Shown: piece after piece, positions 1 through 64,000 of the stretch | How positions within the stretch are numbered: position 1 is the stretch's first letter | Layout: every line of letters starts with the position of its first letter | Source: an uncultured Erythrobacter sp. | Lineage (GTDB): Bacteria > Pseudomonadota > Alphaproteobacteria > Sphingomonadales > Sphingomonadaceae | DNA: 64,000 nucleotides | Assembly: GCA_947495555.1 (NCBI GenBank) | Contig: CANLZI010000001.1 | Location: 36,861-100,860, forward strand | Direction: 5' to 3' | Notes under the pieces: generated by a model | What the model saw: the letters and a program-made list of their open reading frames with translations, nothing else | What the model was told of the DNA's origin: nothing | The model's database searches: none | Made by a program: the position numbers and the translations under genes

Positions 1-1
1 C

Positions 2-643
2 GCCCATCATTGACCCCATCGAGCTGTTATCGCCTTGGGCGGAGAATCCTAGCGCATTTACGCGCACCACATTGTTATCGCGCTTGATCACTTGAACGAA
101 CATATTGGCAGACGGGAAGCCCTCGATCACAGGAAACAACAGATCGTGGGACAATTGCCCCTCGACGGCAAATTCGACATCGAAAACGCCGTTGCCCTTC
201 ACCTCAACCTTATTCCAACCTTCGTGACGCAGCAGCAACTGTCGCAATTCTTCATTGGCTTCTGGGTCTGTGGGATCAATCCCGCCCATCATGGCCGCCA
301 TTTCCTGAGCTTCTTTCTCAGTCTTGGCCGCCTTTTGCTCAGCGCGTTCTTCCCAATCGGATCGCTGCTCTGCCAATTCTTCTTCGGTGCATTCGCGAAC
401 GTCAAAATTGTCGTCGTAACATTCGTCGGCGCTGAATTCCCCCATCGAACCTCCCATCTTGGCCAACTCGCTAAGGCCCAGAAAGAAAATCTCGCCATCA
501 TAGCTAAAGGCGAAGCTACCATCCTGTTCCAGTTCGAGCTGCGAGGTGAATTTGCCCGGCGTTACAAAGCAGCTGGTCAAGGCAAGCGAGGCGATAACCA
601 GCAGCCCAGCTGCGCGTGTTTTGATGGAAGATAGGCGATTCAT
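2..643 (-). CDS. Hypothetical lipoprotein, partial (runs off the left edge)
   Basis: Manual translation from ATG at 643 gives MNRLSSIKTRAAGLLVIASLALTSCFVTPGKF..., a signal peptide with lipobox LTSC. The frame is open to the window edge, so it is absent from the ORF track. Confidence 0.8.
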   Translation of the reverse strand, partial: MNRLSSIKTRAAGLLVIASLALTSCFVTPGKFTSQLELEQDGSFAFSYDGEIFFLGLSELAKMGGSMGEFSADECYDDNFDVRECTEEELAEQRSDWEERAEQKAAKTEKEAQEMAAMMGGIDPTDPEANEELRQLLLRHEGWNKVEVKGNGVFDVEFAVEGQLSHDLLFPVIEGFPSANMFVQVIKRDNNVVRVNALGFSAQGDNSSMGSMMG

Positions 644-676
644 GATAGGTCTCTCTTTTCCCGGCTCTCTCGGGGT

Positions 677-1471
677 TTAGCTATTTCGCGTGGCAACGGC
701 GTACAATGCAATTGCTGCTGCATTGCTAACATTCAGGCTTTCTATGGAGCTTGAGATTGGCAGTTTGGCCAAAGCATCGCAATGCCCCTCGACATTGCTG
801 CGCATACCGTCACCTTCAGCACCCAGGACCAGCGCGATTGGACCGGCGGGCAGGGCGTTGCCCAAGGTCTCCTCAGCCGCTCCGGTCAATCCGATGCGCC
901 AATAACCGGCCTCGGCCATGTCCTCCATTGCTCGGGCCAAATTGACCACCCGCACCCACGGCACCGTTTCCAGCGCGCCCGATGCAGATTTTGCGACAAC
1001 CCCGGATTCGGGCGGAGCATGGCGGTCTTGCGTTACAATAGCCGCAGCTCCGAATGCTGCCGCGGATCGCAAGATCGCGCCGACATTATGAGGGTCGGTG
1101 ACTTGGTCCAGCACCACCAAGGGGCCGGACGGAGCGTCTCCAATCACCTCGTCTAGGAACACATTTTCCAGCTGAGCGCATTCCAGCACCAATCCTTGAT
1201 GCGGGGCATCACGCGCAACCAACCGGCCAAGATCGGCTGGCTCGGCATATTCGATCGGAAAATCGGGTGGTAAGTCCCCATCCAGCGTTTCGATGCCTTC
1301 GCGCGTTGCCCACAGCTTGCGGTGATTGCGCAAAGGGTTCGTCAATGCGGCCTCCACCGCATGGCGTCCCCACAGTCGGACACTGCCTGACGAGGCCCGG
1401 CCTGAACCGCGCCCGCCCTTCATCCGACCAGCTCTACCTCTGAGCGCGCGTTTGCGCTCTGACTTTGCCAT
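677..1471 (-). CDS. rlmB: 23S rRNA (guanosine-2'-O)-methyltransferase, TrmH/SpoU family
   Basis: SPOUT motifs LDQVTDPHNVGAILRSA, LGAEGDGMR and ESLNVSNAAA. Start set at MAKSER (1471). Confidence 0.9.
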   Translation of the reverse strand: MAKSERKRALRGRAGRMKGGRGSGRASSGSVRLWGRHAVEAALTNPLRNHRKLWATREGIETLDGDLPPDFPIEYAEPADLGRLVARDAPHQGLVLECAQLENVFLDEVIGDAPSGPLVVLDQVTDPHNVGAILRSAAAFGAAAIVTQDRHAPPESGVVAKSASGALETVPWVRVVNLARAMEDMAEAGYWRIGLTGAAEETLGNALPAGPIALVLGAEGDGMRSNVEGHCDALAKLPISSSIESLNVSNAAAIALYAVATRNS

Positions 1472-1520
1472 GATTGCTTCCTTGTTGGTGATTTCAATTT
1501 CTTCCCTGCCAGTCGACCCA

Positions 1521-1526
1521 TTGACA
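1521..1526 (+). promoter_or_regulatory. Sigma70 -35 hexamer, probable tRNA-Tyr promoter
   Basis: Perfect TTGACA about 85 bp upstream of the tRNA. Confidence 0.5.
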
Positions 1527-1611
1527 GGCAAGCGCCGCTTCGCCAAAGGGGCGCCTCTCGGCAAATGACCCCGACCCGTTCGGGCGTCGATTTTCCCGCT
1601 GACATGGAAGT

Positions 1612-1697
1612 GGACAGGTGGCCGAGTGGTTAAAGGCAGCAGACTGTAAATCTGCCCGCGCAAGCGTACATAGGTTCGAATCCTATCCTGTCCACCA
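1612..1697 (+). tRNA. tRNA-Tyr(GTA)
   Basis: Cloverleaf: GGACAGG acceptor stem, anticodon loop CTGTAAA, long variable arm, GTTCGAATCC T-arm and encoded CCA. Confidence 0.97.
1674..1697 (+). repeat. attL (3' end of tRNA-Tyr)
   Basis: GTTCGAATCCTATCCTGTCCACCA, repeated at 16219-16241 with one base missing. Confidence 0.9.
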
Positions 1698-1810
1698 CTT
1701 CCTTTTCCGGCAATGACCGTGCGCTACCGTAGAAGCCTTGGAATTCCGGGCTTTTCATGCCCGAGGATGCTCGCCTGATACCGTTGCTGTTTGCGTGCAA
1801 CCGCGCTATT

Positions 1811-1889
1811 GTGTGGTAGTAAAGTGTGGGAGGGGACCCTTACTCCCACACTGAGCCTCGCGGGCGAAGGCCCGGAAAGTGTGGGAGTA
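1811..1889. promoter_or_regulatory. Putative integrase arm-type sites and hairpin upstream of int
   Basis: GTGTGGTAG and GTGTGGGAG direct repeats (1811, 1824). A perfect 12-bp inverted repeat, TACTCCCACACT (1841-1852) / AGTGTGGGAGTA (1878-1889), overlaps the int RBS. Confidence 0.6.
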
Positions 1890-1891
1890 GA

Positions 1892-3121
1892 ATGGGCAGC
1901 TTGACGGCAGTCGCTGTAAAGGCAGCGTTAGCGAATCCGGGCACTTACAGTGACGGTGATGGTCTAATCTTAAAAATTGACAAACGTGGCGGAGCTTATT
2001 GGGTTTGTAGATTGCAGAGAGACGGGAAAAGGCAGGATGTTGGACTGGGTAGTGCCAAGCTATTGAGCTTGGCTGAAGCGCGAGAAAAATCGCGAGATAT
2101 CCGCAAAGCAGTGAAAATCGACAAGCGCGACGTTATTGCAGAACGACGGGATGCTATTGCTGCAAAAGTCACCTTCCGTGAGGCGGCTGAAATCTATCAT
2201 GCTGAGAATGAGGCTGGTTGGAAAAGCGAAGTCTATGCTCGCCAATGGCTCGCAAGCCTAGAGAATCACGCGTTCCCGAAACTGGGCAACGTTCCGACCG
2301 GTGGGATCACAGCAGCCGACATTATTGATGTGCTGACTCCGATCTGGCAGGAAATCCCTGAGACGGCTCGACAGGTACGCAATCGTATCTGTGCAGTATT
2401 GGATTTTTCACATGCCAAAGGTTGGCGTTCAAGCGAAGCGCCCTCGGGCAGTGGAAGCCTGAAGGCTGGGCGCGGTCTTCCTCGACAAGTAAAAGAGCGC
2501 AAGAACCGCAAGGCCATGCCATATGTGGCTGTCCCGTCTTTCATCGTTGCGCTTCAACGCAAACCCTCTTTCGGACGTCTGGCGTTAGAGTTGCTAATTC
2601 TGACCGGCGTGCGTTCGCAGGAAGTAAGACTCGCGACTTGGGACGAGTTTGATGTCGAATCTCGGCTTTGGACTATACCAGCTAATCACATGAAACGGGC
2701 GAAGGCGCATGTTGTCCCGCTCTCTTTCGCATCTATGGCCGTGCTTTCAAAAGCTGCAGCACTGAAGGTGGCAGGCACGGAAACTGTGTTTCCGGGGACT
2801 AGCGGGAAGCCTCTCTCCGACATGACACTTCTAAAGGTATTGCGCGACGCAAGCGAGCCATACCATGTTCACGGCTTTCGATCTTCGTTCACCGATTGGG
2901 CAGCGAATGAGGGATTTCCCGATGCTGTGGTTGAGGCCGCGCTGGCGCACAAAACACCTGATGCTGTGCAGGCCGCTTATCGCAGAACGACGTACTTGGG
3001 CACGGCAGCCAAGCCGGGTGCGCGCGTTGAGTTGATGGAGGCTTGGGGGCGCTATTGCTCGGAAGACGCAAGTGAAAAGGCTGATGTAATATCGATTATA
3101 ACAGCAGGAGGTCGCCAATGA
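1892..3121 (+). CDS. P4-type tyrosine integrase with N-terminal arm-binding domain
   Basis: N-terminal SDGDGLILKI...RQDVGLG and catalytic motifs LTGVRSQE, HGFRSSF, ALAH and AAY. It lies immediately inside attL. Confidence 0.95.
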   Translation: MGSLTAVAVKAALANPGTYSDGDGLILKIDKRGGAYWVCRLQRDGKRQDVGLGSAKLLSLAEAREKSRDIRKAVKIDKRDVIAERRDAIAAKVTFREAAEIYHAENEAGWKSEVYARQWLASLENHAFPKLGNVPTGGITAADIIDVLTPIWQEIPETARQVRNRICAVLDFSHAKGWRSSEAPSGSGSLKAGRGLPRQVKERKNRKAMPYVAVPSFIVALQRKPSFGRLALELLILTGVRSQEVRLATWDEFDVESRLWTIPANHMKRAKAHVVPLSFASMAVLSKAAALKVAGTETVFPGTSGKPLSDMTLLKVLRDASEPYHVHGFRSSFTDWAANEGFPDAVVEAALAHKTPDAVQAAYRRTTYLGTAAKPGARVELMEAWGRYCSEDASEKADVISIITAGGRQ

Positions 3122-3741
3122 GCAAAGGTTGGATAAGCGCATCCGATTTAGCGCATGCGGTATGGAAAGAGAAGAAGCCCTCTCCGCCGCCGAACTCGAT
3201 CACAGAGCGAGCGTACGATGGATTGTTGGATACCGAGGCCGAGACGTTCATTCGGCGGACGGGCAACGGCGCGATTAGATTGGATGTTTGCCCGATTCCA
3301 ACCTCCTTCTGGCGTGGAGAGCGAATGATCCCAAATTGGGATACTGGTGATTTCTTAGCGTGGGTGAGAGAAGAGGATGGAGAGTTCGTAGAGTGGAAGG
3401 TCTATGGAGTTAAGTTCGCAAAATCTGGGCTCGATGATTTCCTCAAGACGGCTTCGTCTGAAATTGCGATCTCCCAAACTCCCGCTGCAGCGCCCAATAT
3501 CCTTAGGCACAACCCGGGGAAGTATGACTGGGCAAGGGCAGTTGGCTCGATCATTTTTGAATGGGCGGATTCGGGAAGTTGGCACCCAGAATCGCAGGCA
3601 GAGATAGAGGGCAAGTTAGCTGCCTGGTTCTCCAAACAGCCTCTGAACAAAGATGGTTCCCTAGATATTCCGGATAAGAAACTGCTGAGAAAATATGGGA
3701 AGTGGCTTTTGGGGGAGTTCGAAAGGCGGGTCGGGGAATAG
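3118..3741 (+). CDS. Hypothetical protein, coupled to int; possible C-terminal DNA-binding domain
   Basis: ATGA overlap with int. The C-terminal PGKYDW...SQAEI...WF segment resembles proteins found after integrases in such elements (impression only). Confidence 0.7.
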   Translation: MSKGWISASDLAHAVWKEKKPSPPPNSITERAYDGLLDTEAETFIRRTGNGAIRLDVCPIPTSFWRGERMIPNWDTGDFLAWVREEDGEFVEWKVYGVKFAKSGLDDFLKTASSEIAISQTPAAAPNILRHNPGKYDWARAVGSIIFEWADSGSWHPESQAEIEGKLAAWFSKQPLNKDGSLDIPDKKLLRKYGKWLLGEFERRVGE

Positions 3742-3765
3742 CCTCAGTTCCCCTTTACTCCCCCA
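3710..3765. repeat. Nested inverted repeat upstream of the excisionase gene
   Basis: TGGGGGAGT (3710-3718) / ACTCCCCCA (3757-3765), with an inner GGGGAA/TTCCCC pair. Confidence 0.55.
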
Positions 3766-3850
3766 TAGTCACTGACAGTCATCCCTTTCAGCTGGCAACT
3801 AGCCGTCATGCCACGTGCAATCCCGCGCTGGCATTTACGGAGCACCCACG

Positions 3851-4039
3851 ATGAAGCCAATCCTCTGTAGTCAAGCCGACGCTTGCGAGATGCTTGCAAT
3901 CGGCAGAACCAAACTGAGCGAGTTGATCTCGCAAGGTGAGCTTGAGAGCGTTCGGATCGGCGCAAGGCGGCTTGTGAAGATTGCCAGCGTTATGCGGCTC
4001 GCCGAAGTAGAATCAGATGAACAAACGGTGGGTGCGTAA
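3851..4039 (+). CDS. Excisionase/AlpA-like HTH DNA-binding protein
   Basis: 62 aa, EACEML-type HTH sequence ADACEMLAIGRTKLSELISQGELESVRIGARRLV, typical of recombination directionality factors. Confidence 0.85.
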   Translation: MKPILCSQADACEMLAIGRTKLSELISQGELESVRIGARRLVKIASVMRLAEVESDEQTVGA

Positions 4040-4509
4040 TGGAAATGGCACCAACTTGGATTGATGCTGGCATGGCCCGTGAGTGGCAATGCAGGCGATC
4101 TGCGAGACTTGACCTTACCGATCGGTGGTTTGTTTTTCTGGATGAAAGCTGGTCTGCATTTATAGTGCAGAGTGGGAACGCTGGTCACGGCAGCTTCGGC
4201 GGCGATGACTCATGCTACGATGCCAAGGAAGCCGCGTCCGCTATTGAGAGGTGGGCCAAGCCGAATGCCGGGCTAGAAACCGGTTCAGCGTTCTTCGAAG
4301 CCCTAGAACGTGATCTGCGTCTAGCAGAAACCGCAGGAACACCGCTCGACATAGTCCGAGCGAAATACCTGCTGCAGGCCATGCGGGCGCGGGCCGCCAT
4401 GGCTAAGTCAGCGGATGAACCGCCTTTCACAGACTTTGGGAAGGGTCAGCCTCTTGATCTTGAAGATGCATCCTATTTGAGCGCTCGGGAGGCAGGTTTT
4501 GGTGGCTGA
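4039..4509 (+). CDS. Hypothetical protein
   Basis: 156-aa ORF overlapping both xis and the primase gene in an operon-like arrangement. Confidence 0.65.
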   Translation: MEMAPTWIDAGMAREWQCRRSARLDLTDRWFVFLDESWSAFIVQSGNAGHGSFGGDDSCYDAKEAASAIERWAKPNAGLETGSAFFEALERDLRLAETAGTPLDIVRAKYLLQAMRARAAMAKSADEPPFTDFGKGQPLDLEDASYLSAREAGFGG

Positions 4510-6832
4510 GCTTCAGACAAACACCGGTTGCCAAGCCGTCGAGTACGCCCGCCACGGTTTTGCACTGTGCCCGATCCCTCTTGGCAGCAAAGGACCGAAG
4601 ACCAAGGGTTGGAATCTCTTGGGCAACGCCATCACTAATGACAACGAAGCACAAAAGTTGAACGGCAACATTGGCCTTCTGCACGCGTACTCAGGAACGA
4701 TGGCATTGGATATCGATGACTTTGCGCAAGCAGAAGAGTGGCTAGAGTTTAGGGGAATAAACTTACGCGGGTTCTTCGCAACTAATGACTATGTTGAGAT
4801 CGTATCAGGGCGCGAAGGCAGCGCAAAGCTTCTCTATCAGTTGCCGGCCGGAGTCGATCCAATTCCTACGCTGAAGATCAGGAATACGGCAGGGAAAGTA
4901 ATCCTAGAGTTCCGCTGCGCAGGCTCGACAGGCAACTCAGATCAAGACCTCCTGCCACCTTCGATCCATCCTCATACTAAGCGACCATACCAATGGAGAG
5001 GTCCGGGTAGTTTCACCTCTCTGCCCATTATTCCGGACGCGCTTTACTCAATTTGGAAAGAGCAACTCGAAAGGTCCGGCAAGCCTTCTCAATCGCCGCC
5101 CTCACAATCGACATTGTTGCCAGCCAATCTGACCAGTAATGAATTGCCCGACTGTCCAGAAAATCGAGCAGAGCTATCTAGGCTTCTGCGGTTGGTTGCG
5201 GAAGGCCAGAGGATATTTGACCCGAGTTCTGGCCGCGACGATTGGCTGAGAGTCTTGTGGAGTATAAGAGCGCTCGGAGACTGGACGCGAAGTCAGGCGC
5301 GTGAATGGTGCGAGGAGGGGGACAACTGCGTTCCGGAGCATTTTGGCCGCGACTGGGATAGCTTCGATTCATTGAGACAAGGCGGAGTCACGGAAGCATC
5401 TTTCTTTGCAAAACTTTCTCATGCCAATGTGCAGCACAGCTTTGTGAGGCATGGTCATTCTACCAAGGCCGTAACCGCGTCACCTCCGCCTCCACCACCG
5501 CAGTTATTGATAGGATCGCGGAGGCTGGACCCAGAACGTGCAGCGAGTCTGATGAGCCTTCCTAGCCAGCTTCCTGCCCAAACAGCGGTCGAAGAGCTGA
5601 ATCAGTTTGTCGGAGTTGCACATGATTGGGGTGGTAAGCCTACGCTTCTCCGGACCGACGCGGAAGGTCGCACATACCAGTGCACGCGAGAAGACATTCG
5701 AATGCTACTGGCTAATCGGTTCGTGAAGAAGGATGACGGCAGCAAGAAATCAGCATTCTCTTACTGGGAAAGTAGTCCGTCAAAACGGACGGTTGCCAAA
5801 GTTGTCTTTGATCCCACAGGCGCATCCACCAATAGGTTCGGCGAGCCATTGCTAAACCTTTGGCAAGGTTTTGCTACCGAACCGAAGCAGGGAAAAGCGG
5901 GAAGAATGATGACCCACCTCCACACAGTGATCTGTCGCGGTGACGAGGGAAACTTTCATTATCTTCTGGGATGGATGGCGCACCTTGTTCAGCGCCCTTG
6001 GGAAGCGCCGGGTGTAGTCGTCGTGTTGCGCAGCTCGCGAGAAGGAACGGGCAAAACTACCGTGATAGGATGGCTAGCCGAGATGCTTGGCTTACATGGG
6101 CTGATGCTTTCCGAGCCTACGCAACTCTTGGGCCGCTTCAACTCACATCTGGAGACCCTCTGTTTCGTTGGCTTGAACGAACTGGGTTGGGCTGGCGACA
6201 AGGACGCAACAGCCAAACTCAAGTCGATCATCACAGATCCGACAATTACAATCGAACGCAAACATGGAGGTGTCTATTCCGTCCCGAATGTACTGCACAT
6301 CATGGCGAGTTCTAACAATGATTGGGTAGTGCCTGCAGGTGACCGTGCGCGCAGGTTTTTTGTCCTTGATGTCGATCCCAGCCGCACGGACGATACCGCA
6401 TACTTCAATGCCCTTCATACGGAGGCACAGAATGGCGGGGTAGCTGCGCTAATGCATTACTTGCTTGGGTTCGATCTCGCCAAGGTCAATCTGCGGGCTG
6501 TGCCAGTTACTGATGCGCTCAGAGAACAGCAAGAATTGTCGCTATCGCTTCAGGCTCAATGGGCGTTGGACCTTGCCGACCGAGCTAAAGAGCACAGTCA
6601 TGCAGGCATAGTGGCATTTGGGCAATTGCAGCCAATACGCACCCTCTATGATGACTATTGTTCATTTGTCCGCGAGCGTCGCAAGCAACCCATCGGATGC
6701 ATCGCATTTGGCCGATGGCTGACGAAGATCGGCCTGGAGACTGAACGAACAAGCAGTCATCGACTTCGAGTTCTACCGACACCCACCGAGTTTGCACAGC
6801 TCATTCGGCAGAGCGCTGGGGTTCACAGATGA
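4502..6832 (+). CDS. Primase-helicase: Prim-Pol + PriCT-2-like + SF3/D5-like (DUF5906-type) NTPase
   Basis: N-terminal YARHGFALCPI..KGP..KGW...NIGL...ALDID; middle RDDWLRVLWSI...REW; Walker A REGTGKT; VGLNE and MASSN motifs. Confidence 0.9.
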   Translation: MAELQTNTGCQAVEYARHGFALCPIPLGSKGPKTKGWNLLGNAITNDNEAQKLNGNIGLLHAYSGTMALDIDDFAQAEEWLEFRGINLRGFFATNDYVEIVSGREGSAKLLYQLPAGVDPIPTLKIRNTAGKVILEFRCAGSTGNSDQDLLPPSIHPHTKRPYQWRGPGSFTSLPIIPDALYSIWKEQLERSGKPSQSPPSQSTLLPANLTSNELPDCPENRAELSRLLRLVAEGQRIFDPSSGRDDWLRVLWSIRALGDWTRSQAREWCEEGDNCVPEHFGRDWDSFDSLRQGGVTEASFFAKLSHANVQHSFVRHGHSTKAVTASPPPPPPQLLIGSRRLDPERAASLMSLPSQLPAQTAVEELNQFVGVAHDWGGKPTLLRTDAEGRTYQCTREDIRMLLANRFVKKDDGSKKSAFSYWESSPSKRTVAKVVFDPTGASTNRFGEPLLNLWQGFATEPKQGKAGRMMTHLHTVICRGDEGNFHYLLGWMAHLVQRPWEAPGVVVVLRSSREGTGKTTVIGWLAEMLGLHGLMLSEPTQLLGRFNSHLETLCFVGLNELGWAGDKDATAKLKSIITDPTITIERKHGGVYSVPNVLHIMASSNNDWVVPAGDRARRFFVLDVDPSRTDDTAYFNALHTEAQNGGVAALMHYLLGFDLAKVNLRAVPVTDALREQQELSLSLQAQWALDLADRAKEHSHAGIVAFGQLQPIRTLYDDYCSFVRERRKQPIGCIAFGRWLTKIGLETERTSSHRLRVLPTPTEFAQLIRQSAGVHR

Positions 6833-6842
6833 CGCGTTATTC

Positions 6843-7020
6843 TGACAATGATCTTCCTCCACTGTCATCTGGCGTTTCGAGGCAGTTTGACGGCTGTGAC
6901 AACAATGACAGCGTAAGCCAGCGCTCTTGGCATTTTTGCTGACAAGGCAAGAACGCAGCGGGCAGTCTATCGATTTCAGCGGATATGAGTTCTAATCTGT
7001 CATTGTTGTCATAGCCGTCA
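6843..7020. repeat. Putative replication origin: TGAC/GTCA iterons with a 24-bp inverted repeat
   Basis: TGACGGCTGTGACAACAATGACAG (6888-6911) and CTGTCATTGTTGTCATAGCCGTCA (6997-7020) are reverse complements with one mismatch. The region lies directly downstream of the primase gene. Confidence 0.7.
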
Positions 7021-7136
7021 CCAGCATTGGAAGTATTGGGTTTTTTGGTGACGCCTCAGTCGAGAGAACCGACACAATTGTCACCGGTCCTACGCCATAT
7101 AACTAACCACCACCGAACTCGAACGAGGTTCCTTCG

Positions 7137-7412
7137 ATGACCGCATACATAAAATCCCTTCAGCGAATGGTTGAGGAGGAAAGGATATCGACACCAGCCG
7201 CGCAGGATTCGAGCTTGGAAAAGCGGTTTGTGGTTTGGTTTGGAACTATTCCTGAGATCAGTCGAGTGCGACCATACAGCATGGTCGAGATCGAACAGGC
7301 ATTGTCGACACAAGGTCGTTATCTCAGCCCGATCATGCTGCGACTTGGTTGGAAACGTCGGCGCAAATGGTCAGGCGAAGGTCAATATCATAGATATTGG
7401 CTTCCTCCTTAG
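7137..7412 (+). CDS. Hypothetical protein, possible winged-helix (LRLGWKRRR motif)
   Basis: 91-aa ORF. The IMLRLGWKRRRKW...YW motif resembles C-terminal wHTH segments of element replication proteins. Confidence 0.6.
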   Translation: MTAYIKSLQRMVEEERISTPAAQDSSLEKRFVVWFGTIPEISRVRPYSMVEIEQALSTQGRYLSPIMLRLGWKRRRKWSGEGQYHRYWLPP

Positions 7413-7430
7413 TGCGCCCCTCTTGTGTGA

Positions 7431-7832
7431 TTATTCGTTAGCGATTGGCTCAATTTCTTCGATCTGATCGCTTTCCAGGCGTTGGCACTTTGTAGTCGAA
7501 CTCGGTCTGAATACTCCTGAAACACGTATCGACGATCCGCTGGCCAACTTGCATAGTGGCACGTCAGTGTTTTCTAGTGGGTCGCCTTCCGGAATATCGA
7601 TCGGTTCAGTATTAGAGCTCGATCGTTTAGTTTTTGTCTGACGACGAGTGGCAGCTGCGGATGCTTCTTCCGCACGCTTTGTTTCAGCATCTGCCTTCTG
7701 TTGCTCAATCTCGTATTTCTTTCGGAGTAGTTCCTGCATCTGTTGTCTGTCTTGGGCCACTGCCGAGTATATTGGTGTGCCTATAACGCTCAAAATGAGT
7801 GCAATCGATAGGACTGTTTTGCACTTACTCAT
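7431..7832 (-). CDS. Hypothetical secreted protein
   Basis: GGAGGAG Shine-Dalgarno before ATG at 7832. Signal peptide ending AVA-QD, then a coiled-coil-like segment. Confidence 0.7.
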   Translation of the reverse strand: MSKCKTVLSIALILSVIGTPIYSAVAQDRQQMQELLRKKYEIEQQKADAETKRAEEASAAATRRQTKTKRSSSNTEPIDIPEGDPLENTDVPLCKLASGSSIRVSGVFRPSSTTKCQRLESDQIEEIEPIANE

Positions 7833-7929
7833 CTGCTCCTCCATCATGCTTTCGGAAACTAGGGCTTGGATTTTCCGGCAATCCTAGCCCGGGAACTAGC
7901 TTGTAAAGTTTCTAGCCGAGTTTTTATGG

Positions 7930-7955
7930 GATTCATAGTCCGTGGACTAATAGTC
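7930..7955 (+). promoter_or_regulatory. Double C-box operator (controller protein site)
   Basis: GATTCATAGTC-CGTG-GACTAATAGTC: two GACT-N3-AGTC-type boxes separated by CGTG, 22 bp upstream of the XRE gene. Confidence 0.8.
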
Positions 7956-7977
7956 ACCTCTTGAGCGAACGGGAGGA

Positions 7978-8214
7978 GTGGATCACTACTTAAGAATTCT
8001 TGGACAACGTATTCGTGCTGCGCGAAAGCAATTGGATATGTCTCAAGAGAAGCTTGCGCATGAAAGTGGCCTTGACCGTAGCTACGTTGGCCGTGTTGAA
8101 AGAGGCGAGCAAAATCTCACCTTCATTTCATTGATCAAGATTGCTGGTGCATTAGGACAGGATGTTGCCGCGCTAACGCACGAGTTTCCTTCGAGCGCAC
8201 CGGACGGAAATTAG
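7978..8214 (+). CDS. XRE-family HTH regulator, restriction-modification controller (C) protein type
   Basis: LGQRIRAARKQLDMSQEKLAHESGLDRSYVGRVERGEQNLT, preceded by a double C-box and GGAGGA RBS. Confidence 0.88.
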   Translation: MDHYLRILGQRIRAARKQLDMSQEKLAHESGLDRSYVGRVERGEQNLTFISLIKIAGALGQDVAALTHEFPSSAPDGN

Positions 8215-8233
8215 ATGAAGTAATCGAGGTTGC

Positions 8234-8265
8234 TGCGTCGGCTTTGCGCCCCAATTTCGGACGTT
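8234..8265 (+). repeat. Junction palindrome family, copy 1
   Basis: TGCGTCGGCTTTGCGCCCCAATTTCGGACGTT, between the convergent C gene and nuclease gene. Confidence 0.7.
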
Positions 8266-8319
8266 ATTGGACGAGGATGGACTTATCAGGAGGGGACATT
8301 GGGTAGAACTGAAACTTCT

Positions 8320-9372
8320 TCAGTCTCTGTCAGAAGGCCTAAGTGTAATCTCTTCCGAGTTCTCATCGATAGAAAAGCCATCCACTTCACGCGCACTCTC
8401 TTTCAGCCACACGGGTCCAGAGTAGTAAGGGTTGACCGAGACGGCGTATTTATGAGCTGGTGACATAGTCGAGTTTGGCCCCAACACCAGCGGCTCCTTG
8501 CTTGTTACGTCATGGAAAGTTACTGAGAAAGTGTAGATCTGTATTGCCAATACAGCCTTGTTTTTCTTGCGTTCAAAGAGTCGATCAGCCGCTTCTCTCA
8601 ATTGTCCGATGGTGCTCAGCGACAGATAGAGCCCACCTACGACTAAAAAAGAAGTCTCGCCGGAACGCTGTCCTCTGGACTTTTTCCATGCCTTCTCAAT
8701 AATCTTGTCAGCGTCGATATCGACGTCTGGGTCAAGTGACCAAAGAACAAGCGGCGCTTTAACCTCGACCCCTATTTTGTCTTTGTAGGGAGTGTATTGA
8801 ACTAGGTCAGCTTCCTTGCTGGAACTCTTAGCTGACCTGACAAAGTTTACCTCGTTTCCTCGCAAGCGCTGCACATAAACGTAGATTAGGGAAACAAGAT
8901 GGTGGGCGAATGAAGTTGGTTGACGTAGCTCGTCTACTAGTTCGCGCCACGCTGGGTTCGTTTTGAAGCGATCTAGAAGGAATGCAAAAGTGCTAATCTC
9001 ACACAGCGCAGGAAAGTCGGCGGTTGGAGGATTTTGGGACAATCCCGCGATGGAAAATCGCATGCGTTCTTCTAGGTAAATTAAGCGATGTGGAATGAAC
9101 TGGCGATTGCCGTAGCGCTGAGCATTCTCGAATTTCGCACGCTGTCTGTCGTACTCTGGACCGAGAATCTCGGAAGCGATGTCCAAGTATTTCGCAAAAT
9201 CGGTCAACTTCTGACTTGTTTTTACGCGGAGGCTTGAACCAAGCGAAAATGACATTGGTTTGTGGTAAATCACCTCGCCTTTTTGCACGGTGAACTTTTT
9301 ACAACTCTCAAACCTACAACTCTCAATCTCACGGATAGAGCGATTGACGATGAATACCTCTTTCTTGGTCAA
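8320..9372 (-). CDS. Hypothetical protein with a PD-(D/E)xK nuclease-like domain
   Basis: KEADL...IGVEVK motif in a restriction-endonuclease-like context. The TTG start overlaps the upstream stop (TTGA). The DNA looks AT-richer than host genes. Confidence 0.6.
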   Translation of the reverse strand: MTKKEVFIVNRSIREIESCRFESCKKFTVQKGEVIYHKPMSFSLGSSLRVKTSQKLTDFAKYLDIASEILGPEYDRQRAKFENAQRYGNRQFIPHRLIYLEERMRFSIAGLSQNPPTADFPALCEISTFAFLLDRFKTNPAWRELVDELRQPTSFAHHLVSLIYVYVQRLRGNEVNFVRSAKSSSKEADLVQYTPYKDKIGVEVKAPLVLWSLDPDVDIDADKIIEKAWKKSRGQRSGETSFLVVGGLYLSLSTIGQLREAADRLFERKKNKAVLAIQIYTFSVTFHDVTSKEPLVLGPNSTMSPAHKYAVSVNPYYSGPVWLKESAREVDGFSIDENSEEITLRPSDRD

Positions 9373-9689
9373 GACTGATCTTCGGCGACCCCGGGGATGG
9401 CGTCATTTTGTCTTATCGCCTTGTAGACTTCATCTACAAATTCTGTCGCTCCTTGCGCGTAAATCTGCCTGAAGAAGTGTAGCATGTTGGCCGCAGGCCC
9501 GTTGAACGACCATTTACACTCAGAGAAATCACAACCGTGCATAGAGTAGTTCATGAAGCCGTTATAGACCAATGTGCAACGCTCGAGTTTGCAGTCATGC
9601 AATGATGCCCCGTCTAAAAAGATCGTCTTATCCGATATCGTTTGGCCTTCGGCGTACATGATTCTGTTCCCTTCGACTTCTTGTGCCAA
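9369..9689 (-). CDS. Small hypothetical protein with short repeat-like (possible beta-solenoid) N-terminus
   Basis: IFLDGASLHDCKLERCTLVY...CDFSECKWSF spacing. Translationally coupled to the nuclease-like gene; an alternative ATG start lies at 9659. Confidence 0.75.
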   Translation of the reverse strand: MAQEVEGNRIMYAEGQTISDKTIFLDGASLHDCKLERCTLVYNGFMNYSMHGCDFSECKWSFNGPAANMLHFFRQIYAQGATEFVDEVYKAIRQNDAIPGVAEDQS

Positions 9690-9742
9690 GAATGAGTAAC
9701 ATAACGCCTACTTTGGCTCCATACGACTGATCACGAACCGTC

Positions 9743-9757
9743 GTCACCTTAGGTGAC
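9743..9757. promoter_or_regulatory. Dyad upstream of the small protein/nuclease pair
   Basis: GTCACCT-T-AGGTGAC, a perfect 7-bp inverted repeat. Confidence 0.4.
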
Positions 9758-9850
9758 ACTTCGAATACGAAGCAATCCAAATGCCGGCTTTGCGGACTTT
9801 GACGGTTGATAGGCGACGTTCAGCCATCGGCCCACTTTTAGTCAGCGCTT

Positions 9851-9882
9851 AATGTCTTGGATTGGGGTGGAAAGCGGACAAT
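9851..9882 (-). repeat. Junction palindrome family, copy 2
   Basis: Reverse complement reads ATTGTCCGCTTTCCACCCCAATCCAAGACATT. GTCCGCTTTCCACCC is identical to copy 6 at 48820-48834. Confidence 0.75.
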
Positions 9883-9990
9883 GCCGCTTTGTGCTCGCGA
9901 GCTTTGGCCTCGCTGACACATTACAAGCATTCAAATCTGCTATTTCACTTCTGGCAATCGTACAGGCGGACTATCCAGCGTGGTCCGTTA

Positions 9991-12900
9991 TTAGGCCCCA
10001 TGGCTTGAACTGATGGACCAGAGCTTCGTAAGTTTCGCGCGTAGCTTGCTTACGCCGCCGCTCAAGTCCGACGCCGCCGCGTAAGCTGCAGGAACGACGA
10101 GCAGTGTGAGGAAAGTCGAGGTCGTTAAACCTCCGATGATTATGAACCCCATTGCGTTGCGCCATTCGGCGGCATCGGACTGCGCGAGCGCCACAGGTAG
10201 CATTCCAAAGACCGCTGCCAGCGCTGTCATCAGCACAGGTCGCAACCGCTCTGGGGCAGCGCTGCGCATCGCAGCACCGGCCTCGTCGCCTCGGTCTCGA
10301 TATTGATTGGCGAGATCGACCAATAGGATACCGTTTTTCATCACGATACCCATCAGCGCGATCATTCCAATTTGGGCGAAGAGGCTCATCTCTTCGCCCG
10401 TTGCCCACATCAGAAAATAAGCGCCGGAGAATGATAGCGGCGCGGTTAGCATGATAATTATCGGCTGGCCGAAGCTGTTGAACTGGCTCGCCAATACAAT
10501 GTAGAGCGCCACAAGCGCCAGTCCGAAGGCAAAGATGATGGCCTCGCTCGTTTCGGCCAAGCGGCGTGCGGTACCCTCCATTTGGGTGGCCACTCCAGAG
10601 GGCGACGGGTTAGCCGCCAGCAAATCTTCAACCTGTGAAACGGCGACGCTCAAAGGCACACCGGGAGCCGTGTTTGCTAACACTGAAATCTGGCGAGATC
10701 GATCGATCCGCTCTATTTCTGCGGCGCTCTGATTCACCTCAACCGTAGCGACCGAAGCAAGGTCGACCAGCGTTCCTTGCCCCGTTCGCAACGGCAGTGT
10801 TTCGACATCGTAAAGGCTCTGCCGCGCGCTTTCATCAAGGCGGACCCGCACGTCGTAGCGCCGTTCATTATCGTTGAATGTCCCCGCATCGCTGCCACCG
10901 ATAAGGGTGCGTGAGGCGGCAGCTAGGCTGCGAGCGGAAATTCCCAAATCTGCCGCGCGGTCGCGGTCGACCACAATTTGCAATTCTGGGCGCCCACCTT
11001 CGTAGGTTGATCGCACATCGACAAAATTGGATTGAGCAGCAAGTTCGCCTGTGAGCAATTGTGCATAGTCGTTGATTGCGGCTGAATCCCGTCCCGTGAT
11101 GATAAGCTCAATGGCGACCTGTCCAACACCGGCCCCGGAAACCCAAGGGACCTCTTCGACGGCAATTTCGCGCGCGCTCGGCACATTTTCGCTAAGCGCG
11201 TCGCGTGCAAATGTCATCAGATTATCTTGTGACAGATCACGGGAGCGTTTATGCGTGAGGCCAACATAGATATCGAGTTCATGCACCTTCGGGTTGCTTC
11301 CGCTGCCTGCACTCACAAATACCAGTTCGACCTCTGGGTGCTCTCGTAAGGCAATGTCGACTTGCTGTGCGGCTTCCTTCGCACTGGCAATACCCGTTCC
11401 GAGCGGCAGTTTGACCGTTACAAGAAATTCAGAGCGATCCGTTGTCGACATGAAGGTGCTGGGAACTTGGGAGGCGAATAGGCCACCGATAAACACGCTG
11501 GCGAGCGCGCCTCCGAGCACCAGATAACGCCGGTCTATCGCCCATCCAACCAGCTGTTCATAGCGTTTGCGCATCCCGACATGGAAGCTTTCAATCCTGC
11601 CAAGCCAACCACTATCGGCATGTTCGGGACGCAGTAGCCGAGCCGACATGGCCGGTGTCAGCGTGAAGGCGACCAGCATCGATACGCTGACCGAAAAGAC
11701 GATTGCAAGTCCGTATTGGAAGAAGAAGCGACCGACGATACCTTCCATGAACGCGATCGGCACAAAAACCGCCAGCGTTGCGAATGTTCCGGCCAAGACT
11801 GCCAGCGCCACGCGTTTGGTCGCTGAATGCGCTGCCTCTGTTGGCTCAACCCCTTCGTCGACGTCATTTTGTACCGCCTCGACCACAACAATCGCATCAT
11901 CGACCAGCAGGCCAATCGCGACCGTTAGCGCCAACAGTGTCACCATGTTGATGGTGAAATCGAACGCTGCAAATGCAACAAAGGTCGCAACGATTGAAGT
12001 CGGAATGGCGAGCAGCACAATGATCGTCGCACGCCAACTTAGTAGAAACAGGAAGGTAACTGCCACGACCAACAGCACTGCGATAAATAGGTCGAACAGA
12101 ACATCCCCAATCGCCTGTTCGATAAATCGCGAGGTGTCCCGTGCGATGACAAAGTTCACCCCTTCGGAAGCGGTGGCTTCAATGCTCTCGATTTCTGCGC
12201 GTATCTGCTCTGCTACTGCGACCGTGTTCTCGCCGCTCTGCTTGCGCACTTCGAGCACCACGCCAAGTTCGCCGTCGAGCTGGGCGTAGCTGTTTTCGTC
12301 TTCGACCGAATCCTCTACCCGCCCGATATCGCCTATTCTATCCGTTTGCCCATTGGGCCGATAAGCGACCGGGATCGCTGCAAACTCTGCCGCATTTGCC
12401 GCCTCGGCCAATGTGCGAATGCCGAATTGCCGGGTCCGCCCATCGGTAACCAGCCGCCCGCCCGGCAGCTCTGCGTTTTCGCGCTGGATCGCAGACAACA
12501 CATCATCCGCTGTAACCCCGCGCGCGCGCATCGCTGATGCATCAAGCCAGACGCGCATCTCGCGCTCGCGTCCGCCTACCAACTCAACCGAGCCAACACC
12601 CGGTACGCGCTGCAATCGTTCTTTGACCACTTCGTCTGCGAAGGTGGTCAGATCACGGATCGGCAAGTCACCCGAAAGAAGCACCGAAAGGATTGGTGCC
12701 GCGTCTGGGTCAACTTTTTCAATTACCGGCGGTTCAGCATCGGCGGGCAGGTCGCCCCCGAGGCGAGAGATTTTGTCGCGAACTTCTTGCGCTTTTAGGT
12801 CCGCGTTTTCCTCAAGTTCGAATTCTAGATTGACGATGCTGACCCCTTCAGCGCTGATGGACCGCATCTGTTTGAGGCCGGATATTGTGTTGAGCTGCTC

Positions 12901-13104
12901 CTCGATTATGTCGGTGACTTCTGTCTCCACCGTTCCCGGAGAAGCGCCGGGCAGAGCGGTGGTGACCGAAACGTAAGGGAACTCAACTTCGGGAAAGAGA
13001 TCGACGCCTAGGCGGCCAAATGAGACAATGCCAAGCACGACAAGCGATGCAATCAGCATTGTGGCAAAGACCGGTCGCCGGATTGAAACGTCGGCCAACC
13101 ACAT
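9991..13104 (-). CDS. RND efflux transporter permease (AcrB/AcrD/AcrF family)
   Basis: MWLADVSIRRPV start, GLLVDDAIVVVE, KNGILLV and RLRPVLMTA motifs; about 1037 aa. Confidence 0.95.
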   Translation of the reverse strand: MWLADVSIRRPVFATMLIASLVVLGIVSFGRLGVDLFPEVEFPYVSVTTALPGASPGTVETEVTDIIEEQLNTISGLKQMRSISAEGVSIVNLEFELEENADLKAQEVRDKISRLGGDLPADAEPPVIEKVDPDAAPILSVLLSGDLPIRDLTTFADEVVKERLQRVPGVGSVELVGGREREMRVWLDASAMRARGVTADDVLSAIQRENAELPGGRLVTDGRTRQFGIRTLAEAANAAEFAAIPVAYRPNGQTDRIGDIGRVEDSVEDENSYAQLDGELGVVLEVRKQSGENTVAVAEQIRAEIESIEATASEGVNFVIARDTSRFIEQAIGDVLFDLFIAVLLVVAVTFLFLLSWRATIIVLLAIPTSIVATFVAFAAFDFTINMVTLLALTVAIGLLVDDAIVVVEAVQNDVDEGVEPTEAAHSATKRVALAVLAGTFATLAVFVPIAFMEGIVGRFFFQYGLAIVFSVSVSMLVAFTLTPAMSARLLRPEHADSGWLGRIESFHVGMRKRYEQLVGWAIDRRYLVLGGALASVFIGGLFASQVPSTFMSTTDRSEFLVTVKLPLGTGIASAKEAAQQVDIALREHPEVELVFVSAGSGSNPKVHELDIYVGLTHKRSRDLSQDNLMTFARDALSENVPSAREIAVEEVPWVSGAGVGQVAIELIITGRDSAAINDYAQLLTGELAAQSNFVDVRSTYEGGRPELQIVVDRDRAADLGISARSLAAASRTLIGGSDAGTFNDNERRYDVRVRLDESARQSLYDVETLPLRTGQGTLVDLASVATVEVNQSAAEIERIDRSRQISVLANTAPGVPLSVAVSQVEDLLAANPSPSGVATQMEGTARRLAETSEAIIFAFGLALVALYIVLASQFNSFGQPIIIMLTAPLSFSGAYFLMWATGEEMSLFAQIGMIALMGIVMKNGILLVDLANQYRDRGDEAGAAMRSAAPERLRPVLMTALAAVFGMLPVALAQSDAAEWRNAMGFIIIGGLTTSTFLTLLVVPAAYAAASDLSGGVSKLRAKLTKLWSISSSHGA

Positions 13105-13105
13105 A

Positions 13106-14269
13106 TTAGGTTTCGCTCGTGGTGCGGCGCGACTTGACTGGCTCGCCAGCGCGCAAGGTTGCCGGAGGGTTGAGTATGACCTCATCTCCCTCGCTTAAAC
13201 CCGACCGAACGCGAACTCTGTCGAGGTCGATACTTTCGTATGTAACCTCGCGGCGCTGCGCTCTGCCATCCTCAACCACCAGAACAATGGCGGTGGCGTT
13301 ATCACCTTGAATTGCTGTGCCCGGCAGAATGATTGCCTGTTCTGGCGGGACCTCAATTTGAGCGCGCGCAGCTAGTCCGGAGCTAATCCGATAATTCGGG
13401 TTGCTGATCGGAAGCCGCAGTTCAACCATTCGGCTTTCCGGATCGACGCGGTCATTGATGATGTAAACGATGCTATCGAGCGGCTCATCGAACCCTTCGA
13501 TAAACACGCGAGCGGGCATGTTAAGACGAAAGGAGTCTACGTATTCCTGCGGGGCATTGACGATAGCGGCTACTGTCCCGAGCTCTTGCAATTCAAGCGC
13601 TGCCGATTGCCCGCCCATCGAGAACCGATTGTTGAGATAGACGCCCTCATCGACCAACCGCGCGGTCACGACGCCGTCATAGGGTGCGCGTGTGATCGTA
13701 TCGCTGAGCGCTTGCCTCGCCGTTCCAAGAACGGCTTCGGCTTGCGCCTTCTGCGCACGGGCTACGGCCAGCTCGGTTTCGACAGCGTCGACTTGCGCTT
13801 TTGAGACGAACCCCCTTGGGGCCAGCGCCATCACCCGGCCATATCGGCGCTCTGCTTCAATCGCTTGTGCTTCGGTCAGATCAACTGCTGCCTGCGCTTC
13901 TGCGACCCGCCGCTGATAATCAGCCTGACGAATTCGGAAGAGTGGCTGCCCGCGCGTTACTCGGTCGCCGACTTTGACGAATATCCGTTCGACCGGACCT
14001 TCGGCCAATGCACCAATTGCGCTACGCTGCTTTGCCGCGATGGTGCCAAATGCCTTGACCGGGTTGGCCAAGAGCTCGGGCTTTACGATCATCGTTTCGA
14101 CTTGGCGTGGCTCTGCCTGAGCTTGGGCTTGATCGGTCGCCTTGCTGGTTTCCGAGTTGTCCGAACACGCTGCCAAAGCTACCGCGCAGACAATTAGCCA
14201 AGCAAGAATTACGCTCCGCAGCATCTCCTTCAACCGCGCACGATCAATAGCGATTGGTCCTGCGGTCAC
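13106..14269 (-). CDS. RND periplasmic adaptor (membrane fusion protein), lipoprotein
   Basis: LAAC lipobox, VKVGDRVTRGQPLF and TRAPYDGVV lipoyl halves; directly upstream of the permease. Confidence 0.93.
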   Translation of the reverse strand: MTAGPIAIDRARLKEMLRSVILAWLIVCAVALAACSDNSETSKATDQAQAQAEPRQVETMIVKPELLANPVKAFGTIAAKQRSAIGALAEGPVERIFVKVGDRVTRGQPLFRIRQADYQRRVAEAQAAVDLTEAQAIEAERRYGRVMALAPRGFVSKAQVDAVETELAVARAQKAQAEAVLGTARQALSDTITRAPYDGVVTARLVDEGVYLNNRFSMGGQSAALELQELGTVAAIVNAPQEYVDSFRLNMPARVFIEGFDEPLDSIVYIINDRVDPESRMVELRLPISNPNYRISSGLAARAQIEVPPEQAIILPGTAIQGDNATAIVLVVEDGRAQRREVTYESIDLDRVRVRSGLSEGDEVILNPPATLRAGEPVKSRRTTSET

Positions 14270-15153
14270 GGGGCCTTTGCCTCCATACCATGATGGCGTT
14301 TGAGAAATCCGACAATTGCAGCCGAAAATGCATCATTGGAATCTCCAACAACCATGTGCGTTGCGCCTGCAATGTCCGTGTATTCGGCATGAGGGACGAG
14401 TTCATGCAGGTGCGCGACTGACTCCTCAGAAACTAGATCGCTCGACCCGCCCCGGATTAGATGGAGCGGTAGCGACAAATTTGCCGCCGCTTGGCTCAGC
14501 CCTTCAAACTGTCTTTCCTGATGATCTGGAGCCAAGCGCTGCTCATTCATGATGTTGCGGATGAACATTGGATCCCAGTGCCAATAGAAGCGGCCATCGT
14601 CCTTTTGCCGCAGATAATGTTTGAGGTTACCTCCAGCCCCGCGCTTCTGGCGATGCGGCATGTAACTGGCGATAATTTCCGCCGCCTCTTCCGCGGAAGC
14701 AAACCCGCGATCAATATGCTTCTCCATGAAGCCCACCACGCGCATGACCCCGCTTGGCTCCATCCGTGGCGCGATGTCCACCAGAGTGAGCGAGGCGAAG
14801 CTACCCGAAGCAAGTTCACCCTCGGCAATCATGCCTGCAAGCCCGCCAAGCGAAGCACCGACAACCGCAGGTTTGCAATCCAGCTGGGACGCAATCGCAA
14901 CGAGATCGGAAGCAAAGTCACGAAGGTCATAGGAGCCGTCTTCAGACCATGCGCTGTCGCCATGGCCGCGCAAATCAAGCGCAATGACACGGAAGCCAGC
15001 CGAGGTGAGTTCACCAGTGACACGCTTCCAGGCGCGGCGGGTCTGCCCACCACCATGCGCAAGCAAGACAGGCAGTCCTATTTCACTTCCTGAGACTTCG
15101 GCGGCAAGCTCGATCGCCGCATGGCCTCTGATGGTTTGAACTTTAATCGGCAT
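14266..15153 (-). CDS. Alpha/beta fold hydrolase
   Basis: HGGGQT oxyanion loop, DLRGHGDS, nucleophile GASLGG and catalytic His in GATHMV. Confidence 0.9.
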   Translation of the reverse strand: MPIKVQTIRGHAAIELAAEVSGSEIGLPVLLAHGGGQTRRAWKRVTGELTSAGFRVIALDLRGHGDSAWSEDGSYDLRDFASDLVAIASQLDCKPAVVGASLGGLAGMIAEGELASGSFASLTLVDIAPRMEPSGVMRVVGFMEKHIDRGFASAEEAAEIIASYMPHRQKRGAGGNLKHYLRQKDDGRFYWHWDPMFIRNIMNEQRLAPDHQERQFEGLSQAAANLSLPLHLIRGGSSDLVSEESVAHLHELVPHAEYTDIAGATHMVVGDSNDAFSAAIVGFLKRHHGMEAKAP

Positions 15154-15188
15154 AACTATCAGTTCCTATATTGTAATTCATTTTACAG

Positions 15189-15200
15189 TAAAGTACTTTA
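15189..15200. promoter_or_regulatory. Putative MarR operator
   Basis: Perfect palindrome TAAAGTACTTTA between the divergent hydrolase and MarR genes. Confidence 0.6.
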
Positions 15201-15231
15201 TTTTTCTCAGCCCGGTGGTATGGCTGCCCAC

Positions 15232-15705
15232 ATGGAAATCAATTTGGACAAAGACGCTGATGCAGCCGCAGAGAGCTTTCTGACTGACACTGATCGGTTC
15301 GTTTTTTTGCTGGAGGACGTAACCTCGCGATTGCGGCGCAACTTTGATTTTTCAGTCGAGCAGTTTGGCCTCACTCGCACGCAGTGGCGCACTTTGGCCT
15401 ATGTTTACCGGACACCTGGAATGACTCAGACGCAGCTAGCAAAGCGGCTAGACCTAGAACGCGCCAGTATTGGTCAGGCAATCGATAGGCTTGAGAAAAT
15501 GGAGCTGGTCGAACGACGAAGTGCGCAAAATGATCGGCGCGTGTGGCATGTACACCTGCTGCCTGCTGCAATTGAGTTACTGCCAGCATTGCGCAAGGAG
15601 GCAGACGCCACCTATGAAAGGCTGCTCTCTGGTTTGGATTTCAACGATCTGGAGCGCTTCGGTAGAGCCCTAGCAAAGATGCGTGATAACCTTGATATCG
15701 ATTAG
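15232..15705 (+). CDS. MarR-family transcriptional regulator
   Basis: GLTRTQWRTL...TQTQLAKRLDLERASIGQAIDRLEKMELVERR...DRRV wHTH. Confidence 0.92.
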   Translation: MEINLDKDADAAAESFLTDTDRFVFLLEDVTSRLRRNFDFSVEQFGLTRTQWRTLAYVYRTPGMTQTQLAKRLDLERASIGQAIDRLEKMELVERRSAQNDRRVWHVHLLPAAIELLPALRKEADATYERLLSGLDFNDLERFGRALAKMRDNLDID

Positions 15706-15751
15706 GCATTGGTTGGTAGGGAACGGGCCATCAGTTGGGCAGACTTAGATG

Positions 15752-15781
15752 AACTTCTGCTTTTGGGTCGTAAGCGGACTG
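15752..15781 (-). repeat. Junction palindrome family, copy 3
   Basis: Reverse complement reads CAGTCCGCTTACGACCCAAAAGCAGAAGTT; 46 bp after the MarR stop. Confidence 0.7.
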
Positions 15782-16145
15782 TCAGATTCTGGCCTGTTGT
15801 GAGCGAAGGCTGAAGCTAGAAAACTAGCAGAAAGACCACTTTCTCACATCCAATCGTTCCTTGTGTTGCAAATCCCAACGAGTATCTCGTTGACTATAAG
15901 TTGAGCCGTTTTTGGGAAATCCTTCGTGAGCAACCATGAATATACCCCACCCATGCTTCGCTCTAAACCCCCATGGGGCCCCTACGCCCAGAAAAGAATT
16001 CTTTCTTGTCGGCATCTCAATGCATGCCGAAGTAGTGTAGTACCGAGACGTCAAAAACGTTCGATCTTCACGTGCAATAGTCCGAAGAAGATGGTCCCGT
16101 TAGAGAGAGGGCTAAGAAGCCGTTGCACGACAGGCAGTTACAAAA

Positions 16146-16168
16146 ATGTGGGAGGCAGCGTGGGGGTA
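16146..16168. promoter_or_regulatory. Putative right-end integrase arm-type sites
   Basis: ATGTGGGAG and GCGTGGGGGTA match the GTGTGGGAG motif at the left end; about 50 bp inside attR. Confidence 0.55.
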
Positions 16169-16218
16169 ATTGACCCAATGTATGCTAACATCATGTTATC
16201 AAAATAAGATACGTCAAA

Positions 16219-16241
16219 GTTCGAATCCTATCCTGCCACCA
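16219..16241 (+). repeat. attR (duplicated tRNA-Tyr 3' end)
   Basis: GTTCGAATCCTATCCTG-CCACCA: 17 bp identical to attL, then a 1-nt deletion. Confidence 0.9.
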
Positions 16242-16250
16242 CCAGCTTTT

Positions 16251-16272
16251 GACCTGCCGTTTAAGGCAGGTT
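16251..16272 (+). terminator. Hairpin after attR, probably the displaced tRNA-Tyr terminator
   Basis: ACCTGCC-GTTTAA-GGCAGGT stem-loop. Confidence 0.55.
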
Positions 16273-16422
16273 AATGGCGACCCATCTTAAATCATGAAAC
16301 TGACGAGTTGAGATTCGTTTGGCCCTCATTTGGGTCGAGGATTTGGCTCAATTGTAGATCAGCTTCGGGGACAATTGGGCAAATTCGAATTGCCAAAATT
16401 TCAGATAGGGTCATAACGCAGC

Positions 16423-18057
16423 ATGGCTAATTCAAAAATTCAAAGCTTCACCCGCTTCCTTTTGGTTGCGCTTCTTGGCGGATTAATCGCCGCATGTTCC
16501 GGGGGCGAGCGCGAAACTGACCGCGCCGCCGCAGAAGGCATATTGCTGTTCGGCAATGGGACAGAGCCCAAGGGATTGGACCCGCATCTGGTAACGGGTG
16601 TTCCCGAAAACCACATTATCTCTTCATTGATTGAAGGCCTGATCGCCTATCATCCGACAGACGATCTGATCCCCGCGCCTGGCGTTGCCGAGAGCTGGGA
16701 AAGCAATGACGATTATACCGTTTGGACCTTTAAGCTGCGCGATGATGCGGTGTGGACCAATGGTGATCCGGTTGCAGCCGGTGACTTTGCTTACAGCTGG
16801 CAGCGTATCCTTACCCCAATTCTGGGCAGCGAATACGCGCCGATGCTTTATGTGATTAAAGGCGCACAATCGTTCCATGCTGGCGATACGGAAGATTTCT
16901 CTACCGTTGGCGTGCGGGCAATTGATGAAAAGACTTTGGAAGTGACGTTGGAAGGACCAACGCCTTACTTCCCTAACATGCTCAAGCATTACAGCTTTTT
17001 CCCGGTCAACCCGCGTGCCGTTGAAGAACATGGCGGAATGACCGATCGGCAAAGTGGTTGGTCGACGGTTGAAAACTTTGTTGGAAATGGCCCGTTCAAA
17101 TTGAAATCCTGGGTTACCAACCAGATGATCGAGGTCGAGCGCAACACCGACTATTGGGACAATGAGACGACCAAGTTGAATGGCATCCGTTTCTTCCCGA
17201 TTGAAAACCCAAGCACCGAAGAAACCATGTACCGCAGTGGCCGCTTGCATCTGACGAGCACGGTTCCGCAGGACAAAATCCCGTCATTGCAAGAGTCTGT
17301 TCCAGACCAGCTGCGGATTGAACCTTACCTCGGGTCTTACTTCTACCGCGTCAATGTAACCCGTGCCCCGTTTGATAACCCCAAGGTCCGTCAGGCACTG
17401 GCAGTATCGTTCGACAAGCAGCTGTTGGTGGACAAGGTCACAAAGGGTGGCCAAGCGCCTGCAACAGGCTTCGTACCAGCCGGGATACCGGGCTACGACG
17501 TGTCCACCAAGGTTCAATACGATCCAGAACTGGGCAAGAAGCTCTTGGCCGAGGCAGGCTTTCCCAATGGTGAAGGCTTCCCAACCTCTGAAATCCTGAT
17601 CAACACCAGCGAAGGGCATCGCAAGATCGCCGAAGCTATGCAGGCGATGTGGAAGGAAAACCTGAACATTGATGTTGGCATCTATAACCAGGAGTGGAAG
17701 GTCTATCTCGATAGCCAAAGCAGTCTGGACTATGATTTGTCACGGTCGGGTTGGATTGGCGATTATGTCCACCCTACAACTTTTCTCGAACTGTTTACGT
17801 CGGGCAATGGCAACAATGACACCGGTTGGACTAACCCCCAATACGATGCTTTGATCTCTCAGGCGCAACTTGCGCAGACGGAAGAAGCGCGCATTAATGC
17901 GTTGCAGGATGCCGAGGAAATTCTGCTGACCGACTTGCCGGTTTTGCCAATCTATTGGTACACCCGCGTTTATATGAAGGACACGCAATTGCGAGGCTGG
18001 GAACCCAAGGTTTTGGATAACCACCCCTACAAATACGTTTATTTCGAAACGAATTGA
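16423..18057 (+). CDS. oppA: Peptide ABC transporter substrate-binding lipoprotein
   Basis: IAAC lipobox, EPKGLDP, WTFKLRDDAVWTNGDPV and GNGPFKLKSW family 5 motifs. Confidence 0.92.
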   Translation: MANSKIQSFTRFLLVALLGGLIAACSGGERETDRAAAEGILLFGNGTEPKGLDPHLVTGVPENHIISSLIEGLIAYHPTDDLIPAPGVAESWESNDDYTVWTFKLRDDAVWTNGDPVAAGDFAYSWQRILTPILGSEYAPMLYVIKGAQSFHAGDTEDFSTVGVRAIDEKTLEVTLEGPTPYFPNMLKHYSFFPVNPRAVEEHGGMTDRQSGWSTVENFVGNGPFKLKSWVTNQMIEVERNTDYWDNETTKLNGIRFFPIENPSTEETMYRSGRLHLTSTVPQDKIPSLQESVPDQLRIEPYLGSYFYRVNVTRAPFDNPKVRQALAVSFDKQLLVDKVTKGGQAPATGFVPAGIPGYDVSTKVQYDPELGKKLLAEAGFPNGEGFPTSEILINTSEGHRKIAEAMQAMWKENLNIDVGIYNQEWKVYLDSQSSLDYDLSRSGWIGDYVHPTTFLELFTSGNGNNDTGWTNPQYDALISQAQLAQTEEARINALQDAEEILLTDLPVLPIYWYTRVYMKDTQLRGWEPKVLDNHPYKYVYFETN

Positions 18058-18093
18058 TCGTCAGCCAATGACCTCGATTGAAAGGATCAAGCC

Positions 18094-19011
18094 TTGCTAA
18101 AATTTGTAGCAGGGAGATTGCTTCAGGGCATCTTAGTCTTGCTGGCAATCTATGCCGTTACCTTCTTCCTGGTAGCGGCAACCCCGGGTAGCCCATTTAG
18201 TTCAGAGAGGGCTATCCGGCCCGAAATTCTGGCTCAGATCGAAGCCTTCTATGGCTATGACAAGCCGGTGTTTGAACGATTTATGACGTCGCTGGGCAAT
18301 GCCCTCAGCGGTGAATTCGGACCTAGTGCGGTGTATGCCAATCGCTCGGTCACAGACATCATCGCTGAATCCTTCCCGGTTTCGCTCAAGCTGGGTGCGT
18401 TGTCGCTCTTGCTGGCCATGGCGCTGGGTATTCCAGCGGGCATCATAGCCGCGGTAAAGCGCAACACTTGGCTCGATTATGTTCCAATGTCTGCTGCGAT
18501 GGTCGGGATTTGCCTACCAACATTTGTCATGGGACCGATGCTGGCACTTGTCTTTGGCATCATCTTGAAACTGCTTCCTGTGGCAGGTTGGTTTGGTCCA
18601 GAATTCTGGATCCTGCCAGCGGCGACACTGGGACTGGTCTATGCTGCATATTTCGCCCGTTTGACCCGGGGAGGTATGCTGGAAATGCTCAATCAGGATT
18701 GGGTGCGCACCGCCCGGGCAAAAGGTGTGAAGGAAACCACCATTATCTGGCGGCACTGCCTTAAAGGCGGATTGATGCCAGCGGTCACATTCCTTGGGCC
18801 GGCATTGGCCGGGATTATCTCTGGCTCATTTGTGGTTGAGACAATCTTCCAGGTCCCGGGCCTTGGCCAATGGTTCGTGCGCGGCGCGCTGAACCGTGAC
18901 GATTTTCTCATTCTGGGCCTGACGGTCCTTTTCGCAACCCTGATCGTGATCATGAACCTGTTGGTTGACATTGTGCAGGTCGCGCTAAACCCACGGCTTA
19001 AATATGAGTAA
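18094..19011 (+). CDS. oppB: Peptide ABC transporter permease
   Basis: EAA-type motif DWVRTARAKG; VETIFQVPGLG. Confidence 0.92.
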   Translation: MLKFVAGRLLQGILVLLAIYAVTFFLVAATPGSPFSSERAIRPEILAQIEAFYGYDKPVFERFMTSLGNALSGEFGPSAVYANRSVTDIIAESFPVSLKLGALSLLLAMALGIPAGIIAAVKRNTWLDYVPMSAAMVGICLPTFVMGPMLALVFGIILKLLPVAGWFGPEFWILPAATLGLVYAAYFARLTRGGMLEMLNQDWVRTARAKGVKETTIIWRHCLKGGLMPAVTFLGPALAGIISGSFVVETIFQVPGLGQWFVRGALNRDDFLILGLTVLFATLIVIMNLLVDIVQVALNPRLKYE

Positions 19012-19945
19012 TATTTCGCAAACCGCCACGCTGCAGGGTAAACCGCAGCCAGATCCGGCTGGGCCGGCTGTTGCCGCCATGCTGGAGGAGTTGGAAGAAG
19101 GCTCGTCTCTTTGGAAGGACGCCTGGGCCAGGCTCCGCAAGAACAAGTTGGCGTTGACCAGCCTGTTCCTGTTCATTCTGATCGTGTTGTTCTGCGTGGT
19201 GGGTCCGTTTTTGTCCCCCTATGACAGTCAAGCTCAGGATCTGTTCGTTGGTGCCGAGGGCCCCTCGGCCGCGCATTGGTTCGGCACGGATACGCTGGGC
19301 CGCGACCTGTTGGTCCGCGTTATGGAAGGCGGGCGGATATCATTGCTCGTCGGACTGGTGGCCACCACTGTATCGCTGATGATTGGCGTGATTTTCGGTG
19401 CCGTTGCCGGTTACATGGGCGGGCGAGTTGATGCTGCCATGATGCGCTTTGTCGATCTGCTCTATGCGTTGCCATTCACCATTTTCGTGATCTTGCTGAT
19501 GGTCGCCTTTGGCCGCTCGCTGTGGTTGATGTTTGTGGCGATTGGCTGTGTCGAATGGCTTACCATGGCCCGTATCGTGCGCTCTGGCGTGATCGGTTTG
19601 AAGAAACAGGAATTCGTCGAAGCGGCAGTTTCACTTGGCTACAGCCACACACGGATCATTCTGCGTCACCTGATCCCCAATGTCTTGGGTCCGGTGATTG
19701 TGATTTCCACTCTGACTGTTCCAGCGGTTATGCTGCTAGAGGCATTCCTCAGCTTCCTGGGATTGGGCGTTCAACCGCCTTTCGCCAGCTGGGGTGTGCT
19801 GATCAACGAGGGTCAGCAGAACATGGAAATCTTCCCATGGCTGCTCATTTTCCCAGCATTTTTCTTTGCCCTGACGCTGTTCTGCTTGAACTTCCTGGGC
19901 GATGGTTTGCGCGATGCGCTCGACCCCAAGAGCGCGAAGGACTGA
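19004..19945 (+). CDS. oppC: Peptide ABC transporter permease
   Basis: HWFGTDTLGRD, EFVEAAVSLG and RDALDPK motifs. Confidence 0.92.
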   Translation: MSNISQTATLQGKPQPDPAGPAVAAMLEELEEGSSLWKDAWARLRKNKLALTSLFLFILIVLFCVVGPFLSPYDSQAQDLFVGAEGPSAAHWFGTDTLGRDLLVRVMEGGRISLLVGLVATTVSLMIGVIFGAVAGYMGGRVDAAMMRFVDLLYALPFTIFVILLMVAFGRSLWLMFVAIGCVEWLTMARIVRSGVIGLKKQEFVEAAVSLGYSHTRIILRHLIPNVLGPVIVISTLTVPAVMLLEAFLSFLGLGVQPPFASWGVLINEGQQNMEIFPWLLIFPAFFFALTLFCLNFLGDGLRDALDPKSAKD

Positions 19946-19951
19946 TCGACC

Positions 19952-20998
19952 ATGGCATTGCTAGAAGTTGAAGACCTGGCCACGCATTTCCACACGCGTG
20001 AAGGGACTGTCAGGGCCGTAGACGGCGTAAGTTTCTCGATCGACAAGGGCGAGACGCTTGGCATCGTGGGAGAGTCGGGGTCAGGCAAGTCGGTGACCTG
20101 CTATTCGCTTATGCGGTTGATCCCGGAACCTCCAGGCCGGATCGAACGCGGGGTTGCCCGCTTTGATGGGCAGGATTTGCTGCAAATGAGCAAATCAGAT
20201 TTGCGCCATGTTCGCGGTGACCGGATCAGCATGATCTTCCAAGATCCAATGACATCGCTGAATCCCTATTTGCGCATTTCGACGCAATTGATTGAAGCGC
20301 AACAGACACACCGCGATATCGATAACAAGGCCGCCCTTTTCAAAGCTATCGAGGGTTTGGAAGAGGTTGGCATTCCCGACGCAGCCAATCGGGTTAAGTC
20401 CTATCCGCATGAATTTTCAGGCGGGATGCGCCAACGTGTGATGATCGCAATGGCGCTGATCAATGAACCTGATCTGTTGATCGCCGATGAACCCACCACC
20501 GCGTTGGACGTAACCGTGCAGGCGCAAATTCTGGACATCATCAAGCAACGCCAGGAACGTCTTGGCACTGCGGTTATTCTGGTGACCCATGATTTGGGCG
20601 TGGTTGCCGGCAATTGTGACAAGGTCAACGTCATGTATGCTGGCCAGATCGTGGAAAGCGGCAGTGCGGAACAAGTGTTCTACGAAGCCAAGCACGCCTA
20701 CACTCGGTCCCTGCAGAAGACGATCCCTTCGCTGCAGGAAAAGGGTCAGGAACTTTACACCATCCCTGGCCTTCCACCAGATTTGACCAAGCCAATCAAT
20801 GGCTGTGCATTCCATCCGCGTTGCCCCTTCCCCAAGACGGGAGCTGCGGAAACTGGCCGCCCGACGCTTAAAGATGTGGGCGATGGACACTGCTTTGCCG
20901 ATTGCGGATATTGCGATTCAAGCGGTTCGATCGAGGACGTTCTCGCCAAGGGCGATACGGACGACATTCAATTGCCCGGCGAAGGAGTTAAGGCATGA
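19952..20998 (+). CDS. oppD: Peptide ABC transporter ATP-binding protein
   Basis: [21 protein letters not shown] and C-terminal GCAFHPRC. Confidence 0.93.
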
Positions 20999-22014
20999 GC
21001 GATCGTCGTGATGACTTCTTGGTGCTGGAAAATGTGAAAACCCACTTTGACCTGGGCCGCGATTTTCTGACCCGCAGAAGCAAGGGCGTGGTCAAGGCCG
21101 TTGATGGTATTTCTCTGACCATCAAAGAAGGCGAAACGCTGGGGCTGGTGGGCGAGTCGGGCTGTGGCAAGTCCACGCTCAGCCGCACGATCATGCAGTT
21201 GATCCGGCCAACATCTGGCAAGATTTGGCTGGAAGGCAAAGAGCTGAGCGCGATTTCGGATCGTGATATCCGGGACGTTCGCAAGAACTTCCAAATGATC
21301 TTTCAGGACCCTTACGCATCGCTCAATCCGCGTATGACGGTGCTGGATACGCTGTCAGAGGCGATCCGCACTCGTCACCCCGATTCCAAGGGTGATGATC
21401 TGCTGCAGCGGGTGTCTGAACTGCTGCGCACTGTCGGCCTCAATCCAGCCCAGATGAAGCGCTATCCGCACGAATTTTCTGGCGGCCAACGCCAACGTGT
21501 TGCGATTGCCAGGGCCTTGGCACCCGAACCCAAATTGATCATTGCCGATGAGCCGGTCTCGGCATTGGACGTGTCCATCCAGTCGCAAATCCTCAATCTG
21601 CTCAAGCGGTTGAAGAGCGAAATGGGTCTGACCATGATCTTCGTCTCGCATGATTTGTCGGTTGTCCGCTATATTTCTGACCGGATTGCGGTGATGTATC
21701 TTGGCCGGATCACCGAGTTGGGCAACGCGGAAACGATCGTCGATGATCCGCTGCATATCTACACCAAGGCGCTGACCAGTGCGATACCGGTACCGGATCC
21801 ACGGGCTGAGCATTCGCGTAAGCGGGTCATCTTGCAAGGCGATCAGCCTTCTCCGATTGATCCGCCGTCAGGGTGCAATTTCTGGCCGCGCAGCCCAGTG
21901 GAACACGATGCACAAATGAAGGAAACGGTCCCTGAATTTGTGGAGGTTGCCACCGGACATTGGGTGTCGAATTGTCGGTTCTGTGTCGAGCCGACTGCTG
22001 CGACATCCGGATAG
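20995..22014 (+). CDS. oppF: Peptide ABC transporter ATP-binding protein
   Basis: [24 protein letters not shown]. Confidence 0.93.
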
Positions 22015-22068
22015 CTTTACTGCAATTGCGCCCCAGCTGAGAGCGCTAGTCGCGGTGTCGCGCCAAAT

Positions 22069-22488
22069 CTAAGCATCGGGTTTTTCGGTTATGCGGAAAA
22101 TCGCCATGCCGATCAGCATCGCGCCCACAAATGTTGCGGCAGGAATGGGATTGACCAGCAGCGATGCGATACCCGGACCCGGGCACAGTCCAGCAATGCC
22201 CCATCCGATCCCAAACAAAGTGGCCCCTGTTATCAGTCGGCCGTCGATGTCTTTGGTGCCAGGCAGATGGAATGATGGGGCGATCAATGGAGAGCTAAGC
22301 CCTCTTTGAAAACGCCATACGATCATCATGGTCACGCTGGCGCCGCCCATGACGAAGACCAGCGTAGGGTCCCATTGGCCAAAAACGTCCAGAAACCCGC
22401 GGACACGGGCGGGATCCATCATGCCTGAAACAGCCAGCCCCAAGCCAAAGATTGTCCCTGCAATCAGAGCAGTCAGTCCTTGCTTCAT
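22069..22488 (-). CDS. YeeE/YedE-family membrane protein (second subunit type)
   Basis: GLAVSGMMDP..V.GFLD..G.WDP and FGIGWGIAGLCPGP. Confidence 0.85.
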   Translation of the reverse strand: MKQGLTALIAGTIFGLGLAVSGMMDPARVRGFLDVFGQWDPTLVFVMGGASVTMMIVWRFQRGLSSPLIAPSFHLPGTKDIDGRLITGATLFGIGWGIAGLCPGPGIASLLVNPIPAATFVGAMLIGMAIFRITEKPDA

Positions 22489-22931
22489 GACCAGCCTCCA
22501 CCAAGTGCGTTCACAATGGCGACGGTTGCGATTCCGCTCGCGATAAAGGTCACTGTGGAAACGATGCTGCGCTGGCTGAACCGGCTCATGCCGCACACAC
22601 CGTGGCCAGATGTGCAGCCACTGCCCATCCGTGTGCCAAAGCCAGTGATTAAGCCGCCGATGATCAGCCAAGTCAGGCCGGGTGGGAATGTGCTTTCAAT
22701 CGGTGTGATAAATTGGTGAGAGGCTGCCCCGCCCAGAAGCAATCCAAAAACGAACAGCGCGGCAACGATCCGCGATGGGCCAGACTGTGTGAGGCCGGCT
22801 GCCCGCGCCGTGATGCCGCTCACCCCGGCAATGCGTCCCAGGCCGACCAACATAATTGCCGCTGCAAGCCCGATCAGAACACCGCCGATCAGTCCCTCTA
22901 TTGGCTGTGCATCTGGAAATGCAGCGATCAT
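22485..22931 (-). CDS. YeeE/YedE-family membrane protein
   Basis: GRIAGVSG and GSGCTSGHGVCG motifs. Confidence 0.88.
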   Translation of the reverse strand: MIAAFPDAQPIEGLIGGVLIGLAAAIMLVGLGRIAGVSGITARAAGLTQSGPSRIVAALFVFGLLLGGAASHQFITPIESTFPPGLTWLIIGGLITGFGTRMGSGCTSGHGVCGMSRFSQRSIVSTVTFIASGIATVAIVNALGGGWS

Positions 22932-23048
22932 CGACTTTCCCCTCGGTCAGATATCAGAAGCGCCAGCTATATCCCGCCTGACACTGATTTCAAATCGGTC
23001 GGTGCACAGGCTTGCCGTTGCAATCCGCGCAATATAATAACGCGTTCC

Positions 23049-24179
23049 ATGACTATGACCCAACGCCCCGTCATCTCCTCAACCGGCCTTTTTACGCCTG
23101 GGGAGACCATCACCAATGAAGAGCTGGTTGCCAGCTTCAACACCTATGTCGAGCAGGAAAATGCTCGCAATGCGGCCGCGATTGCTGCTGGTGAGATCGA
23201 GGCGCTTCAGCCCAGCTCGGTTGAATTCATTGAGAAGGCGAGCGGGATCAAGGCGCGCCATGTGGTTGCTAAACAGCCTGTGCTGGACCCAGCAATCATG
23301 GCCCCTCGCTTCGCGGAGCGTGGCAATGACGAAATTTCGATCCTGGCAGAGATCGGCGTGAAGGCCGCGCGTCAGGCATTGGAACGGGCAGGGCGCGACG
23401 CTAGCGATGTGGATGCGGTGTTGTGTGCGGCATCCAATATGCAGCGTCCCTATCCGGCAATGGCGATCGAGATCCAGCAGGCGCTGGGTATTGATGGATT
23501 TGGGTTTGATATGAATGTTGCTTGTTCTTCGGCAACCTTCGGGATCCAGACCGCGGCGGATTACATCAGGGCAGGCAATGCAAAAAGCGTGCTGGTGGTT
23601 AGCCCCGAAATCACCTCCGGGCACCTCAATTGGCGAGATCGGGACAGCCACTTCATCTTTGGTGACGTTGCCACAGCGGTGCTGGTGGAAGACGCTGCAA
23701 TCGCTCCGGCCGAGCACTGGGACATCCTTGGCACCAAGCTGAAGACGGTGTTTTCGAACAATATTCGCAACAATTTTGGGTACTTGAACAGGGCGCATCC
23801 CGAAACCGCAGATGCTGCGGACAAATTGTTCATTCAGGAAGGGCGCAAGGTCTTCAAAGAAGTGGTGCCGATGGTCGCGCAGATGATCGTGGAAGAGGCA
23901 GAGCGCCTGTCCATTGCGCCCAATACCATCCGCCGCATGTGGCTGCATCAAGCCAACGCCGGCATGAACCGCTTGATCGCCCAAAAGGTGCTGGGGCATG
24001 AGGCAAGCGAGGATGAAAGCCCGACGGTTCTCGATACCTATGGCAACACCTCAAGCGCTGGTTCGATCATTGCCTTCCATTTGCACAGTCAGGATTTGGT
24101 TGAGGGTGATACAGGTCTGATCTGCAGCTTTGGCGCGGGATATTCTGCTGGCACGGTCTTCATCCGGCGCGCTGCCTAA
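23049..24179 (+). CDS. Beta-ketoacyl-ACP synthase III (FabH-like)
   Basis: Catalytic triad contexts NVACSS, LHQAN and GNTSSA. Confidence 0.9.
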   Translation: MTMTQRPVISSTGLFTPGETITNEELVASFNTYVEQENARNAAAIAAGEIEALQPSSVEFIEKASGIKARHVVAKQPVLDPAIMAPRFAERGNDEISILAEIGVKAARQALERAGRDASDVDAVLCAASNMQRPYPAMAIEIQQALGIDGFGFDMNVACSSATFGIQTAADYIRAGNAKSVLVVSPEITSGHLNWRDRDSHFIFGDVATAVLVEDAAIAPAEHWDILGTKLKTVFSNNIRNNFGYLNRAHPETADAADKLFIQEGRKVFKEVVPMVAQMIVEEAERLSIAPNTIRRMWLHQANAGMNRLIAQKVLGHEASEDESPTVLDTYGNTSSAGSIIAFHLHSQDLVEGDTGLICSFGAGYSAGTVFIRRAA

Positions 24180-24282
24180 ACAGCCGAATAGCTGAATATA
24201 GTGCTGCTGATTCGGCGTTTTGCACCCAGAGACTTGGCGATCGGCGCTTGCGGCGCCAGCCACCAATCCCTAGATGCTGGGG

Positions 24283-25035
24283 ATGGCCGGAGAAATATTA
24301 GACAATAAGGGCGGTGGTGATGTCAGCTGGAGCTGGCCGCCAATCCATCCCGAAGGGCGCAAATATGGTGTGATCGCGGTTGCGATCAGCCTCGCTTTCC
24401 TCCTCATCCTCGATTGGGGCATAATCGGATGGCCGTTACTGGCGCTGTCTGGTGGTGTTTTCGCGTTTTTCCGCGATCCTGAGCGGGTTGTTCCGCAACA
24501 AGACGATGCCATTGTTGCACCGGCCGATGGTTTGATCTCACTGATCAGTCAGGTTGAACCGCCCGCTGAACTCCAGATTGACGATGGGTCGGGCCGCCCA
24601 GGCTTGCCTGCCGGTCCCGTTACGCGGGTTTCGATTTTCATGAGCGTGTTCGATGTTCATATCAACCGCGCGCCGATCGGCGGCTTGATCAGCCGGGTCG
24701 TATATATCCCGGGCAAATTCATGAATGCCGATTTGGACAAGGCGAGCGATGAAAACGAGCGCCAACATATTCTGGTCGAACGCGCTGATGGACTTGCGAT
24801 TGGATTCACCCAGATCGCTGGATTGGTCGCGCGCCGGATTGTTCCCTTTGTAAAGCCGGGAGACACCGTCGCTGTTGGTCAGCGGGTTGGATTGATCCGT
24901 TTTGGTAGCCGCGTTGACGTTTATCTTCCGGCCGGAACAGAGCCCAAGGTTCTGCTGGGTCAAAAGGTTATTGCTGGCGAAACGGTTCTGGCTGAATTGG
25001 GCGGGCAGAAATTGCTGGAGGGTATCGCTCAGTGA
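24283..25035 (+). CDS. psd: Phosphatidylserine decarboxylase proenzyme
   Basis: [15 protein letters not shown] and RFGSRVD self-cleavage site. Confidence 0.93.
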
Positions 25036-25874
25036 GCGATGAGCCTGATCAAGGCGCAGGCGAACCTCGTTTGGGGCCAAAGGCTGCCGAGGACGAGGCA
25101 ATGTTGGCCGGGAATGATGCTCGGCAAGCGCGCCGTGGGCTCACTCTTAGGGCAATGTTGCCCAACGCCATTACGGCAGCGGCATTATGCTCTGGCCTGA
25201 CAGGTGTTCGATTTGCCATTTCCGGTGATTGGAATTTGGCAATCTATGCGGTTGTGCTGGCCGGAGTGCTAGACGGCATAGATGGGCGCATCGCCCGGAT
25301 GTTGAACGCGCAATCTCGGTTTGGTGCCGAGATGGACAGCCTGGCTGACTCGCTGTCCTTTGGCATGGCACCGGCACTGATTATCTATCTGTGGGCCTTA
25401 CAAGACCTGCCACGGATTGGTTGGTTTGCTTCGTTGGCCTTTGCGATCTGCTGCGCGCTGCGGCTCGCTCGCTTCAACGCTCAGATCGATACCGATGAGC
25501 AACCACACAAATCCGCAGGCTTCTTGACCGGCGTACCCGCTCCGGTTGGGGCAGGACTGACGTTTCTGCCATTCTATCTGTGGACTGCCACGGGTGAAGA
25601 GATATTCCGCAACCCTGTGTATGTTGCCATTTGGGTGGCGGTGATTGCCTTTATGATGATTTCCAACATCGCGACACTGAGTTGGGGATCCATCCGACCA
25701 AGGCGCAATGTCCGGTTGGAATTGATCGCAGCGATAGGCCTTGTCTTTGCGGCTCTGCTGTTGGAGCCATGGTGGGCGCTAACGGGTATATGTGCGCTCT
25801 ATCTGGCGCTAATGCCTTACGGTTTGGTCAAATATGGCCGGATCAAGCGGCAACGGCGTGAGGCGTCTGCCTGA
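25032..25874 (+). CDS. pssA: CDP-diacylglycerol--serine O-phosphatidyltransferase
   Basis: DGIDGRIAR...G..DS.AD CDP-alcohol phosphotransferase motif; RLARFN. Confidence 0.93.
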
Positions 25875-26091
25875 CAGGTTGAGCCAACGGCGCTGCATCA
25901 TTCTGATTGGTTGCGATGCGCATCTGCACAACAACGGCATCAGTGGCCGGTAGGCCAAAGGTCTGATCATTCGCCAATTCACGGCGAATGGCCTTCCATG
26001 CATTACGACCGCGTACTGCGCTGTCAGCCAGCGCGGCCAATACGACCAACGTGGTTGTGACGAACAATGCGATAACCAGAAATGCAACCAT
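25843..26091 (-). CDS. Small single-TM hypothetical protein
   Basis: Hydrophobic N-terminus MVAFLVIALFVTTTLVVLAAL; has its own upstream promoter elements. Confidence 0.65.
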   Translation of the reverse strand: MVAFLVIALFVTTTLVVLAALADSAVRGRNAWKAIRRELANDQTFGLPATDAVVVQMRIATNQNDAAPLAQPVRQTPHAVAA

Positions 26092-26201
26092 TGTACCTAT
26101 CTCACTTTCTTGACTGACACCCACGGGATTCGACATTCTTGACAACTGGGTCAGCTACGTAGAAACACGGATGTGCGCGGTTTGTTCCGCTTAAGGCCCT
26201 T

Positions 26202-26227
26202 GTTCCCGTTCTGTTCCGTTCTGTCAA
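26202..26227 (-). promoter_or_regulatory. Alphaproteobacterial LexA box overlapping a TTGACA promoter
   Basis: GTTC-CCGTTCT-GTTC (26202-26216) fits GTTC-N7-GTTC; TTGACA on the minus strand at 26227-26222. Confidence 0.65.
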
Positions 26228-26364
26228 GCGCATTTTCCCATTGCGCGTGCAATTCCTTCACCAAGGCAGTTCGATTAGGGGTGGATTTTCGTTACATCAC
26301 CGGCTAAGCGCCCCGCTTCCGCAGGCAATTCCCGTCAATTCAGAAGGGTTGCGCATGCGGAAAA

Positions 26365-26450
26365 TCCACATGGAAAGCGCCCATACCGGTGCCGCAGAGG
26401 GACACCCTCACGGTTCTGAGCTTTCCAGAGGTACAACCGGAAAGGAATTA
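26365..26450 (+). promoter_or_regulatory. Probable rpsB leader (S2 autoregulatory RNA)
   Basis: Structured 5' leader (CCGGTGCC...CAACCGGAAAGGA) in front of rpsB, the position where such leaders occur. Boundaries approximate. Confidence 0.5.
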
Positions 26451-26453
26451 CTT

Positions 26454-27203
26454 ATGGCGGGTCCTACCGTCACAATGCAGCAATTGATCGAGGCCGGCGC
26501 ACACTTCGGCCACCAGACACACCGCTGGAACCCGCGGATGAAGCCCTATATCTTTGGGGCCCGCAACGGCGTTCACATCATCGACCTGTCGCAGACTGTG
26601 CCTCTGATGGCGCGCGCACTGGACTTTGTAGAGTCGACCGTTCGCGCAGGCGGCAAGGTTCTGTTCGTTGGAACCAAGCGTCAGGCACAAGAGCCTATCG
26701 CTGAAGCAGCTCGTGCTTCCAATCAGCACTTCGTCAACCACCGCTGGTTGGGCGGTATGCTCACCAACTGGAAGACGATTTCGCAATCGATCAAGCGTCT
26801 TAAGACGTTGGAAGAACAGCTGTCGACCGACACCAGCGGCTTCACCAAGAAAGAAGTTCTGCAACTGACGCGTGAGCGTGACAAGCTTGAGCTTTCTTTG
26901 GGCGGTATCCGCGACATGGGCGGTATTCCTGACGTAATGTTCGTCATCGATGCCAACAAAGAAGACCTGGCCATCAAGGAAGCTGCCGTATTGGGCATCC
27001 CTGTGATCGCGGTCCTCGATACCAATGTCGATCCATCCAACATCGCATTCCCGATTCCGGGCAATGATGACGCCAGCCGTGCTGTGCGCATGTATTGCGA
27101 TGCCATCAGCGCAGCGGCCAATGCTGGCCGTGGCGGCGCTGCTGAAGCATCAGGCGCTGATGTTGGTTCGATGGAAGAACCACCTGCTGAAGCGACTGCC
27201 TAA
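26454..27203 (+). CDS. rpsB: 30S ribosomal protein S2
   Basis: [17 protein letters not shown] and [10 protein letters not shown]. Confidence 0.98.
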
Positions 27204-27326
27204 GGCAAACCAAAGCTGACGGCGGCAATTCTGGCGTCGTAAACATGATTGAGTGCGCCGGTGGACTGCGATGGCTGAGAGGCCTTGCAGGGACCGGCGC
27301 CAACACACATTCAAGAGGAATATGAG

Positions 27327-28256
27327 ATGGCTGCTTATACCATCGCTGATGTCAAAACTCTGCGCGAGAAAACCGGCGCAGGCATGATGGACGCCAAGAA
27401 GGCGCTTGAAGAAGCTGGCGGCGATATCGAAGCCGCGGTTGACGCATTGCGTGCCAAAGGTTTGGCCACTGCACAGAAGAAATCCAGCCGTACCGCTGCA
27501 GAAGGCCTGGTCGGCGTTGCTGTTGAAGGCACCAAGGGCGTGGCCGTAGAGGTCAATTCTGAAACCGACTTTGTCGCCAAGAACGATAAGTTCCAGGACT
27601 TTGTTCGCAAGAGCACACAAGTCGCTTTGTCGTTGGACGCTGACGATGTGGATGCGTTGAAAGCCGCAGCCTATCCCGATGGCGGCACGATTGATGCCAA
27701 GCTGACCGATAACATTGCGACCATTGGTGAAAACCAGCAAGTTCGCCGCATGAAGAGCGTGTCCGTGTCTAGCGGAACCGTTGTTCCTTACATGCACAAT
27801 GCTGCTGCGGAAGGCCTCGGCAAAATTGGTGTTCTGGTTGCGCTGGAAAGCGAAGCCGGTGCTGACGTGCTTGAGCCTTTGGGCAAGCAATTGGCCATGC
27901 ACATTGCGGCTGCATTCCCGCAGGCATTGGACGCAGACGGTCTGGACGCTGCCTTGATCGAGCGTGAGCGCTCTATCGCGGCGGAAAAGGCTGCTGAAAG
28001 CGGCAAGCCTGAAAACGTGCAGGAAAAGATGGTCGAAGGCGCGATCAAGAAGTTCGCTAAGGAAAATGCTCTTCTCAGCCAGCTGTTCGTGATCGACAAC
28101 AAGACCCCTATTGCTGACGTTGTAGCCAAAGCTGGCAAGGATGCTGGCACTGCAATCGTTCTGAAGGATTATGTCCGCTTCCAACTTGGTGAAGGCATCG
28201 AGAAAGAAGAATCAGACTTTGCTGCAGAAGTTGCCGCTGCTGTTGCAGGCGACTGA
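27327..28256 (+). CDS. tsf: Elongation factor Ts
   Basis: [19 protein letters not shown] and [12 protein letters not shown]. Confidence 0.98.
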
Positions 28257-28276
28257 GCAGAAACAATAATAGCATG

Positions 28277-28309
28277 AGCCGCTTCGCACCCCGGTGCGGG
28301 GCGGCTTTT
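28277..28309 (+). terminator. Intrinsic terminator after tsf
   Basis: AGCCGC-TTCGCAC...GTGCGGG-GCGGCT stem followed by a T-tract. Confidence 0.8.
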
Positions 28310-28439
28310 GTTTTTATCCCAAATCTTCATCCCAGCCGAAAAATTCTCGGAACTGCGTTGGATGATGGCTCGTTGTGATCATTGGATACACAGTTAGCGA
28401 TCCAGCTGTGATGCATGCCGCCTTCGCCTAAGCGAAATC

Positions 28440-28468
28440 TATGGACGATTCGGGTCGCAATCGGAATT
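28440..28468 (-). repeat. Degenerate junction palindrome family copy
   Basis: Reverse complement AATTCCGATTGCGACCCGAATCGTCCATA keeps the CGACCC core and part of the arms. Confidence 0.35.
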
Positions 28469-28642
28469 GACCATTGGATCCTGCCTTCATCGGCAGGGGC
28501 GGCACCATTGCCCAGGCCTGCTGGGCGCCTTTGCAGCCAACAATCTTCACACGATACAAAACCGGCTTTCCCTTTGCGCCTTTAACGCAGGGAGGCTAAG
28601 GAACGCGGCAGTTCGCAATTTGCACACGGAAAACCGGTCCTT

Positions 28643-29377
28643 ATGACGATGCCACAAGTCAAACGCGTCTTGCTGAAACTATCGGGTGAAGTCCTGATGG
28701 GGGAACAGGAATACGGGATTGATCCCGCCTATGTTGTGCGGTTGGCCGAAGAGGTAAAGGCGGCCAAGGACAGCGGCCTTGAAGTGTGCCTGGTTATCGG
28801 CGGAGGCAATATCTTTCGCGGTGTTGCAGGGGCCGCACGCGGCCTGGACCGGACCACAGGCGATTACATGGGCATGCTTGCCACCGTCATGAATGCTTTG
28901 GCCATGCAAAATGCCTTGGAGAAGCTGGGTGTGCAAACGCGGGTCCAATCCGCCATTCCGATGAGCAGCGTTTGCGAGCCCTATATTCGCCGCCGGGCAG
29001 AGCGCCATTTGCAAAAGGGACGAATCGTTATTTTTGCAGCGGGTACAGGCAATCCATTCTTCACCACCGATACAGGCGCAGCTTTGCGTGCTGCCGAGAT
29101 GAATTGCGATGCTTTGCTGAAAGGCACCAGCGTTGACGGCGTGTACAGTGCCGATCCCAAAACCAATCCCGATGCCACGCGTTATGACACGATCACCTAT
29201 GACCGGGTGCTGGCAGACAATCTGAAAGTTATGGACGCCGCAGCGGTCGCATTGTGCCGCGAAAATGACATTCCCATCGTGGTCTTCTCGATCCGCGAAA
29301 AAGGGAATGTCGCCCGCGTGCTGGAAGGCAAGGGCGTTCAAACCATCGTACAAGATCCAGAGAATGAGGAAGCCTGA
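28643..29377 (+). CDS. pyrH: UMP kinase
   Basis: [17 protein letters not shown] and GNPFFTTD. Confidence 0.97.
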
Positions 29378-29380
29378 TCC

Positions 29381-29938
29381 ATGGCAGTTTACGACAAGTC
29401 CGATATCGATCGGCGCATGAACGGAGCGGTTGAATCGCTCAAAGGCGATTTGGGCGGTTTGCGCACTGGTCGCGCCAACACCAGCCTGCTCGATCCGGTT
29501 GTGTGCGAAGTTTATGGTGCCATGATGCCGCTGAGCCAGGTGGCGACAGTTAGCGCGCCCGAGCCGCGCATGCTGAGCGTGCAAGTGTGGGACAAGACCA
29601 ATGTCAGCGCGGTTGAGAAAGGCATCACCAAGGCCAACCTTGGCCTTAATCCGATGACCGATGGGCAGACCGTTCGTTTGCCTATGCCCGATCTGACTGA
29701 AGAACGCCGCAAGGAATTGGCCAAGCTGGCTGGGACCTATGCCGAGAACGCGAAGATCGCGATCCGCAATGTGCGACGTGACGGCATGGAAGCGCTCAAG
29801 ACCGACGAGAAAAGCAAAGAGATCTCGGAAGACGAGCGCAAGCGGATGGAAGATGAAGTCCAGAAGCTGACCGATAAATATGTCTCAGAAGCGGATGAAG
29901 CCGCTGCCAAGAAAGAACAGGAAATCCTGACTCAGTGA
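29381..29938 (+). CDS. frr: Ribosome recycling factor
   Basis: [11 protein letters not shown] and IRNVRRD. Confidence 0.97.
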
Positions 29939-29960
29939 AGTCCGGGATTTTTGGAGGGGT

Positions 29961-30647
29961 TTGATGGGCAGTTCGCCCGCACAGGCAAAGCATGTCGCCA
30001 TCATCATGGATGGCAATGGACGTTGGGCAAAGCGGCGCGCTTTGCCGCGCGCCATGGGGCATCAGCGCGGGGTTGAGGCGGTGCGCAAATTGGTGCGCTC
30101 GGTCGGCTCTATGGGGCTGGATTGTCTGACGCTGTATGCGTTTTCGTCGGAAAACTGGAAGCGGCCCGATGAAGAGGTCGATGATCTGATGAATTTGATG
30201 CGCAAGTTCATCAAATCGGACTTGCCCGAATTTATTGCCAATGATGTTCGGCTAAAAATCATCGGAGACTGGCAAGGCCTGGCCCCCGATATTGTGGCCA
30301 TGTTGGAAGACGCGCTGGAGCAGACCTCGGGCGGATCGCGGACCTTGGCGGTGGCGCTGAATTACGGCGCGCAACAGGAAATCGCCCGCGCTGCGGCAAA
30401 GGCCGCGGCGATTGGCGAAGTGACCGACAAGAGCATTGCCGCCCATCTTGATACCAATGATCTGCCGCCGCTTGATCTGCTGATCCGCACCAGCGGAGAG
30501 GTTCGCCTGTCCAATTTCCTGCTGTGGCAGGCAGCCTATGCCGAGATGCTGTTTGTGGACACGCTGTGGCCCGATTTTACACCCGAGCATTTGCAGACAG
30601 CGCTGGACGATTTTGCCGATCGGGAGCGACGCTTTGGCGGACGCTGA
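29961..30647 (+). CDS. uppS: Undecaprenyl diphosphate synthase
   Basis: HVAIIMDGNGRWA and IRTSGEVRLSNFLLWQ. Confidence 0.96.
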   Translation: MMGSSPAQAKHVAIIMDGNGRWAKRRALPRAMGHQRGVEAVRKLVRSVGSMGLDCLTLYAFSSENWKRPDEEVDDLMNLMRKFIKSDLPEFIANDVRLKIIGDWQGLAPDIVAMLEDALEQTSGGSRTLAVALNYGAQQEIARAAAKAAAIGEVTDKSIAAHLDTNDLPPLDLLIRTSGEVRLSNFLLWQAAYAEMLFVDTLWPDFTPEHLQTALDDFADRERRFGGR

Positions 30648-31329
30648 GACCCACCAGAAGAAATCCGGGCAGAAAAAGTCTGATCTGCCCGTGCGGCTCG
30701 CATCAGCCATTGTCATGCTGGCGGTTGCAGGCACGGCTGCATGGTTGGGCGGAGCATGGTTGGACGGATTCATCTTGGCGGTGGGCGTGGCCTGCTTGCT
30801 GGAATTTGCTCGACTGATATCGACCATCGCCAAGCCCGGACTTGGCCGCTTTTCCGCTTTGGTTGGGGCGGGTGTCTATGTCGGCCTCGCCGTTTGGACT
30901 TTGATCAAATTGCCGTTGCCAGTCGTATTGGGCATCGTCGCCGTGGTCATCGCGGTTGATGTCGGCGCCTATTTCAGTGGCCGCTCCATAGGCGGCCCCA
31001 AAATCGCGCCGAAGATCAGCCCGTCAAAGACTTGGGCGGGTTTGATTGGCGGAATGCTGGCGGCTGGCTTGGTTTCAGGCGGCCTGTTCGCTTGGAACAC
31101 CGGATCCGCAGAGCTTCGGGTAATGTTGTTCATTGCGTTTGCGATTGGAGCAGGTCTGGCTGTGCTGGCGCAGGCGGGCGACTTTTTCGAAAGCTGGCTA
31201 AAACGCAGTGCTGGCGTGAAGGACAGCAGCAATCTCATTCCAGGACATGGCGGCGTGTTTGACCGGGTTGATGGCCTGCTTCTAGTGGCGATCGCCAGCG
31301 GAGCTTTGTGGAGCATTCACCCGGCATGA
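30634..31329 (+). CDS. cdsA: Phosphatidate cytidylyltransferase
   Basis: ISPSKTWAG and KDSSNLIPGHGGVFDRVD; TTG start assumed. Confidence 0.93.
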   Translation: MADAETHQKKSGQKKSDLPVRLASAIVMLAVAGTAAWLGGAWLDGFILAVGVACLLEFARLISTIAKPGLGRFSALVGAGVYVGLAVWTLIKLPLPVVLGIVAVVIAVDVGAYFSGRSIGGPKIAPKISPSKTWAGLIGGMLAAGLVSGGLFAWNTGSAELRVMLFIAFAIGAGLAVLAQAGDFFESWLKRSAGVKDSSNLIPGHGGVFDRVDGLLLVAIASGALWSIHPA

Positions 31330-32480
31330 CCCGCAGCATTTCCATCCTTGGCGCAACCGGATCGGTGGGCGAACAAACGCTGGACCTGATCGGGCGCGAG
31401 CGAGACAAATGGCGGATCGAGGCTCTCACCGCAAATTGCTCGGCTGAGAAGCTGGCCAGAATGGCGCTCGATTTTGGTGCAAAGATCGCCGTGGTGGGGG
31501 ACGAGGCTTGCCTGCCTGAATTGCGCGAGGCCTTGTCTGGCAGCGGGATAGAAGCAGCCGGTGGCTCAGCGGCCCTGATTGAGGCAGCATCGCGGCCGGT
31601 TGACGTAACTGTGGCCGCTATCGTTGGTTGTGCCGGGCTGGGTCCGGTGATGGCGGCGATAGAGCAGGGCGGTACAATCGCTCTGGCCAATAAGGAAGCG
31701 CTGGTCTCGGCTGGTGACGTCATGATGGCAGCTGTGGCCAAGCATGGGGCAACGCTGCTTCCGGTCGATTCAGAACACAACGCGATTTTCCAATGTCTTG
31801 CAGGCAGCAAGCTGTCGGATGTGGCTCGGATCACTTTGACGGCAAGCGGCGGACCGTTCCGAACGTGGACGCAAGATCAGCTGGATGCAGCAACCCCGGA
31901 ACAGGCCGTGGCGCATCCCAATTGGGACATGGGCGCCAAAATCAGCGTCGATAGCGCCACGATGATGAACAAGGGTCTGGAATATATCGAGGCCCATTAT
32001 CTTTTCCCTGTCGGTCTCGACCGGCTGGGCATTGTGGTTCACCCGCAAAGTGTGATCCACTCCATGGTTGAGTTTCGCGACCGGTCCACACTGGCGCAGC
32101 TTGGCCCGTCTGATATGCGCGTTCCCATCGCTTCCTGTCTGGCTTGGCCGCAACGCATGGACACGCCGATGGCACCGTTGGACCTGCCGTCGATCGGCGA
32201 ATTGTCCTTTTTTGCTCCCGATGAAACCCGTTTCCCCGCTACGCGTCTGGCGCGCCAAGCGATTGAAGCGGGCGGGGCAGCCCCTGCTTCACTGAATGCA
32301 GCCAATGAAGTGGCTGTTGCTGCCTTTCTTGCTGGTCAGATCGGGTTCACCCGAATTGCCGCAATGGTAGAGGAGACCATGTCCAATTATACCGCGCATA
32401 CGCCCCGATCGCTGGAGGATGTTCTTGCAACCGATCAAGCGGCGCGCATCGCCGCTCATCAATTGTTGGAGCTGACCTGA
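31326..32480 (+). CDS. dxr: 1-deoxy-D-xylulose-5-phosphate reductoisomerase
   Basis: ILGATGSVG, LANKE, PVDSEH and HPNWDMGAKIS. Confidence 0.97.
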   Translation: MTRSISILGATGSVGEQTLDLIGRERDKWRIEALTANCSAEKLARMALDFGAKIAVVGDEACLPELREALSGSGIEAAGGSAALIEAASRPVDVTVAAIVGCAGLGPVMAAIEQGGTIALANKEALVSAGDVMMAAVAKHGATLLPVDSEHNAIFQCLAGSKLSDVARITLTASGGPFRTWTQDQLDAATPEQAVAHPNWDMGAKISVDSATMMNKGLEYIEAHYLFPVGLDRLGIVVHPQSVIHSMVEFRDRSTLAQLGPSDMRVPIASCLAWPQRMDTPMAPLDLPSIGELSFFAPDETRFPATRLARQAIEAGGAAPASLNAANEVAVAAFLAGQIGFTRIAAMVEETMSNYTAHTPRSLEDVLATDQAARIAAHQLLELT

Positions 32481-32482
32481 CA

Positions 32483-33616
32483 GTGTTCGAATCTCCCCCT
32501 TTCTGGATGTATATCCTCGGTTTCCTGCTGGTGCTGGGACCGTTGATCACAGTGCACGAGCTGGGCCACTATCTGGTCGGACGCTGGTTTGGTGTCGGCG
32601 CAGATGCGTTCTCCATCGGATTTGGCAAAGAGCTATTCGGTTGGACCGACAAGCGTGGCACTCGCTGGCGGGTCGCGGCGATCCCGCTGGGTGGTTATGT
32701 CCAGTTTAAAGGGGATATGAACCCCGCCAGCATTCCAGAAGAAGGCGGGCCTGCTCCTACCAATGATAGTTTTCAGGCGGCCAGCCTGTGGCGGCGGGCG
32801 CTGATCGTCTTTGCGGGACCGGCCACGAACATTATCGTCGCGATTGGTATTTTTGCCGCCTTCTTCGCAGTGTTGGGCAAGCCGATCATTGAGTACCCCG
32901 AAGATTCCACAATCGTCAGCAGCTTTTCAGAGGTGTCGGCTGCGCAGCAGGCCGGGGTTGAAGTGGGGGACCGGATTGTGGCGGTCGATGGCGAGGCGGT
33001 GCCTGATTTTTCCGCCTTGCTCGACAAGGTCGCCCTGTTTCCCAATCGCGAAGTTATCCTGACAGTTGAGCGCGATGGGTCGCCCCTCGAATTGCCCGTA
33101 ACCATCGGCAGCGCGGTGCAACCCGATGGGTTTGGGAATGAGGCAACCGTGGGACGGTTAGGCGTTTACCGGGCCGATAGCGGCGAGGTCTCCGTAACAT
33201 ACGAGGATGTGGGCACGTTTGAAGCCATTCCAATGGCTGCGCAGCAATGCTGGGACATCACCGTCATGATGGTGACGGGCATCAAACAGATCATTGTTGG
33301 CCAGCGTTCGGTGAAGGAATTGGGCGGTCCTTTGAAGATCGCAAAATATTCTGGCGAACAGCTCAGCCTAGGGCCTTTGGCCTTTCTCAGCTTCGTCGCT
33401 TTGATATCGCTTAATTTGGCATTCATTAACTTGCTGCCAATCCCCGCACTCGATGGCGGGCACTTGGCCTTTTATGCGGTGGAAGCCGTACAAAGAAAGC
33501 CAGTGGGTCCGCGTGGTCAGGAATTGGCCTTTAGAGCAGGCATGGCGTTCGTGCTGGTCTTTATGGTGGTCGTGACGGTGAATGATTTTATCTCCCTCCC
33601 ATTTTTTGGGAGTTAA
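32483..33616 (+). CDS. rseP: RIP metalloprotease
   Basis: HELGH, PDZ domain and NLLPIPALDGG. Confidence 0.95.
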   Translation: MFESPPFWMYILGFLLVLGPLITVHELGHYLVGRWFGVGADAFSIGFGKELFGWTDKRGTRWRVAAIPLGGYVQFKGDMNPASIPEEGGPAPTNDSFQAASLWRRALIVFAGPATNIIVAIGIFAAFFAVLGKPIIEYPEDSTIVSSFSEVSAAQQAGVEVGDRIVAVDGEAVPDFSALLDKVALFPNREVILTVERDGSPLELPVTIGSAVQPDGFGNEATVGRLGVYRADSGEVSVTYEDVGTFEAIPMAAQQCWDITVMMVTGIKQIIVGQRSVKELGGPLKIAKYSGEQLSLGPLAFLSFVALISLNLAFINLLPIPALDGGHLAFYAVEAVQRKPVGPRGQELAFRAGMAFVLVFMVVVTVNDFISLPFFGS

Positions 33617-33780
33617 TGGGGGAAAGGACGCAGGGAAGCGACAATTGGTGCGAGGCACCGCTTGATTGCATTCTCTCCATGGGGCAGAGGCGACTAGTGG
33701 TGCCGGAACTCGAATTCTTCGGGTTTCGAGCATTGTTGGGGCACCGAAAGAAGATTGTTTTGGACAGGAACACAGTGTCG

Positions 33781-36474
33781 ATGAAATCTAATACCATGGC
33801 GGGTGATTACCGGGCGAAGCCCGCTGGCCGATTGGCTGCAGCTTTGCTTTGCGGAACCTTCCTGGCGGGTGCGCCGATGCCGCTGCTCGCTCAAGAAACC
33901 GATGAAGATCCTGCTCCTGCTGCTGCTGAACCAGCTCCTGCGCCGGTTAATGACACGATCCGTTCGATCAATGTTGTGGGGGCGGTGCGCTTGGAAGCGC
34001 AGACCATCCTTAGCTACATCCGTATGCGCGTGGGCCAAGAATACACCGCAGCTTCGGCTGATGCGGCACTGAAAGATCTTGGCGCGACCGAATTGTTTTC
34101 CAATTTCTCGATCCGGAATGATGGTGGCAATGTCGTTATCAACGTGACCGAGAACCCGGTGATCAACCGGATCGTTCTGGAAGGCAACAAGCGGATCAAG
34201 AATGACAAGATCATTCCCGAGATCAAGCTGTCGCCTCGTCAGATATTCACCCGCTCAAAAGTGCGCGCGGACGTTGCGCGTATCATTGAACTGTACAAGC
34301 GGCAGGGCCGGTTTGCTGCAACGGTAGAGCCCAAGATGGTTCAGCTGGCGCAAAACCGCGTCGATATCGTGTTTGAGATTAGCGAAGGGCCCAAGTCCAA
34401 GGTTCGCCAGATCAACATTATCGGCAACGAAGAATTTTCCGATGGTGATTTGCGCGGTGAAATGGTCACCAAGCAAGCGCGCTTGACCAGCTTCTTCAGC
34501 TCCAACACAAGCTATGATCCAGACCGTCTGGCGTTTGACCAGCAAAAGCTGCGCCAATTTTATCTGACAGAAGGCTTTGCCGATTTCCGCGTTGTTTCTG
34601 CGGTGGCCGAGCTTACGCCTGATAAGCGCGACTTCATCATCACCTATGTTGTGGAAGAGGGCGAGCGTTACAAATTTGGCGAAGTGACCGTCGAAAGCCA
34701 GCTGCGCGACTTTGACAGCGACCGGATGACCAACAATCTGCCGATGCAGACCGAAGATTGGTATGATGCGAAATTGGTCGAGGATACGGTTGAGCAATTG
34801 ACCGAGCTGGCCGGAACCTATGGCTATGCCTTTGCAGATGTGCAGCCGCGCTTTACGCCAAATCGCGAAAATCTGACGATGGATATCAACTTCATCCTGC
34901 GTCAGGTTCCACGCGTTTATGTCGAGCGGGTTGATGTGAACGGCAACACGCTGACGCAGGACAAGGTGGTTCGCCGCGAGTTCCGTATCAGTGAAGGCGA
35001 TGCGTTTAACTCTTTGCAGGTTCGGCGGACAACCGCCCGCATCAATTCGCTGGGTTATTTCCAGGAAAACTTTGAGGTCAATCAGGCCGAGGGTACTCAG
35101 CCTGACCGCATTATTCTTGAAGCCAATGTGCAAGAACAGCCTACCGGCGAATTGCAATTGTCGGCTGGTTTCTCGTCGATTGAGAGCTTTATTCTGTCTG
35201 CCTCAATCCGTCAGCGCAATTTCCGCGGACGGGGCCAAACGGTTGGCGCAAGTATCAACTATTCGCGCTTCTCGCGCTCGGCACAGCTCAGCTTTTCCGA
35301 GCCCTATTTGTTCGACCGCAACATTTCGGCGGGTCTCGATATCTTCCGTCGCGATCTGAACAGCTTCAACTTTGTCGACAACGCTCGCAACACGACATTT
35401 GAGCAAGCAACAACCGGCTTTACCGCGCGTGCGGGTGTGCCGCTGACCGAATATATGTCTCTGGTTGCCAGCTACACGCTGAATTACGATGATGTTTCGC
35501 TCGATGAAAACCAGTTCTTCTCGGATTTTGATGGCGATGGCATCCGGACTTGTGAGCCATTGTTTGCCGGCCGTTTCTTGTGTGATGCGCTGGGTAAACG
35601 GACCAGCTCAATCGTCGGATTAAGCTTGGCCTATAACACGCTCGACAATCGCGTGCGGCCGACCCGCGGCCAGAACGTGACCTTCACAACCGAAGTAGCA
35701 GGGCTGGGTGGATCTGTCCGCTATGTGCGCGTCAGAGGCCGTGCGGCCCAGTACTTCTCGATTGGCTCGGGCTTCATTTTCTCGCTTTCGGCTGAAGGTG
35801 GCGCGATCAACTCTTTGGAAGACCGCGGAATCGCCGGCGAAGATGACGTTCGTTTGACTGACCGGTTCTTCATCGGTGAATCGCAATTGCGCGGTTTTGA
35901 CATTCGCGGCATCGGGCCGCGCGTTCTACGCCAACCTTATGTCACTGATGAGGATGGCAATCCGGTTCCGATTACTGATCGTGATCGGGTGGCCGACGAT
36001 TCATTGGGTGGCCGGGCATTTTATCTGGGCCGTGCCGAGCTGGAGATCCCGTTGGGCACAGGCGCGCGGGAGCTGGGCTTGCGTCCATCAATCTTCCTGG
36101 ATGCCGGTGCTTTGTTCGGTGTGAAAACACCGATCTTGCAAGACAATCCCAACGGAATTCAAAGCCGCGATGGCAATGGCAATCTGCTGTTTTTGGAAGT
36201 GGTTGATGATGCCAATGGCAACCCGACAACGGTCCTGAGCACAAATCCAATCGCTGCTGATGGCGTTACGGCCAATGCCCCGAACATTATCGGCAACAGC
36301 CGTTTCCGCGAAGTATTCTTGGGCGATTCTGCCGCGCCGCGCATCTCTATCGGTGTCGGCGTCAATTGGAACTCGCCCTTTGGTCCGTTCCGGATCGATT
36401 TCGCTCGCGTCCTCAAGAAAGTTGAGGGTGACGACACCAAAACATTCTCGTTCAACGTAGGAACACAATTCTGA
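33781..36474 (+). CDS. bamA: Outer membrane protein assembly factor
   Basis: POTRA repeats, LRGF motif and C-terminal FNVGTQF. Start uncertain (33781-33796). Confidence 0.96.
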   Translation: MKSNTMAGDYRAKPAGRLAAALLCGTFLAGAPMPLLAQETDEDPAPAAAEPAPAPVNDTIRSINVVGAVRLEAQTILSYIRMRVGQEYTAASADAALKDLGATELFSNFSIRNDGGNVVINVTENPVINRIVLEGNKRIKNDKIIPEIKLSPRQIFTRSKVRADVARIIELYKRQGRFAATVEPKMVQLAQNRVDIVFEISEGPKSKVRQINIIGNEEFSDGDLRGEMVTKQARLTSFFSSNTSYDPDRLAFDQQKLRQFYLTEGFADFRVVSAVAELTPDKRDFIITYVVEEGERYKFGEVTVESQLRDFDSDRMTNNLPMQTEDWYDAKLVEDTVEQLTELAGTYGYAFADVQPRFTPNRENLTMDINFILRQVPRVYVERVDVNGNTLTQDKVVRREFRISEGDAFNSLQVRRTTARINSLGYFQENFEVNQAEGTQPDRIILEANVQEQPTGELQLSAGFSSIESFILSASIRQRNFRGRGQTVGASINYSRFSRSAQLSFSEPYLFDRNISAGLDIFRRDLNSFNFVDNARNTTFEQATTGFTARAGVPLTEYMSLVASYTLNYDDVSLDENQFFSDFDGDGIRTCEPLFAGRFLCDALGKRTSSIVGLSLAYNTLDNRVRPTRGQNVTFTTEVAGLGGSVRYVRVRGRAAQYFSIGSGFIFSLSAEGGAINSLEDRGIAGEDDVRLTDRFFIGESQLRGFDIRGIGPRVLRQPYVTDEDGNPVPITDRDRVADDSLGGRAFYLGRAELEIPLGTGARELGLRPSIFLDAGALFGVKTPILQDNPNGIQSRDGNGNLLFLEVVDDANGNPTTVLSTNPIAADGVTANAPNIIGNSRFREVFLGDSAAPRISIGVGVNWNSPFGPFRIDFARVLKKVEGDDTKTFSFNVGTQF

Positions 36475-37157
36475 TGAAAAAACTTCTTAAACCCGTTCTG
36501 GCAGCTTCGATTGCCGCTGCGACATTGGCCGTTCCAATGGCTGCGCCAGCTTCAGCACAAGTCAACGGTATTGCTACCAGCAATCCAACTGCAGTGATCC
36601 TGCGTGCCGCCGCGCGCTCGGCAGGCTATAGCGCGATCCAGACTACTTATGCTGCGCAAATCCAGCAGATCAATCAGTTGAATACGGAACTGACGACTTT
36701 GCAGCGCAGCCTGGACACCAATGGTGACCAGCAGCTGACGGATGCGGAAATCCAGGCGAACCCAACAGTGGTTCAACAGATCCAAGCGAAAGAAGCGCAG
36801 GTTCAGACAACCAGCGAGCCCATTGCAATGGCGCAATATTACGTGATCGAACAATTGCTGAATGACTATGGCAATGCTCGTAATCAGGTGATCCAGAATA
36901 AGAGCATTTCTTTGATGATCTCGCCTGATGCGCTGCAATATGGCCCAGATGGTATCGACGTAACCAACGACATTATCGCTGCAGTCGATGCGCGCCTGCC
37001 GACGGTTGCAACAGCCGTTCCAGCAGGTTGGCAGCCACGCCGTGATACTGTCCAAATGCATCAGGCCGTGCAGCAAATTCTGGTGGTTGCAGCACAACAG
37101 GCGGCTGCGCGTCAGGCACAGCAACCAGCAGCTGCGCCGGCCGCTTCGGGCCGCTAA
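36474..37157 (+). CDS. skp: OmpH/Skp-family periplasmic chaperone
   Basis: Signal peptide, helical Gln-rich body and position between bamA and fabZ. Confidence 0.8.
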   Translation: MKKLLKPVLAASIAAATLAVPMAAPASAQVNGIATSNPTAVILRAAARSAGYSAIQTTYAAQIQQINQLNTELTTLQRSLDTNGDQQLTDAEIQANPTVVQQIQAKEAQVQTTSEPIAMAQYYVIEQLLNDYGNARNQVIQNKSISLMISPDALQYGPDGIDVTNDIIAAVDARLPTVATAVPAGWQPRRDTVQMHQAVQQILVVAAQQAAARQAQQPAAAPAASGR

Positions 37158-37192
37158 GCAACGGCATATTTACTGGCAAACGGGGATAGACG

Positions 37193-37648
37193 ATGAGTGA
37201 TACCGGTTTCGACGTCACCAAGGTGCTCGAGCGGCTTCCGCATCGCTATCCGCTGTTGCTGGTGGATCGGGTCAAAGAGCTGGTAGTGGATGAACGCATT
37301 CACGCCGTAAAAGCTGTGACGTTCAACGAACAGTTTTTCCAGGGCCATTTCCCAGGTCGCCCGATTATGCCGGGCGTTTTGCAGATTGAGGCTTTGGCGC
37401 AGGCTGCAGGCGTGCTGGCGGTGGAATCGCTCAATCTGGCCGGCTCGGGCAAGCTGGTGTATTTCATGGCGATCGAGAACGCCAAGTTCCGCGCTCCGGT
37501 AGAGCCGGGTTGCTTGCTCGATCTGCATGCCGAATTTGTGCAAAAACGCGCGCGTGTGTGCAAATTTTCCGGCAAGGCCAGCGTTGAAGGCACGGTGACC
37601 TGCGAAGTGTCATTTACCGCAATGATTGCTGACGCGCCGGAGAGCTAA
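37193..37648 (+). CDS. fabZ: 3-hydroxyacyl-ACP dehydratase
   Basis: [11 protein letters not shown] and [18 protein letters not shown]. Confidence 0.97.
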
Positions 37649-37781
37649 CTAAGCAAGCAAGCGACCCACAATGCAATTGGTTGGCCACAAGGGCTTGCCA
37701 AACAGCGCGTCTCTCCGTAATGGCGCGCTTTCCCGAAATTGCTGACCGGTCGGAACCGGTCATAGGCAAAGGACCAAGACG

Positions 37782-38006
37782 ATGAAAGCCGAAGGGCATC
37801 CCGATTATCACACCATCACGGTCAAGATGACCGATGGTACCGAATTTCAAACGCGCTCCACTTGGGGTAGCGAGGGCGACACTATGGCGCTCGACATTGA
37901 CCCAACCAGCCACCCAGCGTGGACCGGTGGTCAGAAACAAATTCAGGAAGGTGGCCGTGTGGCTGCGTTCAACAAGCGTTTTGGCGGGCTTTCTCTCAAG
38001 AAGTAA
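37782..38006 (+). CDS. rpmE: 50S ribosomal protein L31
   Basis: HPDYHTI...[12 protein letters not shown]...RVAAFNKRF. Confidence 0.97.
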
Positions 38007-38045
38007 GCAGCTATCGAACAGCTTTGCTTCTGAATGGAAGCACGC

Positions 38046-38075
38046 AAAAGGCGGTCCTGCGGGGCCGCCCTTTTT
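38046..38075. terminator. Bidirectional intrinsic terminator
   Basis: AAAAGGCGGTCC-TGCG-GGGCCGCCCTTTTT between convergent genes. Confidence 0.75.
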
Positions 38076-38084
38076 CGTTGGGCG

Positions 38085-38729
38085 TTACCCCCACTCCCGC
38101 TCTCGGTACCATTTGGTGATGACATATTTCACGCCTTTGCGCACCTTCATGCCGTGGTGCAGTGTGTTGGGATTGACCGCGCCATCATCCTTGCGATTGT
38201 TCCAGCACAACAACTTGCCTGGCTCCGGCTGGAATGTCTTGCTGATGGTTTTGAAGCGCGTCGCGCCGCCCGCATCCACCGCGTTGAGATAGACCATAAA
38301 GGTCCAGGTGCGTTGTCCCGCGACCGAGCAAAATTTGTCGAAATCCACTCCATCGGGAGCGAAATAGTCCGTGTGCGGCTTGAATTCCTGCCCCACATCA
38401 TAGCGTTGCCCTTGCACGGGTTCGCCAAATTTTGGATCGATCCCCGACAAGGTGAGCAGCTTTTGCTCCAAAGCCATTACGCAAGGCTCATCGGTTTCAA
38501 GATCGCAGGTCTCGCTGGTGCGGAAGTAATTATCGCCGTTCTTATCCGCCAAAGTGGAAGGGCGGCGGTTGGCGTCGATCAGGCCGATCAATTCCTGGCA
38601 CAAACCCTCGCCCAAAAAGTCGCGCAGTTGAAACAATTCCAGCTTTGCGCTGGGAACGCGTTGAACACGTGGCTGAGCCACCAAATGCCGGGCGGAAGAA
38701 TCACTTGCGAAGGGTGCGCCTTTGTCCAC
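38085..38729 (-). CDS. 2OG-Fe(II) oxygenase, prolyl 4-hydroxylase-like
   Basis: PHTDYF, YLN...GGAT.F and TLHHG...K...TKW. Confidence 0.9.
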   Translation of the reverse strand: MDKGAPFASDSSARHLVAQPRVQRVPSAKLELFQLRDFLGEGLCQELIGLIDANRRPSTLADKNGDNYFRTSETCDLETDEPCVMALEQKLLTLSGIDPKFGEPVQGQRYDVGQEFKPHTDYFAPDGVDFDKFCSVAGQRTWTFMVYLNAVDAGGATRFKTISKTFQPEPGKLLCWNNRKDDGAVNPNTLHHGMKVRKGVKYVITKWYREREWG

Positions 38730-38929
38730 GGCGTCAGAATAGGAAGCAGAGCCAATCGGGCAAGTGCGAAATAATATTACGTTTGCACCATCAAATGACA
38801 GTTTTCGCTTCCAAAACGGGCCACACTATGCAACAGGCTCGCCGCCGTCATGGCTGGCCTTGACCAGACAGCCTAGGCGCGTATCAGCCCCGTTCACGCG
38901 GCCTTTGAAGGACAGCGGCCGGGGCATGT

Positions 38930-39007
38930 GGCGATCGTAGCTCAGTTGGTTAGAGCGCCGGTTTGTGGTACCGGAGGTCGGGGGTTCGAGACCCCTCGAT
39001 CGCCCCA
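38930..39007 (+). tRNA. tRNA-His(GTG), canonical G-1:C73
   Basis: Acceptor stem GCGATCG/CGATCGC with G-1, anticodon loop TTGTGGT and encoded CCA. Confidence 0.97.
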
Positions 39008-39056
39008 TTTTCTCTCCCGCTGTCGGATGAGCGCGCAATTTTAAGAGGCGATAGCA

Positions 39057-40121
39057 ATGACAGCGTTCTGGACTGAACCGGATTATGATGACCACGAGCT
39101 GGTGCAGCTTGTGCGCGACCATGTTTCAGGTTTGACAGCGATTATTGCGGTCCATTCCAGCCATTGCGGACCCGGCGCTGGTGGCACCCGTTTCTGGCAC
39201 TATCCCGAACCCAAAGACGCGATGCGCGATGCCCTGCGGTTGAGCCGCGGTATGAGCTATAAGAATGCCATGGCTGGACTGCCGATGGGCGGCGGCAAAG
39301 CGGTTATTCTGGCCGATCGCAACAAAACCAAAACCCCCGAGATGTTGGCCGCGTTTGGCGATGCGATCGAAGCGCTGGGCGGGCAATATATCACCGCAGA
39401 AGATGTAGGCATTTCTGAAGCGGACATGGTGGCGGTCTCAAAACGGACCGCCCATGTCTCGGGATTGCCTGCACAAGGCGAGGACGCCGCCGGCGGCGAT
39501 CCTGGTCCGTTTACCGCTATGGGGATTTATCACGGCATCAAAGCCGCTGTGCGCCACAAATTGGGCAAAGACAGCGTGCAGGGCGTGCATGTGGCTGTGC
39601 AAGGCACCGGCAGCGTCGGCGGCGGCGTAGCGCGGCTGCTGGCCAAAGACGGCGCGAAATTGACGCTATCCGACATCCATGACGACCGGGCAAAGGCTCT
39701 GGCGCAGGAACTGGGTGCGCAATCGGTCGCCTCTGACGCGATCATGGGCATCGCTTGCGATGTCTTCAGCCCGAATGCATTGGGTGCCATTCTGGATGAC
39801 GAGGGTATTGCCCGTTTGGAAGCGCCGATCGTGGCAGGTGGCGCAAACAACCAGCTGGCCCGCGCGCATCATGGTGAAGTGCTGGCAAAGCGCGGAATTC
39901 TTTACGCTCCGGACTATGTCATTAATGCTGGCGGCATCATCAGCGTGGCGACAGAGCACCTCGCCCGCCAAGCTGGCAAGCCATGCGACATCAACGAAGT
40001 ACGCAAGCGGATTGCGCATATTCCAGGCCGCCTGGAAGAGATTTGGCAGGAAAGCGATTCCAGCAAACTTTCACCCGATGTGGTGGCCGACAAAATGGCT
40101 CAGAAACTGATCGGGCGTTAA
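39057..40121 (+). CDS. Glu/Leu/Phe/Val dehydrogenase (leucine dehydrogenase-like)
   Basis: GGTRFWHY, GGGKAV, AEDVG, QGTGSVG and APDYVINAGG. Confidence 0.93.
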   Translation: MTAFWTEPDYDDHELVQLVRDHVSGLTAIIAVHSSHCGPGAGGTRFWHYPEPKDAMRDALRLSRGMSYKNAMAGLPMGGGKAVILADRNKTKTPEMLAAFGDAIEALGGQYITAEDVGISEADMVAVSKRTAHVSGLPAQGEDAAGGDPGPFTAMGIYHGIKAAVRHKLGKDSVQGVHVAVQGTGSVGGGVARLLAKDGAKLTLSDIHDDRAKALAQELGAQSVASDAIMGIACDVFSPNALGAILDDEGIARLEAPIVAGGANNQLARAHHGEVLAKRGILYAPDYVINAGGIISVATEHLARQAGKPCDINEVRKRIAHIPGRLEEIWQESDSSKLSPDVVADKMAQKLIGR

Positions 40122-40199
40122 ACGCGACATCAGTTGAGTAATTTGCAGTCTTGTCGGGGGCTGGGGGGGCTGTATTAGCCTTAGCAACGGAAACGATCC

Positions 40200-40919
40200 A
40201 TGCACGGCTTTGCAAACCCCACCCGCTTCCTTTCGCTCGCGAAATGGCTGACCCCGCTGCTTCTGGTTAGCGGGTTTGTGCTGACGAGCGTCGCGCTGGT
40301 GTGGGGCCTGTTTGCGGTACCGCCCGATCGCTTGATGGGCGAGACAGTGCGGATCCTGTTCATCCACGTTCCTTCGGCCTGGCTGGGCATGGGGGGATGG
40401 ATGGCAATTGCCGTTTCCAGCCTGATATTTCTGGTTTGGCGTCACCCTTTGGCTGCATTGGCCGCGCGTGCAGCGGCTGTACCCGGCATGGCCTTTACCG
40501 CCATTTGTCTTGCCACCGGTTCGATCTGGGGCAGGCCCACATGGGGCACCTGGTGGGAATGGGACGGTCGGCTTACCAGCATGCTGGTGCTGTTGTTCCT
40601 ATATGCCGGATACATCGCCTTGGCGCAGGCCGTTGCCAAGGATGGCGGATCTTCGCGCATTCCGGCGATTTTCGGGCTGGTTGGCGCAATCAACATACCG
40701 ATTATCAATCGCTCGGTTGTGTGGTGGAATTCGATCCATCAACCGCCCAGCATCACGCTGGGGAAGAGCTCGATCGATACCGTCTATATGGTGCCATTGT
40801 CGGTTGCCTTGCTGGGATTCTCACTGTTGTTTGGCGGCGTGGTTCTGTCGCGTATGCGCGCGTTGTTGGCCGATTTTCAGGCTGATGCCCGATTGCGTAG
40901 AAAGGCGTTGGAAGCATGA
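40200..40919 (+). CDS. ccmC: Heme ABC transporter permease CcmC
   Basis: WWD motif WGRPTWGTWWEWDGRLTS; HVPSAW. Confidence 0.95.
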   Translation: MHGFANPTRFLSLAKWLTPLLLVSGFVLTSVALVWGLFAVPPDRLMGETVRILFIHVPSAWLGMGGWMAIAVSSLIFLVWRHPLAALAARAAAVPGMAFTAICLATGSIWGRPTWGTWWEWDGRLTSMLVLLFLYAGYIALAQAVAKDGGSSRIPAIFGLVGAINIPIINRSVVWWNSIHQPPSITLGKSSIDTVYMVPLSVALLGFSLLFGGVVLSRMRALLADFQADARLRRKALEA

Positions 40920-41056
40920 GAGAGGGCCTGGATCAGTGGGAATTCGTGGTCATGGCCTATGCTGTGGCTATTGCGGGCACGCTGGTCATGATCGGCTGGA
41001 GCTGGCTCTCTATGCGCCGGGCAGAAGCGCGCCGTGACAAGGTCAAACGCAAATGA
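40916..41056 (+). CDS. ccmD: Heme exporter protein CcmD
   Basis: Manual translation MREGLDQWEFVVMAYAVAIAGTLVMIGWSWLSMRRAEARRDKVKRK; overlaps ccmC and ccmE. Confidence 0.85.
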   Translation: MREGLDQWEFVVMAYAVAIAGTLVMIGWSWLSMRRAEARRDKVKRK

Positions 41057-41523
41057 GCGGACTGAAAGCCAAACATCAGCGATTGGTGCTGATCGTGATT
41101 GCCCTGGTCGCGATTTTGGGCGCTGGATTGCTGGCGGCCTGGGCGCTGCGCAATCAAGCCAACTATTTCTATTTGCCGGATCAATTGGTGGAAGCTCCGC
41201 CTGCGCCCGGACAACCCGTTCGTTTGGGCGGAATGGTGGCACAAGGCTCAATTCGGACGCTGAGCGATGGTGTGACCGTGTCCTTTGTCGTCACCGATCA
41301 AGAGGCCGCCCGAGTGCCGGTGCAGTTCAGCGGCATCCTACCCGATTTGTTTGTCGAAGGATCGGGCGTGGTGGCCGAGGGTAGCTTGAACCGTGACGGC
41401 GTGTTCATCGCAGACAATCTGCTGGCCAAGCATGACGAGAATTACGTGCCGAGAGAGCTTCAGGAAATAAGCCAGCATCAGGCTGCGCGCATGGCTGAAG
41501 AAACGACGGTGGGCCTAGAGTGA
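41053..41523 (+). CDS. ccmE: Cytochrome c maturation heme chaperone
   Basis: LLAKHDENY heme-binding motif. Confidence 0.96.
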   Translation: MSGLKAKHQRLVLIVIALVAILGAGLLAAWALRNQANYFYLPDQLVEAPPAPGQPVRLGGMVAQGSIRTLSDGVTVSFVVTDQEAARVPVQFSGILPDLFVEGSGVVAEGSLNRDGVFIADNLLAKHDENYVPRELQEISQHQAARMAEETTVGLE

Positions 41524-43481
41524 TTGCAGAGCTAGGTCTGGCCGCGCTTTGGCTGTGCGCCGCGTTGGCTGTGTTGCAGCTGATCGGCGGGGCATTGGCT
41601 CAGCGCAGGGACACTGCATCCGGTTTGGCAGCGATGGTACGCCCAGCAGCAATGTTGCAAGGCTTGCTCGCCGGATTGGCCTTTGCCTGTCTGCTGTGGG
41701 TGTTCGCGGTGACCGATTTATCGGTGAAACTGGTCGCGACCAACTCGCACAGCTTAAAGCCGATGCTGTTCAAACTGTCGGGTGCATGGGGCAATCACGA
41801 AGGCTCTATGCTGTTGTGGGTGACGGTGATGGCATTGGCTGGCGGTTTGATCGCGATGGTCGAAAAGCGCCTGCCAGAAAAGACCATGCAGGCCACCTTG
41901 GCCGCGCAAGGGTTTGTGGCCATCGGTTTTTATGCCTTTCTGCTGATTAGCTCCAACCCGTTTGAGCGACTGGCTGTTGCAGCGGTTGAGGGTCAGGGGC
42001 TGAACCCCTTGCTGCAAGACGCTGGCTTGGCCTTTCATCCACCCACCTTGTATTTTGGTTATGTCGGACTGTCTGTCGCTTTCAGCTTTGCTGTTGGGGC
42101 CTTGCTGACGCGCAATGTAACGCCCGAATTCGCCCGCGTCATGCGCCCATGGGTGCTGGGCGCTTGGGTGTTCCTCACACTCGGCATTACGGCGGGCAGT
42201 TACTGGGCCTATTACGAATTGGGCTGGGGCGGCTGGTGGTTTTGGGACCCGGTAGAGAACGCATCGCTGATGCCGTGGCTGGCGGCGACTGCTTTGCTCC
42301 ACTCAGTCAGCGTTCTGGCCGCGCGCGATGCCTTGCGTACCTGGACGATTATGCTGGGCGTTGTCGCCTTTTCGATGAGCATGCTGGGCACATTCCTGGT
42401 TCGCTCAGGCCTGCTTACCAGTGTGCACGCTTTTGCGGTTGATCCAGAGCGCGGCACCTTCATCCTGTTTCTGTTGGCGATCTATATCGGTGGAGCATTG
42501 CTGCTGTTTGGCTTGCGCGCAGGTCATGTTCGCGAAGGGGAGCGGTTTCAACTGACCAGCCGCGAGGGCGCTTTGGTGTTCAATAATGTTATGCTGAGCG
42601 CAATTTTGGGGATCGTGCTGTTGGGCACATTGTATCCGCTGTTGACCGAAGCCTTTGACGTGCGCGTGTCGGTCGGGCCTCCTTACTTTAATCCGGTCGG
42701 TGCCATTTTCACGATCCCAATGTTGTTGGTGATGGCGGTAGGGCCGCTGCTCAGGTGGCGCAGGGATTCGATCGAGCGGATCAAACTACCGATCGCAATC
42801 GTCACCTCAATTATCGTCTCTGTGGCGGTATTGGCTGCGCTCATGGGAGATATTGCCGTTCTGCCCCTATTAGGCTTGTGCGTTGCCATCGGATTGGCTG
42901 TGGCCAGCTTCCTGCCTCTTCGCGGACGCAACCTATTGCGCGTGCCGATTGCGACTTGGGGCATGGTCTTGGCGCATTTCGGGATCGCCGTAGCGTTGTT
43001 TGGCATGGCCAGTGACAGCGCTTTTACCAAAGAACGCCTTGCCGCACTGCAGCTGGGCGAGGAAGTAACGGTGGGCGATTGGCGGGTCACATTGGACGGC
43101 GTTGACCCAGTTGCTGGCCCAAATTGGACCGCGATGGAGGCTCAAGTTTCAGCGTGGCGGGGATCAGGCGCTCCGATCCTGTTGCTGCCCCAGTCTCGCA
43201 ATTTCTGGGCTCCGCCCATGCAAACCAGTGAAAGCGCGCTGGCTACGCAATGGGATGGACAGCTTTACGCGGTTATCGGCAACCGAACCGAAGATGGCCG
43301 GTGGCAGTTGCGGGTGTGGTGGAAGCCGTTTGTCACCTTCATCTGGTATGGTGGACTGTTGATTGCGCTGGGTGGGGCGCTGGCCGCAATTGGCCGAGTG
43401 ATGGCCGATTTGAAACGTCGCAGCGTTCGGGCGAGGGCAAACAGCCGCCGGACAGAGCGCCGTGCAAAGGGGTTCGCCTGA
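41520..43481 (+). CDS. ccmF: Cytochrome c heme lyase subunit
   Basis: WGNHEGS, HPPTLY and WGGWWFWDPVEN. Confidence 0.96.
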   Translation: MIAELGLAALWLCAALAVLQLIGGALAQRRDTASGLAAMVRPAAMLQGLLAGLAFACLLWVFAVTDLSVKLVATNSHSLKPMLFKLSGAWGNHEGSMLLWVTVMALAGGLIAMVEKRLPEKTMQATLAAQGFVAIGFYAFLLISSNPFERLAVAAVEGQGLNPLLQDAGLAFHPPTLYFGYVGLSVAFSFAVGALLTRNVTPEFARVMRPWVLGAWVFLTLGITAGSYWAYYELGWGGWWFWDPVENASLMPWLAATALLHSVSVLAARDALRTWTIMLGVVAFSMSMLGTFLVRSGLLTSVHAFAVDPERGTFILFLLAIYIGGALLLFGLRAGHVREGERFQLTSREGALVFNNVMLSAILGIVLLGTLYPLLTEAFDVRVSVGPPYFNPVGAIFTIPMLLVMAVGPLLRWRRDSIERIKLPIAIVTSIIVSVAVLAALMGDIAVLPLLGLCVAIGLAVASFLPLRGRNLLRVPIATWGMVLAHFGIAVALFGMASDSAFTKERLAALQLGEEVTVGDWRVTLDGVDPVAGPNWTAMEAQVSAWRGSGAPILLLPQSRNFWAPPMQTSESALATQWDGQLYAVIGNRTEDGRWQLRVWWKPFVTFIWYGGLLIALGGALAAIGRVMADLKRRSVRARANSRRTERRAKGFA

Positions 43482-44005
43482 TGCGATGGACATTGTGGGT
43501 GCCTTTGGCACTGTTCACCTTCTTTCTGGGGCTTGCCGCCTATCAGCTGAGCCAGCCCAAGGATGATGTCATCGTGTCGGGCATGATCGGCAAACCGTTG
43601 CCGCAATTCTCGCTCGAACCGATCAGTCCGGACCGACCCGGCGTCAGCACTGCCGATTTTCAGGACGGCACGCCCAAGCTGCTCAATATCTGGGCCAGTT
43701 GGTGCCTACCCTGCATTGCTGAGGCTCCGCATTTGGAGCGGTTGAAGGAGCAAGGCGTACAGATCATCGGCATTGCCATTCGGGACAAGCCGGAAGATGT
43801 CGCGCGCTTTCTCAACCGACATGGCAATCCTTATACGCGGATCGGATCGGATGATCTTTCTGCCATCCAGTTTGAATTGGGTTCATCCGGTGTGCCCGAA
43901 ACCTATGTCATCGATGGTGATGGCATGATCCGTTACCAGCATATTGGCGATGTCAGAGCAGAGCATGTGCCCATGCTGATCCAGCAGCTGGAGGCGGCCC
44001 GATGA
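43481..44005 (+). CDS. ccmG: DsbE-family thiol:disulfide interchange protein
   Basis: WASWCLPC and SGVPETYVID. Confidence 0.93.
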   Translation: MRWTLWVPLALFTFFLGLAAYQLSQPKDDVIVSGMIGKPLPQFSLEPISPDRPGVSTADFQDGTPKLLNIWASWCLPCIAEAPHLERLKEQGVQIIGIAIRDKPEDVARFLNRHGNPYTRIGSDDLSAIQFELGSSGVPETYVIDGDGMIRYQHIGDVRAEHVPMLIQQLEAAR

Positions 44006-44457
44006 CGCGCCATTTCCTTGCCTGGATGGCCGGGCTGGCAGCCATGGCTAGCGCCATGTTCGCAATGCCCATTCTGGCGCAAAGCAGCACAGCTCCTGCG
44101 CCTTATGCTTATCAGCAATTGGACGATCCTGCGCTAGAGCGGCGCGCGACCGATTTGATGCATACGCTGCGCTGCCTCACCTGCCAAAGCCAGTCGATCG
44201 CCGATAGCGATGCCAGCATGGCCGGCGATATGCGCCATCAGGTCCGCACCCGGATTTTGGCCGGAGAAGAACCAGAGGCGATCCGTGCGTGGCTGATCGA
44301 GCGCTATGGCGACTATGTCAGCTATGATCCGCAGGTCAGCGCAACCACATGGCCTCTGTTCGCGGTACCCTTGCTATTGTTGCTGCTTGCCGGATTGATC
44401 CTGCGCAAACGAATTGGTCGCGGCGGTGTGGCTGATAGAGAGGGAGAGGGCACATGA
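44002..44457 (+). CDS. ccmH: Cytochrome c biogenesis protein CcmH
   Basis: LRCLTCQSQSIADS. Confidence 0.93.
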   Translation: MTRHFLAWMAGLAAMASAMFAMPILAQSSTAPAPYAYQQLDDPALERRATDLMHTLRCLTCQSQSIADSDASMAGDMRHQVRTRILAGEEPEAIRAWLIERYGDYVSYDPQVSATTWPLFAVPLLLLLLAGLILRKRIGRGGVADREGEGT

Positions 44458-45104
44458 GCTGGCTTCCCATCATCGCGCTAGCGGCAATCGCCTTTCTGGT
44501 CGCCGCCTTTGTCCTGCGTCTACCGCGCCGCAGCTGGACATTCTTTGGTGCCGTGCTGCTGTTCGGGCTGGCCGGATATGCCGTGCAGGGCCAACCAGGG
44601 TTGCCAGCTGCGCCCAAAGCTGCCGACATTCGCGCATCGCAATCAGGCGAAGCAATGGTGGAGGCCCGGCAGGAATTGTTCGATCCTGCGCAGCCACGCC
44701 CGGGCTATCTGACGGTGTCGGATGGCTTTGCGCGTAAGGGCCGGTTTGACCAGGCGGCGCAATTGCTGCGCAAAGGACTGCAGGACAACCCAAACCATGG
44801 CGAAGGCTGGCTGGCCTTGGCCAATGCTCTGGTTGAGCATGCCGAAGGGCAAGTGACCCCGCCTGCCACCTATGCCTTTGCCAAGGCTGAGGAAACCATG
44901 CCCGGCAATCCAGCCCCAGCCTATTTCCTTGGATTCTCGCTGCTGCGTTCGGGCAAGCCGGACGAGGCCCGCGGTGTGTGGCAGGCCTTGTTGGATTCAT
45001 CGCCCGATAATGCGCCGTGGCGCGATGATTTGGCCACCCGGCTCGAGCGGCTCGACCAACTCATTGACCTGATCGAGGCGCAACCGATCCAGCCAGCGCC
45101 GTAA
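44454..45104 (+). CDS. TPR protein, CcmI/CycH-like
   Basis: N-terminal TM helices and TPR-like helices; last gene of the ccm cluster. Confidence 0.75.
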   Translation: MSWLPIIALAAIAFLVAAFVLRLPRRSWTFFGAVLLFGLAGYAVQGQPGLPAAPKAADIRASQSGEAMVEARQELFDPAQPRPGYLTVSDGFARKGRFDQAAQLLRKGLQDNPNHGEGWLALANALVEHAEGQVTPPATYAFAKAEETMPGNPAPAYFLGFSLLRSGKPDEARGVWQALLDSSPDNAPWRDDLATRLERLDQLIDLIEAQPIQPAP

Positions 45105-45250
45105 CCGGCATCCTTTCAGCAGCCCAATCGCAGCTTGCCGGGCGGAATTGGCGGTGCTAAGCGCCGCCGCCTTGCGTTCGAAGCGGTAAAGTTTGCCGAC
45201 AGTCAGTGCGCATGGGCAGTACCGGAACCACATCGGGAAATCCTTAGGGT

Positions 45251-47176
45251 ATGAGCGAAAACACAGCGCCAGCAATTGCCTCGCCACATGGCGGGAAGGG
45301 CGGTCATCAGGGCACCAAAGCGGCCTTGGCCGTTGGCGCTATTGGTGTCGTGTTTGGCGATATTGGTACCAGCCCGCTGTATGCTTTCCGCGAAACCTTT
45401 GTTGGCCCGCACCCGCTCGCGCTGGATGCGGCCCATGTATTGGGTGTTATCAGCCTGATCTTCTGGTCGATGACGCTGGTCGTTGCGATCCAATATGTCA
45501 CCATTCTGATGCGCGCTGATAACAAGGGGCAGGGCGGTTCGCTCGCTCTGGTTGCTCTCATCTCCAGCCATATCAGCAAGTCGAAATACGGCTGGCTGGC
45601 GGTGCTGTTGGGGGTCTTTGCGACATCGCTGTTCTATGGCGATAGCATGATCACGCCGGCCATTTCCGTTCTATCGGCGGTGGAGGGTTTGACGGTCGTT
45701 GACGAGGGTTTGCAGCCCTTTGTTATCCCTATTGCGCTCGCGCTGCTGGTGTTCCTGTTCGTGCTGCAGAAACGCGGCACGGCCAAGGTCGGCGCGCTGT
45801 TTGCGCCGGTGATGATCGTCTATTTCACGGTCATCGCATCGATGGGTGCGTGGCAAATCATCCAGACACCCGACATCTTGTGGGCGCTCAACCCCTATCA
45901 CGCGATTAATTTCTTCGTCCTCGATGGTTGGCTGGCGTTTTTAGCACTGGGTTCGGTGGTGTTGGCGGTAACCGGTTCAGAGGCGCTATACTCGGACATG
46001 GGCCATTTCGGCAGAGGCCCCATGCGCCTGTCATGGTTCGGCTTTGTCATGCCTTGCCTATTGCTCAACTATTTCGGACAGGGCGCGATGATCATCGGCC
46101 TTCCGCCAGAGCAAGCCGCTGAGGCCATTCAGAGCCCGTTCTTCTTCCTTGCGAATGAGGAATGGCGCCTGCCGCTGGTGTTTCTCGCCACCTTTGCAAC
46201 CTTTATCGCCAGCCAGGCCGTGATCTCGGGCGCGTTCTCTATCACTCATCAGGCAATCCAGATGGGCTATATCCCCCGTCTGTCGATTCGCCACACCAGC
46301 GAGACAGAGGGCGGCCAGATTTACATTCCGGTGGTCAATTGGGCGCTGATGGTGGCCGTTATCATTCTGGTGCTGACCTTCCAAAACTCGTCCAATCTCG
46401 CCAGCGCCTATGGCATCGCCGTAACCGGCGCGGTCACCATCGATACGCTGCTGATGGGTGTGCTGTTTGTGGGCGTATGGAAGTGGAAGTGGTGGTACGC
46501 CGCGCCCGTCGTCGCTCTGTTCCTGATCGTTGATGGCGCCTATTTCGCAGCCAACCTCACCAAGGTTCCTGATGGCGGCTGGTTCCCGCTGATGGTCGGC
46601 TTTATCGCCTTCCTGCTGCTGACCACTTGGGCGCGCGGCCGCAAGTTGATGCGCGCACGGATGAGCGAAGTTGCTCTGCCAATGGAAATCTTTGCCAAAT
46701 CGGCCAACAATTCGGCCACCCGCGTTCCCGGCACGGCGATCTTTATGGCCTCTGCCACCGCAGGCGTACCATCGGCGCTGCTGCACAATATCAAGCATAA
46801 TAAGGTGCTGCATGAACGCGTGGTGATCCTGACGGTCAACATCACCGACGAACCCTATGTCGATCCAGCGCTACGTTGCGAATACACCGATATGGGCGAC
46901 GGGTTTTATCGCGGCGTGTTGAACTATGGCTTCATGGAAGAAACCAATGTTCCGCAAGGGCTGAAACAGATGGAGCAGTGCGGCGGCGAGTTTGACATGA
47001 TGCAAACCAGCTTCTTCCTCTCGCGCCAGACGCTGTTGGCCAGCGAAAATCCGGGAATGCCAATCTGGCGGGAGAAGATCTTCGCCTGGATGCTGCGCAA
47101 TTCGGCAACGGCGATGGAATTCTTCCGCCTGCCAACCAATCGCGTGGTCGAATTGGGCAGCCAAGTCGAGATTTAG
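45251..47176 (+). CDS. kup: Potassium transporter Kup
   Basis: [23 protein letters not shown] and SFFLSR. Confidence 0.96.
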
Positions 47177-47200
47177 CACTGTGTGCCGAGCTCGGTTCTG

Positions 47201-47231
47201 TGCGTCTGCAAGCGACCAAGTTGCAGACATT
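47201..47231 (+). repeat. Junction palindrome family, copy 4
   Basis: TGCGTCTGCAAGCGACCAAGTTGCAGACATT, 24 bp after the kup stop. Confidence 0.7.
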
Positions 47232-47278
47232 CTGGGGAAATGCTTCAATGTGAGTGTGTGCAAACCGGAGAGCGCAGC

Positions 47279-47500
47279 ATGGTTGGAAAAATATTGATGA
47301 TCCTTGCCATTATCGCGACTTGCGTCAGCGCGTGCATGGCAGTCCTCGTGGTGTTGATTGTCGGCGGTACACTGTTCGAAGTTTATTCCACCACCTATCT
47401 GGTCGATTGGTCAAATCCATCAGACCTATTCATGCTCCTCCTGATATACGCGCCACTTCCCCTCTGGCTCGCCTTCTTTCTTTCTCGGTTCGCTCGGTAA
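47279..47500 (+). CDS. Small two-TM hypothetical protein
   Basis: GGAG RBS, two hydrophobic segments; the TAA stop overlaps the first bases of repeat copy 5. Confidence 0.7.
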   Translation: MVGKILMILAIIATCVSACMAVLVVLIVGGTLFEVYSTTYLVDWSNPSDLFMLLLIYAPLPLWLAFFLSRFAR

Positions 47501-47529
47501 TGGGCGACTTCGACCAAATTGCGGGCGTT
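47499..47529 (+). repeat. Junction palindrome family, copy 5
   Basis: AATGGGCGACTTCGACCAAATTGCGGGCGTT, between the two inserted genes. Confidence 0.6.
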
Positions 47530-47613
47530 GAATTCCTTTGACCATTCGCATCAAAGCAGGTGGAAGTTTCGGCAAATCGTCACGTCCAAAATAGAATTGA
47601 GGAAGGCAAACAA

Positions 47614-48600
47614 TTAAAGTTCGTGCAATTTGGTGGCCATTCCTCCTATGTCACCAATTGCAAAGAAGGCATCGTGCTCACTTATTGTGACTGGTCTTTG
47701 CAAACGGTATTGACCATTCGCGTCCTTGATTAGGGGCGATATCAAGTCAAAATCTTGGCCACTGACCTCAGCCCTGCCCCTCACCGCCCACGCGACTTCA
47801 CCCCATTTAACTTGCTCATATGTTTCAGCGCTCCAATCGATTTCATGCTCTGAGATCAGAAGACGAATGTTGATCGTTAGTTTCTTCAGATGCGCCCAAG
47901 AGTCTGCAAACGAATTATACTCCAGCCCTTTGAATGGCTCCCATCCTTCAAAGTTCACCGACACAACGATTTCTTCGTTTCTCGGCAGCTCTGCGGTGTT
48001 TCGGGGATTGCCGAAGAAGTGCCAGTCAAGCAGATCATTGATCGACAACTTCTTACCGTCAGCTTGCCGGAATATCTTTTCGAATGGGCTCGGCATCTCT
48101 CCCTGGGGTTTACTTGGATCAATTCTCATGGGGTGCAGAGGTTCGATCATCAAACCCTCGACCTTATCGTACCGAACGTTCTGGAGTTTTGGGTGCGCTT
48201 CGAACCCAATTCCCTCAAGCTTTCCCTGATCAAGTCCCTTAAGAGTCAGGAGCCGCACCGTTGGGCCTACCTCATCTGCTTTCTCTTCGATTGACGCGGG
48301 GAACCCTTCTTCTGAAACGCAGATCAAATGCTGAGCTCCCACCTCACGCATTTTTTCCAACCAGCCTCCGAATTCTCCAATTGTCGGTTTGCAACCCCGC
48401 TTTTGGACTTCAATAATCGACGTAGTTTGCCGAGGCGCCTCGCCATGAATAACCACTACATCACATTGCCGCTTTCTTGCGCTCTTGCTTGCAAGGACTC
48501 GTAGCTGTTGATTCCACAAAACCTTGGCCCCATTGCCAAGTCGGCTTTCGATCGCCGCGACAATCTTCTCTTTCCGCTTCCAGTCTGGGTCTGTGCTCAA
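47614..48600 (-). CDS. Restriction endonuclease-like protein (Mrr-type catalytic N-terminal domain)
   Basis: RQCDVVV...IIEVQKR...KMREVGA...CVSEEGF fits the Mrr_cat-type pattern. No methyltransferase is adjacent; TTG start. Confidence 0.7.
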   Translation of the reverse strand: MSTDPDWKRKEKIVAAIESRLGNGAKVLWNQQLRVLASKSARKRQCDVVVIHGEAPRQTTSIIEVQKRGCKPTIGEFGGWLEKMREVGAQHLICVSEEGFPASIEEKADEVGPTVRLLTLKGLDQGKLEGIGFEAHPKLQNVRYDKVEGLMIEPLHPMRIDPSKPQGEMPSPFEKIFRQADGKKLSINDLLDWHFFGNPRNTAELPRNEEIVVSVNFEGWEPFKGLEYNSFADSWAHLKKLTINIRLLISEHEIDWSAETYEQVKWGEVAWAVRGRAEVSGQDFDLISPLIKDANGQYRLQRPVTISEHDAFFAIGDIGGMATKLHEL

Positions 48601-48816
48601 TAGCTGTAATCCTGACTAAGAGTTTTGACGGCGGAACGTGTAGGGTTCTTGGGAGCTATCTTCCGAAACTAGAGAACATTGTTTGTATAGGTAAACGTAT
48701 TGCTTCCGAACGTGCGAGCTAAGGAATCCAAGTGCGATAACCCGTTCCCATTGTCAATTTTGAGGATACGGATGACAAATTTTGACAGCTGCCGCGCCGC
48801 TCGATCGTAAAGGACG

Positions 48817-48846
48817 AACGTCCGCTTTCCACCCAGTAGCAGGCCC
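48817..48846 (+). repeat. Junction palindrome family, copy 6
   Basis: AACGTCCGCTTTCCACCCAGTAGCAGGCCC, ending 9 bp from the yciB stop. Confidence 0.75.
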
Positions 48847-48855
48847 TGAACAGAT

Positions 48856-49515
48856 TTACCCCGGAGGTGGTTCGTTCTTAAGCGCCTCGTCCGCCGCATC
48901 CTCGTCCAATCCCACATCCAGCCCATGCTTCATCAGCATAGGGATTTGGGTGAAGGTGAACAGGAAGCTGAGCGGCATAAACACCCAGAATTTTGCCCAC
49001 AGCCATCCTTCAAAGTCGAGATATGCGCGCAGGCCTTCGTTGAGAGCGGCCAGGGCAAGGAAAAACACACCCCAATTGCGCGACAGTTTCAGCCAGCCTT
49101 CGTCGGACAGGCCTTCAAACGCGGCCTCCAGCAAGATTTTGAGCAGAGCTTTGCCTCGCCAAAAACCGACCAGCAAGGCAACCCCAAAGACGCTGTAGAT
49201 GATGGTTGGCTTCAGCTGGACGAACACCGGATCCCCAAAGAAGATCGTCAGCGCCCCGAACCCGACGATTAAGGCGGTTGAAAACCACAGCATGGGCGAG
49301 ACCTTGCCCAGCCGCCACTTAGATACCGCCAAGGCGATCACCGCGGCGACCATGAAGGCCAGCGTACCCTTGATGACTGCGGCGACCTCGGCAATGGCAT
49401 CAGTCTCTTCTGGCGAGAAGTATTTATAGGCGGCAAGGAACACCACCAGCGGGCCGTAATCGACTGCCACATTCAGCCAGCCAGAGCCCCTTTTCTTCGT
49501 TTCTGCGTCACTCAT
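48856..49515 (-). CDS. yciB: Inner membrane-spanning protein YciB (IspZ)
   Basis: DYGPLVVF, FVQLKPTI and WAKFW...FTFTQIPML. Confidence 0.92.
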   Translation of the reverse strand: MSDAETKKRGSGWLNVAVDYGPLVVFLAAYKYFSPEETDAIAEVAAVIKGTLAFMVAAVIALAVSKWRLGKVSPMLWFSTALIVGFGALTIFFGDPVFVQLKPTIIYSVFGVALLVGFWRGKALLKILLEAAFEGLSDEGWLKLSRNWGVFFLALAALNEGLRAYLDFEGWLWAKFWVFMPLSFLFTFTQIPMLMKHGLDVGLDEDAADEALKNEPPPG

Positions 49516-50468
49516 CAAGCAATTCCTGCAATTACGCGTGCGACCAGATCGGGGTCGAACGGGCGCAAATCATCCATTTTCTCACCCACACCAATGGCGT
49601 GGATCGGCAGGCCATATTGCTCTGCCGCTGCCACCAAAACACCGCCGCGCGCGGTGCCATCCAGCTTGGTCATGATCAGGCCGGTAACGCCAGCCACTTC
49701 CTTGAACACGTCAATTTGCGCAAGCGCATTTTGCCCATTGGTCGCATCCAGCACCAGCACAACATCATGCGGGGCCTGTTCGTTCAATTTGCCTAGGACG
49801 CGGCGGATTTTGGACAATTCGTCCATCAACTCGCGCTTGTTTTGCAACCGACCGGCGGTGTCGACGATCAATGCGTCAATGCCTGTGTCGGTGGCTTGCT
49901 TGACCGCGTCGAACACGATGGAGGCAGGATCGCCGCCCTCAGGCCCTCGGACGAGGTCAACCCCGGCGCGCTCGGCCCAGGTGGCCAGCTGGCCAATGGC
50001 GGCGGCGCGGAATGTGTCCCCTGCGGCCAGCAGAACGCCGTAATCATCCTCGGTGAACAAATGGGCGAGCTTGGCGATAGTCGTCGTCTTGCCCGAGCCA
50101 TTGACCCCGATCACCAGGATCACTTGCGGGCGGGGGAAGGCGGTAATTTCAAGCGGCTTTGCAACGGGTCGCAGGATCTCTGCGATCTCCTCGGCAACGG
50201 CTTCTTTCAGCTGCTGCTCAGAGATTTCGAGGCCAAAGCGCTTTTCTCTCAACCGCTCGCGAATGCGGGCAGCTGCTGAGGGGCCAAGGTCCGACAGGAT
50301 CAGTGCGTCTTCGACATCGTCCAAGGTCGCATCGTCCAGCCTTGCGGTGCTGACGACACTGGTCAGATTCTCGCTAAGGCGTTCAGAAGTCTTGCGAAAT
50401 CCGCCAAACAGACGATCAGACCATGACTTTTTCTGCCCGTTGGACTGTGGGCTGTCTTGATCGCTCAT
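49515..50468 (-). CDS. ftsY: SRP docking protein
   Basis: GVNGSGKTTT, DTFRAAA, DTAGRL and TKLDGTARGG. Confidence 0.97.
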   Translation of the reverse strand: MSDQDSPQSNGQKKSWSDRLFGGFRKTSERLSENLTSVVSTARLDDATLDDVEDALILSDLGPSAAARIRERLREKRFGLEISEQQLKEAVAEEIAEILRPVAKPLEITAFPRPQVILVIGVNGSGKTTTIAKLAHLFTEDDYGVLLAAGDTFRAAAIGQLATWAERAGVDLVRGPEGGDPASIVFDAVKQATDTGIDALIVDTAGRLQNKRELMDELSKIRRVLGKLNEQAPHDVVLVLDATNGQNALAQIDVFKEVAGVTGLIMTKLDGTARGGVLVAAAEQYGLPIHAIGVGEKMDDLRPFDPDLVARVIAGIA

Positions 50469-51679
50469 CGGAGCAATCCTTCCTCGATAATTGTGGGGTG
50501 GATCGTCACAATGGATCCAGCGGTAATATGTGCCGGAACGGCAACCCGTGCGAAGTTTTCCGCATAGCCTGTTCCATCACGCTCGGCGAGGATCGAAAGC
50601 GGTTTGCCCACCAGGCTTTGCAGCCATTGGCGGCGAGTTTGGGCAACTTGTTCGCGCAATTCTGCAGCGCGGCGTTTTATCACGCTGCGATCATGCTGCG
50701 GCATGCGTTCAGCGGGCGTTCCGGGCCGCGGCGAGTAAGGGAAGATATGGCCGTGAACGATGCCCAGTTCCTCGATGATAGAGAGGTTGGCTTGGTGATG
50801 TTCTTCGGTCTCGGTCGGGAAGCCGGCGATCAAATCGGCCCCAATGGCGAGATCAGGACGACGCGCCTTGAGACGGGTCACCAGATCAACCGCGTCATGG
50901 CGCAGATGACGGCGTTTCATGCGCTTCAGGATCAGATCATGGCCGTGCTGCATCGAAAGGTGCAAATGCGGCATCAGGCGGGGCTCTGACGCGAATAAAT
51001 CGAACAATTCTTCATCAATTTCAATGCCATCAAGCGATGACATGCGAAGCCGCTTCAGCTCTCGAAAGCTTTTGAGAACTTGCGAGATGAGGGTGCCCAA
51101 AGGCGAGACCTGGGGTAGATCGTGGCCCCAGCTGGTGACATCAACGCCGGTCAGGACGATTTCCGGCGCGCCCTGTTCCAGATGCTGTTCAACCTCTCGC
51201 AATACCTGCGAAATAGACATCGATCGACTTTTTCCGCGACCCTGCGGAATGACGCAAAAGGTGCAGGCATGATCGCACCCATTTTGGACGGCAATGAAGG
51301 CTCTGGTGCGTGTAGGAACAATCGGCGGGGCACTTTCAGCCACATTCCATGCGCGAGGGTCCAGCTTGGCCGTGTTGGCAATCAATCCGTCTACTTCGGG
51401 CATTTCAGCGATCTGGTCCCGCTCGATCTCGGCCGCACAGCCGGTTACCATCAGCCGCGCATCGGGGCGGGCCCGGCGCGCTTTGCGGATGGCTTGCCGG
51501 GTTTGGCGCACTGCCTCTGAGGTCACAGCGCAGCTATTGATCACCACAATGTCGTCTTCGCCCGCCAGCATGGCCTGCATGCGTTCGCTCTCGGCGATGT
51601 TGAGCCGGCAACCCAGCGAGATCACTTCGGCGCCAGATTGTCCAAGGGGCTTGTCGGGGGTCACGAATAATCGTCCCAC
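50465..51679 (-). CDS. mtaB: tRNA methylthiotransferase, MiaB/MtaB-like radical SAM
   Basis: SLGCRLN, NSCAVT and CDHACTFC. Confidence 0.88.
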   Translation of the reverse strand: MGRLFVTPDKPLGQSGAEVISLGCRLNIAESERMQAMLAGEDDIVVINSCAVTSEAVRQTRQAIRKARRARPDARLMVTGCAAEIERDQIAEMPEVDGLIANTAKLDPRAWNVAESAPPIVPTRTRAFIAVQNGCDHACTFCVIPQGRGKSRSMSISQVLREVEQHLEQGAPEIVLTGVDVTSWGHDLPQVSPLGTLISQVLKSFRELKRLRMSSLDGIEIDEELFDLFASEPRLMPHLHLSMQHGHDLILKRMKRRHLRHDAVDLVTRLKARRPDLAIGADLIAGFPTETEEHHQANLSIIEELGIVHGHIFPYSPRPGTPAERMPQHDRSVIKRRAAELREQVAQTRRQWLQSLVGKPLSILAERDGTGYAENFARVAVPAHITAGSIVTIHPTIIEEGLLR

Positions 51680-52470
51680 TCAAAACTACCGCGAAAACTT
51701 TCGGTGGCCGGGCCGCTCATCATGATGCGGTTTTCTTGTGTCCAGTCGATGACCAATTCACCGCCGGGCAGGCGCACGGTTGAGCAACGCTCTGCCTTGC
51801 CAATCCGCGCAGCAGCCACGGCAGTTGCGCAGGCACCGGTTCCACAGGCCCTTGTCAATCCAACACCGCGTTCCCACACGCGCAGACGAATTTTCTGACG
51901 AGATTCGATCGTTGCAACATTAACATTGATGCGGTCGGGAAACAGCGGATCATTTTCGATCTGCGGTCCCAATTGGTCGAGCGCGACAGCGTCGCAATCC
52001 TCCACAAAGAACACGACATGCGGATTGCCGACATTGACTGCGACCGGATTGGACAATTCTTCCCAGCCAACCGGCATTCCAGCTGTATCCATCGCATAGG
52101 CAAGCGGGATATCCTGCCAATCAAATCTAGGGCTGCCCATATCAACCGTGGCGCCGCCATCTGTGGGCTTGAGCGCAATAATGCCGCCGCCGGTCATCAC
52201 TTGGGCGGGTTGACCGTGGAGCAAAGCAATCGCGCGGCTTGCATTGCCGCAGGATTCCACCTCGCCTCCATCGGCATTGTAGATCCGCATGCGGAAATCA
52301 GCCTCTTGGCTGGTCTCCAGCACGATCAGTTGATCGCAGCCGATACCGGTGGTGCGATTGGCAAGGGCTGCGGCGATAGAATTGCTGACAGCGGGCAGGG
52401 CGGTCTCTCGCCCATCAAGGACGATAAAGTCATTGCCCAATCCGTGCATCTTGGTGAAGGAAACCCGCAT
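51661..52470 (-). CDS. dapF: Diaminopimelate epimerase
   Basis: KMHGLGNDF, SCGNA and ERGVGLTRACGTG. Confidence 0.97.
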   Translation of the reverse strand: MRVSFTKMHGLGNDFIVLDGRETALPAVSNSIAAALANRTTGIGCDQLIVLETSQEADFRMRIYNADGGEVESCGNASRAIALLHGQPAQVMTGGGIIALKPTDGGATVDMGSPRFDWQDIPLAYAMDTAGMPVGWEELSNPVAVNVGNPHVVFFVEDCDAVALDQLGPQIENDPLFPDRINVNVATIESRQKIRLRVWERGVGLTRACGTGACATAVAAARIGKAERCSTVRLPGGELVIDWTQENRIMMSGPATESFRGSFEWDDYS

Positions 52471-52547
52471 AGCGCTCGCGCTCTATTAGGGTGCGAGCAA
52501 GTCGTCCAGTTTTTCGCGCAGAACGGGCGGTAGACCCGCCAAGCAGA

Positions 52548-54215
52548 TTACCGCTTGTTGACCTGTTTTTCGGGCGCAGCCTGCTCGGTCTCTTCAACCT
52601 CATCGACTTCTGCTGCGCCGACATCGGCCGATCCAGCAAGCTTGCCAGTCTCCTTGAGACGATCATGGACCTGGCGAGCCGTTTCCGGGCGACCATAAAG
52701 ATAACCCTGACCCTTCAGCTGACCCATTTCTTTCAACGAATCGAGGATCTGCTGATCTTCAATACCCTCGGCCGTAATCGGCATTTCCAAGCCGTGTCCG
52801 AGAGAGACAATGGCGTCGACGATCTTCGAGCTGGCATCTGCGTTGCGCAATTCGCTGATGAAGCTGCGATCAATCTTCAAGCGATCAAACGGCAAAGAGC
52901 GCAATTGTTCCAGACTGGAATAGCCGGTGCCAAAGTCATCAAGACTGATCAGAACACCCTGATTGCGCAGGCTGCTGATCATGGAACGCACCATGCCAAC
53001 ATTTTCGTGCAAGCAGCTTTCCGTGATCTCGATTTCAAGACGGTTGGCCGGGAAATTGCTTTCATGCAGCATCTTCAACAGTTTCTGCGCAAACCATGGA
53101 TCGCGCATCTGCACTGGCGAGATATTGACCGACAAGGTTAGCGCAGGGTCCCATTCTTTGGCATCAGCAAAGGCCTGGATGATCAGCTTTTCAGACAATT
53201 CAGCGATCACGCCGATGTCTTCTGCAATCGGAATGAAAATGTCCGGGCTGACCAGTCCCAAGGTTGGGGAGTTCCACCGCGCCAACATTTCAAACCCAAC
53301 CAGATCACCGCTTTCAAGGTCAATCTGCTGTTCGTAATAGGGTACAAATTCGCCGGCAGTTACGCCGCGACGGATGCCGGTTTCCAGCTCGTTGCGGAAG
53401 CGCAGCTCGTTTTCCATCGATGGTTCGAACCAGAAGTAACGGTTCTTCCCCTGTTTTTTGGCTTGATACATCGCAATATCAGCGCGGTGCATCAGCGTTT
53501 CGACTTCGCTTAGACCGGCGGTATCTTCAATGCCATCGGCGTCAGAGGTCACACCAATGGACATGGTAACGTCAACCATGCTGCCATCGACATCCATCGG
53601 CGCACCAATGGTTTCGAACAAGCGCATGACATGCTCGTCAACCAATTCAGAGCGGGCCCGATCAAATGGCAGCACGAAGGCAAATTCGTCGCCGCCAAGG
53701 CGTGCGATCAGCGCATCTTTGGGTAGGCTGTCGCGCAGCCGTTGGGCGGTTTGTTTCAAAACGCGGTCGCCAACCGAATGGCCGTTCATGTCATTGACCT
53801 GCTTGAAATTGTCGAGGTCGATCATCACGAAAGCCAATGCCTGGCCATGCGCATTGCATTTAAGACGCAGGCTTTGCGTGGCATCGGTCATGCTGCGACG
53901 GTTCAAACAATCTGTAAGCGGATCGGTTTGCGCCAGCTTGTGGGCGATCTCTTCGGCTTTGCGACGCTCGGAAATTTCGGTCGTTAGCTCGCGGTAGCGG
54001 CGCCAGCCAAAGATGATCAAAGCGATGTTCAGCAACAGCGCGTTGACCAGCAACAGATCGGGTGCGGAATCACCAGCAAAGACCGATCGCATAACTTTTG
54101 GCAATACGCTGCCGCCGGTGGCGATGAATAGCAGGATAGCCGCAACCGCAATGCCCAACGTGATCAGATCACGCTCTGCTGTTTGGATCGGTCCCTTTTT
54201 GTCCGTCTTATCCAA
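52548..54215 (-). CDS. Membrane-anchored GGDEF-EAL protein
   Basis: Two N-terminal TM helices, GGDEF motif intact, EAL variant EML, DDFGTGYSS. Confidence 0.92.
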   Translation of the reverse strand: MDKTDKKGPIQTAERDLITLGIAVAAILLFIATGGSVLPKVMRSVFAGDSAPDLLLVNALLLNIALIIFGWRRYRELTTEISERRKAEEIAHKLAQTDPLTDCLNRRSMTDATQSLRLKCNAHGQALAFVMIDLDNFKQVNDMNGHSVGDRVLKQTAQRLRDSLPKDALIARLGGDEFAFVLPFDRARSELVDEHVMRLFETIGAPMDVDGSMVDVTMSIGVTSDADGIEDTAGLSEVETLMHRADIAMYQAKKQGKNRYFWFEPSMENELRFRNELETGIRRGVTAGEFVPYYEQQIDLESGDLVGFEMLARWNSPTLGLVSPDIFIPIAEDIGVIAELSEKLIIQAFADAKEWDPALTLSVNISPVQMRDPWFAQKLLKMLHESNFPANRLEIEITESCLHENVGMVRSMISSLRNQGVLISLDDFGTGYSSLEQLRSLPFDRLKIDRSFISELRNADASSKIVDAIVSLGHGLEMPITAEGIEDQQILDSLKEMGQLKGQGYLYGRPETARQVHDRLKETGKLAGSADVGAAEVDEVEETEQAAPEKQVNKR

Positions 54216-54290
54216 TGTTCCTTCAACCCAGCCTGCTTCGGCTTGGCCCCCATTCCACCACTGTTCAGCCTTGGATATGACCCAACGTGA

Positions 54291-54305
54291 TAAAGATCGG
54301 GTTAA
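54291..54305. promoter_or_regulatory. CtrA-box-like site upstream of the GGDEF-EAL gene
   Basis: TAAA-GATCGGG-TTAA, one mismatch to TTAA-N7-TTAA. Confidence 0.45.
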
Positions 54306-54390
54306 TTGTGGTCCTTTGCCATAGTGGGGGTGGAACCCGAAGGAGGGCGCAGTTAAGGGATCATGAAACCCACACTAAGGAGAAATTGCC

Positions 54391-54816
54391 TTGGCACGCT
54401 ATTGGCTGATGAAATCGGAACCCTTCAAATATGGCTGGGAGGATCTCGTCGCCGAAAAAGAGGGCGTATGGGATGGCGTACGCAATCACCGGGCCAAGAA
54501 CAATCTTGCCGCGATGAAGGTTGGTGAAGAGACGTTTTTCTACCACTCGCGCGAAGGGCTGGAGATTGTTGGCGTGGCCACAATTTCCGTCGATGGCATC
54601 ATGGACCCAACTGATCCCGAACAGAAATGGGCGGCGGTCAAGATCAAGCCGAAGTCCAAGCTGAACTCACCCGTTACCCTGAAGCAGATCAAGGCCGAGC
54701 CCAAGCTGGCCGATTGTGAATTGGTGCGCTTGTCGCGCCTATCCGTGGCCGAAATCACGCCCAAGGAATGGGACATAATCCTGGAGATGGGCGAGGGCTT
54801 GTCGGGAGAGATTTAG
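54391..54816 (+). CDS. EVE domain-containing protein
   Basis: YWLMKSEP, WDGVRN, FFYHS and RLSRLSV. Confidence 0.93.
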   Translation: MARYWLMKSEPFKYGWEDLVAEKEGVWDGVRNHRAKNNLAAMKVGEETFFYHSREGLEIVGVATISVDGIMDPTDPEQKWAAVKIKPKSKLNSPVTLKQIKAEPKLADCELVRLSRLSVAEITPKEWDIILEMGEGLSGEI

Positions 54817-54854
54817 CTCCCGCTTTAACCCCGTTTGGCGTCTGGCCGGCTCGC

Positions 54855-56546
54855 CTATCGGCTTCTCAAACCACTGACCGTCGCACCGCTGGCTGCCAAT
54901 TGTTCAATGTCGATCAGGCAGTGGATCAGGCGAAGACCCGAGGTTTGCTGAGCCTCTAGCAGCGCCTCTTCGAATTGCTCGGTTGTTTCAGCGCGAGCCG
55001 ACCAACCGCCAAAGGCCGTGGCGAGCGCTGCAAAATCAGGGTTGGCCAGCTCGGTGGCGGATATGCGGCTGGGAAATTCGCGCTCTTGATGCATGCGAAT
55101 GGTGCCATAGGCGCCATTGTCGATCACAATCACAATCATGTCGCAACCATGCTGAACCGCGGTTGCTAGCTCCTGCCCGTTCATCAGAAAATCGCCATCG
55201 CCAGCCAACGCGACCACGGTGCGTTGCGGGAAGCGGCGTGATGCGGCCACGGCTGCTGGCACGCCATAACCCATAGCGCCTGCTGTAGGGGCCAATTGGG
55301 TGGGAAAGCCGCCATAGCGCCAGTAACGATGCCACCAGCCTGAAAAGTTGCCTGCGCCGTTGCAGATGATGGATTCAGCCGGGAATTTGTCGCGCATGAA
55401 GGTGACGCATGCTGCCATGTCCAATGCAAAGTCATTCGGCTGAGCATTGGCGCCTTTGCTGCCGGAACTCCACTCGCTCCATTCTGCATGGGCCTGCGCC
55501 CCGGCATCAAACGGAATGATGGCTCCATCGTCCCACAAAGCCGCGCTTTCGGCGAATTCGTCCACCGAACAGCACAGCGCCAGATCGGTGCGATACACCC
55601 GGTTCAGCTCTTCCGGGTCCGGATAGACATGGATCAGCGTCTGATCGGGATGCTCTGTGGTGGGGAAACTGTAACCATCGGTGGTGGCCTCTCCCAGCCG
55701 GGCGCCGACGGCCAGGATCAGGTCAGCTTGCTTAACCCGCTCCACCAATTTGGGGTTGGGGCCGTAACCAAGATTGCCGGCATAGACGCTGGAATCAGGA
55801 GAGATTGCATCTTGCCGGCGGAAGGCTGTGGCCACCGGCAGGCCGATGCGTTCGGCAAAACTTTGGAAGTGTTCGCGCGCCTTTTCATTCCAGCCTGCGC
55901 CGCCAATGATTGCGATCGGACTGGCAGCATCAGCCACCATTGCCATCATCGCCTGCATGGCATCGGGGCAGGGTGCCTGTGCGGGACGCGTGATGGCTGG
56001 CCGAGGCGCTGCGCTGGTCATCTCGCTCAACATATCTTCGGGCAAAGCCAGAACGACAGGTCCGGGGCGGCCGCTGGTCGCTGTGGCATAGGCGCGGGCG
56101 ATATACTCAGGGACGCGGTCGGGATCGTCGATTTTGGCGGCCCATTTGCAGATCGGGCCGAAGAAAGCGGGAAAGTCGACTTCCTGAAACCCTTCGCGAT
56201 CGCGCATGGGACGGGCAACGTCGCCGACGAACAAGATCATCGGTTGCGAATCCTGATGTGCAACATGCACCCCGATGCTGGCGTTGGTGGCACCTGGGCC
56301 GCGCGTGACAAAGGCAATGCCCGGCTGTCCGGTCATGGTTCCATCGGCGCAGGCCATAAAGGCTGCTCCGCCTTCTTGACGACATGTGACCACATCGATG
56401 GCACTGCGATCATGCAGCGCGTCCAGCACAGGCAGAAAGCTCTCGCCCGGTACGGTGAAAATGCGGTCTGCGCCCTGTTCGATCAAACAGTCTACCAACA
56501 GAGCGGCTGCGGTGCGTGATGCGGTTTGGTGTGTCTCAATCGTCAT
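54855..56546 (-). CDS. Thiamine pyrophosphate-binding protein (acetolactate synthase-like)
   Basis: VPGES, CRQEGGAAFMA, TRGPG and GDGDF...N TPP motif. Confidence 0.92.
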   Translation of the reverse strand: MTIETHQTASRTAAALLVDCLIEQGADRIFTVPGESFLPVLDALHDRSAIDVVTCRQEGGAAFMACADGTMTGQPGIAFVTRGPGATNASIGVHVAHQDSQPMILFVGDVARPMRDREGFQEVDFPAFFGPICKWAAKIDDPDRVPEYIARAYATATSGRPGPVVLALPEDMLSEMTSAAPRPAITRPAQAPCPDAMQAMMAMVADAASPIAIIGGAGWNEKAREHFQSFAERIGLPVATAFRRQDAISPDSSVYAGNLGYGPNPKLVERVKQADLILAVGARLGEATTDGYSFPTTEHPDQTLIHVYPDPEELNRVYRTDLALCCSVDEFAESAALWDDGAIIPFDAGAQAHAEWSEWSSGSKGANAQPNDFALDMAACVTFMRDKFPAESIICNGAGNFSGWWHRYWRYGGFPTQLAPTAGAMGYGVPAAVAASRRFPQRTVVALAGDGDFLMNGQELATAVQHGCDMIVIVIDNGAYGTIRMHQEREFPSRISATELANPDFAALATAFGGWSARAETTEQFEEALLEAQQTSGLRLIHCLIDIEQLAASGATVSGLRSR

Positions 56547-56721
56547 TGGCCGCAAATAGCTTTGACGCTGCAATGTGGCAATGCGTGCGATGGGCGGATT
56601 GTGGTCAGAACTGTGCATTCACGTGGCTGGCCCATCTTACCGCCTAAACGGCCCAACAAGGTGAAGCATCGTGATTAATGTCCCAACCTGTGACAGGCAG
56701 GATTTCTGCGTGAGACAATGG

Positions 56722-56736
56722 TTAGAATCGGGTTAA
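56722..56736. promoter_or_regulatory. CtrA-box-like site
   Basis: TTAG-AATCGGG-TTAA(C), upstream of a small membrane-peptide ORF. Confidence 0.5.
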
Positions 56737-56830
56737 CAAGCAACCCATGCGTAGATCACTAGTCCTTACCGATGAATCGAGCCGTCACCCATTTTTGGCG
56801 ACGCTTCCGCCCCATGTCCGTGAAGTTACC

Positions 56831-56938
56831 GGAATGAGCGAAGCCGAGACCATATGGCGTCTGACGCAAGACGATGTTCGCGGATTCGCGAGCGTCTATT
56901 TCGCAGCATTTGCAGCGATCCTGGTGTTTATCGCCTGA
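56831..56938 (+). CDS. Small membrane peptide (35 aa; a longer start at 56747 is possible)
   Basis: MSEAETIWRLTQDDVRGFASVYFAAFAAILVFIA, with a hydrophobic C-terminus. Confidence 0.5.
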   Translation, partial: GMSEAETIWRLTQDDVRGFASVYFAAFAAILVFIA

Positions 56939-56983
56939 TTGGCCCCCAGAGCTAGTCAGCGCGTGCTGATCTGCGCGTGCTGT

Positions 56984-58306
56984 TCAGCTGCTGGCAGGCA
57001 GGGACGACTCGGCCAGTTCAGCATTATGCAAACGCTTGCCCAGCCACGCTGACACCACGCACATTGCGGCGCTCAACAGCAATTGTTCGGCGATGGGAAC
57101 GCCAAACAGATTGAGGCTCATCGCGACCATTGCGCCAGCCACCATTGCGCCAGAATTGACGATGTTGTTGGCCGCGATTGTACGCGCGGCCTGATCGGGC
57201 GCGACCCTGGTTGTCAGGAAAGCATAGAGCGGCACGACAAACATGCCTCCAGCAATGGAAATGCCCAGCAGACACAGCAGCAGGACCGTGGCCATGGGCC
57301 AGCTTAGAAACTCCATCACGGACAAGAGCTCGGTCGGAGCATTGGCCTGCCACATCCGGCATACGACATAAAACGCCACCACAAACACGCCCATACCAAT
57401 GACAGAGGCGGGGGCAAAGCGGGCAGACACCTGGCCCTTCAACAAAGCGTTGATGGACACAGATCCGATCGCAATCCCGATTGAGAATACCGCCAGGAAC
57501 AGGCTGGCTACTTCTTTGCTCGCCATCAATGTGTTCTTGGCCAGGGGCGGAAACTGGATCGTCAGGACCGCGCCAATGGTCCAGAAAAAGCTGATCGCGA
57601 TGATCGAATAGAATATCTGTTTGTCATGGCTGGTTGACCGGATCAGTTGGCTGGAAGCGCGCCAGACATTCCAGTCCAGCTTGGTGATGGTGCCCATGGG
57701 CGGTGCCGCGGGAATCTGGCGGCTGGAGATATAGCCGATAACCGCGGTCACAATAATCCCGATGGCCGCCCATTGAACATCGATCCAACCGGCCAAAATG
57801 GTACCCGCCAGAATGGCGATATAGGTGCCAGCCTCGACCAATCCCGTTCCCGCCAACACCTCTTCCTTCTTGAGATGCTGGGGCAGGATCGCGTATTTGA
57901 TCGGCCCAAGGAAAGTGGATTGAATGCCCGTCAGCAACAGAGCGAATAGCAACAGCGGAATGGCAATTGCGTCCACCATGATGCCTTTCCAGACCATATA
58001 GAGCCCGACCGCGCCAATGATCATCAGCCCGATCTCGCACAATTTCACCGTGCGGATAATCTTTGCTTTGTCGCGATTGTCGGCCAATTGTCCGGCAATG
58101 GCAGACAGGAGGAAATAGGGCAGCATAAACAGGCCGGTGGCTACCGCGCTGAAAATGCCTTCCTGGCTCTCGTCGCGATAAACGAAATACACCACGAACA
58201 AGACCATCGCGGTCTTGTATAAATTGTCGTTGAAGGCGTTCAGCATCTGGGTGCAGAACAACGGCAAGAAACGCCTGCGGCTGAGCAAATGCGTGGTTGT
58301 CGTCAT
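56984..58306 (-). CDS. MFS transporter (LplT/Aas-related)
   Basis: About 12 TM helices, AFNDNLYK and GPIKYAILP. Confidence 0.88.
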   Translation of the reverse strand: MTTTTHLLSRRRFLPLFCTQMLNAFNDNLYKTAMVLFVVYFVYRDESQEGIFSAVATGLFMLPYFLLSAIAGQLADNRDKAKIIRTVKLCEIGLMIIGAVGLYMVWKGIMVDAIAIPLLLFALLLTGIQSTFLGPIKYAILPQHLKKEEVLAGTGLVEAGTYIAILAGTILAGWIDVQWAAIGIIVTAVIGYISSRQIPAAPPMGTITKLDWNVWRASSQLIRSTSHDKQIFYSIIAISFFWTIGAVLTIQFPPLAKNTLMASKEVASLFLAVFSIGIAIGSVSINALLKGQVSARFAPASVIGMGVFVVAFYVVCRMWQANAPTELLSVMEFLSWPMATVLLLCLLGISIAGGMFVVPLYAFLTTRVAPDQAARTIAANNIVNSGAMVAGAMVAMSLNLFGVPIAEQLLLSAAMCVVSAWLGKRLHNAELAESSLPASS

Positions 58307-58424
58307 AATATTGGCGTTGAAGCGCCTCTCCCCCAGTTATTTCCAGCTTTAGAGCATGATCGGCAGTGAACAAGGCAATCTAGTCCCTTTTGCCCGATCA
58401 CTTACCGCGCTAGGAGGCTAAGAG

Positions 58425-59018
58425 ATGTTGACCTTGCCTAATCTTTTGACGCTCTCGCGCATCTTGGCAGTGCCGTTTTTGGCGTTCCTGTTGTGGTGGC
58501 CCGAATGGCAATTGGGTTACTTGCTCGCTTATGGCCTGTACTGTCTGATGGGCATAACTGACTATTTCGATGGCTATCTGGCCCGTTCTAGCGGTGCGGT
58601 TTCAAAGCTGGGTATTTTCCTCGATCCAATTGCCGACAAGATCATGGTGGCGGCTGTCATCCTAGTGTTGACGGCGCAGGGTTGGTTGCGTGGGCCATTG
58701 GTGGGCGATTTCCATGTTATCGCTGGTCTGATCATCCTGATGCGAGAGATTGCCGTATCGGGCCTGCGCGAATTCTTAGGCGGCATCCAAGTATCGGTGC
58801 CGGTTTCGCGTTTGGCAAAGTGGAAAACCACTCTGCAAATGGTGGCGCTGGGCTCTTTGATTTTGGCCGGTGGATTGCCCGATTGGAACTTTGAAGCCTT
58901 GGACCGTGTGTTCAATATTCCGCACACGGTAGGCATTTGGACCTTGTGGGGGGCGGCCATTTTGACGCTGGTAACCGGTTGGGACTATCTGCGCGTCGGC
59001 ATCAAACACATGGATTGA
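58425..59018 (+). CDS. pgsA: CDP-diacylglycerol--glycerol-3-phosphate 3-phosphatidyltransferase
   Basis: LPNLLTLSR, TDYFDGYLAR...FLDPIADK and KWKT. Confidence 0.95.
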   Translation: MLTLPNLLTLSRILAVPFLAFLLWWPEWQLGYLLAYGLYCLMGITDYFDGYLARSSGAVSKLGIFLDPIADKIMVAAVILVLTAQGWLRGPLVGDFHVIAGLIILMREIAVSGLREFLGGIQVSVPVSRLAKWKTTLQMVALGSLILAGGLPDWNFEALDRVFNIPHTVGIWTLWGAAILTLVTGWDYLRVGIKHMD

Positions 59019-59208
59019 TAGGCGCTGCCCGAATTACCCGGCGTGCCTTGTTATCAAACAGAAAAATTGCAGTAGGTGTGAAACCAATTCCGAGTTTCGC
59101 GCGTACATAGTGTTGAGGGGTTTTGAACAAGGGCCCCGACGTGTCGCGCATCAAAAAGACCTATACGTATAAACAACTTGTCAACCAATCCGGCTTAGAT
59201 GGATTGGC

Positions 59209-59469
59209 ATGAGTGCAACGCTTTCAACCTTTCTCGGCCTGTTTTTCAAAGCTGGCTTTGTCGCCCTGATCTTCAATGAAGTGCGCGGTGTGATCCTGGC
59301 TGTGCCAGTGCTTTATGCCATGTATCAGTCGGGCGGATCGGCCATGGCGATCTGGCTGGGCATTTGCTCGCTGGGCGGAATTGCGCTTTCGGTAATTGTC
59401 CCGATTTTCGCGGCAAAGAAGCTGAAGAAAGTGGCTGAAACACGCGGTTTGATCCCCGCTGCTGCTTAA
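59209..59469 (+). CDS. Hypothetical membrane protein
   Basis: 86 aa with hydrophobic segments and host-like codon usage. Confidence 0.7.
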   Translation: MSATLSTFLGLFFKAGFVALIFNEVRGVILAVPVLYAMYQSGGSAMAIWLGICSLGGIALSVIVPIFAAKKLKKVAETRGLIPAAA

Positions 59470-59493
59470 TCTGACAGGTCGCGCACGGTTCGA

Positions 59494-60390
59494 CTAATCG
59501 GCGCGAAACTCTTTCGCCAACAATTCAAATTCATCAGCGCGGGGCGAGTTCTTGCGCCAGATCAGCGCGATCTCGCGACTGGAATTTGCGGCTTTCAAAG
59601 GTCGGGCGATAACATCGGTGCCGTCCAAAATGCCCGCATCAATCGCCATCTTTGGCAACATCGTCAGCCCCAAATCATTGTCCACCATCTGCACCAATGT
59701 GTGCAGGCTGGTGCCAATCATGGTGGCCGAGGCACGCAGTTCGGGCCGGTTGCAGGCGGCCAAGGCATGTTCCTTGAGGCAATGGCCATCCTCCAAAAGC
59801 AGCAGGCGCCCTTCATCAATCATGGACGATGCAATGGTCGCCGGAGGATCACGCGGATCGTCCTTGGGAAACCCAACATACAATTGATCCTGCCCGATGG
59901 TGGCACGTTCCACCTCGCCTGTGGCGAAGGGTAGGGCCAGCAGAACGCAATCGACCCTGCCGTGATGCAAAGATTCCACCGCATCGGCGCTGGTTTCTTC
60001 GCGCAGGAACAGTTTTAGATCGGGGCGCTCCTTACGCAACCGGGGCAGAATGCGCGGCAGCAAAAAGGGCGCGATGGTAGGGATCACACTCATGCGCACT
60101 GTGCCGGACAAAGGTTTGCCCGATGCCTGAACCAGATCGCTCAACTCTTCCGCCTCGCGCAGGATCCGGTGAGCCTTGTCAACCACTTGCTCGCCCAAAG
60201 AGGTGAAGCGCACCACCCGGCGGGTACGCTCGACCAAGGTCACGCCCAGCAGCGATTCCAATTCTCTAATCCCGGCGGACAGAGTGGATTGGGACACATA
60301 GCTGGCCTCGGCAGCGCGGCCGAAATGGCCATGTTCATGCAAAGCCACCAGATATTGCAGCTGTTTGATGGTGGGCAAATAGGTCGACAT
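59494..60390 (-). CDS. oxyR: LysR-family hydrogen peroxide-inducible regulator
   Basis: LysR HTH and LLLEDGHCLKEHALAAC redox-cysteine region. Confidence 0.9.
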   Translation of the reverse strand: MSTYLPTIKQLQYLVALHEHGHFGRAAEASYVSQSTLSAGIRELESLLGVTLVERTRRVVRFTSLGEQVVDKAHRILREAEELSDLVQASGKPLSGTVRMSVIPTIAPFLLPRILPRLRKERPDLKLFLREETSADAVESLHHGRVDCVLLALPFATGEVERATIGQDQLYVGFPKDDPRDPPATIASSMIDEGRLLLLEDGHCLKEHALAACNRPELRASATMIGTSLHTLVQMVDNDLGLTMLPKMAIDAGILDGTDVIARPLKAANSSREIALIWRKNSPRADEFELLAKEFRAD

Positions 60391-60396
60391 TGCAGC

Positions 60397-61683
60397 CTAT
60401 TCAGCCGCCTCTTTCTTGGGGTCTGCATCACCTGCGCTATCCGCGCCATCACCTGCGCCGTCAGCGCCGTCTTGCGCCGCAGTTTCCTGTGCCAAGCCTT
60501 CTTCCATGCTAGCCTGCATATCATCCACATGGGTCATCAGCAGCTTTCCATTGCGCACGGCAAAGGCCAGCTTCCCTTCGACCAATTCCAGGGCGTCTCG
60601 GCCAAACACTTCATAGCGCCACCCCTGCAAAATCGGCAGATCACGCAGACCGGCAGCCAATGCCTCCATCTCGTCAGATTTGGTCAGCAGGCGCGAGGCC
60701 ACATCAATTTCCCGAGCGCGGATCTTGAGCAACAATTTGAGCAAATCGGCCACCAAAGCGCCTTCCTTGCCCAGCGGGGCGCCGCGCTTCATCTTCTCGG
60801 GCATTTCTGACTTGTCGAGCGGCTCTGCCTTTTCCAGCACACCCATCAATCGCTTGCCAATGTCATTGTCGCGCCACGCACCAGACAGCCCGCGCACTTT
60901 GGCCAGATCGGCCTGTTTCTTGGGCGGATGGCTGGCAATATCGGCCAAGGTTTCATCACGCATGATCCGGCCGCGCGGAATGTCTTTATGCTGGGCTTCG
61001 CTTTCGCGCCAGGCGGCCAAGCCCTTCAAACGTCCCAACACCTGCGGATTGCGCCCTTGCGAACGAATACGCCGCCACGCCAATTCCGGATCGGTGATGT
61101 AGTTTGATGGATCGGCAAGCTTGTCCATTTCCGCATTCAGCCACGCGCCGCGTCCGGTCTTGACCAGCTTGTTCAGCATCATCGGGAAGATTTTGGACAA
61201 ATGGGTCACATCGCCAATCGCATATTCGATTTGACGATCGGTCAGCGGACGGCGGCTCCAATCGGTAAAGCGTGCACCCTTATCAACGGTTATGCTGAGC
61301 CAGCTTTCCACCAGATTGGCATAGCCGATCTGTTCCGACTGGCTGATCGCCATCATCGCGATTTGCGTGTCAAAAATGGGGTGGGGTGTCTTGCCCGTCA
61401 TATTGACGATGATCTCGACATCCTGCCCGCCAGCGTGGAAAACTTTCAAGACATCCGGATTTTCGCACATCAAATCCAGCAGCGGGGTTAGATCGATCCC
61501 GTCTGCCAAGGGATCAATCGCGGCCGCTTCTTCCTCATTGGCGATTTGCACCAGGCACAGTTCGGGCCAGTAGGTGTTTTCGCGCATGAATTCGGTGTCG
61601 ATGGTGACAAATTCTGATTTGGAGAGACGCTCGCACAATTCGGCCAAAGCGTCTGAGGTCGTAATCAGGTCATGAATTTTCAT
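60397..61683 (-). CDS. rnd: Ribonuclease D
   Basis: IDTEFMRE, DTQIA, YAIGDV (DEDD exonuclease) and HRDC region. Confidence 0.94.
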   Translation of the reverse strand: MKIHDLITTSDALAELCERLSKSEFVTIDTEFMRENTYWPELCLVQIANEEEAAAIDPLADGIDLTPLLDLMCENPDVLKVFHAGGQDVEIIVNMTGKTPHPIFDTQIAMMAISQSEQIGYANLVESWLSITVDKGARFTDWSRRPLTDRQIEYAIGDVTHLSKIFPMMLNKLVKTGRGAWLNAEMDKLADPSNYITDPELAWRRIRSQGRNPQVLGRLKGLAAWRESEAQHKDIPRGRIMRDETLADIASHPPKKQADLAKVRGLSGAWRDNDIGKRLMGVLEKAEPLDKSEMPEKMKRGAPLGKEGALVADLLKLLLKIRAREIDVASRLLTKSDEMEALAAGLRDLPILQGWRYEVFGRDALELVEGKLAFAVRNGKLLMTHVDDMQASMEEGLAQETAAQDGADGAGDGADSAGDADPKKEAAE

Positions 61684-61919
61684 TTTGTTCTTTTCTATAT
61701 GTCGGGCGGAGTACCGCCCACCGGCCCAAGGGCCAAATTGATGTTCGTCAGCTGTGCTTGTCCGTATCGGGCAAACTCGCCTTGACAAATTTGCATGCTT
61801 GCCCTGTTAGCGCGCGCAACATTCAGCTAGAGCGACGCCCGCGAATGATAGCGCTACTGACAGCGCCACAACATGCAAGCGCCTCTAGCGTTATAGCTGT
61901 GAAAATGGAAAGATTTTAG

Positions 61920-63716
61920 ATGCACGCCTATCGTACCCACAACTGCGCACAATTGACGGCGGAAAATGTCGGAGAATCTGTCCGGCTTTCGGGCTGGATT
62001 CACCGCAAACGCGATCATGGTGGAGTGCTATTTATAGATCTGCGCGATCATTATGGCATCACTCAGATCGTGGCAGATGAAGATTCGCCCGCTCTGCCAG
62101 CGTTGGAAAAGCTGCGCGCTGAAAGCGTGGTGACCATCGATGGTGATGTGAAGGCGAGGACCCCCGAAACGGTCAATAGCGACCTGCCAACTGGCGCGAT
62201 CGAAGTTTTTGCGCGCACCATCACCGTGCAAAGCGCGGCGGAAGAACTGCCGATGCCGGTTGCCGGCGAGCAGGACTATCCCGAAGACATCCGCCTGAAA
62301 TACCGCTTCCTCGATCTGCGGCGCGAAACCATGCACCGCAACATCATGCTGCGCAGCAAGGTCATCACATCGCTCCGTCAACGCATGATCGATCAGGGCT
62401 TCACAGAATTCCAGACCCCGATCCTAACCGCCTCTTCACCCGAAGGCGCGCGCGATTTCCTGGTCCCAAGCCGGATGCATCCGAACAATTTCTATGCGCT
62501 GCCGCAGGCTCCGCAGATGTTCAAGCAGATGCTGATGGTGTCGGGCTTTGACCGTTATTTCCAAATTGCGCCGTGTTTCCGTGACGAAGATTTGCGGGCC
62601 GATCGCAGCCTGGAGTTCTACCAGCTCGATTTCGAGATGAGCTTTGTTACGCAGGAAGACGTGTTCCAGGCATTGGAGCCGGTGCTGGCTGGCGTATTTG
62701 CAGAATTTGCCGACGGAAAGACGGTTACCGCGAGCGGAGACTTCCCGCGCATTCCTTATGCCGAAGCGATGCTGAAATATGGCTCTGACAAGCCGGATCT
62801 GCGCAACCCACTGATTATCTCTGACGTCACCAGCCACTTTGAAAAGAGCGGATTTGGCCTGTTCGAGAAGATTGTGGGCGAGGGCGGAGTTGTCCGCGTG
62901 GTTCCTGCGCCGGGCACCAATGAGAAGAGCCGCAAGTTCTTTGATGATATGAACAATTGGGCGCGCAGCGAAGGGTTTGCCGGGCTGGGCTATGTCACCC
63001 GCAAGGGCGGCGAATTTGGCGGTCCGATTGCCAAGAACCACGGCCCCGACCTGATGGCGCAGCTTTATGACGAACTGGGCCTTGGCCCGGATGATGGCTT
63101 GTTCTTTGCCGCTGGTAAGGAAAAAGACGCCGCCAAGCTGGCTGGTGCAGCCCGCACGCAAGTCGGCGAGCAGCTGGGACTGATCGAGGAAAACTGCTTC
63201 AAATTCTGCTGGATCGTCGACTTCCCGATGTTCGAATATGACGATGAAGCCAAGAAGATCGATTTCAGCCACAACCCATTCTCTATGCCGCAGGGCGAGA
63301 TGGAAGCGCTGGAAACGATGGACCCGCTGGAGATCAAGGCATGGCAATATGACATTGTCTGCAATGGCTACGAGCTAAGTTCGGGCGCGATCCGGAACCA
63401 CCGTCCCGATATCATGTACAAGGCGTTTGAACTGGCAGGATATGACAATGCCACCGTCGACAAGGAATTTGGCGGCATGATCGAAGCGTTCAAGCTGGGC
63501 GCGCCGCCACACGGCGGCTCGGCCCCGGGTATTGACCGCATCGTTATGCTGTTGGCGGGCGAGGAAGCCATCCGCGAAGTGATCGCTTTCCCGATGAACC
63601 AAAAGGGCGAAGATTTGATGATGGGCGCACCTAGCAAGGCGCAACCCACCCAATTGCGCGAGCTGATGTTGCGCACGATTGAGCCTCCCAAGAAAGAAGG
63701 TTCTGCCGAGGGGTAG
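61920..63716 (+). CDS. aspS: Aspartate--tRNA ligase
   Basis: [24 protein letters not shown] and GAPPHGG..PGIDR. Confidence 0.98.
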
Positions 63717-63790
63717 TAATCGCTTTTTAGGTATCTTGCGCCCGAAAAATGGCACCACACGATCCGGCAACGATCACGATAGATAACAAA

Positions 63791-63816
63791 AAGCGCCCGG
63801 TGCAGACCGGGCGCTT
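63791..63816. terminator. Bidirectional intrinsic terminator
   Basis: AAGCGCCCGGT-GCAG-ACCGGGCGCTT, flanked by A- and T-rich tracts. Confidence 0.85.
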
Positions 63817-63848
63817 CTGTTTTTTCGGTTGCCTGTTAAGGCATTCGA

Positions 63849-64000
63849 TTAGGCGTAGGCACGCTCAATCATGTTGCCGAACTTCTCGCCTTCGCGAACT
63901 TCGCTATAGGCCGACTTGATGACGTTCAGAACGGAAACATCGATTTCGTTCGCATCGTCTTCCAAGGCATCGCGGAACTTATCGGCAAGAAATTCCTCAC
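63849..64000 (-). CDS. C-terminal part of a ferritin-like four-helix protein (PA2169/DUF2383-like), partial
   Basis: Manual translation ...EEFLADKFRDALEDDANEIDVSVLNVIKSAYSEVREGEKFGNMIERAYA*. Confidence 0.55.
   Translation of the reverse strand, partial: EEFLADKFRDALEDDANEIDVSVLNVIKSAYSEVREGEKFGNMIERAYA

Follow-up and report, generated by a model that had tools for sequence, protein, structure and literature searches.

Short palindromes at the borders of exchangeable gene modules in an Erythrobacter genome are probably the targets of a tiny tyrosine recombinase

Results

Six palindromes and their gene context

The window (the whole 64-kb stretch of DNA that was analysed) comes from an Erythrobacter genome of 2.78 Mb and carries six imperfect palindromes, S1 to S6, in two groups (Table 1). 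S1 to S3 and the modules between them form the distal cargo end of a tRNA-Tyr island, and S4 to S6 lie between kup and yciB/ispA, which are the conserved flanks of that locus. The island has its own integrase, which was considered as the cognate enzyme of the 31-bp sites and rejected as an ordinary P4-type enzyme. An XRE/HTH_3 gene ends just before S1; an unrelated XRE gene takes the equivalent position before the class-C site of the recombinase unit described below. All six strings listed in the earlier note were recovered, each with one exact occurrence in the window. For the two minus-strand copies, the coordinate listed there was the end of the site, and the true spans are those of S2 and S3 in Table 1.

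Table 1. Sites, modules and genes discussed in the text. Positions are those of the window, except in the last row (contig C1); scores are bits under the family model, whose training set contained S1 to S4 and S6.
Feature	Position	Strand	Description
tRNA-Tyr	1612-1697	+	island context
P4-type integrase	1826-3121	+	full-length; ordinary tRNA-Tyr island
XRE/HTH_3 gene	7978-8214	+	78 aa; ends 19 nt before S1
S1	8234-8265	+	class C, centre GCGCCCCA; 21.8 bits
M1	8266-9850	-	module between inverted sites S1(+) and S2(-)
M1 gene	8320-9372		350 aa
M1 gene	9369-9689		106 aa
S2	9851-9882	-	class A, centre CCACCCCA; 22.2 bits; 3' boundary of moved module M2
M2	9863-15783	-	module: B site, cargo, A site (S3...S2)
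AcrB-type RND pump	9991-13185		M2 cargo
Membrane-fusion protein	13106-14269		M2 cargo
Alpha/beta hydrolase	14266-15153		M2 cargo
MarR regulator	15121-15705		M2 cargo
S3	15752-15781	-	class B, centre CGACCCA; 21.7 bits; 5' boundary of M2
kup (K+ transporter)	45251-47176	+	conserved left flank of S4-S6 locus
Small ORF	47183-47500 or 47254-47541		M3 region
S4	47201-47231	+	class B; 15.9 bits; 25 nt after kup stop codon
M3	47232-48816	.	variable segment, bounded by S4 and S6
S5	47499-47529	+	degenerate B-like half-site; centre and right arm recognisable, left arm decayed
328-aa ORF	47614-48600	-	in M3
S6	48817-48846	+	class A; 21.5 bits; 10 nt after yciB stop codon
yciB/ispA	48856-49518	-	conserved right flank of S4-S6 locus
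Mini recombinase	C1:2155234-2155872		tyrosine recombinase, 212 aa, catalytic domain only; about 2.1 Mb from the window

The palindromes belong to a dispersed family with shared arms and three centre classes

An iterated nhmmer search of the genome returned two sub-families with 29 and 31 matches, making 54-56 distinct sites in total, and the core TCCGCTTTCCACCC occurred eight times against 0.03 expected. The family, with about 54 members, is dispersed over more than ten separate clusters, within tRNA islands and on small contigs. Its alignment (A1) revealed inverted arms of about 12 bp (AATGTCCGCwww / wwwGCGGACATT) with an asymmetric centre of 7-8 bp between them, bearing out the GTCCGC/GCGGAC arms and asymmetric C-rich core described in the earlier note; the right arms are degenerate in many sites. 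That description missed both the polarity reported below and the existence of three centre classes, A (CCACCCCA), B (CGACCCA), and C (GCGCCCCA). The layout matches the generic core site of a tyrosine recombinase (arm, short asymmetric centre, arm, with a homology switch within the centre region).

Five of the six window copies are solid family members, scoring 15.9-22.2 bits under a model whose training set they belonged to. S5, outside that set, scored 8.9 bits (E=0.17; model positions 11-32 only), or E=0.035 when searched within kup-yciB spacers, and only its centre and right arm matched, so that the earlier treatment of the six copies as equals holds for five but not for this decayed half-site. 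Two sites have additional elements: S1 continues into a long-form tail that reaches about position 8304 and includes another GGGGACATT arm, and the left arm of S3 is adjoined by an extra GAC arm. When the whole 64 kb was scanned with the family model, nothing beyond the six copies rose above chance level, and core operons held no sites, as had been claimed.

The arms did not covary (69.0% paired versus 69.4% after shuffling), and single-strand folding of the sites was weak, at 0 to -7.1 kcal/mol and mostly no better than that of shuffles (one of six at z < -2). Both results fit protein half-sites better than hairpins. Genome-wide, 52 of 56 sites lie outside genes of typical codon usage, often 10-60 nt after a stop codon. 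They face either way with respect to the upstream gene, and gaps between convergent genes are over-represented among their locations.

Neighbouring sites are arranged with a clear polarity, 46 of 52 pairs being direct. Across cargo-sized gaps, the order was B>A in 27 cases, A>B in 4, A>A in 6, and B>B in 1, and six A>B gaps of only -3 to 111 bp form A·B doublets. A module thus consists of a B site, cargo, and an A site in direct orientation, and neighbouring modules join at A·B doublets. The largest array (C1:2155-2188 kb) starts with a recombinase gene that is itself framed by sites.

The sites coincide with breakpoints between closely related genomes

One close genome pair was compared genome-wide, the partner being G017, the genome of the nearest species. 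The 400 kb of G017 that were compared first had been chosen for repeat matches and the recombinase; the final count spans all of the G017 sequence obtained (87%). In this comparison, 18 of 54 sites fell at the ends of homology blocks, 33 in genome-specific DNA, and 3 inside conserved blocks, while random intergenic positions gave 1.85, 20, and 32, respectively, with a maximum of 7 block ends in 200 draws. The earlier note had placed the sites at accessory-gene boundaries, had proposed a check for enrichment at breakpoints, and had named uniform intergenic scatter as the outcome that would contradict it. The boundary placement holds genome-wide, the enrichment is seen together with depletion in conserved DNA, and uniform scatter is not what we observed.

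Three modules with sites at both ends differ in genomic context between the two species (window 9863-15783, C1:554902-557497, and C1:2166585-2175452), and at five further loci replaced segments are bounded by sites. The first of the three is M2, which is 99.85% identical to G017 C1:332615-338535, where the context is different; no other of the 123 blocks that are 2 kb or longer has a higher identity, and their median is 94.6%. At the kup-yciB locus, G017 has 262 unrelated bp in place of M3; S4 and S6 are both kept, with homology ending at the right arm of S4 and resuming at the left arm of S6. A metagenomic contig (L273) with the 328-aa ORF cassette begins at the S6 centre and ends at the left-arm edge of S5. 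The kup-yciB spacer is variable across the genus, even in species without sites. M1 is unaligned to G017, and no Pfam or PADLOC match was found for its two overlapping genes.

Homology breaks between the two species fall within sites or at site edges. Modules on the right-arm side of a site show the apparent break at the left-arm edge, and those on the left-arm side show it after the centre, as at S2, where G017 homology stops after the centre; one module brings along an unusual left arm (GTTCGGC). Such alignments bracket the crossover point rather than map it, and the position of the break inside the site is not constant. No target-site duplications were seen when the junction alignments of the modules were read. 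Because homology breaks at the sites and site-bounded modules occupy different places in the two species, we conclude that the repeats behave as junctions of exchangeable modules.

A catalytic-domain-only recombinase is nested between two sites

The earlier note had called the system integrase-free. This does not hold: the window itself contains no cognate enzyme, but the genome encodes an intact 212-aa tyrosine recombinase, present as a single full copy, between two inverted sites of class C (+) and class A (-). M1 sits in the same C(+)...A(-) frame, and S1 shares its centre class with the site that precedes each of the group-1 recombinase genes. The protein matched PF00589 at 5.6e-22. Over residues 41-200 it can be aligned to residues 124-282 of XerD, the catalytic domain, where the R, HxxR, H, and Y motifs line up; it lacks the N-terminal DNA-clamping domain that such enzymes usually have. 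It was rejected as an IntI-type integrase (about 320 aa with an extra domain) because of its length and its scores far below the model cut-offs (TIGR02249, 22.6 bits against 265; PRK15417, 18.8 against 435), and as a FimB/FimE-family invertase because those scores were also below cut-off (PRK09871, 23.9 bits against 222; PRK09870, 16.7 against 221).

The nested arrangement is conserved across genera and even classes. Among 42 recombinase loci from named genomes, a step in conservation, from about 0.3 to 0.9, falls exactly on the border between arm and centre of the upstream site, whose arm retains only a G.C.GC pattern, and the downstream site is the mirror image. Two loci (L199 and L201) share an identical sequence that begins with the first base of the centre and runs rightwards; in a third (L198), the switch lies at the opposite edge of the centre. 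The arms AATGTCTGC and GCGGACATT also enclose the gene for a 49.5%-identical recombinase on an E. coli IncY plasmid.

The recombinase and the sites also tend to occur together. Within the genus, at least 7 sites were found in 11 of 11 genomes with a close recombinase and in 12 of 29 without one (Fisher 6e-4; Mann-Whitney 1e-3); across the family, 7 of 26 genomes with the recombinase had at least 5 sites, as did 6 of 94 without it (p=0.007). Some genomes without the recombinase are nevertheless rich in sites (G042 with 65 and G015 with 22, both in single contigs), and the sites must therefore outlive the enzyme, travel with modules, or serve something else. Co-occurrence with a recombinase or an HUH transposase family had been proposed as a check; a specific tyrosine recombinase family does track the sites, with these exceptions, and no match to the Y1 HUH transposase (RAYT; PF01797) was found in this genome, although positive controls matched.

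Discussion

The results reported above suggest that the six palindromes are probably targets of the tiny recombinase encoded elsewhere in the genome. We consider it likely, from the comparative sequence evidence, that they serve as core sites in a site-specific recombination system by which gene modules are moved or swapped, with the mini recombinase as its enzyme. The earlier reading of the repeats as recombination sites of a gene-cassette system with a trans-acting recombinase stands as regards the module junctions and the arm-centre-arm layout, and is not supported in its description of the system as integrase-free. We hypothesize that the mini recombinase binds the arms and exchanges strands in the centre or at its edges. 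Recombination between like sites would then excise and integrate circles carrying an A·B doublet and could swap modules between replicons, and recombination between facing sites (S1/S2 and the recombinase unit) would invert the DNA between them. In the window, a recently exchanged RND-pump module lies in the frame S3...S2, a replaceable segment between kup and yciB in S4...S6, and a two-gene unit in S1/S2, in the C(+)/A(-) frame that encloses the recombinase gene elsewhere.

The sites could instead be real exchange points that are served, as pdif modules are, by a housekeeping Xer protein or an island integrase. The genome has two 311-aa Xer-like genes, each of its five island-type integrases has a site cluster within about 7 kb, and G042 and G015 have many sites without the mini recombinase. 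However, the island integrases are mutually different (open frames of 372-498 aa), so a shared core site is not expected of them, and the sites have a 12-7/8-12 layout where dif has 11-6-11, with neighbouring sites mostly direct where pdif sites alternate. The nesting of the mini recombinase gene between sites in at least 42 loci, its homolog on the E. coli plasmid, and the switch of recombinase-unit homology exactly at the site centre make another enzyme an unlikely candidate.

Two further explanations would dispense with site-specific recombination. The sites might be selfish repeats of the REP/MITE type that gather in fast-evolving accessory DNA, with modules exchanged by homologous recombination over repeat patches. 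They are indeed short, dispersed, and extragenic, commonly follow a stop codon at 10-60 nt, and point in both directions relative to the gene, and the variable break positions within sites are what homologous exchange would give. We find this improbable: 20-30 bp of shared sequence is about the least that RecA can use, the arms show neither covariation nor a stable hairpin, no target duplications were seen at the junctions, and no RAYT/Y1 transposase was found in the genome. Moreover, conserved DNA contains just 3 of the 54 sites, and neither the strict B-cargo-A polarity with its A·B doublets nor a dedicated recombinase nested in sites fits such repeats. The position of many sites just past stop codons, the excess of convergent gaps, and the variability of the kup-yciB spacer even without sites could also mean that the palindromes are functional 3'-end elements (terminators, mRNA stabilisers, or binding sites for regulators or nucleoid proteins) and that breakpoints coincide with them as convergent-end DNA varies freely. 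We give this very little credence, since the sites fold weakly, lack a T-run, and have no fixed orientation to the upstream gene, core operons, which also need terminators, have no sites, 33 of 54 sites lie inside genome-specific DNA, and modules move with their sites into new contexts.

Comparison with known systems

The module-exchange system proposed here shares features with several known ones. Like the pdif modules of Acinetobacter plasmids, it has discrete modules with short core sites in varied contexts and an enzyme that may act in trans; pdif sites, however, resemble chromosomal dif, are acted on by the host XerCD, and alternate inverted around modules, whereas here the layout is unlike that of dif, neighbouring pairs are mostly direct, and a dedicated recombinase family accompanies the sites. 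REP/BIME elements with RAYT resemble it in having a single-copy enzyme gene between inverted copies of a dispersed short palindrome, and in their composite doublets. RAYT is a Y1 HUH transposase with no counterpart here, and REPs are hairpins present in hundreds of copies at conserved extragenic positions, in contrast to about 54 non-covarying sites almost only in accessory DNA. Identity with MITEs was rejected because no target-site duplication was seen at the junctions and the unit is only 31 bp, and identity with intrinsic terminators because of the weak folds, the mixed orientation to the upstream gene, and the absence of a T-run in A1.

Cassette exchange with Cre/lox or Flp/FRT (RMCE) offers a closer parallel to the centres, as identical arms with differing centres (A, B, and C) would limit recombination to like sites, and a module between two different classes would be exchangeable as a unit; RMCE is engineered, whereas the arrangement found here is natural, with a putative compatibility set by the centres. 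CIMEs and the accretion of integrative elements likewise involve integrase-less blocks with att-like flanks, tandem stacking, and mobilisation in trans. Their att sites belong to a specific ICE integrase with arm-type sites, in contrast to the uniform 31-bp cores tied to the mini recombinase. The neisserial dRS3/NIME and minimal mobile elements recall the kup-yciB locus in that variable islets lie between conserved genes, but minimal mobile elements move by homologous recombination of their flanks, and the sites here are linked to the mini recombinase. FimB/FimE and the shufflon recombinase Rci are also recombinases of about 200 aa without the N-terminal domain, and inverted frames like those of the recombinase unit and S1/S2 recall them; most site pairs here are direct and bound mobile cargo, not a promoter switch as with FimB/FimE.

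The integron is similar in combining a tyrosine recombinase with many short imperfect palindromes that bound cassettes, in having sites at the 3' ends of cargo and arrays with direct sites, and in cassettes that differ between close relatives, as found here. Identity with an integron was nevertheless rejected, because there is no IntI-type integrase, the sites are not of the attC type, and there is no single array adjacent to intI. The attC site is 57-141 bp long, with R''/L''...L'/R' boxes (RYYYAAC / GTTRRRY) on a folded single strand, whereas the sites here are 31 bp with arms of a double-stranded type; no R or L boxes were seen on reading A1, in line with the earlier remark that the sequences are unlike attC ends. 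An integron is one array beside intI with attI and a common promoter Pc and has one attC per cassette, in contrast to more than ten scattered loci with two alternating classes (B 5' and A 3'), cargo that includes whole operons with their own regulators, and a catalytic-domain-only recombinase of 212 aa whose gene is itself bounded by sites. In the literature that we searched, no description of such an integron-like shuffling system was found. We lean, with some reserve, towards the view that this is a widespread, previously undescribed module-exchange system, with a catalytic-domain-only recombinase nested between its own 31-bp sites, shared arms, heterospecific centres, and modules with B at the 5' and A at the 3' end, and with related enzymes and the same arms on enterobacterial plasmids. 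If so, it would be an independently evolved functional analogue of the integron that assembles and rearranges the cargo regions of genomic islands and plasmids throughout the Alphaproteobacteria.

A genome-wide family of two-armed sites

The six palindromes of the window (C1:36861-100860), S1 to S6, belong to a family of sites scattered over this 2.78-Mb genome (four contigs, C1 to C4; 56.7% G+C), which falls in Erythrobacter in the GTDB sense as judged from named relatives. Each of the six strings quoted in the earlier note is present once in the window; its plus-strand positions stand, while the two minus-strand copies had been cited by their end and are listed here with their true spans. 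The genome contains 8 copies of the core TCCGCTTTCCACCC versus 0.03 expected, and iterated nhmmer searches gave two sub-families with 29 and 31 matches, or about 54 distinct sites genome-wide. S1, S2 and S6 belong to the first sub-family and S3 and S4 to the second. S5 matched by its centre and right arm only (8.9 bits, E=0.17), indicating that it is a decayed site. A scan of the 64-kb window with the site model found no further position above chance. Rfam matched only two tRNAs in the window and none of the sites, and a generic repeat finder missed the family, whose members are too short and divergent for it.

When 62 distinct sites of this genome and of its nearest relative were aligned, they gave the consensus A..GTCCGCTT.CCACCC.AATTGCGGAC.TT. 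The left arm consists of (A)ATGTCCGC and three A/T bases; the centre is C-rich, and the right arm has A/T bases followed by GCGGAC(A/G)TT. The right arm is less well preserved than the left arm and centre. Among 80 sites, the centre defines class A (CCACCCCA, 42 sites), class B (CGACCCA, 34 sites) and class C (GCGCCCCA, 2 sites). We observed no covariation between the arms (69.0% of cells paired versus 69.4% when shuffled), and, S4 excepted, the six sites folded as single strands no better than shuffled sequence. The arms therefore resemble protein half-sites in duplex DNA and not a selected hairpin, and the same two results rule out the hairpin, attC-like and terminator readings.

Features discussed in the text (positions in the window unless a contig is named; G017, nearest species compared)
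Feature	Position	Description	G017 counterpart
S1	8234 (+)	class C	
S2	9851-9882 (-)	class A	
S3	15752-15781 (-)	class B	
S4	47201 (+)	class B	
S5	47499 (+)	remnant, class B	
S6	48817 (+)	class A	
M1	8266-9850	S1/S2 interval	
M2	9863-15783	S3 to S2; RND pump, fusion protein, hydrolase, MarR	C1:332615-338535, 99.85% identity
M3	47232-48816	S4 to S6	
kup-yciB spacer	47177-48855	between convergent genes	
Stretch outside S3	15751-16014	264 bp	C1:162508-162770, 91.7% identity
tRNA-Tyr island	1612-7400		
P4-type integrase	1826-3121	arm-binding, central and catalytic domains	
Primase-polymerase	4499-6832	with DUF5906; tRNA-Tyr island	
XRE/HTH_3 gene	7978-8214	before class-C site	
XRE/HTH_3 gene	C1:2154912-2155124	before class-C site	
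Mini recombinase	C1:2155234-2155872	212 aa	
Recombinase remnant	C3:9419-9562	44-48 residues	
Moved block	C1:554902-557497	sites at both ends	C1:162974-165572
Second RND operon	C1:2166585-2175452	8.9 kb	C1:948444-957310
Separate integrase (part)	C1:349870-350019	372-aa open frame	
Further integrase	C1:2148531-2148947	415-aa open frame	
IS6-family transposase	C1:2193600-2194148	DDE_Tnp_IS240	

Sites coincide with accessory junctions

A crude gene caller based on codon usage placed 52 of 56 matches outside typical genes, in a genome whose non-genic share is only 13%; two of the four in-gene matches are the weakest in the set. Many sites lie 10-60 nt past a stop codon, in either orientation. The largest cluster (C1:2155-2188 kb) holds 16 sites, and others occur at C1:1479-1480, 1755-1759, 790-798, 347-350 and 554-571 kb, on the 17-kb contig C3 and at contig ends. 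A site cluster lies within about 7 kb of each of the genome's five island-type integrases. An ordinary tRNA-Tyr island in the window, which encodes a P4-type integrase and a primase-polymerase, has S1 to S3 as its far end. The island has atypical codon usage, and the gene caller passed over 1.8-9.9 kb; a search for a repeat of the tRNA-Tyr 3' end (attR) that would delimit it found none at up to 3 mismatches.

Several further observations concern the same regions. The accessory region at C1:2148-2204 kb has an IS6-family transposase at its far end and a further integrase at its near boundary, and the integrase in the 347-350 kb region is a separate one, not a fragment of the mini recombinase described below. 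Both in the window and ahead of the mini recombinase, a class-C site follows the end of a small XRE/HTH_3 gene at a distance of about 20 nt; the two genes have no homology at the DNA level, and their placement may be a coincidence or a regulatory link. Contigs start or stop at sites or site-flanked repeats (C1:61-85, C2:113-139, C3:526 and 16963, C4:1356-1372), with 130 bp in common between C2:113 and C3:16963 (98%) and 77 bp between C1:61 and C4 (100%), so the assembly breaks at site-bounded modules.

Breakpoints were analyzed in one close genome pair, this genome and G017, an uncultured Erythrobacter (kup protein 99.8% identical) of which 2.38 of 2.74 Mb was aligned; within the core region of the window, the alignment covers the kup-yciB piece only. 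The homology blocks, with a minimum length of 500 bp and a minimum identity of 85%, have 275 internal ends, 18 of them within 40 bp of a site. Of the 54 sites, 18 lie at a block end, against 1.85 for random intergenic positions (maximum 7 in 200 draws), and 3 lie inside a conserved block, against 32. The other 33 are in DNA without a G017 counterpart, against 20 at random, and some of these may fall in the unaligned 13% of G017. Of G017's own sites, 14 of 27 are at block ends. Compared with random intergenic positions, these counts extend to the whole genome the claim of the earlier note that the palindromes mark accessory junctions and avoid core DNA.

At 16 junctions with a site of class A or B, the crossover could be bracketed only to within the site, because the partner sites are too alike; the centre is the most consistent position. 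With a conserved flank beside the left arm, homology seems to end after the centre, and with one beside the right arm it seems to end at the left-arm edge; in either case this is the distal limit of the conserved portion of the site, as expected with near-identical partner sites. In one exception, an unusual left arm moves together with its module.

Modules have a polarity and keep their sites in new contexts

Of 52 neighbouring site pairs (less than 20 kb apart) in the two genomes, 46 were direct. Read in the sites' own direction, cargo-sized gaps ran B-then-A 27 times, A-then-B 4 times, A-then-A 6 times and B-then-B once, and six A-then-B pairs were separated by just -3 to 111 bp. This order reveals a module made of a B site, cargo and an A site, with adjoining modules joined at A·B doublets. 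The extra GCnGAC arm that abuts the left arm of many class-B sites resembles the right arm in a doublet of this kind. Both S3-cargo-S2 and S4-cargo-S6 obey the B-cargo-A order, while S1(+)/S2(-) is among the few inverted pairs.

Three blocks with sites at both ends occupy different contexts in this genome and in G017. M2 has the highest identity of 123 blocks of at least 2 kb (median 94.6%); the block at 554902 directly adjoins the recombinase unit in G017; and the second RND operon is inserted in G017 at the locus equivalent to 1480 kb of this genome. At five more loci, the same site pair encloses unrelated DNA in the two genomes. Between kup and yciB, homology runs from kup to S4, ends at the S4 right arm and restarts at the S6 left arm, the interval being 1587 bp in this genome, with 262 bp of unrelated sequence in its place in G017, and the sites at 570160 and 570690 have 0.5 kb between them here versus 10.5 kb in G017. 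Across syntenic loci (L039-L051) the kup-yciB spacer ranges from 128 bp to 4.9 kb, also in site-less genus members, which makes this gap a general hotspot as well.

A metagenomic contig with the 328-aa-ORF cassette of M3 begins at the S6 centre and stops at the S5 left-arm edge, and another related-strain contig with this cassette extends into yciB. Neither M1 nor M3 encodes a protein with a Pfam or PADLOC match; exact-protein look-up gave no match for the 350-aa M1 protein and two short related-strain contigs only for the 328-aa M3 protein. The G017 copy of the stretch just outside S3 adjoins both the G017 counterpart of the block at 554902 and the recombinase unit of G017, and the stretch overlaps the end point of contig C2.

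A mini recombinase is nested between sites

The earlier note had called the system integrase-free, which is wrong at the genome level, since an intact recombinase of the phage-integrase family (PF00589, 5.6e-22) lies between sites as the first gene of the largest array. A class-C site (+) lies 63 nt upstream of the gene and a class-A site (-) 33 nt downstream, and apart from the remnant on C3 this is the sole copy in the genome. The protein scored far under all cut-offs of curated sub-family models, including Xer, invertase and integron integrase. Its best solved-structure match is the XerD catalytic domain (residues 124-282 to query 41-200), with which its Arg, His-x-x-Arg, His and Tyr motifs align. 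Since the alignment is confined to that domain, the mini recombinase consists of a catalytic domain only.

The family comprises at least 8000 protein matches. Among the matches listed, most are 210 aa long and carry generic names only, and the sources are Erythrobacter, Qipengyuania, Altererythrobacter, Parasphingorhabdus, Sphingomicrobium and, at about 78% identity, Rhizobiales. Among plasmid records, 352 contain a member of the family, and the enterobacterial members are about 50% identical. The recombinase is encoded in roughly 500 genomes. Recombinase copies at least 93% identical were found in species with yciB only 64-95% identical, showing that the recombinase unit moves horizontally. 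At L192-L238, the recombinase start codon is preceded at about 35 nt by a conserved palindrome, GGCCATTCCGGCC (as in L052:1465-1500). This palindrome follows a second GCGGACATT arm and directly precedes the ribosome-binding site, and it could serve as an operator or translational hairpin.

To locate the ends of the unit, 42 loci from named genomes were aligned on the upstream site of the recombinase and scored for the share with the consensus base. This share was 0.2-0.4 in the flank, high in the left arm only at the G.C.GC positions, and then rose to 0.9 at the first base of the centre GCGCCCCA and stayed at that level. At the downstream site, the inner arm and centre (GTCCGCTTcT-GGGGGTG) are kept and the outer arm is variable. 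Both ends of the recombinase unit therefore lie at an arm/centre boundary. Four genomes have an identical recombinase unit and downstream neighbour with different upstream neighbours; identity begins exactly at the first base of the centre in L199/L201 and switches at the other centre edge in L198, the pattern that strand exchange at the ends of an overlap region would give.

A second enzyme clade (68-78% identity, including Rhizobiales) has GGGGTGG-AAA-GCGGA(A/C) downstream and then a back-to-back arm, and the Rhizobiales site variant is GGGGTGGAAAGCGGA plus a back-to-back palindrome. At L240-L271 (Rhizobiales, Sphingomonas and other genera), a terminator hairpin precedes GGGGTGG-AAA-GCGGA(A/C), and the back-to-back palindrome that follows (GCGGAC-n-GTCCGC) opens a longer GTCCGCTTT...AAAGCGGAC element. 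This element resembles short repeats whose erroneous translation has given small hypothetical proteins in many genomes of Alphaproteobacteria. The E. coli IncY plasmid pZPK-H98 (L274, 3940-4655) encodes a 200-aa 'site-specific integrase' that is 49.5% identical to the mini recombinase. Its gene is flanked by TAATGTCTGC upstream and AGCGGACATT downstream and lies in an accessory region, adjoining betT and a DUF2254 gene.

Sites and recombinase co-occur one-sidedly

The earlier note had suggested looking for co-occurrence with a specific recombinase. Counted with a sequence-only site model (R1), 40 other genus members have 0 to 68 sites per genome, and at least 7 sites were found in 11 of 11 genus genomes with a close recombinase versus 12 of 29 without (Fisher 6e-4; Mann-Whitney 1e-3). 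Among 120 family genomes, at least 5 sites were present in 7 of 26 with any member of the recombinase family versus 6 of 94 without (p=0.007). Two single-contig genomes, G042 (65 sites) and G015 (22 sites), show no trace of the mini recombinase, and with such site-rich genomes the link, although it exists, is one-sided.

Proposed mechanism and comparison with known systems

Taken together, the breakpoints and the moved modules support the reading of the sites as cassette junctions, and it is likely, judging from these sequence comparisons, that the mini recombinase and the sites together exchange the modules. We propose that the enzyme binds the arms and exchanges strands within the centre, with recombination limited to like centres. 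Direct like sites would release or take up circles bearing an A·B doublet, and inverted pairs, such as S1/S2 and the recombinase unit, could flip. In genomes without the enzyme, sites would persist as relics or arrive with modules.

The textbook example of bacteria gathering genes in cassette form is the integron, which is rare among Alphaproteobacteria and whose cassettes mostly hold one gene without a promoter. If the proposed mechanism is true, it would be a second, unrelated solution to cassette collection, in which the enzyme is much smaller, the core sites are ordinary and double-stranded, two site classes alternate and a module can be as large as a whole operon, as with the RND efflux operon moved as one block. 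It would explain how island and plasmid cargo regions were assembled in marine Erythrobacter and relatives, give annotators a concrete mark of module boundaries, and offer a possible tool, a compact recombinase whose sites are heterospecific by nature. We found no account of the system in full-text literature searches, which extended to the site strings.

Among known systems, REP elements with RAYT are ruled out, as the genome is without a Y1 transposase, and the sites lack both a hairpin signal and copies at conserved positions. Fim-type invertases differ in that the mini recombinase falls under their family models and the sites here are mostly direct. Compared with pdif modules, the system instead has a dedicated enzyme, mostly direct sites and a layout unlike dif. 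Integrons differ in each of three defining features: the structure of attC, which the 31-bp sites do not match, the single array beside intI, which is absent here, and the enzyme family; the likeness to them lies in the way of working.

Follow-up and report, generated by a model that had tools for sequence, protein, structure and literature searches.

The attC sites of integrons span 57-141 nt, carry RYYYAAC...GTTRRRY cores, and form an imperfect hairpin when single-stranded. In systems of the Hin/hix type, invertible or mobile segments that contain the gene of a serine recombinase are bounded by ~26-bp sites. Minimal mobile elements are exchanged through homology in the flanking genes, and their boundaries are independent of repeats. 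In Neisseria, such elements comprise conserved gene pairs between which whole genes vary from strain to strain, and short repeats, among them NIME/dRS3 repeat arrays, cluster there (PMC3082526, PMC1538595). The pdif (dif) modules of Acinetobacter place genes between ~28-bp sites of the recombinase core type and are shuffled among replicons, with the enzyme encoded elsewhere (PMC6449649, PMC13141974).

Here we compare with these systems a locus in an uncultured Erythrobacter sp. The window analyzed is a 64,000-nt stretch of the genome under study (G000; other G-numbers denote related genomes), and the locus is the 1679-nt gap between kup and yciB (Table 1). A first-pass annotation had described this gap as three direct repeats alternating with a small two-TM gene and an Mrr-like nuclease gene between two convergent housekeeping genes, and had read it as sequential, integron-like cassette insertion at a chromosomal hotspot. 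The convergent genes were confirmed as kup and yciB, the latter detected in 40 of 41 genomes searched, and the gap indeed contains no integrase or transposase gene (zero of each). Its G+C content is 0.47-0.52, lower than that of the flanks (0.55-0.63) and of the genome as a whole (0.567). Rfam returned no relevant match within the gap.

Table 1 Features of the kup–yciB locus, further repeat units and arrays, and the candidate recombinase. Positions refer to the window unless a genome is named.
Feature	Position	Strand	Remarks
kup (K+ uptake transporter), conserved left flank	45251..47176	+	Pfam K_trans 4e-178, K_trans_C 9e-54
AGATTTA, left copy of 7-nt direct duplication	47169..47175	+	across kup stop codon; 7-mer recurs at 48852-48858
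R1, B-type unit GTCTGCAAGCGACCAAGTTGCAGAC	47204..47228	+	6 substitutions from B consensus; orthologous clean copy in G017
73-aa hydrophobic ORF, doubtful as gene	47279..47500	+	105 aa if started at GTG 47183
R2, degenerate B-type unit GGGCGACTTCGACCAAATTGCGGGC	47502..47526	+	right two-thirds match B core at 14/16; left arm decayed
328-aa protein, putative N-terminal PD-(D/E)xK (Mrr-like) nuclease domain and unassigned beta-rich C-terminal domain	47614..48600	-	
R3, A-type unit GTCCGCTTTCCACCCAGTAGCAGGCC	48820..48845	+	exact 15-mer core; orthologous copy in G017
AGATTTA, right copy of 7-nt duplication	48852..48858	+	spans yciB stop codon (TTA on + strand)
yciB/ispA (intracellular septation protein A), conserved right flank	48856..49518	-	Pfam IspA 2.7e-47
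Family unit GTCGGCTTTGCGCCCCAATTTCGGAC	8237..8262	+	loop of the type located upstream of the small recombinase gene
A-type unit	9854..9879	-	inverted relative to 8237 unit
B-type unit, 5 substitutions	15755..15779	-	at G000/G017 alignment break
Array	G000 347 kb		4 units, 3 genes
Array	G000 1479 kb		3 units, 2 genes
Array	G000 1757 kb		3 units, 2 genes
Array	G013 contig C243		B-g-B-g-B-g-B-gg-A
Array	G014		8 direct units
Candidate tyrosine recombinase, 212 aa	G000 C1:2155234-2155872		PF00589 78.8 bits, above cut-off

R1, R2, and R3 are direct, diverged copies of one dispersed repeat family, all on the + strand. The layout and orientation given in the first-pass annotation stand, but the resemblance is much weaker than it implied, with 20 of 79 columns invariant in a three-way alignment. 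A generic repeat finder did not report any of the three, which emerged once the family had been defined from other genomic copies. Its members are quasi-palindromic units of ~25 bp, with GTCCGC/GCGGAC arms about an asymmetric C-rich center, and have two consensus forms, B (GTCCGCTAACGACCCAATTGCGGAC) and A (GTCCGCTTTCCACCCCAATTGCGGAC). R3 carries the 15-mer GTCCGCTTTCCACCC exactly, and the window holds three matches to this core at ≤2 mismatches against 0.21 expected. R1 and R2 match CGACCCAATTGCGGAC at three and two mismatches, respectively; here the window holds five matches against 0.97 expected, a number that 0 of 100 shuffles reached. Counts for both cores lie above every shuffle. The orthologue of R1 in the closest relative (G017, ~94.5% identity to G000) is the clean copy GTCCGCAATCGACCCATTTGCGGAC. 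R2 is weak, with 8 of 25 positions substituted and an nhmmer E-value of 3.5 genome-wide, and taken alone could be a chance resemblance.

In the whole of G000, 48 family copies were found at ≤6 substitutions, compared with 4 in two whole-genome shuffles (~2 expected). Neighboring units follow strict rules of order and spacing. All 30 B>A neighbor pairs are separated by ≥350 nt, with cargo between, whereas among 15 A>B pairs the spacing is 1 or 70-73 nt in 9 (p=6e-6), and typically exactly 71 nt. A and B units at this distance make up a ~122-bp composite between neighboring modules, and in both unit types it is the conserved half that points toward the cargo. The left arm is variable in B and the right arm in A; all six arm pairs are intact in just 11 of 86 units, and covariation of the hairpin arms, sought across units, was absent. 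R1 folds into an 8-bp hairpin (z=-1.5), and the same folding test gave no hairpin for R2 or R3. Consensus folding of the 122-nt composite gave a weak structure (-7.7 kcal/mol, from an alignment that includes one irrelevant filler sequence). Terminator prediction found no T-tract hairpins at the units, which are not terminator-like.

Repeat–gene–repeat arrays exist beyond kup–yciB, at no fewer than seven further loci in G000 and relatives (examples in Table 1). They are short (1-7 genes) and scattered, and their genes, which presumably carry their own promoters, lie in either orientation. The units at 8237 and 9854 of the window flank a two-gene nuclease pair. A suspected recombinase trio beside an array in G008 turned out to be polysaccharide genes. 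Literature searches returned no description of the A/B repeat family.

The relation of the units to variable DNA was assessed in one close genome pair, G000 and G017, with G017 covered up to the terminal 364 kb of its contig 1 (13% of G017). At kup–yciB, homology between the two genomes breaks off with the final base of B (R1) and picks up again where A (R3) begins, and the loci at 570 kb and 1479 kb show the same breaks. At all three, the left flank with its B and the A with its right flank are common to both genomes, down to locus-specific unit variants, and unrelated cargo of 0.26 to 22 kb lies between the orthologous B and A. The boundary units are older than the cargo between them. The match between homology breaks and inner unit edges is exact, and genome-wide the units are confined to variable DNA: 44 of 48 (92%) lie in unaligned DNA or ≤60 nt from an alignment break, compared with 430 of 1410 control intergenic sites (30%, p=4e-18), and 18 of 48 fall at alignment breaks, compared with 77 of 1410 controls (p=1e-10). 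Among the collinear G000/G017 gaps, 121 of 133 are without any family unit. Across G000 and G017, the units mark the exact start and end of variable genes, which gives them the appearance of joints in a gene-cassette system that is undescribed and distinct from integrons.

kup and yciB are convergent in all 23 congeners with a readable junction, and the gap between them ranges from overlapping stop codons to 4898 nt (4.9 kb), with unrelated inserts of 0-6 genes in different congeners. The interval is thus as variable among relatives as the first-pass annotation had expected, and the junction is a true insertion hotspot. Its further expectation of n genes bounded by n+1 repeats does not extend to the genus because most kup–yciB inserts are without these repeats, and for the same reason the hotspot works without them. 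Around 19 of the 23 congeners have an insert or an empty site free of family units; the inserts of the repeat-rich G014 and G008 carry none, and repeat-rich G015 has a single weak A-like match. In the G000 lineage, the notion of cassettes inserted at a hotspot is upheld by repeats at the exact edges of the insert, but the sequential order proposed for the insertions is indistinguishable from differential loss from a longer array. Such differential deletion, between direct repeats of an ancestral array, predicts identical sharp boundaries and needs no dedicated enzyme. The heptamer AGATTTA, duplicated around the insert, is single-copy in empty-site relatives, where the two stop codons overlap; the duplication was not significant in a generic test (p~0.1). 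Target-site duplications sought at the other unit loci were absent, with only sub-unit motifs in common, leaving kup–yciB as the one case.

The two presumed genes of the insert fared differently. The TAA of the small ORF (47498-47500) does adjoin R2, which starts at 47502, but the two-TM gene itself is doubtful: no homologue was found among 5.8 billion proteins, for which reason the ORF may not be a gene, and Pfam matches were sub-threshold only. The Mrr-like assignment of the 328-aa protein has remote support over part of its length. The protein has no direct Pfam (E≤0.1), NCBIfam, or PADLOC match. Its 73 homologues share ≤49% identity with it; 3 of 24 that were aligned match Mrr_cat (PF04471, best 1.2e-5) and two match NA-iREase1. 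D47, E64, and Q66 are invariant in the family, in which the motif reads E-V-Q-K-R and not ExK. A structure model (pLDDT 78.8) returned 1y88 (E=1.4e-3), BamHI, FokI, Can2, and MspJI as top Foldseek matches over ~100-115 residues. These remote similarities point to a predicted Mrr-like nuclease domain limited to the N-terminal ~120 aa. Metagenomic homologues (48% identity) lie in defense-like neighborhoods without family units. The 350-aa nuclease at 8320-9372, considered as a relative of the 328-aa protein, was unrelated on comparison.

Module cargo is low in G+C and absent from G017, and typically consists of odd-job enzymes (GNAT, SnoaL, CMD, GDSL, methyltransferases). The recurrence of the same genes between repeats at other loci, named in the first-pass annotation as support, was observed in one instance. 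A B–FAH-like gene–A module (G000 2184915-2186220) is 73% identical in the distant congener G014, where it lies in an unrelated context, and the homology ends at the units. The array cargoes of G000 that were compared, a set outside which the FAH-like module falls, had no counterpart in G017 or between repeats in the fetched arrays.

A candidate enzyme is a 212-aa tyrosine recombinase encoded elsewhere in G000. The catalytic R..H-x-x-R..H..Y residues of Phage_integrase are present, with LRGCDL, HSLRRT, and GHS...VRY visible, and NCBIfam models for Xer-type recombinases and for tyrosine-type DNA invertases match it best, though none above cut-off. Nine copies in seven species share 93-100% protein identity, compared with just 64% for yciB between G000 and G014. 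Similarity among the copies begins upstream, at a family unit ~100 nt away, and stops ~60 nt downstream at an A unit in inverted orientation. As in Hin/hix systems, a recombinase gene thus sits in a segment (~0.85 kb) between inverted ~26-bp units; here, however, the enzyme is of the tyrosine type, and its sites also occur as direct copies around unrelated cargo. This difference in orientation, inverted around the recombinase gene and direct around cargo, weighs against the assignment. Each genome has the segment in another context, so that it moves rather than only flipping. Six of the 10 repeat-positive genomes carry the recombinase gene, compared with one of the 15 repeat-poor ones (p=0.007). 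No homologue was found in repeat-rich G013, G015, and G020, nor in G023, G015 and G023 being complete assemblies; G023 has four B-core copies and zero A-core copies. The recombinase family has >7,700 close relatives, is present on 131 alphaproteobacterial plasmids, and is annotated just as "tyrosine-type recombinase/integrase". Homologues in Rhizobiales lack A/B units and are accompanied by only loosely related GCGGNCAT motifs. As a lead drawn from these sequence comparisons, the 212-aa recombinase, which has spread horizontally among repeat-carrying species, may act in trans at the units.

Several explanations of the repeats were weighed against the proposal that they are joints. The low pairwise similarity, the silence of the repeat finder, and the E-value of R2 would fit three repeats alike by chance, within an insert that was a single illegitimate acquisition. 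The excess of matches to independently defined cores over all shuffles, together with clean orthologues of R1 and R3 at the same G017 positions, makes such coincidence highly improbable. The first-pass annotation's integron analogy, by which the insert would be an integrase-less array (CALIN) with the repeats as attC sites, draws on arrays of mostly single accessory genes with direct, site-like repeats between them, on integron-like cargo of small enzymes and unknowns remote from an integrase, and on a stop codon abutting a repeat. The units are 25-26 nt long (122 nt as composites), however, with neither RYYYAAC/GTTRRRY cores nor a conserved fold, and come in two types in a fixed order (B, cargo, A). 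Their short arrays are scattered, with genes in mixed orientation, whereas cassette ORFs in integrons are co-oriented. Eight tyrosine recombinase matches were found in G000; of these, the two scored against NCBIfam, the XerC-like and the 212-aa one, reached 107 and 23 bits with TIGR02249 (cut-off 265), and with XerC as the top scorer an integron integrase was rejected. We therefore abandoned the analogy and regard attC sites as very unlikely here. The units share with pdif modules inverted arms about a short asymmetric center, discrete bounded modules, and an enzyme encoded elsewhere, but they are direct (pdif sites alternate in orientation) and chromosomal, and the host Xer system is not implicated. 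The canonical dif site, AAGAATGATAATATATATTATGTTAAAT, occurs once (C1:387481-387508), is conserved in G017, and has no similarity to A or B, so that a dif-module reading was set aside.

Two further explanations leave the units without a part in gene movement, or nearly so. Short quasi-palindromic extragenic repeats that form tandem sub-unit mosaics, often just past stop codons, in ~50 copies and with a patchy distribution among species, are reminiscent of REP/BIME or MITE families, and as selfish or regulatory repeats they might accumulate in acquired DNA or arrive with it. G000 lacks the associated enzyme, with no match to a RAYT (Y1 HUH transposase, PF01797) at E≤0.01 where control genomes were positive; arm pairing is not maintained; the copies are few and near-confined to variable DNA; and boundary units that predate the bracketed cargo, strict order and spacing, and a module common to two genomes that ends at its units all speak against such passive repeats, which we consider improbable. 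IS200/IS605-type elements and PATEs were likewise rejected, on the absence of a Y1 transposase and of conserved hairpins. The kup–yciB gap could also be a minimal-mobile-element hotspot. Transformation, GTA transfer, or conjugation would bring in whole alleles of the gap, and ordinary homologous recombination in the conserved flanking genes would swap them; the repeats would then serve as portable stretches of short homology, if they matter at all. The conserved pair with differing, mostly unit-free gene content in 23 of 23 congeners and the many unit-free collinear gaps agree with this reading, and it needs no dedicated enzyme. It leaves unexplained orthologous B and A around wholly different cargo at three loci, the 71-nt A>B composite and the B>cargo>A rule, and the concentration of units in or at variable DNA; breaks here fall on unit edges. 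We think it unlikely as an account of this insert.

On balance, we consider it somewhat probable that the units are joints of exchangeable accessory-gene modules and that the kup–yciB insert was remodeled by recombination at them. The membership of R1, R2, and R3 in one family, the homology breaks at the inner unit edges, the genome-wide restriction of units to variable DNA, the B>cargo>A and A-71-B rule, and the one module present in different contexts are the observations on which this builds. A module would consist of a B unit, cargo, and an A unit, with neighboring modules joined by the A-71 nt-B composite (~122 bp). The insert B–(ORF)–B'–(nuclease gene)–A would have entered between the overlapping kup and yciB stop codons, duplicating AGATTTA. 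Once the lineage had parted from its nearest sister species, recombination at the units would have replaced the cargo or led to its differential loss, while B and A stayed as inherited. Recombination may be site-specific and catalyzed in trans by the 212-aa tyrosine recombinase, with RecA-dependent exchange between repeats as a fallback mechanism. More tentatively, and with considerable doubt, Erythrobacteraceae and perhaps alphaproteobacteria more widely might possess an undescribed, integron-independent cassette system in which single genes or larger cargo lie between heterotypic B and A sites, with neighbors joined by the fixed 122-bp composite. A 210-aa tyrosine recombinase, very widespread and horizontally mobile, would insert, exchange, and delete this cargo at many hotspots, and would itself travel in an element of ~0.85 kb flanked by these sites.

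Should the units be passive, what stands is a hotspot with sharp boundaries, set where two stop codons overlap, and a repeat family that tracks the accessory genome. If the units are recombination sites, they would constitute a second, integron-independent route by which single accessory genes, including defense nucleases, are filed and swapped at many chromosomal sites, and the B, cargo, A signature with its A-71-B composite would flag recently acquired genes in marine Erythrobacteraceae.

The gap between convergent kup and yciB measures 1679 nt, with a G+C content of 0.47–0.52 against 0.55–0.63 in adjoining DNA and 0.567 genome-wide. The first-pass annotation saw in it three direct repeats (R1, R2 and R3) and two genes, and inferred sequential single-gene cassette insertion at a hotspot. 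The repeats are real family members, all on the plus strand, but their mutual likeness had been overstated, as only 20 of 79 columns are common to a three-way alignment and a generic repeat finder called none of them. R3 holds an exact 15-mer, GTCCGCTTTCCACCC, found repeatedly across the host genome (G000), and the genomic copies, once collected, resolved into two consensus forms, A (GTCCGCTTTCCACCCCAATTGCGGAC) and B (GTCCGCTAACGACCCAATTGCGGAC), both with arms GTCCGC/GCGGAC around an asymmetric C-rich centre. Forty-eight copies (units) in G000 differ from one consensus by at most 6 substitutions, as compared to 4 in total in two whole-genome shuffles; a consensus criterion of this kind overlooks decayed copies, R2 and R3 among them. 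Within the window, B cores (≤3 mismatches) number 5 against 0.97 expected and A cores (≤2 mismatches) 3 against 0.21, counts that no shuffle reached. R1 alone of the three folds, and a terminator check found none terminator-like. An inverted pair of units elsewhere in the window sits inside an integrase-bearing island, and a perfect B unit lies in the sequence common to C1:1-100 and C4:~1270-1372 (the 1.4-kb contig 4), where the start of C1 and the end of C4 probably overlap at a repeat-rich junction.

Repeat units, genes and arrays (window coordinates unless a genome is named)
Feature	Position	Strand	Remarks
kup	45251-47176	+	Pfam K_trans, 4e-178
yciB/ispA	48856-49518	-	Pfam IspA, 3e-47
AGATTTA, 7-nt duplication	47169-47175; 48852-48858		flanks G000 insert
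R1	47204-47228	+	B-type, 6 substitutions
Hydrophobic ORF	ATG at 47279		73 aa; one of two ORFs in gap
R2	47502-47526	+	B centre and right arm kept (14/16), left arm lost
328-aa ORF	47614-48600	-	second ORF in gap
R3	48820-48845	+	A-type, right arm decayed
Inverted unit pair	8237-8262; 9854-9879	+; -	brackets 106-aa and 350-aa (PD-(D/E)xK-like) gene pair
Array	G000 347 kb		4 units, 3 genes
Array	G000 1479 kb		3 units, 2 genes
Array	G000 1757 kb		3 units, 2 genes
Array	G000 2175-2188 kb		several modules
Array	G000 C2:147 kb		B–gene–A
Array	G013 contig C243		B-g-B-g-B-g-B-gg-A
Array	G014		8 direct units over 8 kb
Canonical dif, AAGAATGATAATATATATTATGTTAAAT	G000 C1:387481-387508	-	conserved in G017
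212-aa tyrosine recombinase gene	G000 C1:2155234-2155872		single copy in G000, outside window
Recombinase element	G000 C1:2155144-2155931		~0.85 kb: unit, recombinase gene, inverted A unit

Spacings between neighbouring same-strand units were compiled from G000, its closest relative G017 and arrays of G008, G013 and G014. B followed by A is always at least 350 nt apart (30 pairs), and A followed by B is 1 or 70–73 nt apart in 9 of 15 pairs (p=6e-6). The resulting order is (A-71-B) | cargo | (A-71-B) | cargo, in which halves have frequently been lost; degenerate sub-units also make up the 71-nt spacer. B is conserved in its centre and right arm and variable in its left arm, while A keeps its left arm and centre and varies on the right, so the conserved halves face the cargo. 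No covariation was detected between the arms. Arrays of the kup–yciB kind recur elsewhere in G000 and in G013 and G014. Array cargo, on crude greedy longest-ORF gene calls, is low in G+C, missing from G017 and mixed in orientation, and codes for a range of small enzymes (LCM and homocysteine methyltransferases, SnoaL, CMD, GDSL, GNAT, oxidoreductases). A single B–FAH-like gene–A module is common to G000 (2184915-2186220) and G014 at 73% nucleotide identity, with unrelated surroundings and homology that stops at the units. Inside the 347-kb array, a decayed, 82%-identical copy of an A unit plus the last ~28 codons of xerC (C1:349119-349222 vs 349780-349883) resembles a scar left when an insertion duplicated the xerC 3' end.

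Known repeat systems were considered and set aside. G000 has no integron integrase (the recombinase beside the 347-kb array is XerC), and the units have neither attC motifs nor a conserved fold, so the earlier analogy to integron attC sites does not hold. A Y1/RAYT transposase of REP systems is likewise absent from G000, and the chromosomal dif is canonical and without relation to the units.

The boundaries of variable DNA were mapped in one close genome pair, G000 and G017 (94.5% nucleotide identity over 2.04 Mb, 87% of G017 covered). In the kup–yciB region the two genomes are similar from kup up to the last base of R1; similarity then stops and restarts two bases into R3, with 1593 nt between them in G000 versus an unrelated 262 nt in G017. 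The B and A units here are evidently inherited, since both genomes carry the same locus-specific variants (e.g. CAGTAG in A), and the cargo is not. The same pattern is seen at 570 kb (cargo of 555 nt vs 10.6 kb) and 1479 kb (1.0 kb vs 22 kb), only approximately at 1757 and 347 kb, and at C2:147.5 kb the entire B–gene–A block of G000 is missing from G017. An alignment break falls within 60 nt of 18 of the 48 units; another 26 are in unaligned and 4 inside aligned DNA, compared with 77, 353 and 980 of 1410 control intergenic sites (Fisher, variable vs conserved DNA p=4e-18; breaks alone p=1e-10). Units are involved in only ~12 of 133 collinear gaps, a minority class among the variable loci. An insert of 7.7 kb that G017 lacks (C1:788618-796353), with a 494-aa tyrosine integrase, stops ~120 nt away from an A unit also present in G017; overlap of the alignments is suggestive of an att duplication of ~100 nt.

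In every one of the 23 congeners with a readable junction, kup and yciB converge. The gap is 6 nt by BLAST ends in G005, G019 and G022 (stops overlap or abut), 18–588 nt in twelve genomes, 1.2–4.9 kb with 1–6 genes in seven others besides G000, and >2.3 kb in G013, whose contig ends before kup. Because contents vary and are mutually unrelated among these congeners, we regard the proposed insertion hotspot as real. Flanking the G000 insert, the AGATTTA duplication restores the stop codons of both kup and yciB. The proposed rule of n genes with n+1 repeats fails across the genus, since family units at this site are confined to G000 and G017, apart from a single one each in G013 and G020 and a weak match in G015; repeat-rich G014 and G008, with 2–3 genes here, have none. 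The 128-nt gap of G011 (L018) is filled by repeats of another palindromic family (GTCGCCCCGGACTTGATCCGGGG...), also present at G000 C1:~1243830.

Both genes assigned to the gap required qualification. The hydrophobic ORF may be no gene, as no homologue was found among 5.8 billion proteins. The 328-aa protein, annotated as an Mrr-like nuclease, has no direct family match itself; among its 73 homologues (identity up to 49%), one is named as a restriction endonuclease and one carries PF04471, and 3 of 24 aligned homologues match Mrr_cat. D47, E64 and Q66 are invariant in the family alignment, and in an AlphaFold model (pLDDT 78.8) the first ~115 residues match restriction-endonuclease-fold proteins; the beta-rich C-terminal two-thirds received no assignment. 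Homologues adjoin AAA_15/21 ATPase, D12 methylase and QueC-type genes, which suggests a defence role. The 350-aa PD-(D/E)xK-like protein encoded between the inverted units is unrelated to the 328-aa protein. A sigma-70-like site (TTGTCA-17-GACAAT, 48750-48778, minus strand) ~150 nt upstream of the 328-aa gene is consistent with cargo bringing its own promoter.

The preferred, unproven view of module exchange is that a dedicated recombinase would cut the joints between modules, and a 212-aa tyrosine recombinase is a lead rather than a demonstration of such an enzyme. Nine copies in seven species (G000, G008, G009, G012, G014, G017, G021) are 93–100% identical in protein (93–97% for the copies of the six species other than G000), whereas core proteins diverge far more (yciB is only 64% identical between G000 and G014). 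Their similarity starts abruptly at a unit (GNCNGC-WWTGCGCCCCA...AGAC) ~100 nt upstream of the start codon and extends through an inverted A unit ~60 nt beyond the stop; outside, the contexts are unrelated, and the ~0.85-kb whole resembles a minimal mobile or invertible element. The gene occurs in 6 of 10 genomes with ≥4 B cores versus 1 of 15 others (p=0.007), and ~75%-identical homologues in repeat-poor congeners have A-like flanking units of their own. Its absence from the complete genomes G015 (13 A-core copies) and G023 (4 B-core copies, no A-core copy) counts against it as the enzyme of the system. The family is very large (7,750 of 8,000 scored candidates at E≤1e-40) and present on 131 alphaproteobacterial plasmids, annotated only as integrase; the same units were not found around two Rhizobiales copies. 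A 598-aa ORF (G000 C1:1100987-1102809), 44% identical to a large serine recombinase of G008, terminates 2 nt from a B-like unit, and in G014 an A-71-B composite and an array come after the homologues of its neighbouring genes.

Alternatively, the joints may serve as short homologies for RecA, or may simply have persisted through differential deletions in longer arrays. Whether or not a dedicated recombinase would cut them, the best-supported reading takes R1, R2 and R3 as worn joints in a system of repeat-delimited modules, with the kup–yciB array as one of its sites.
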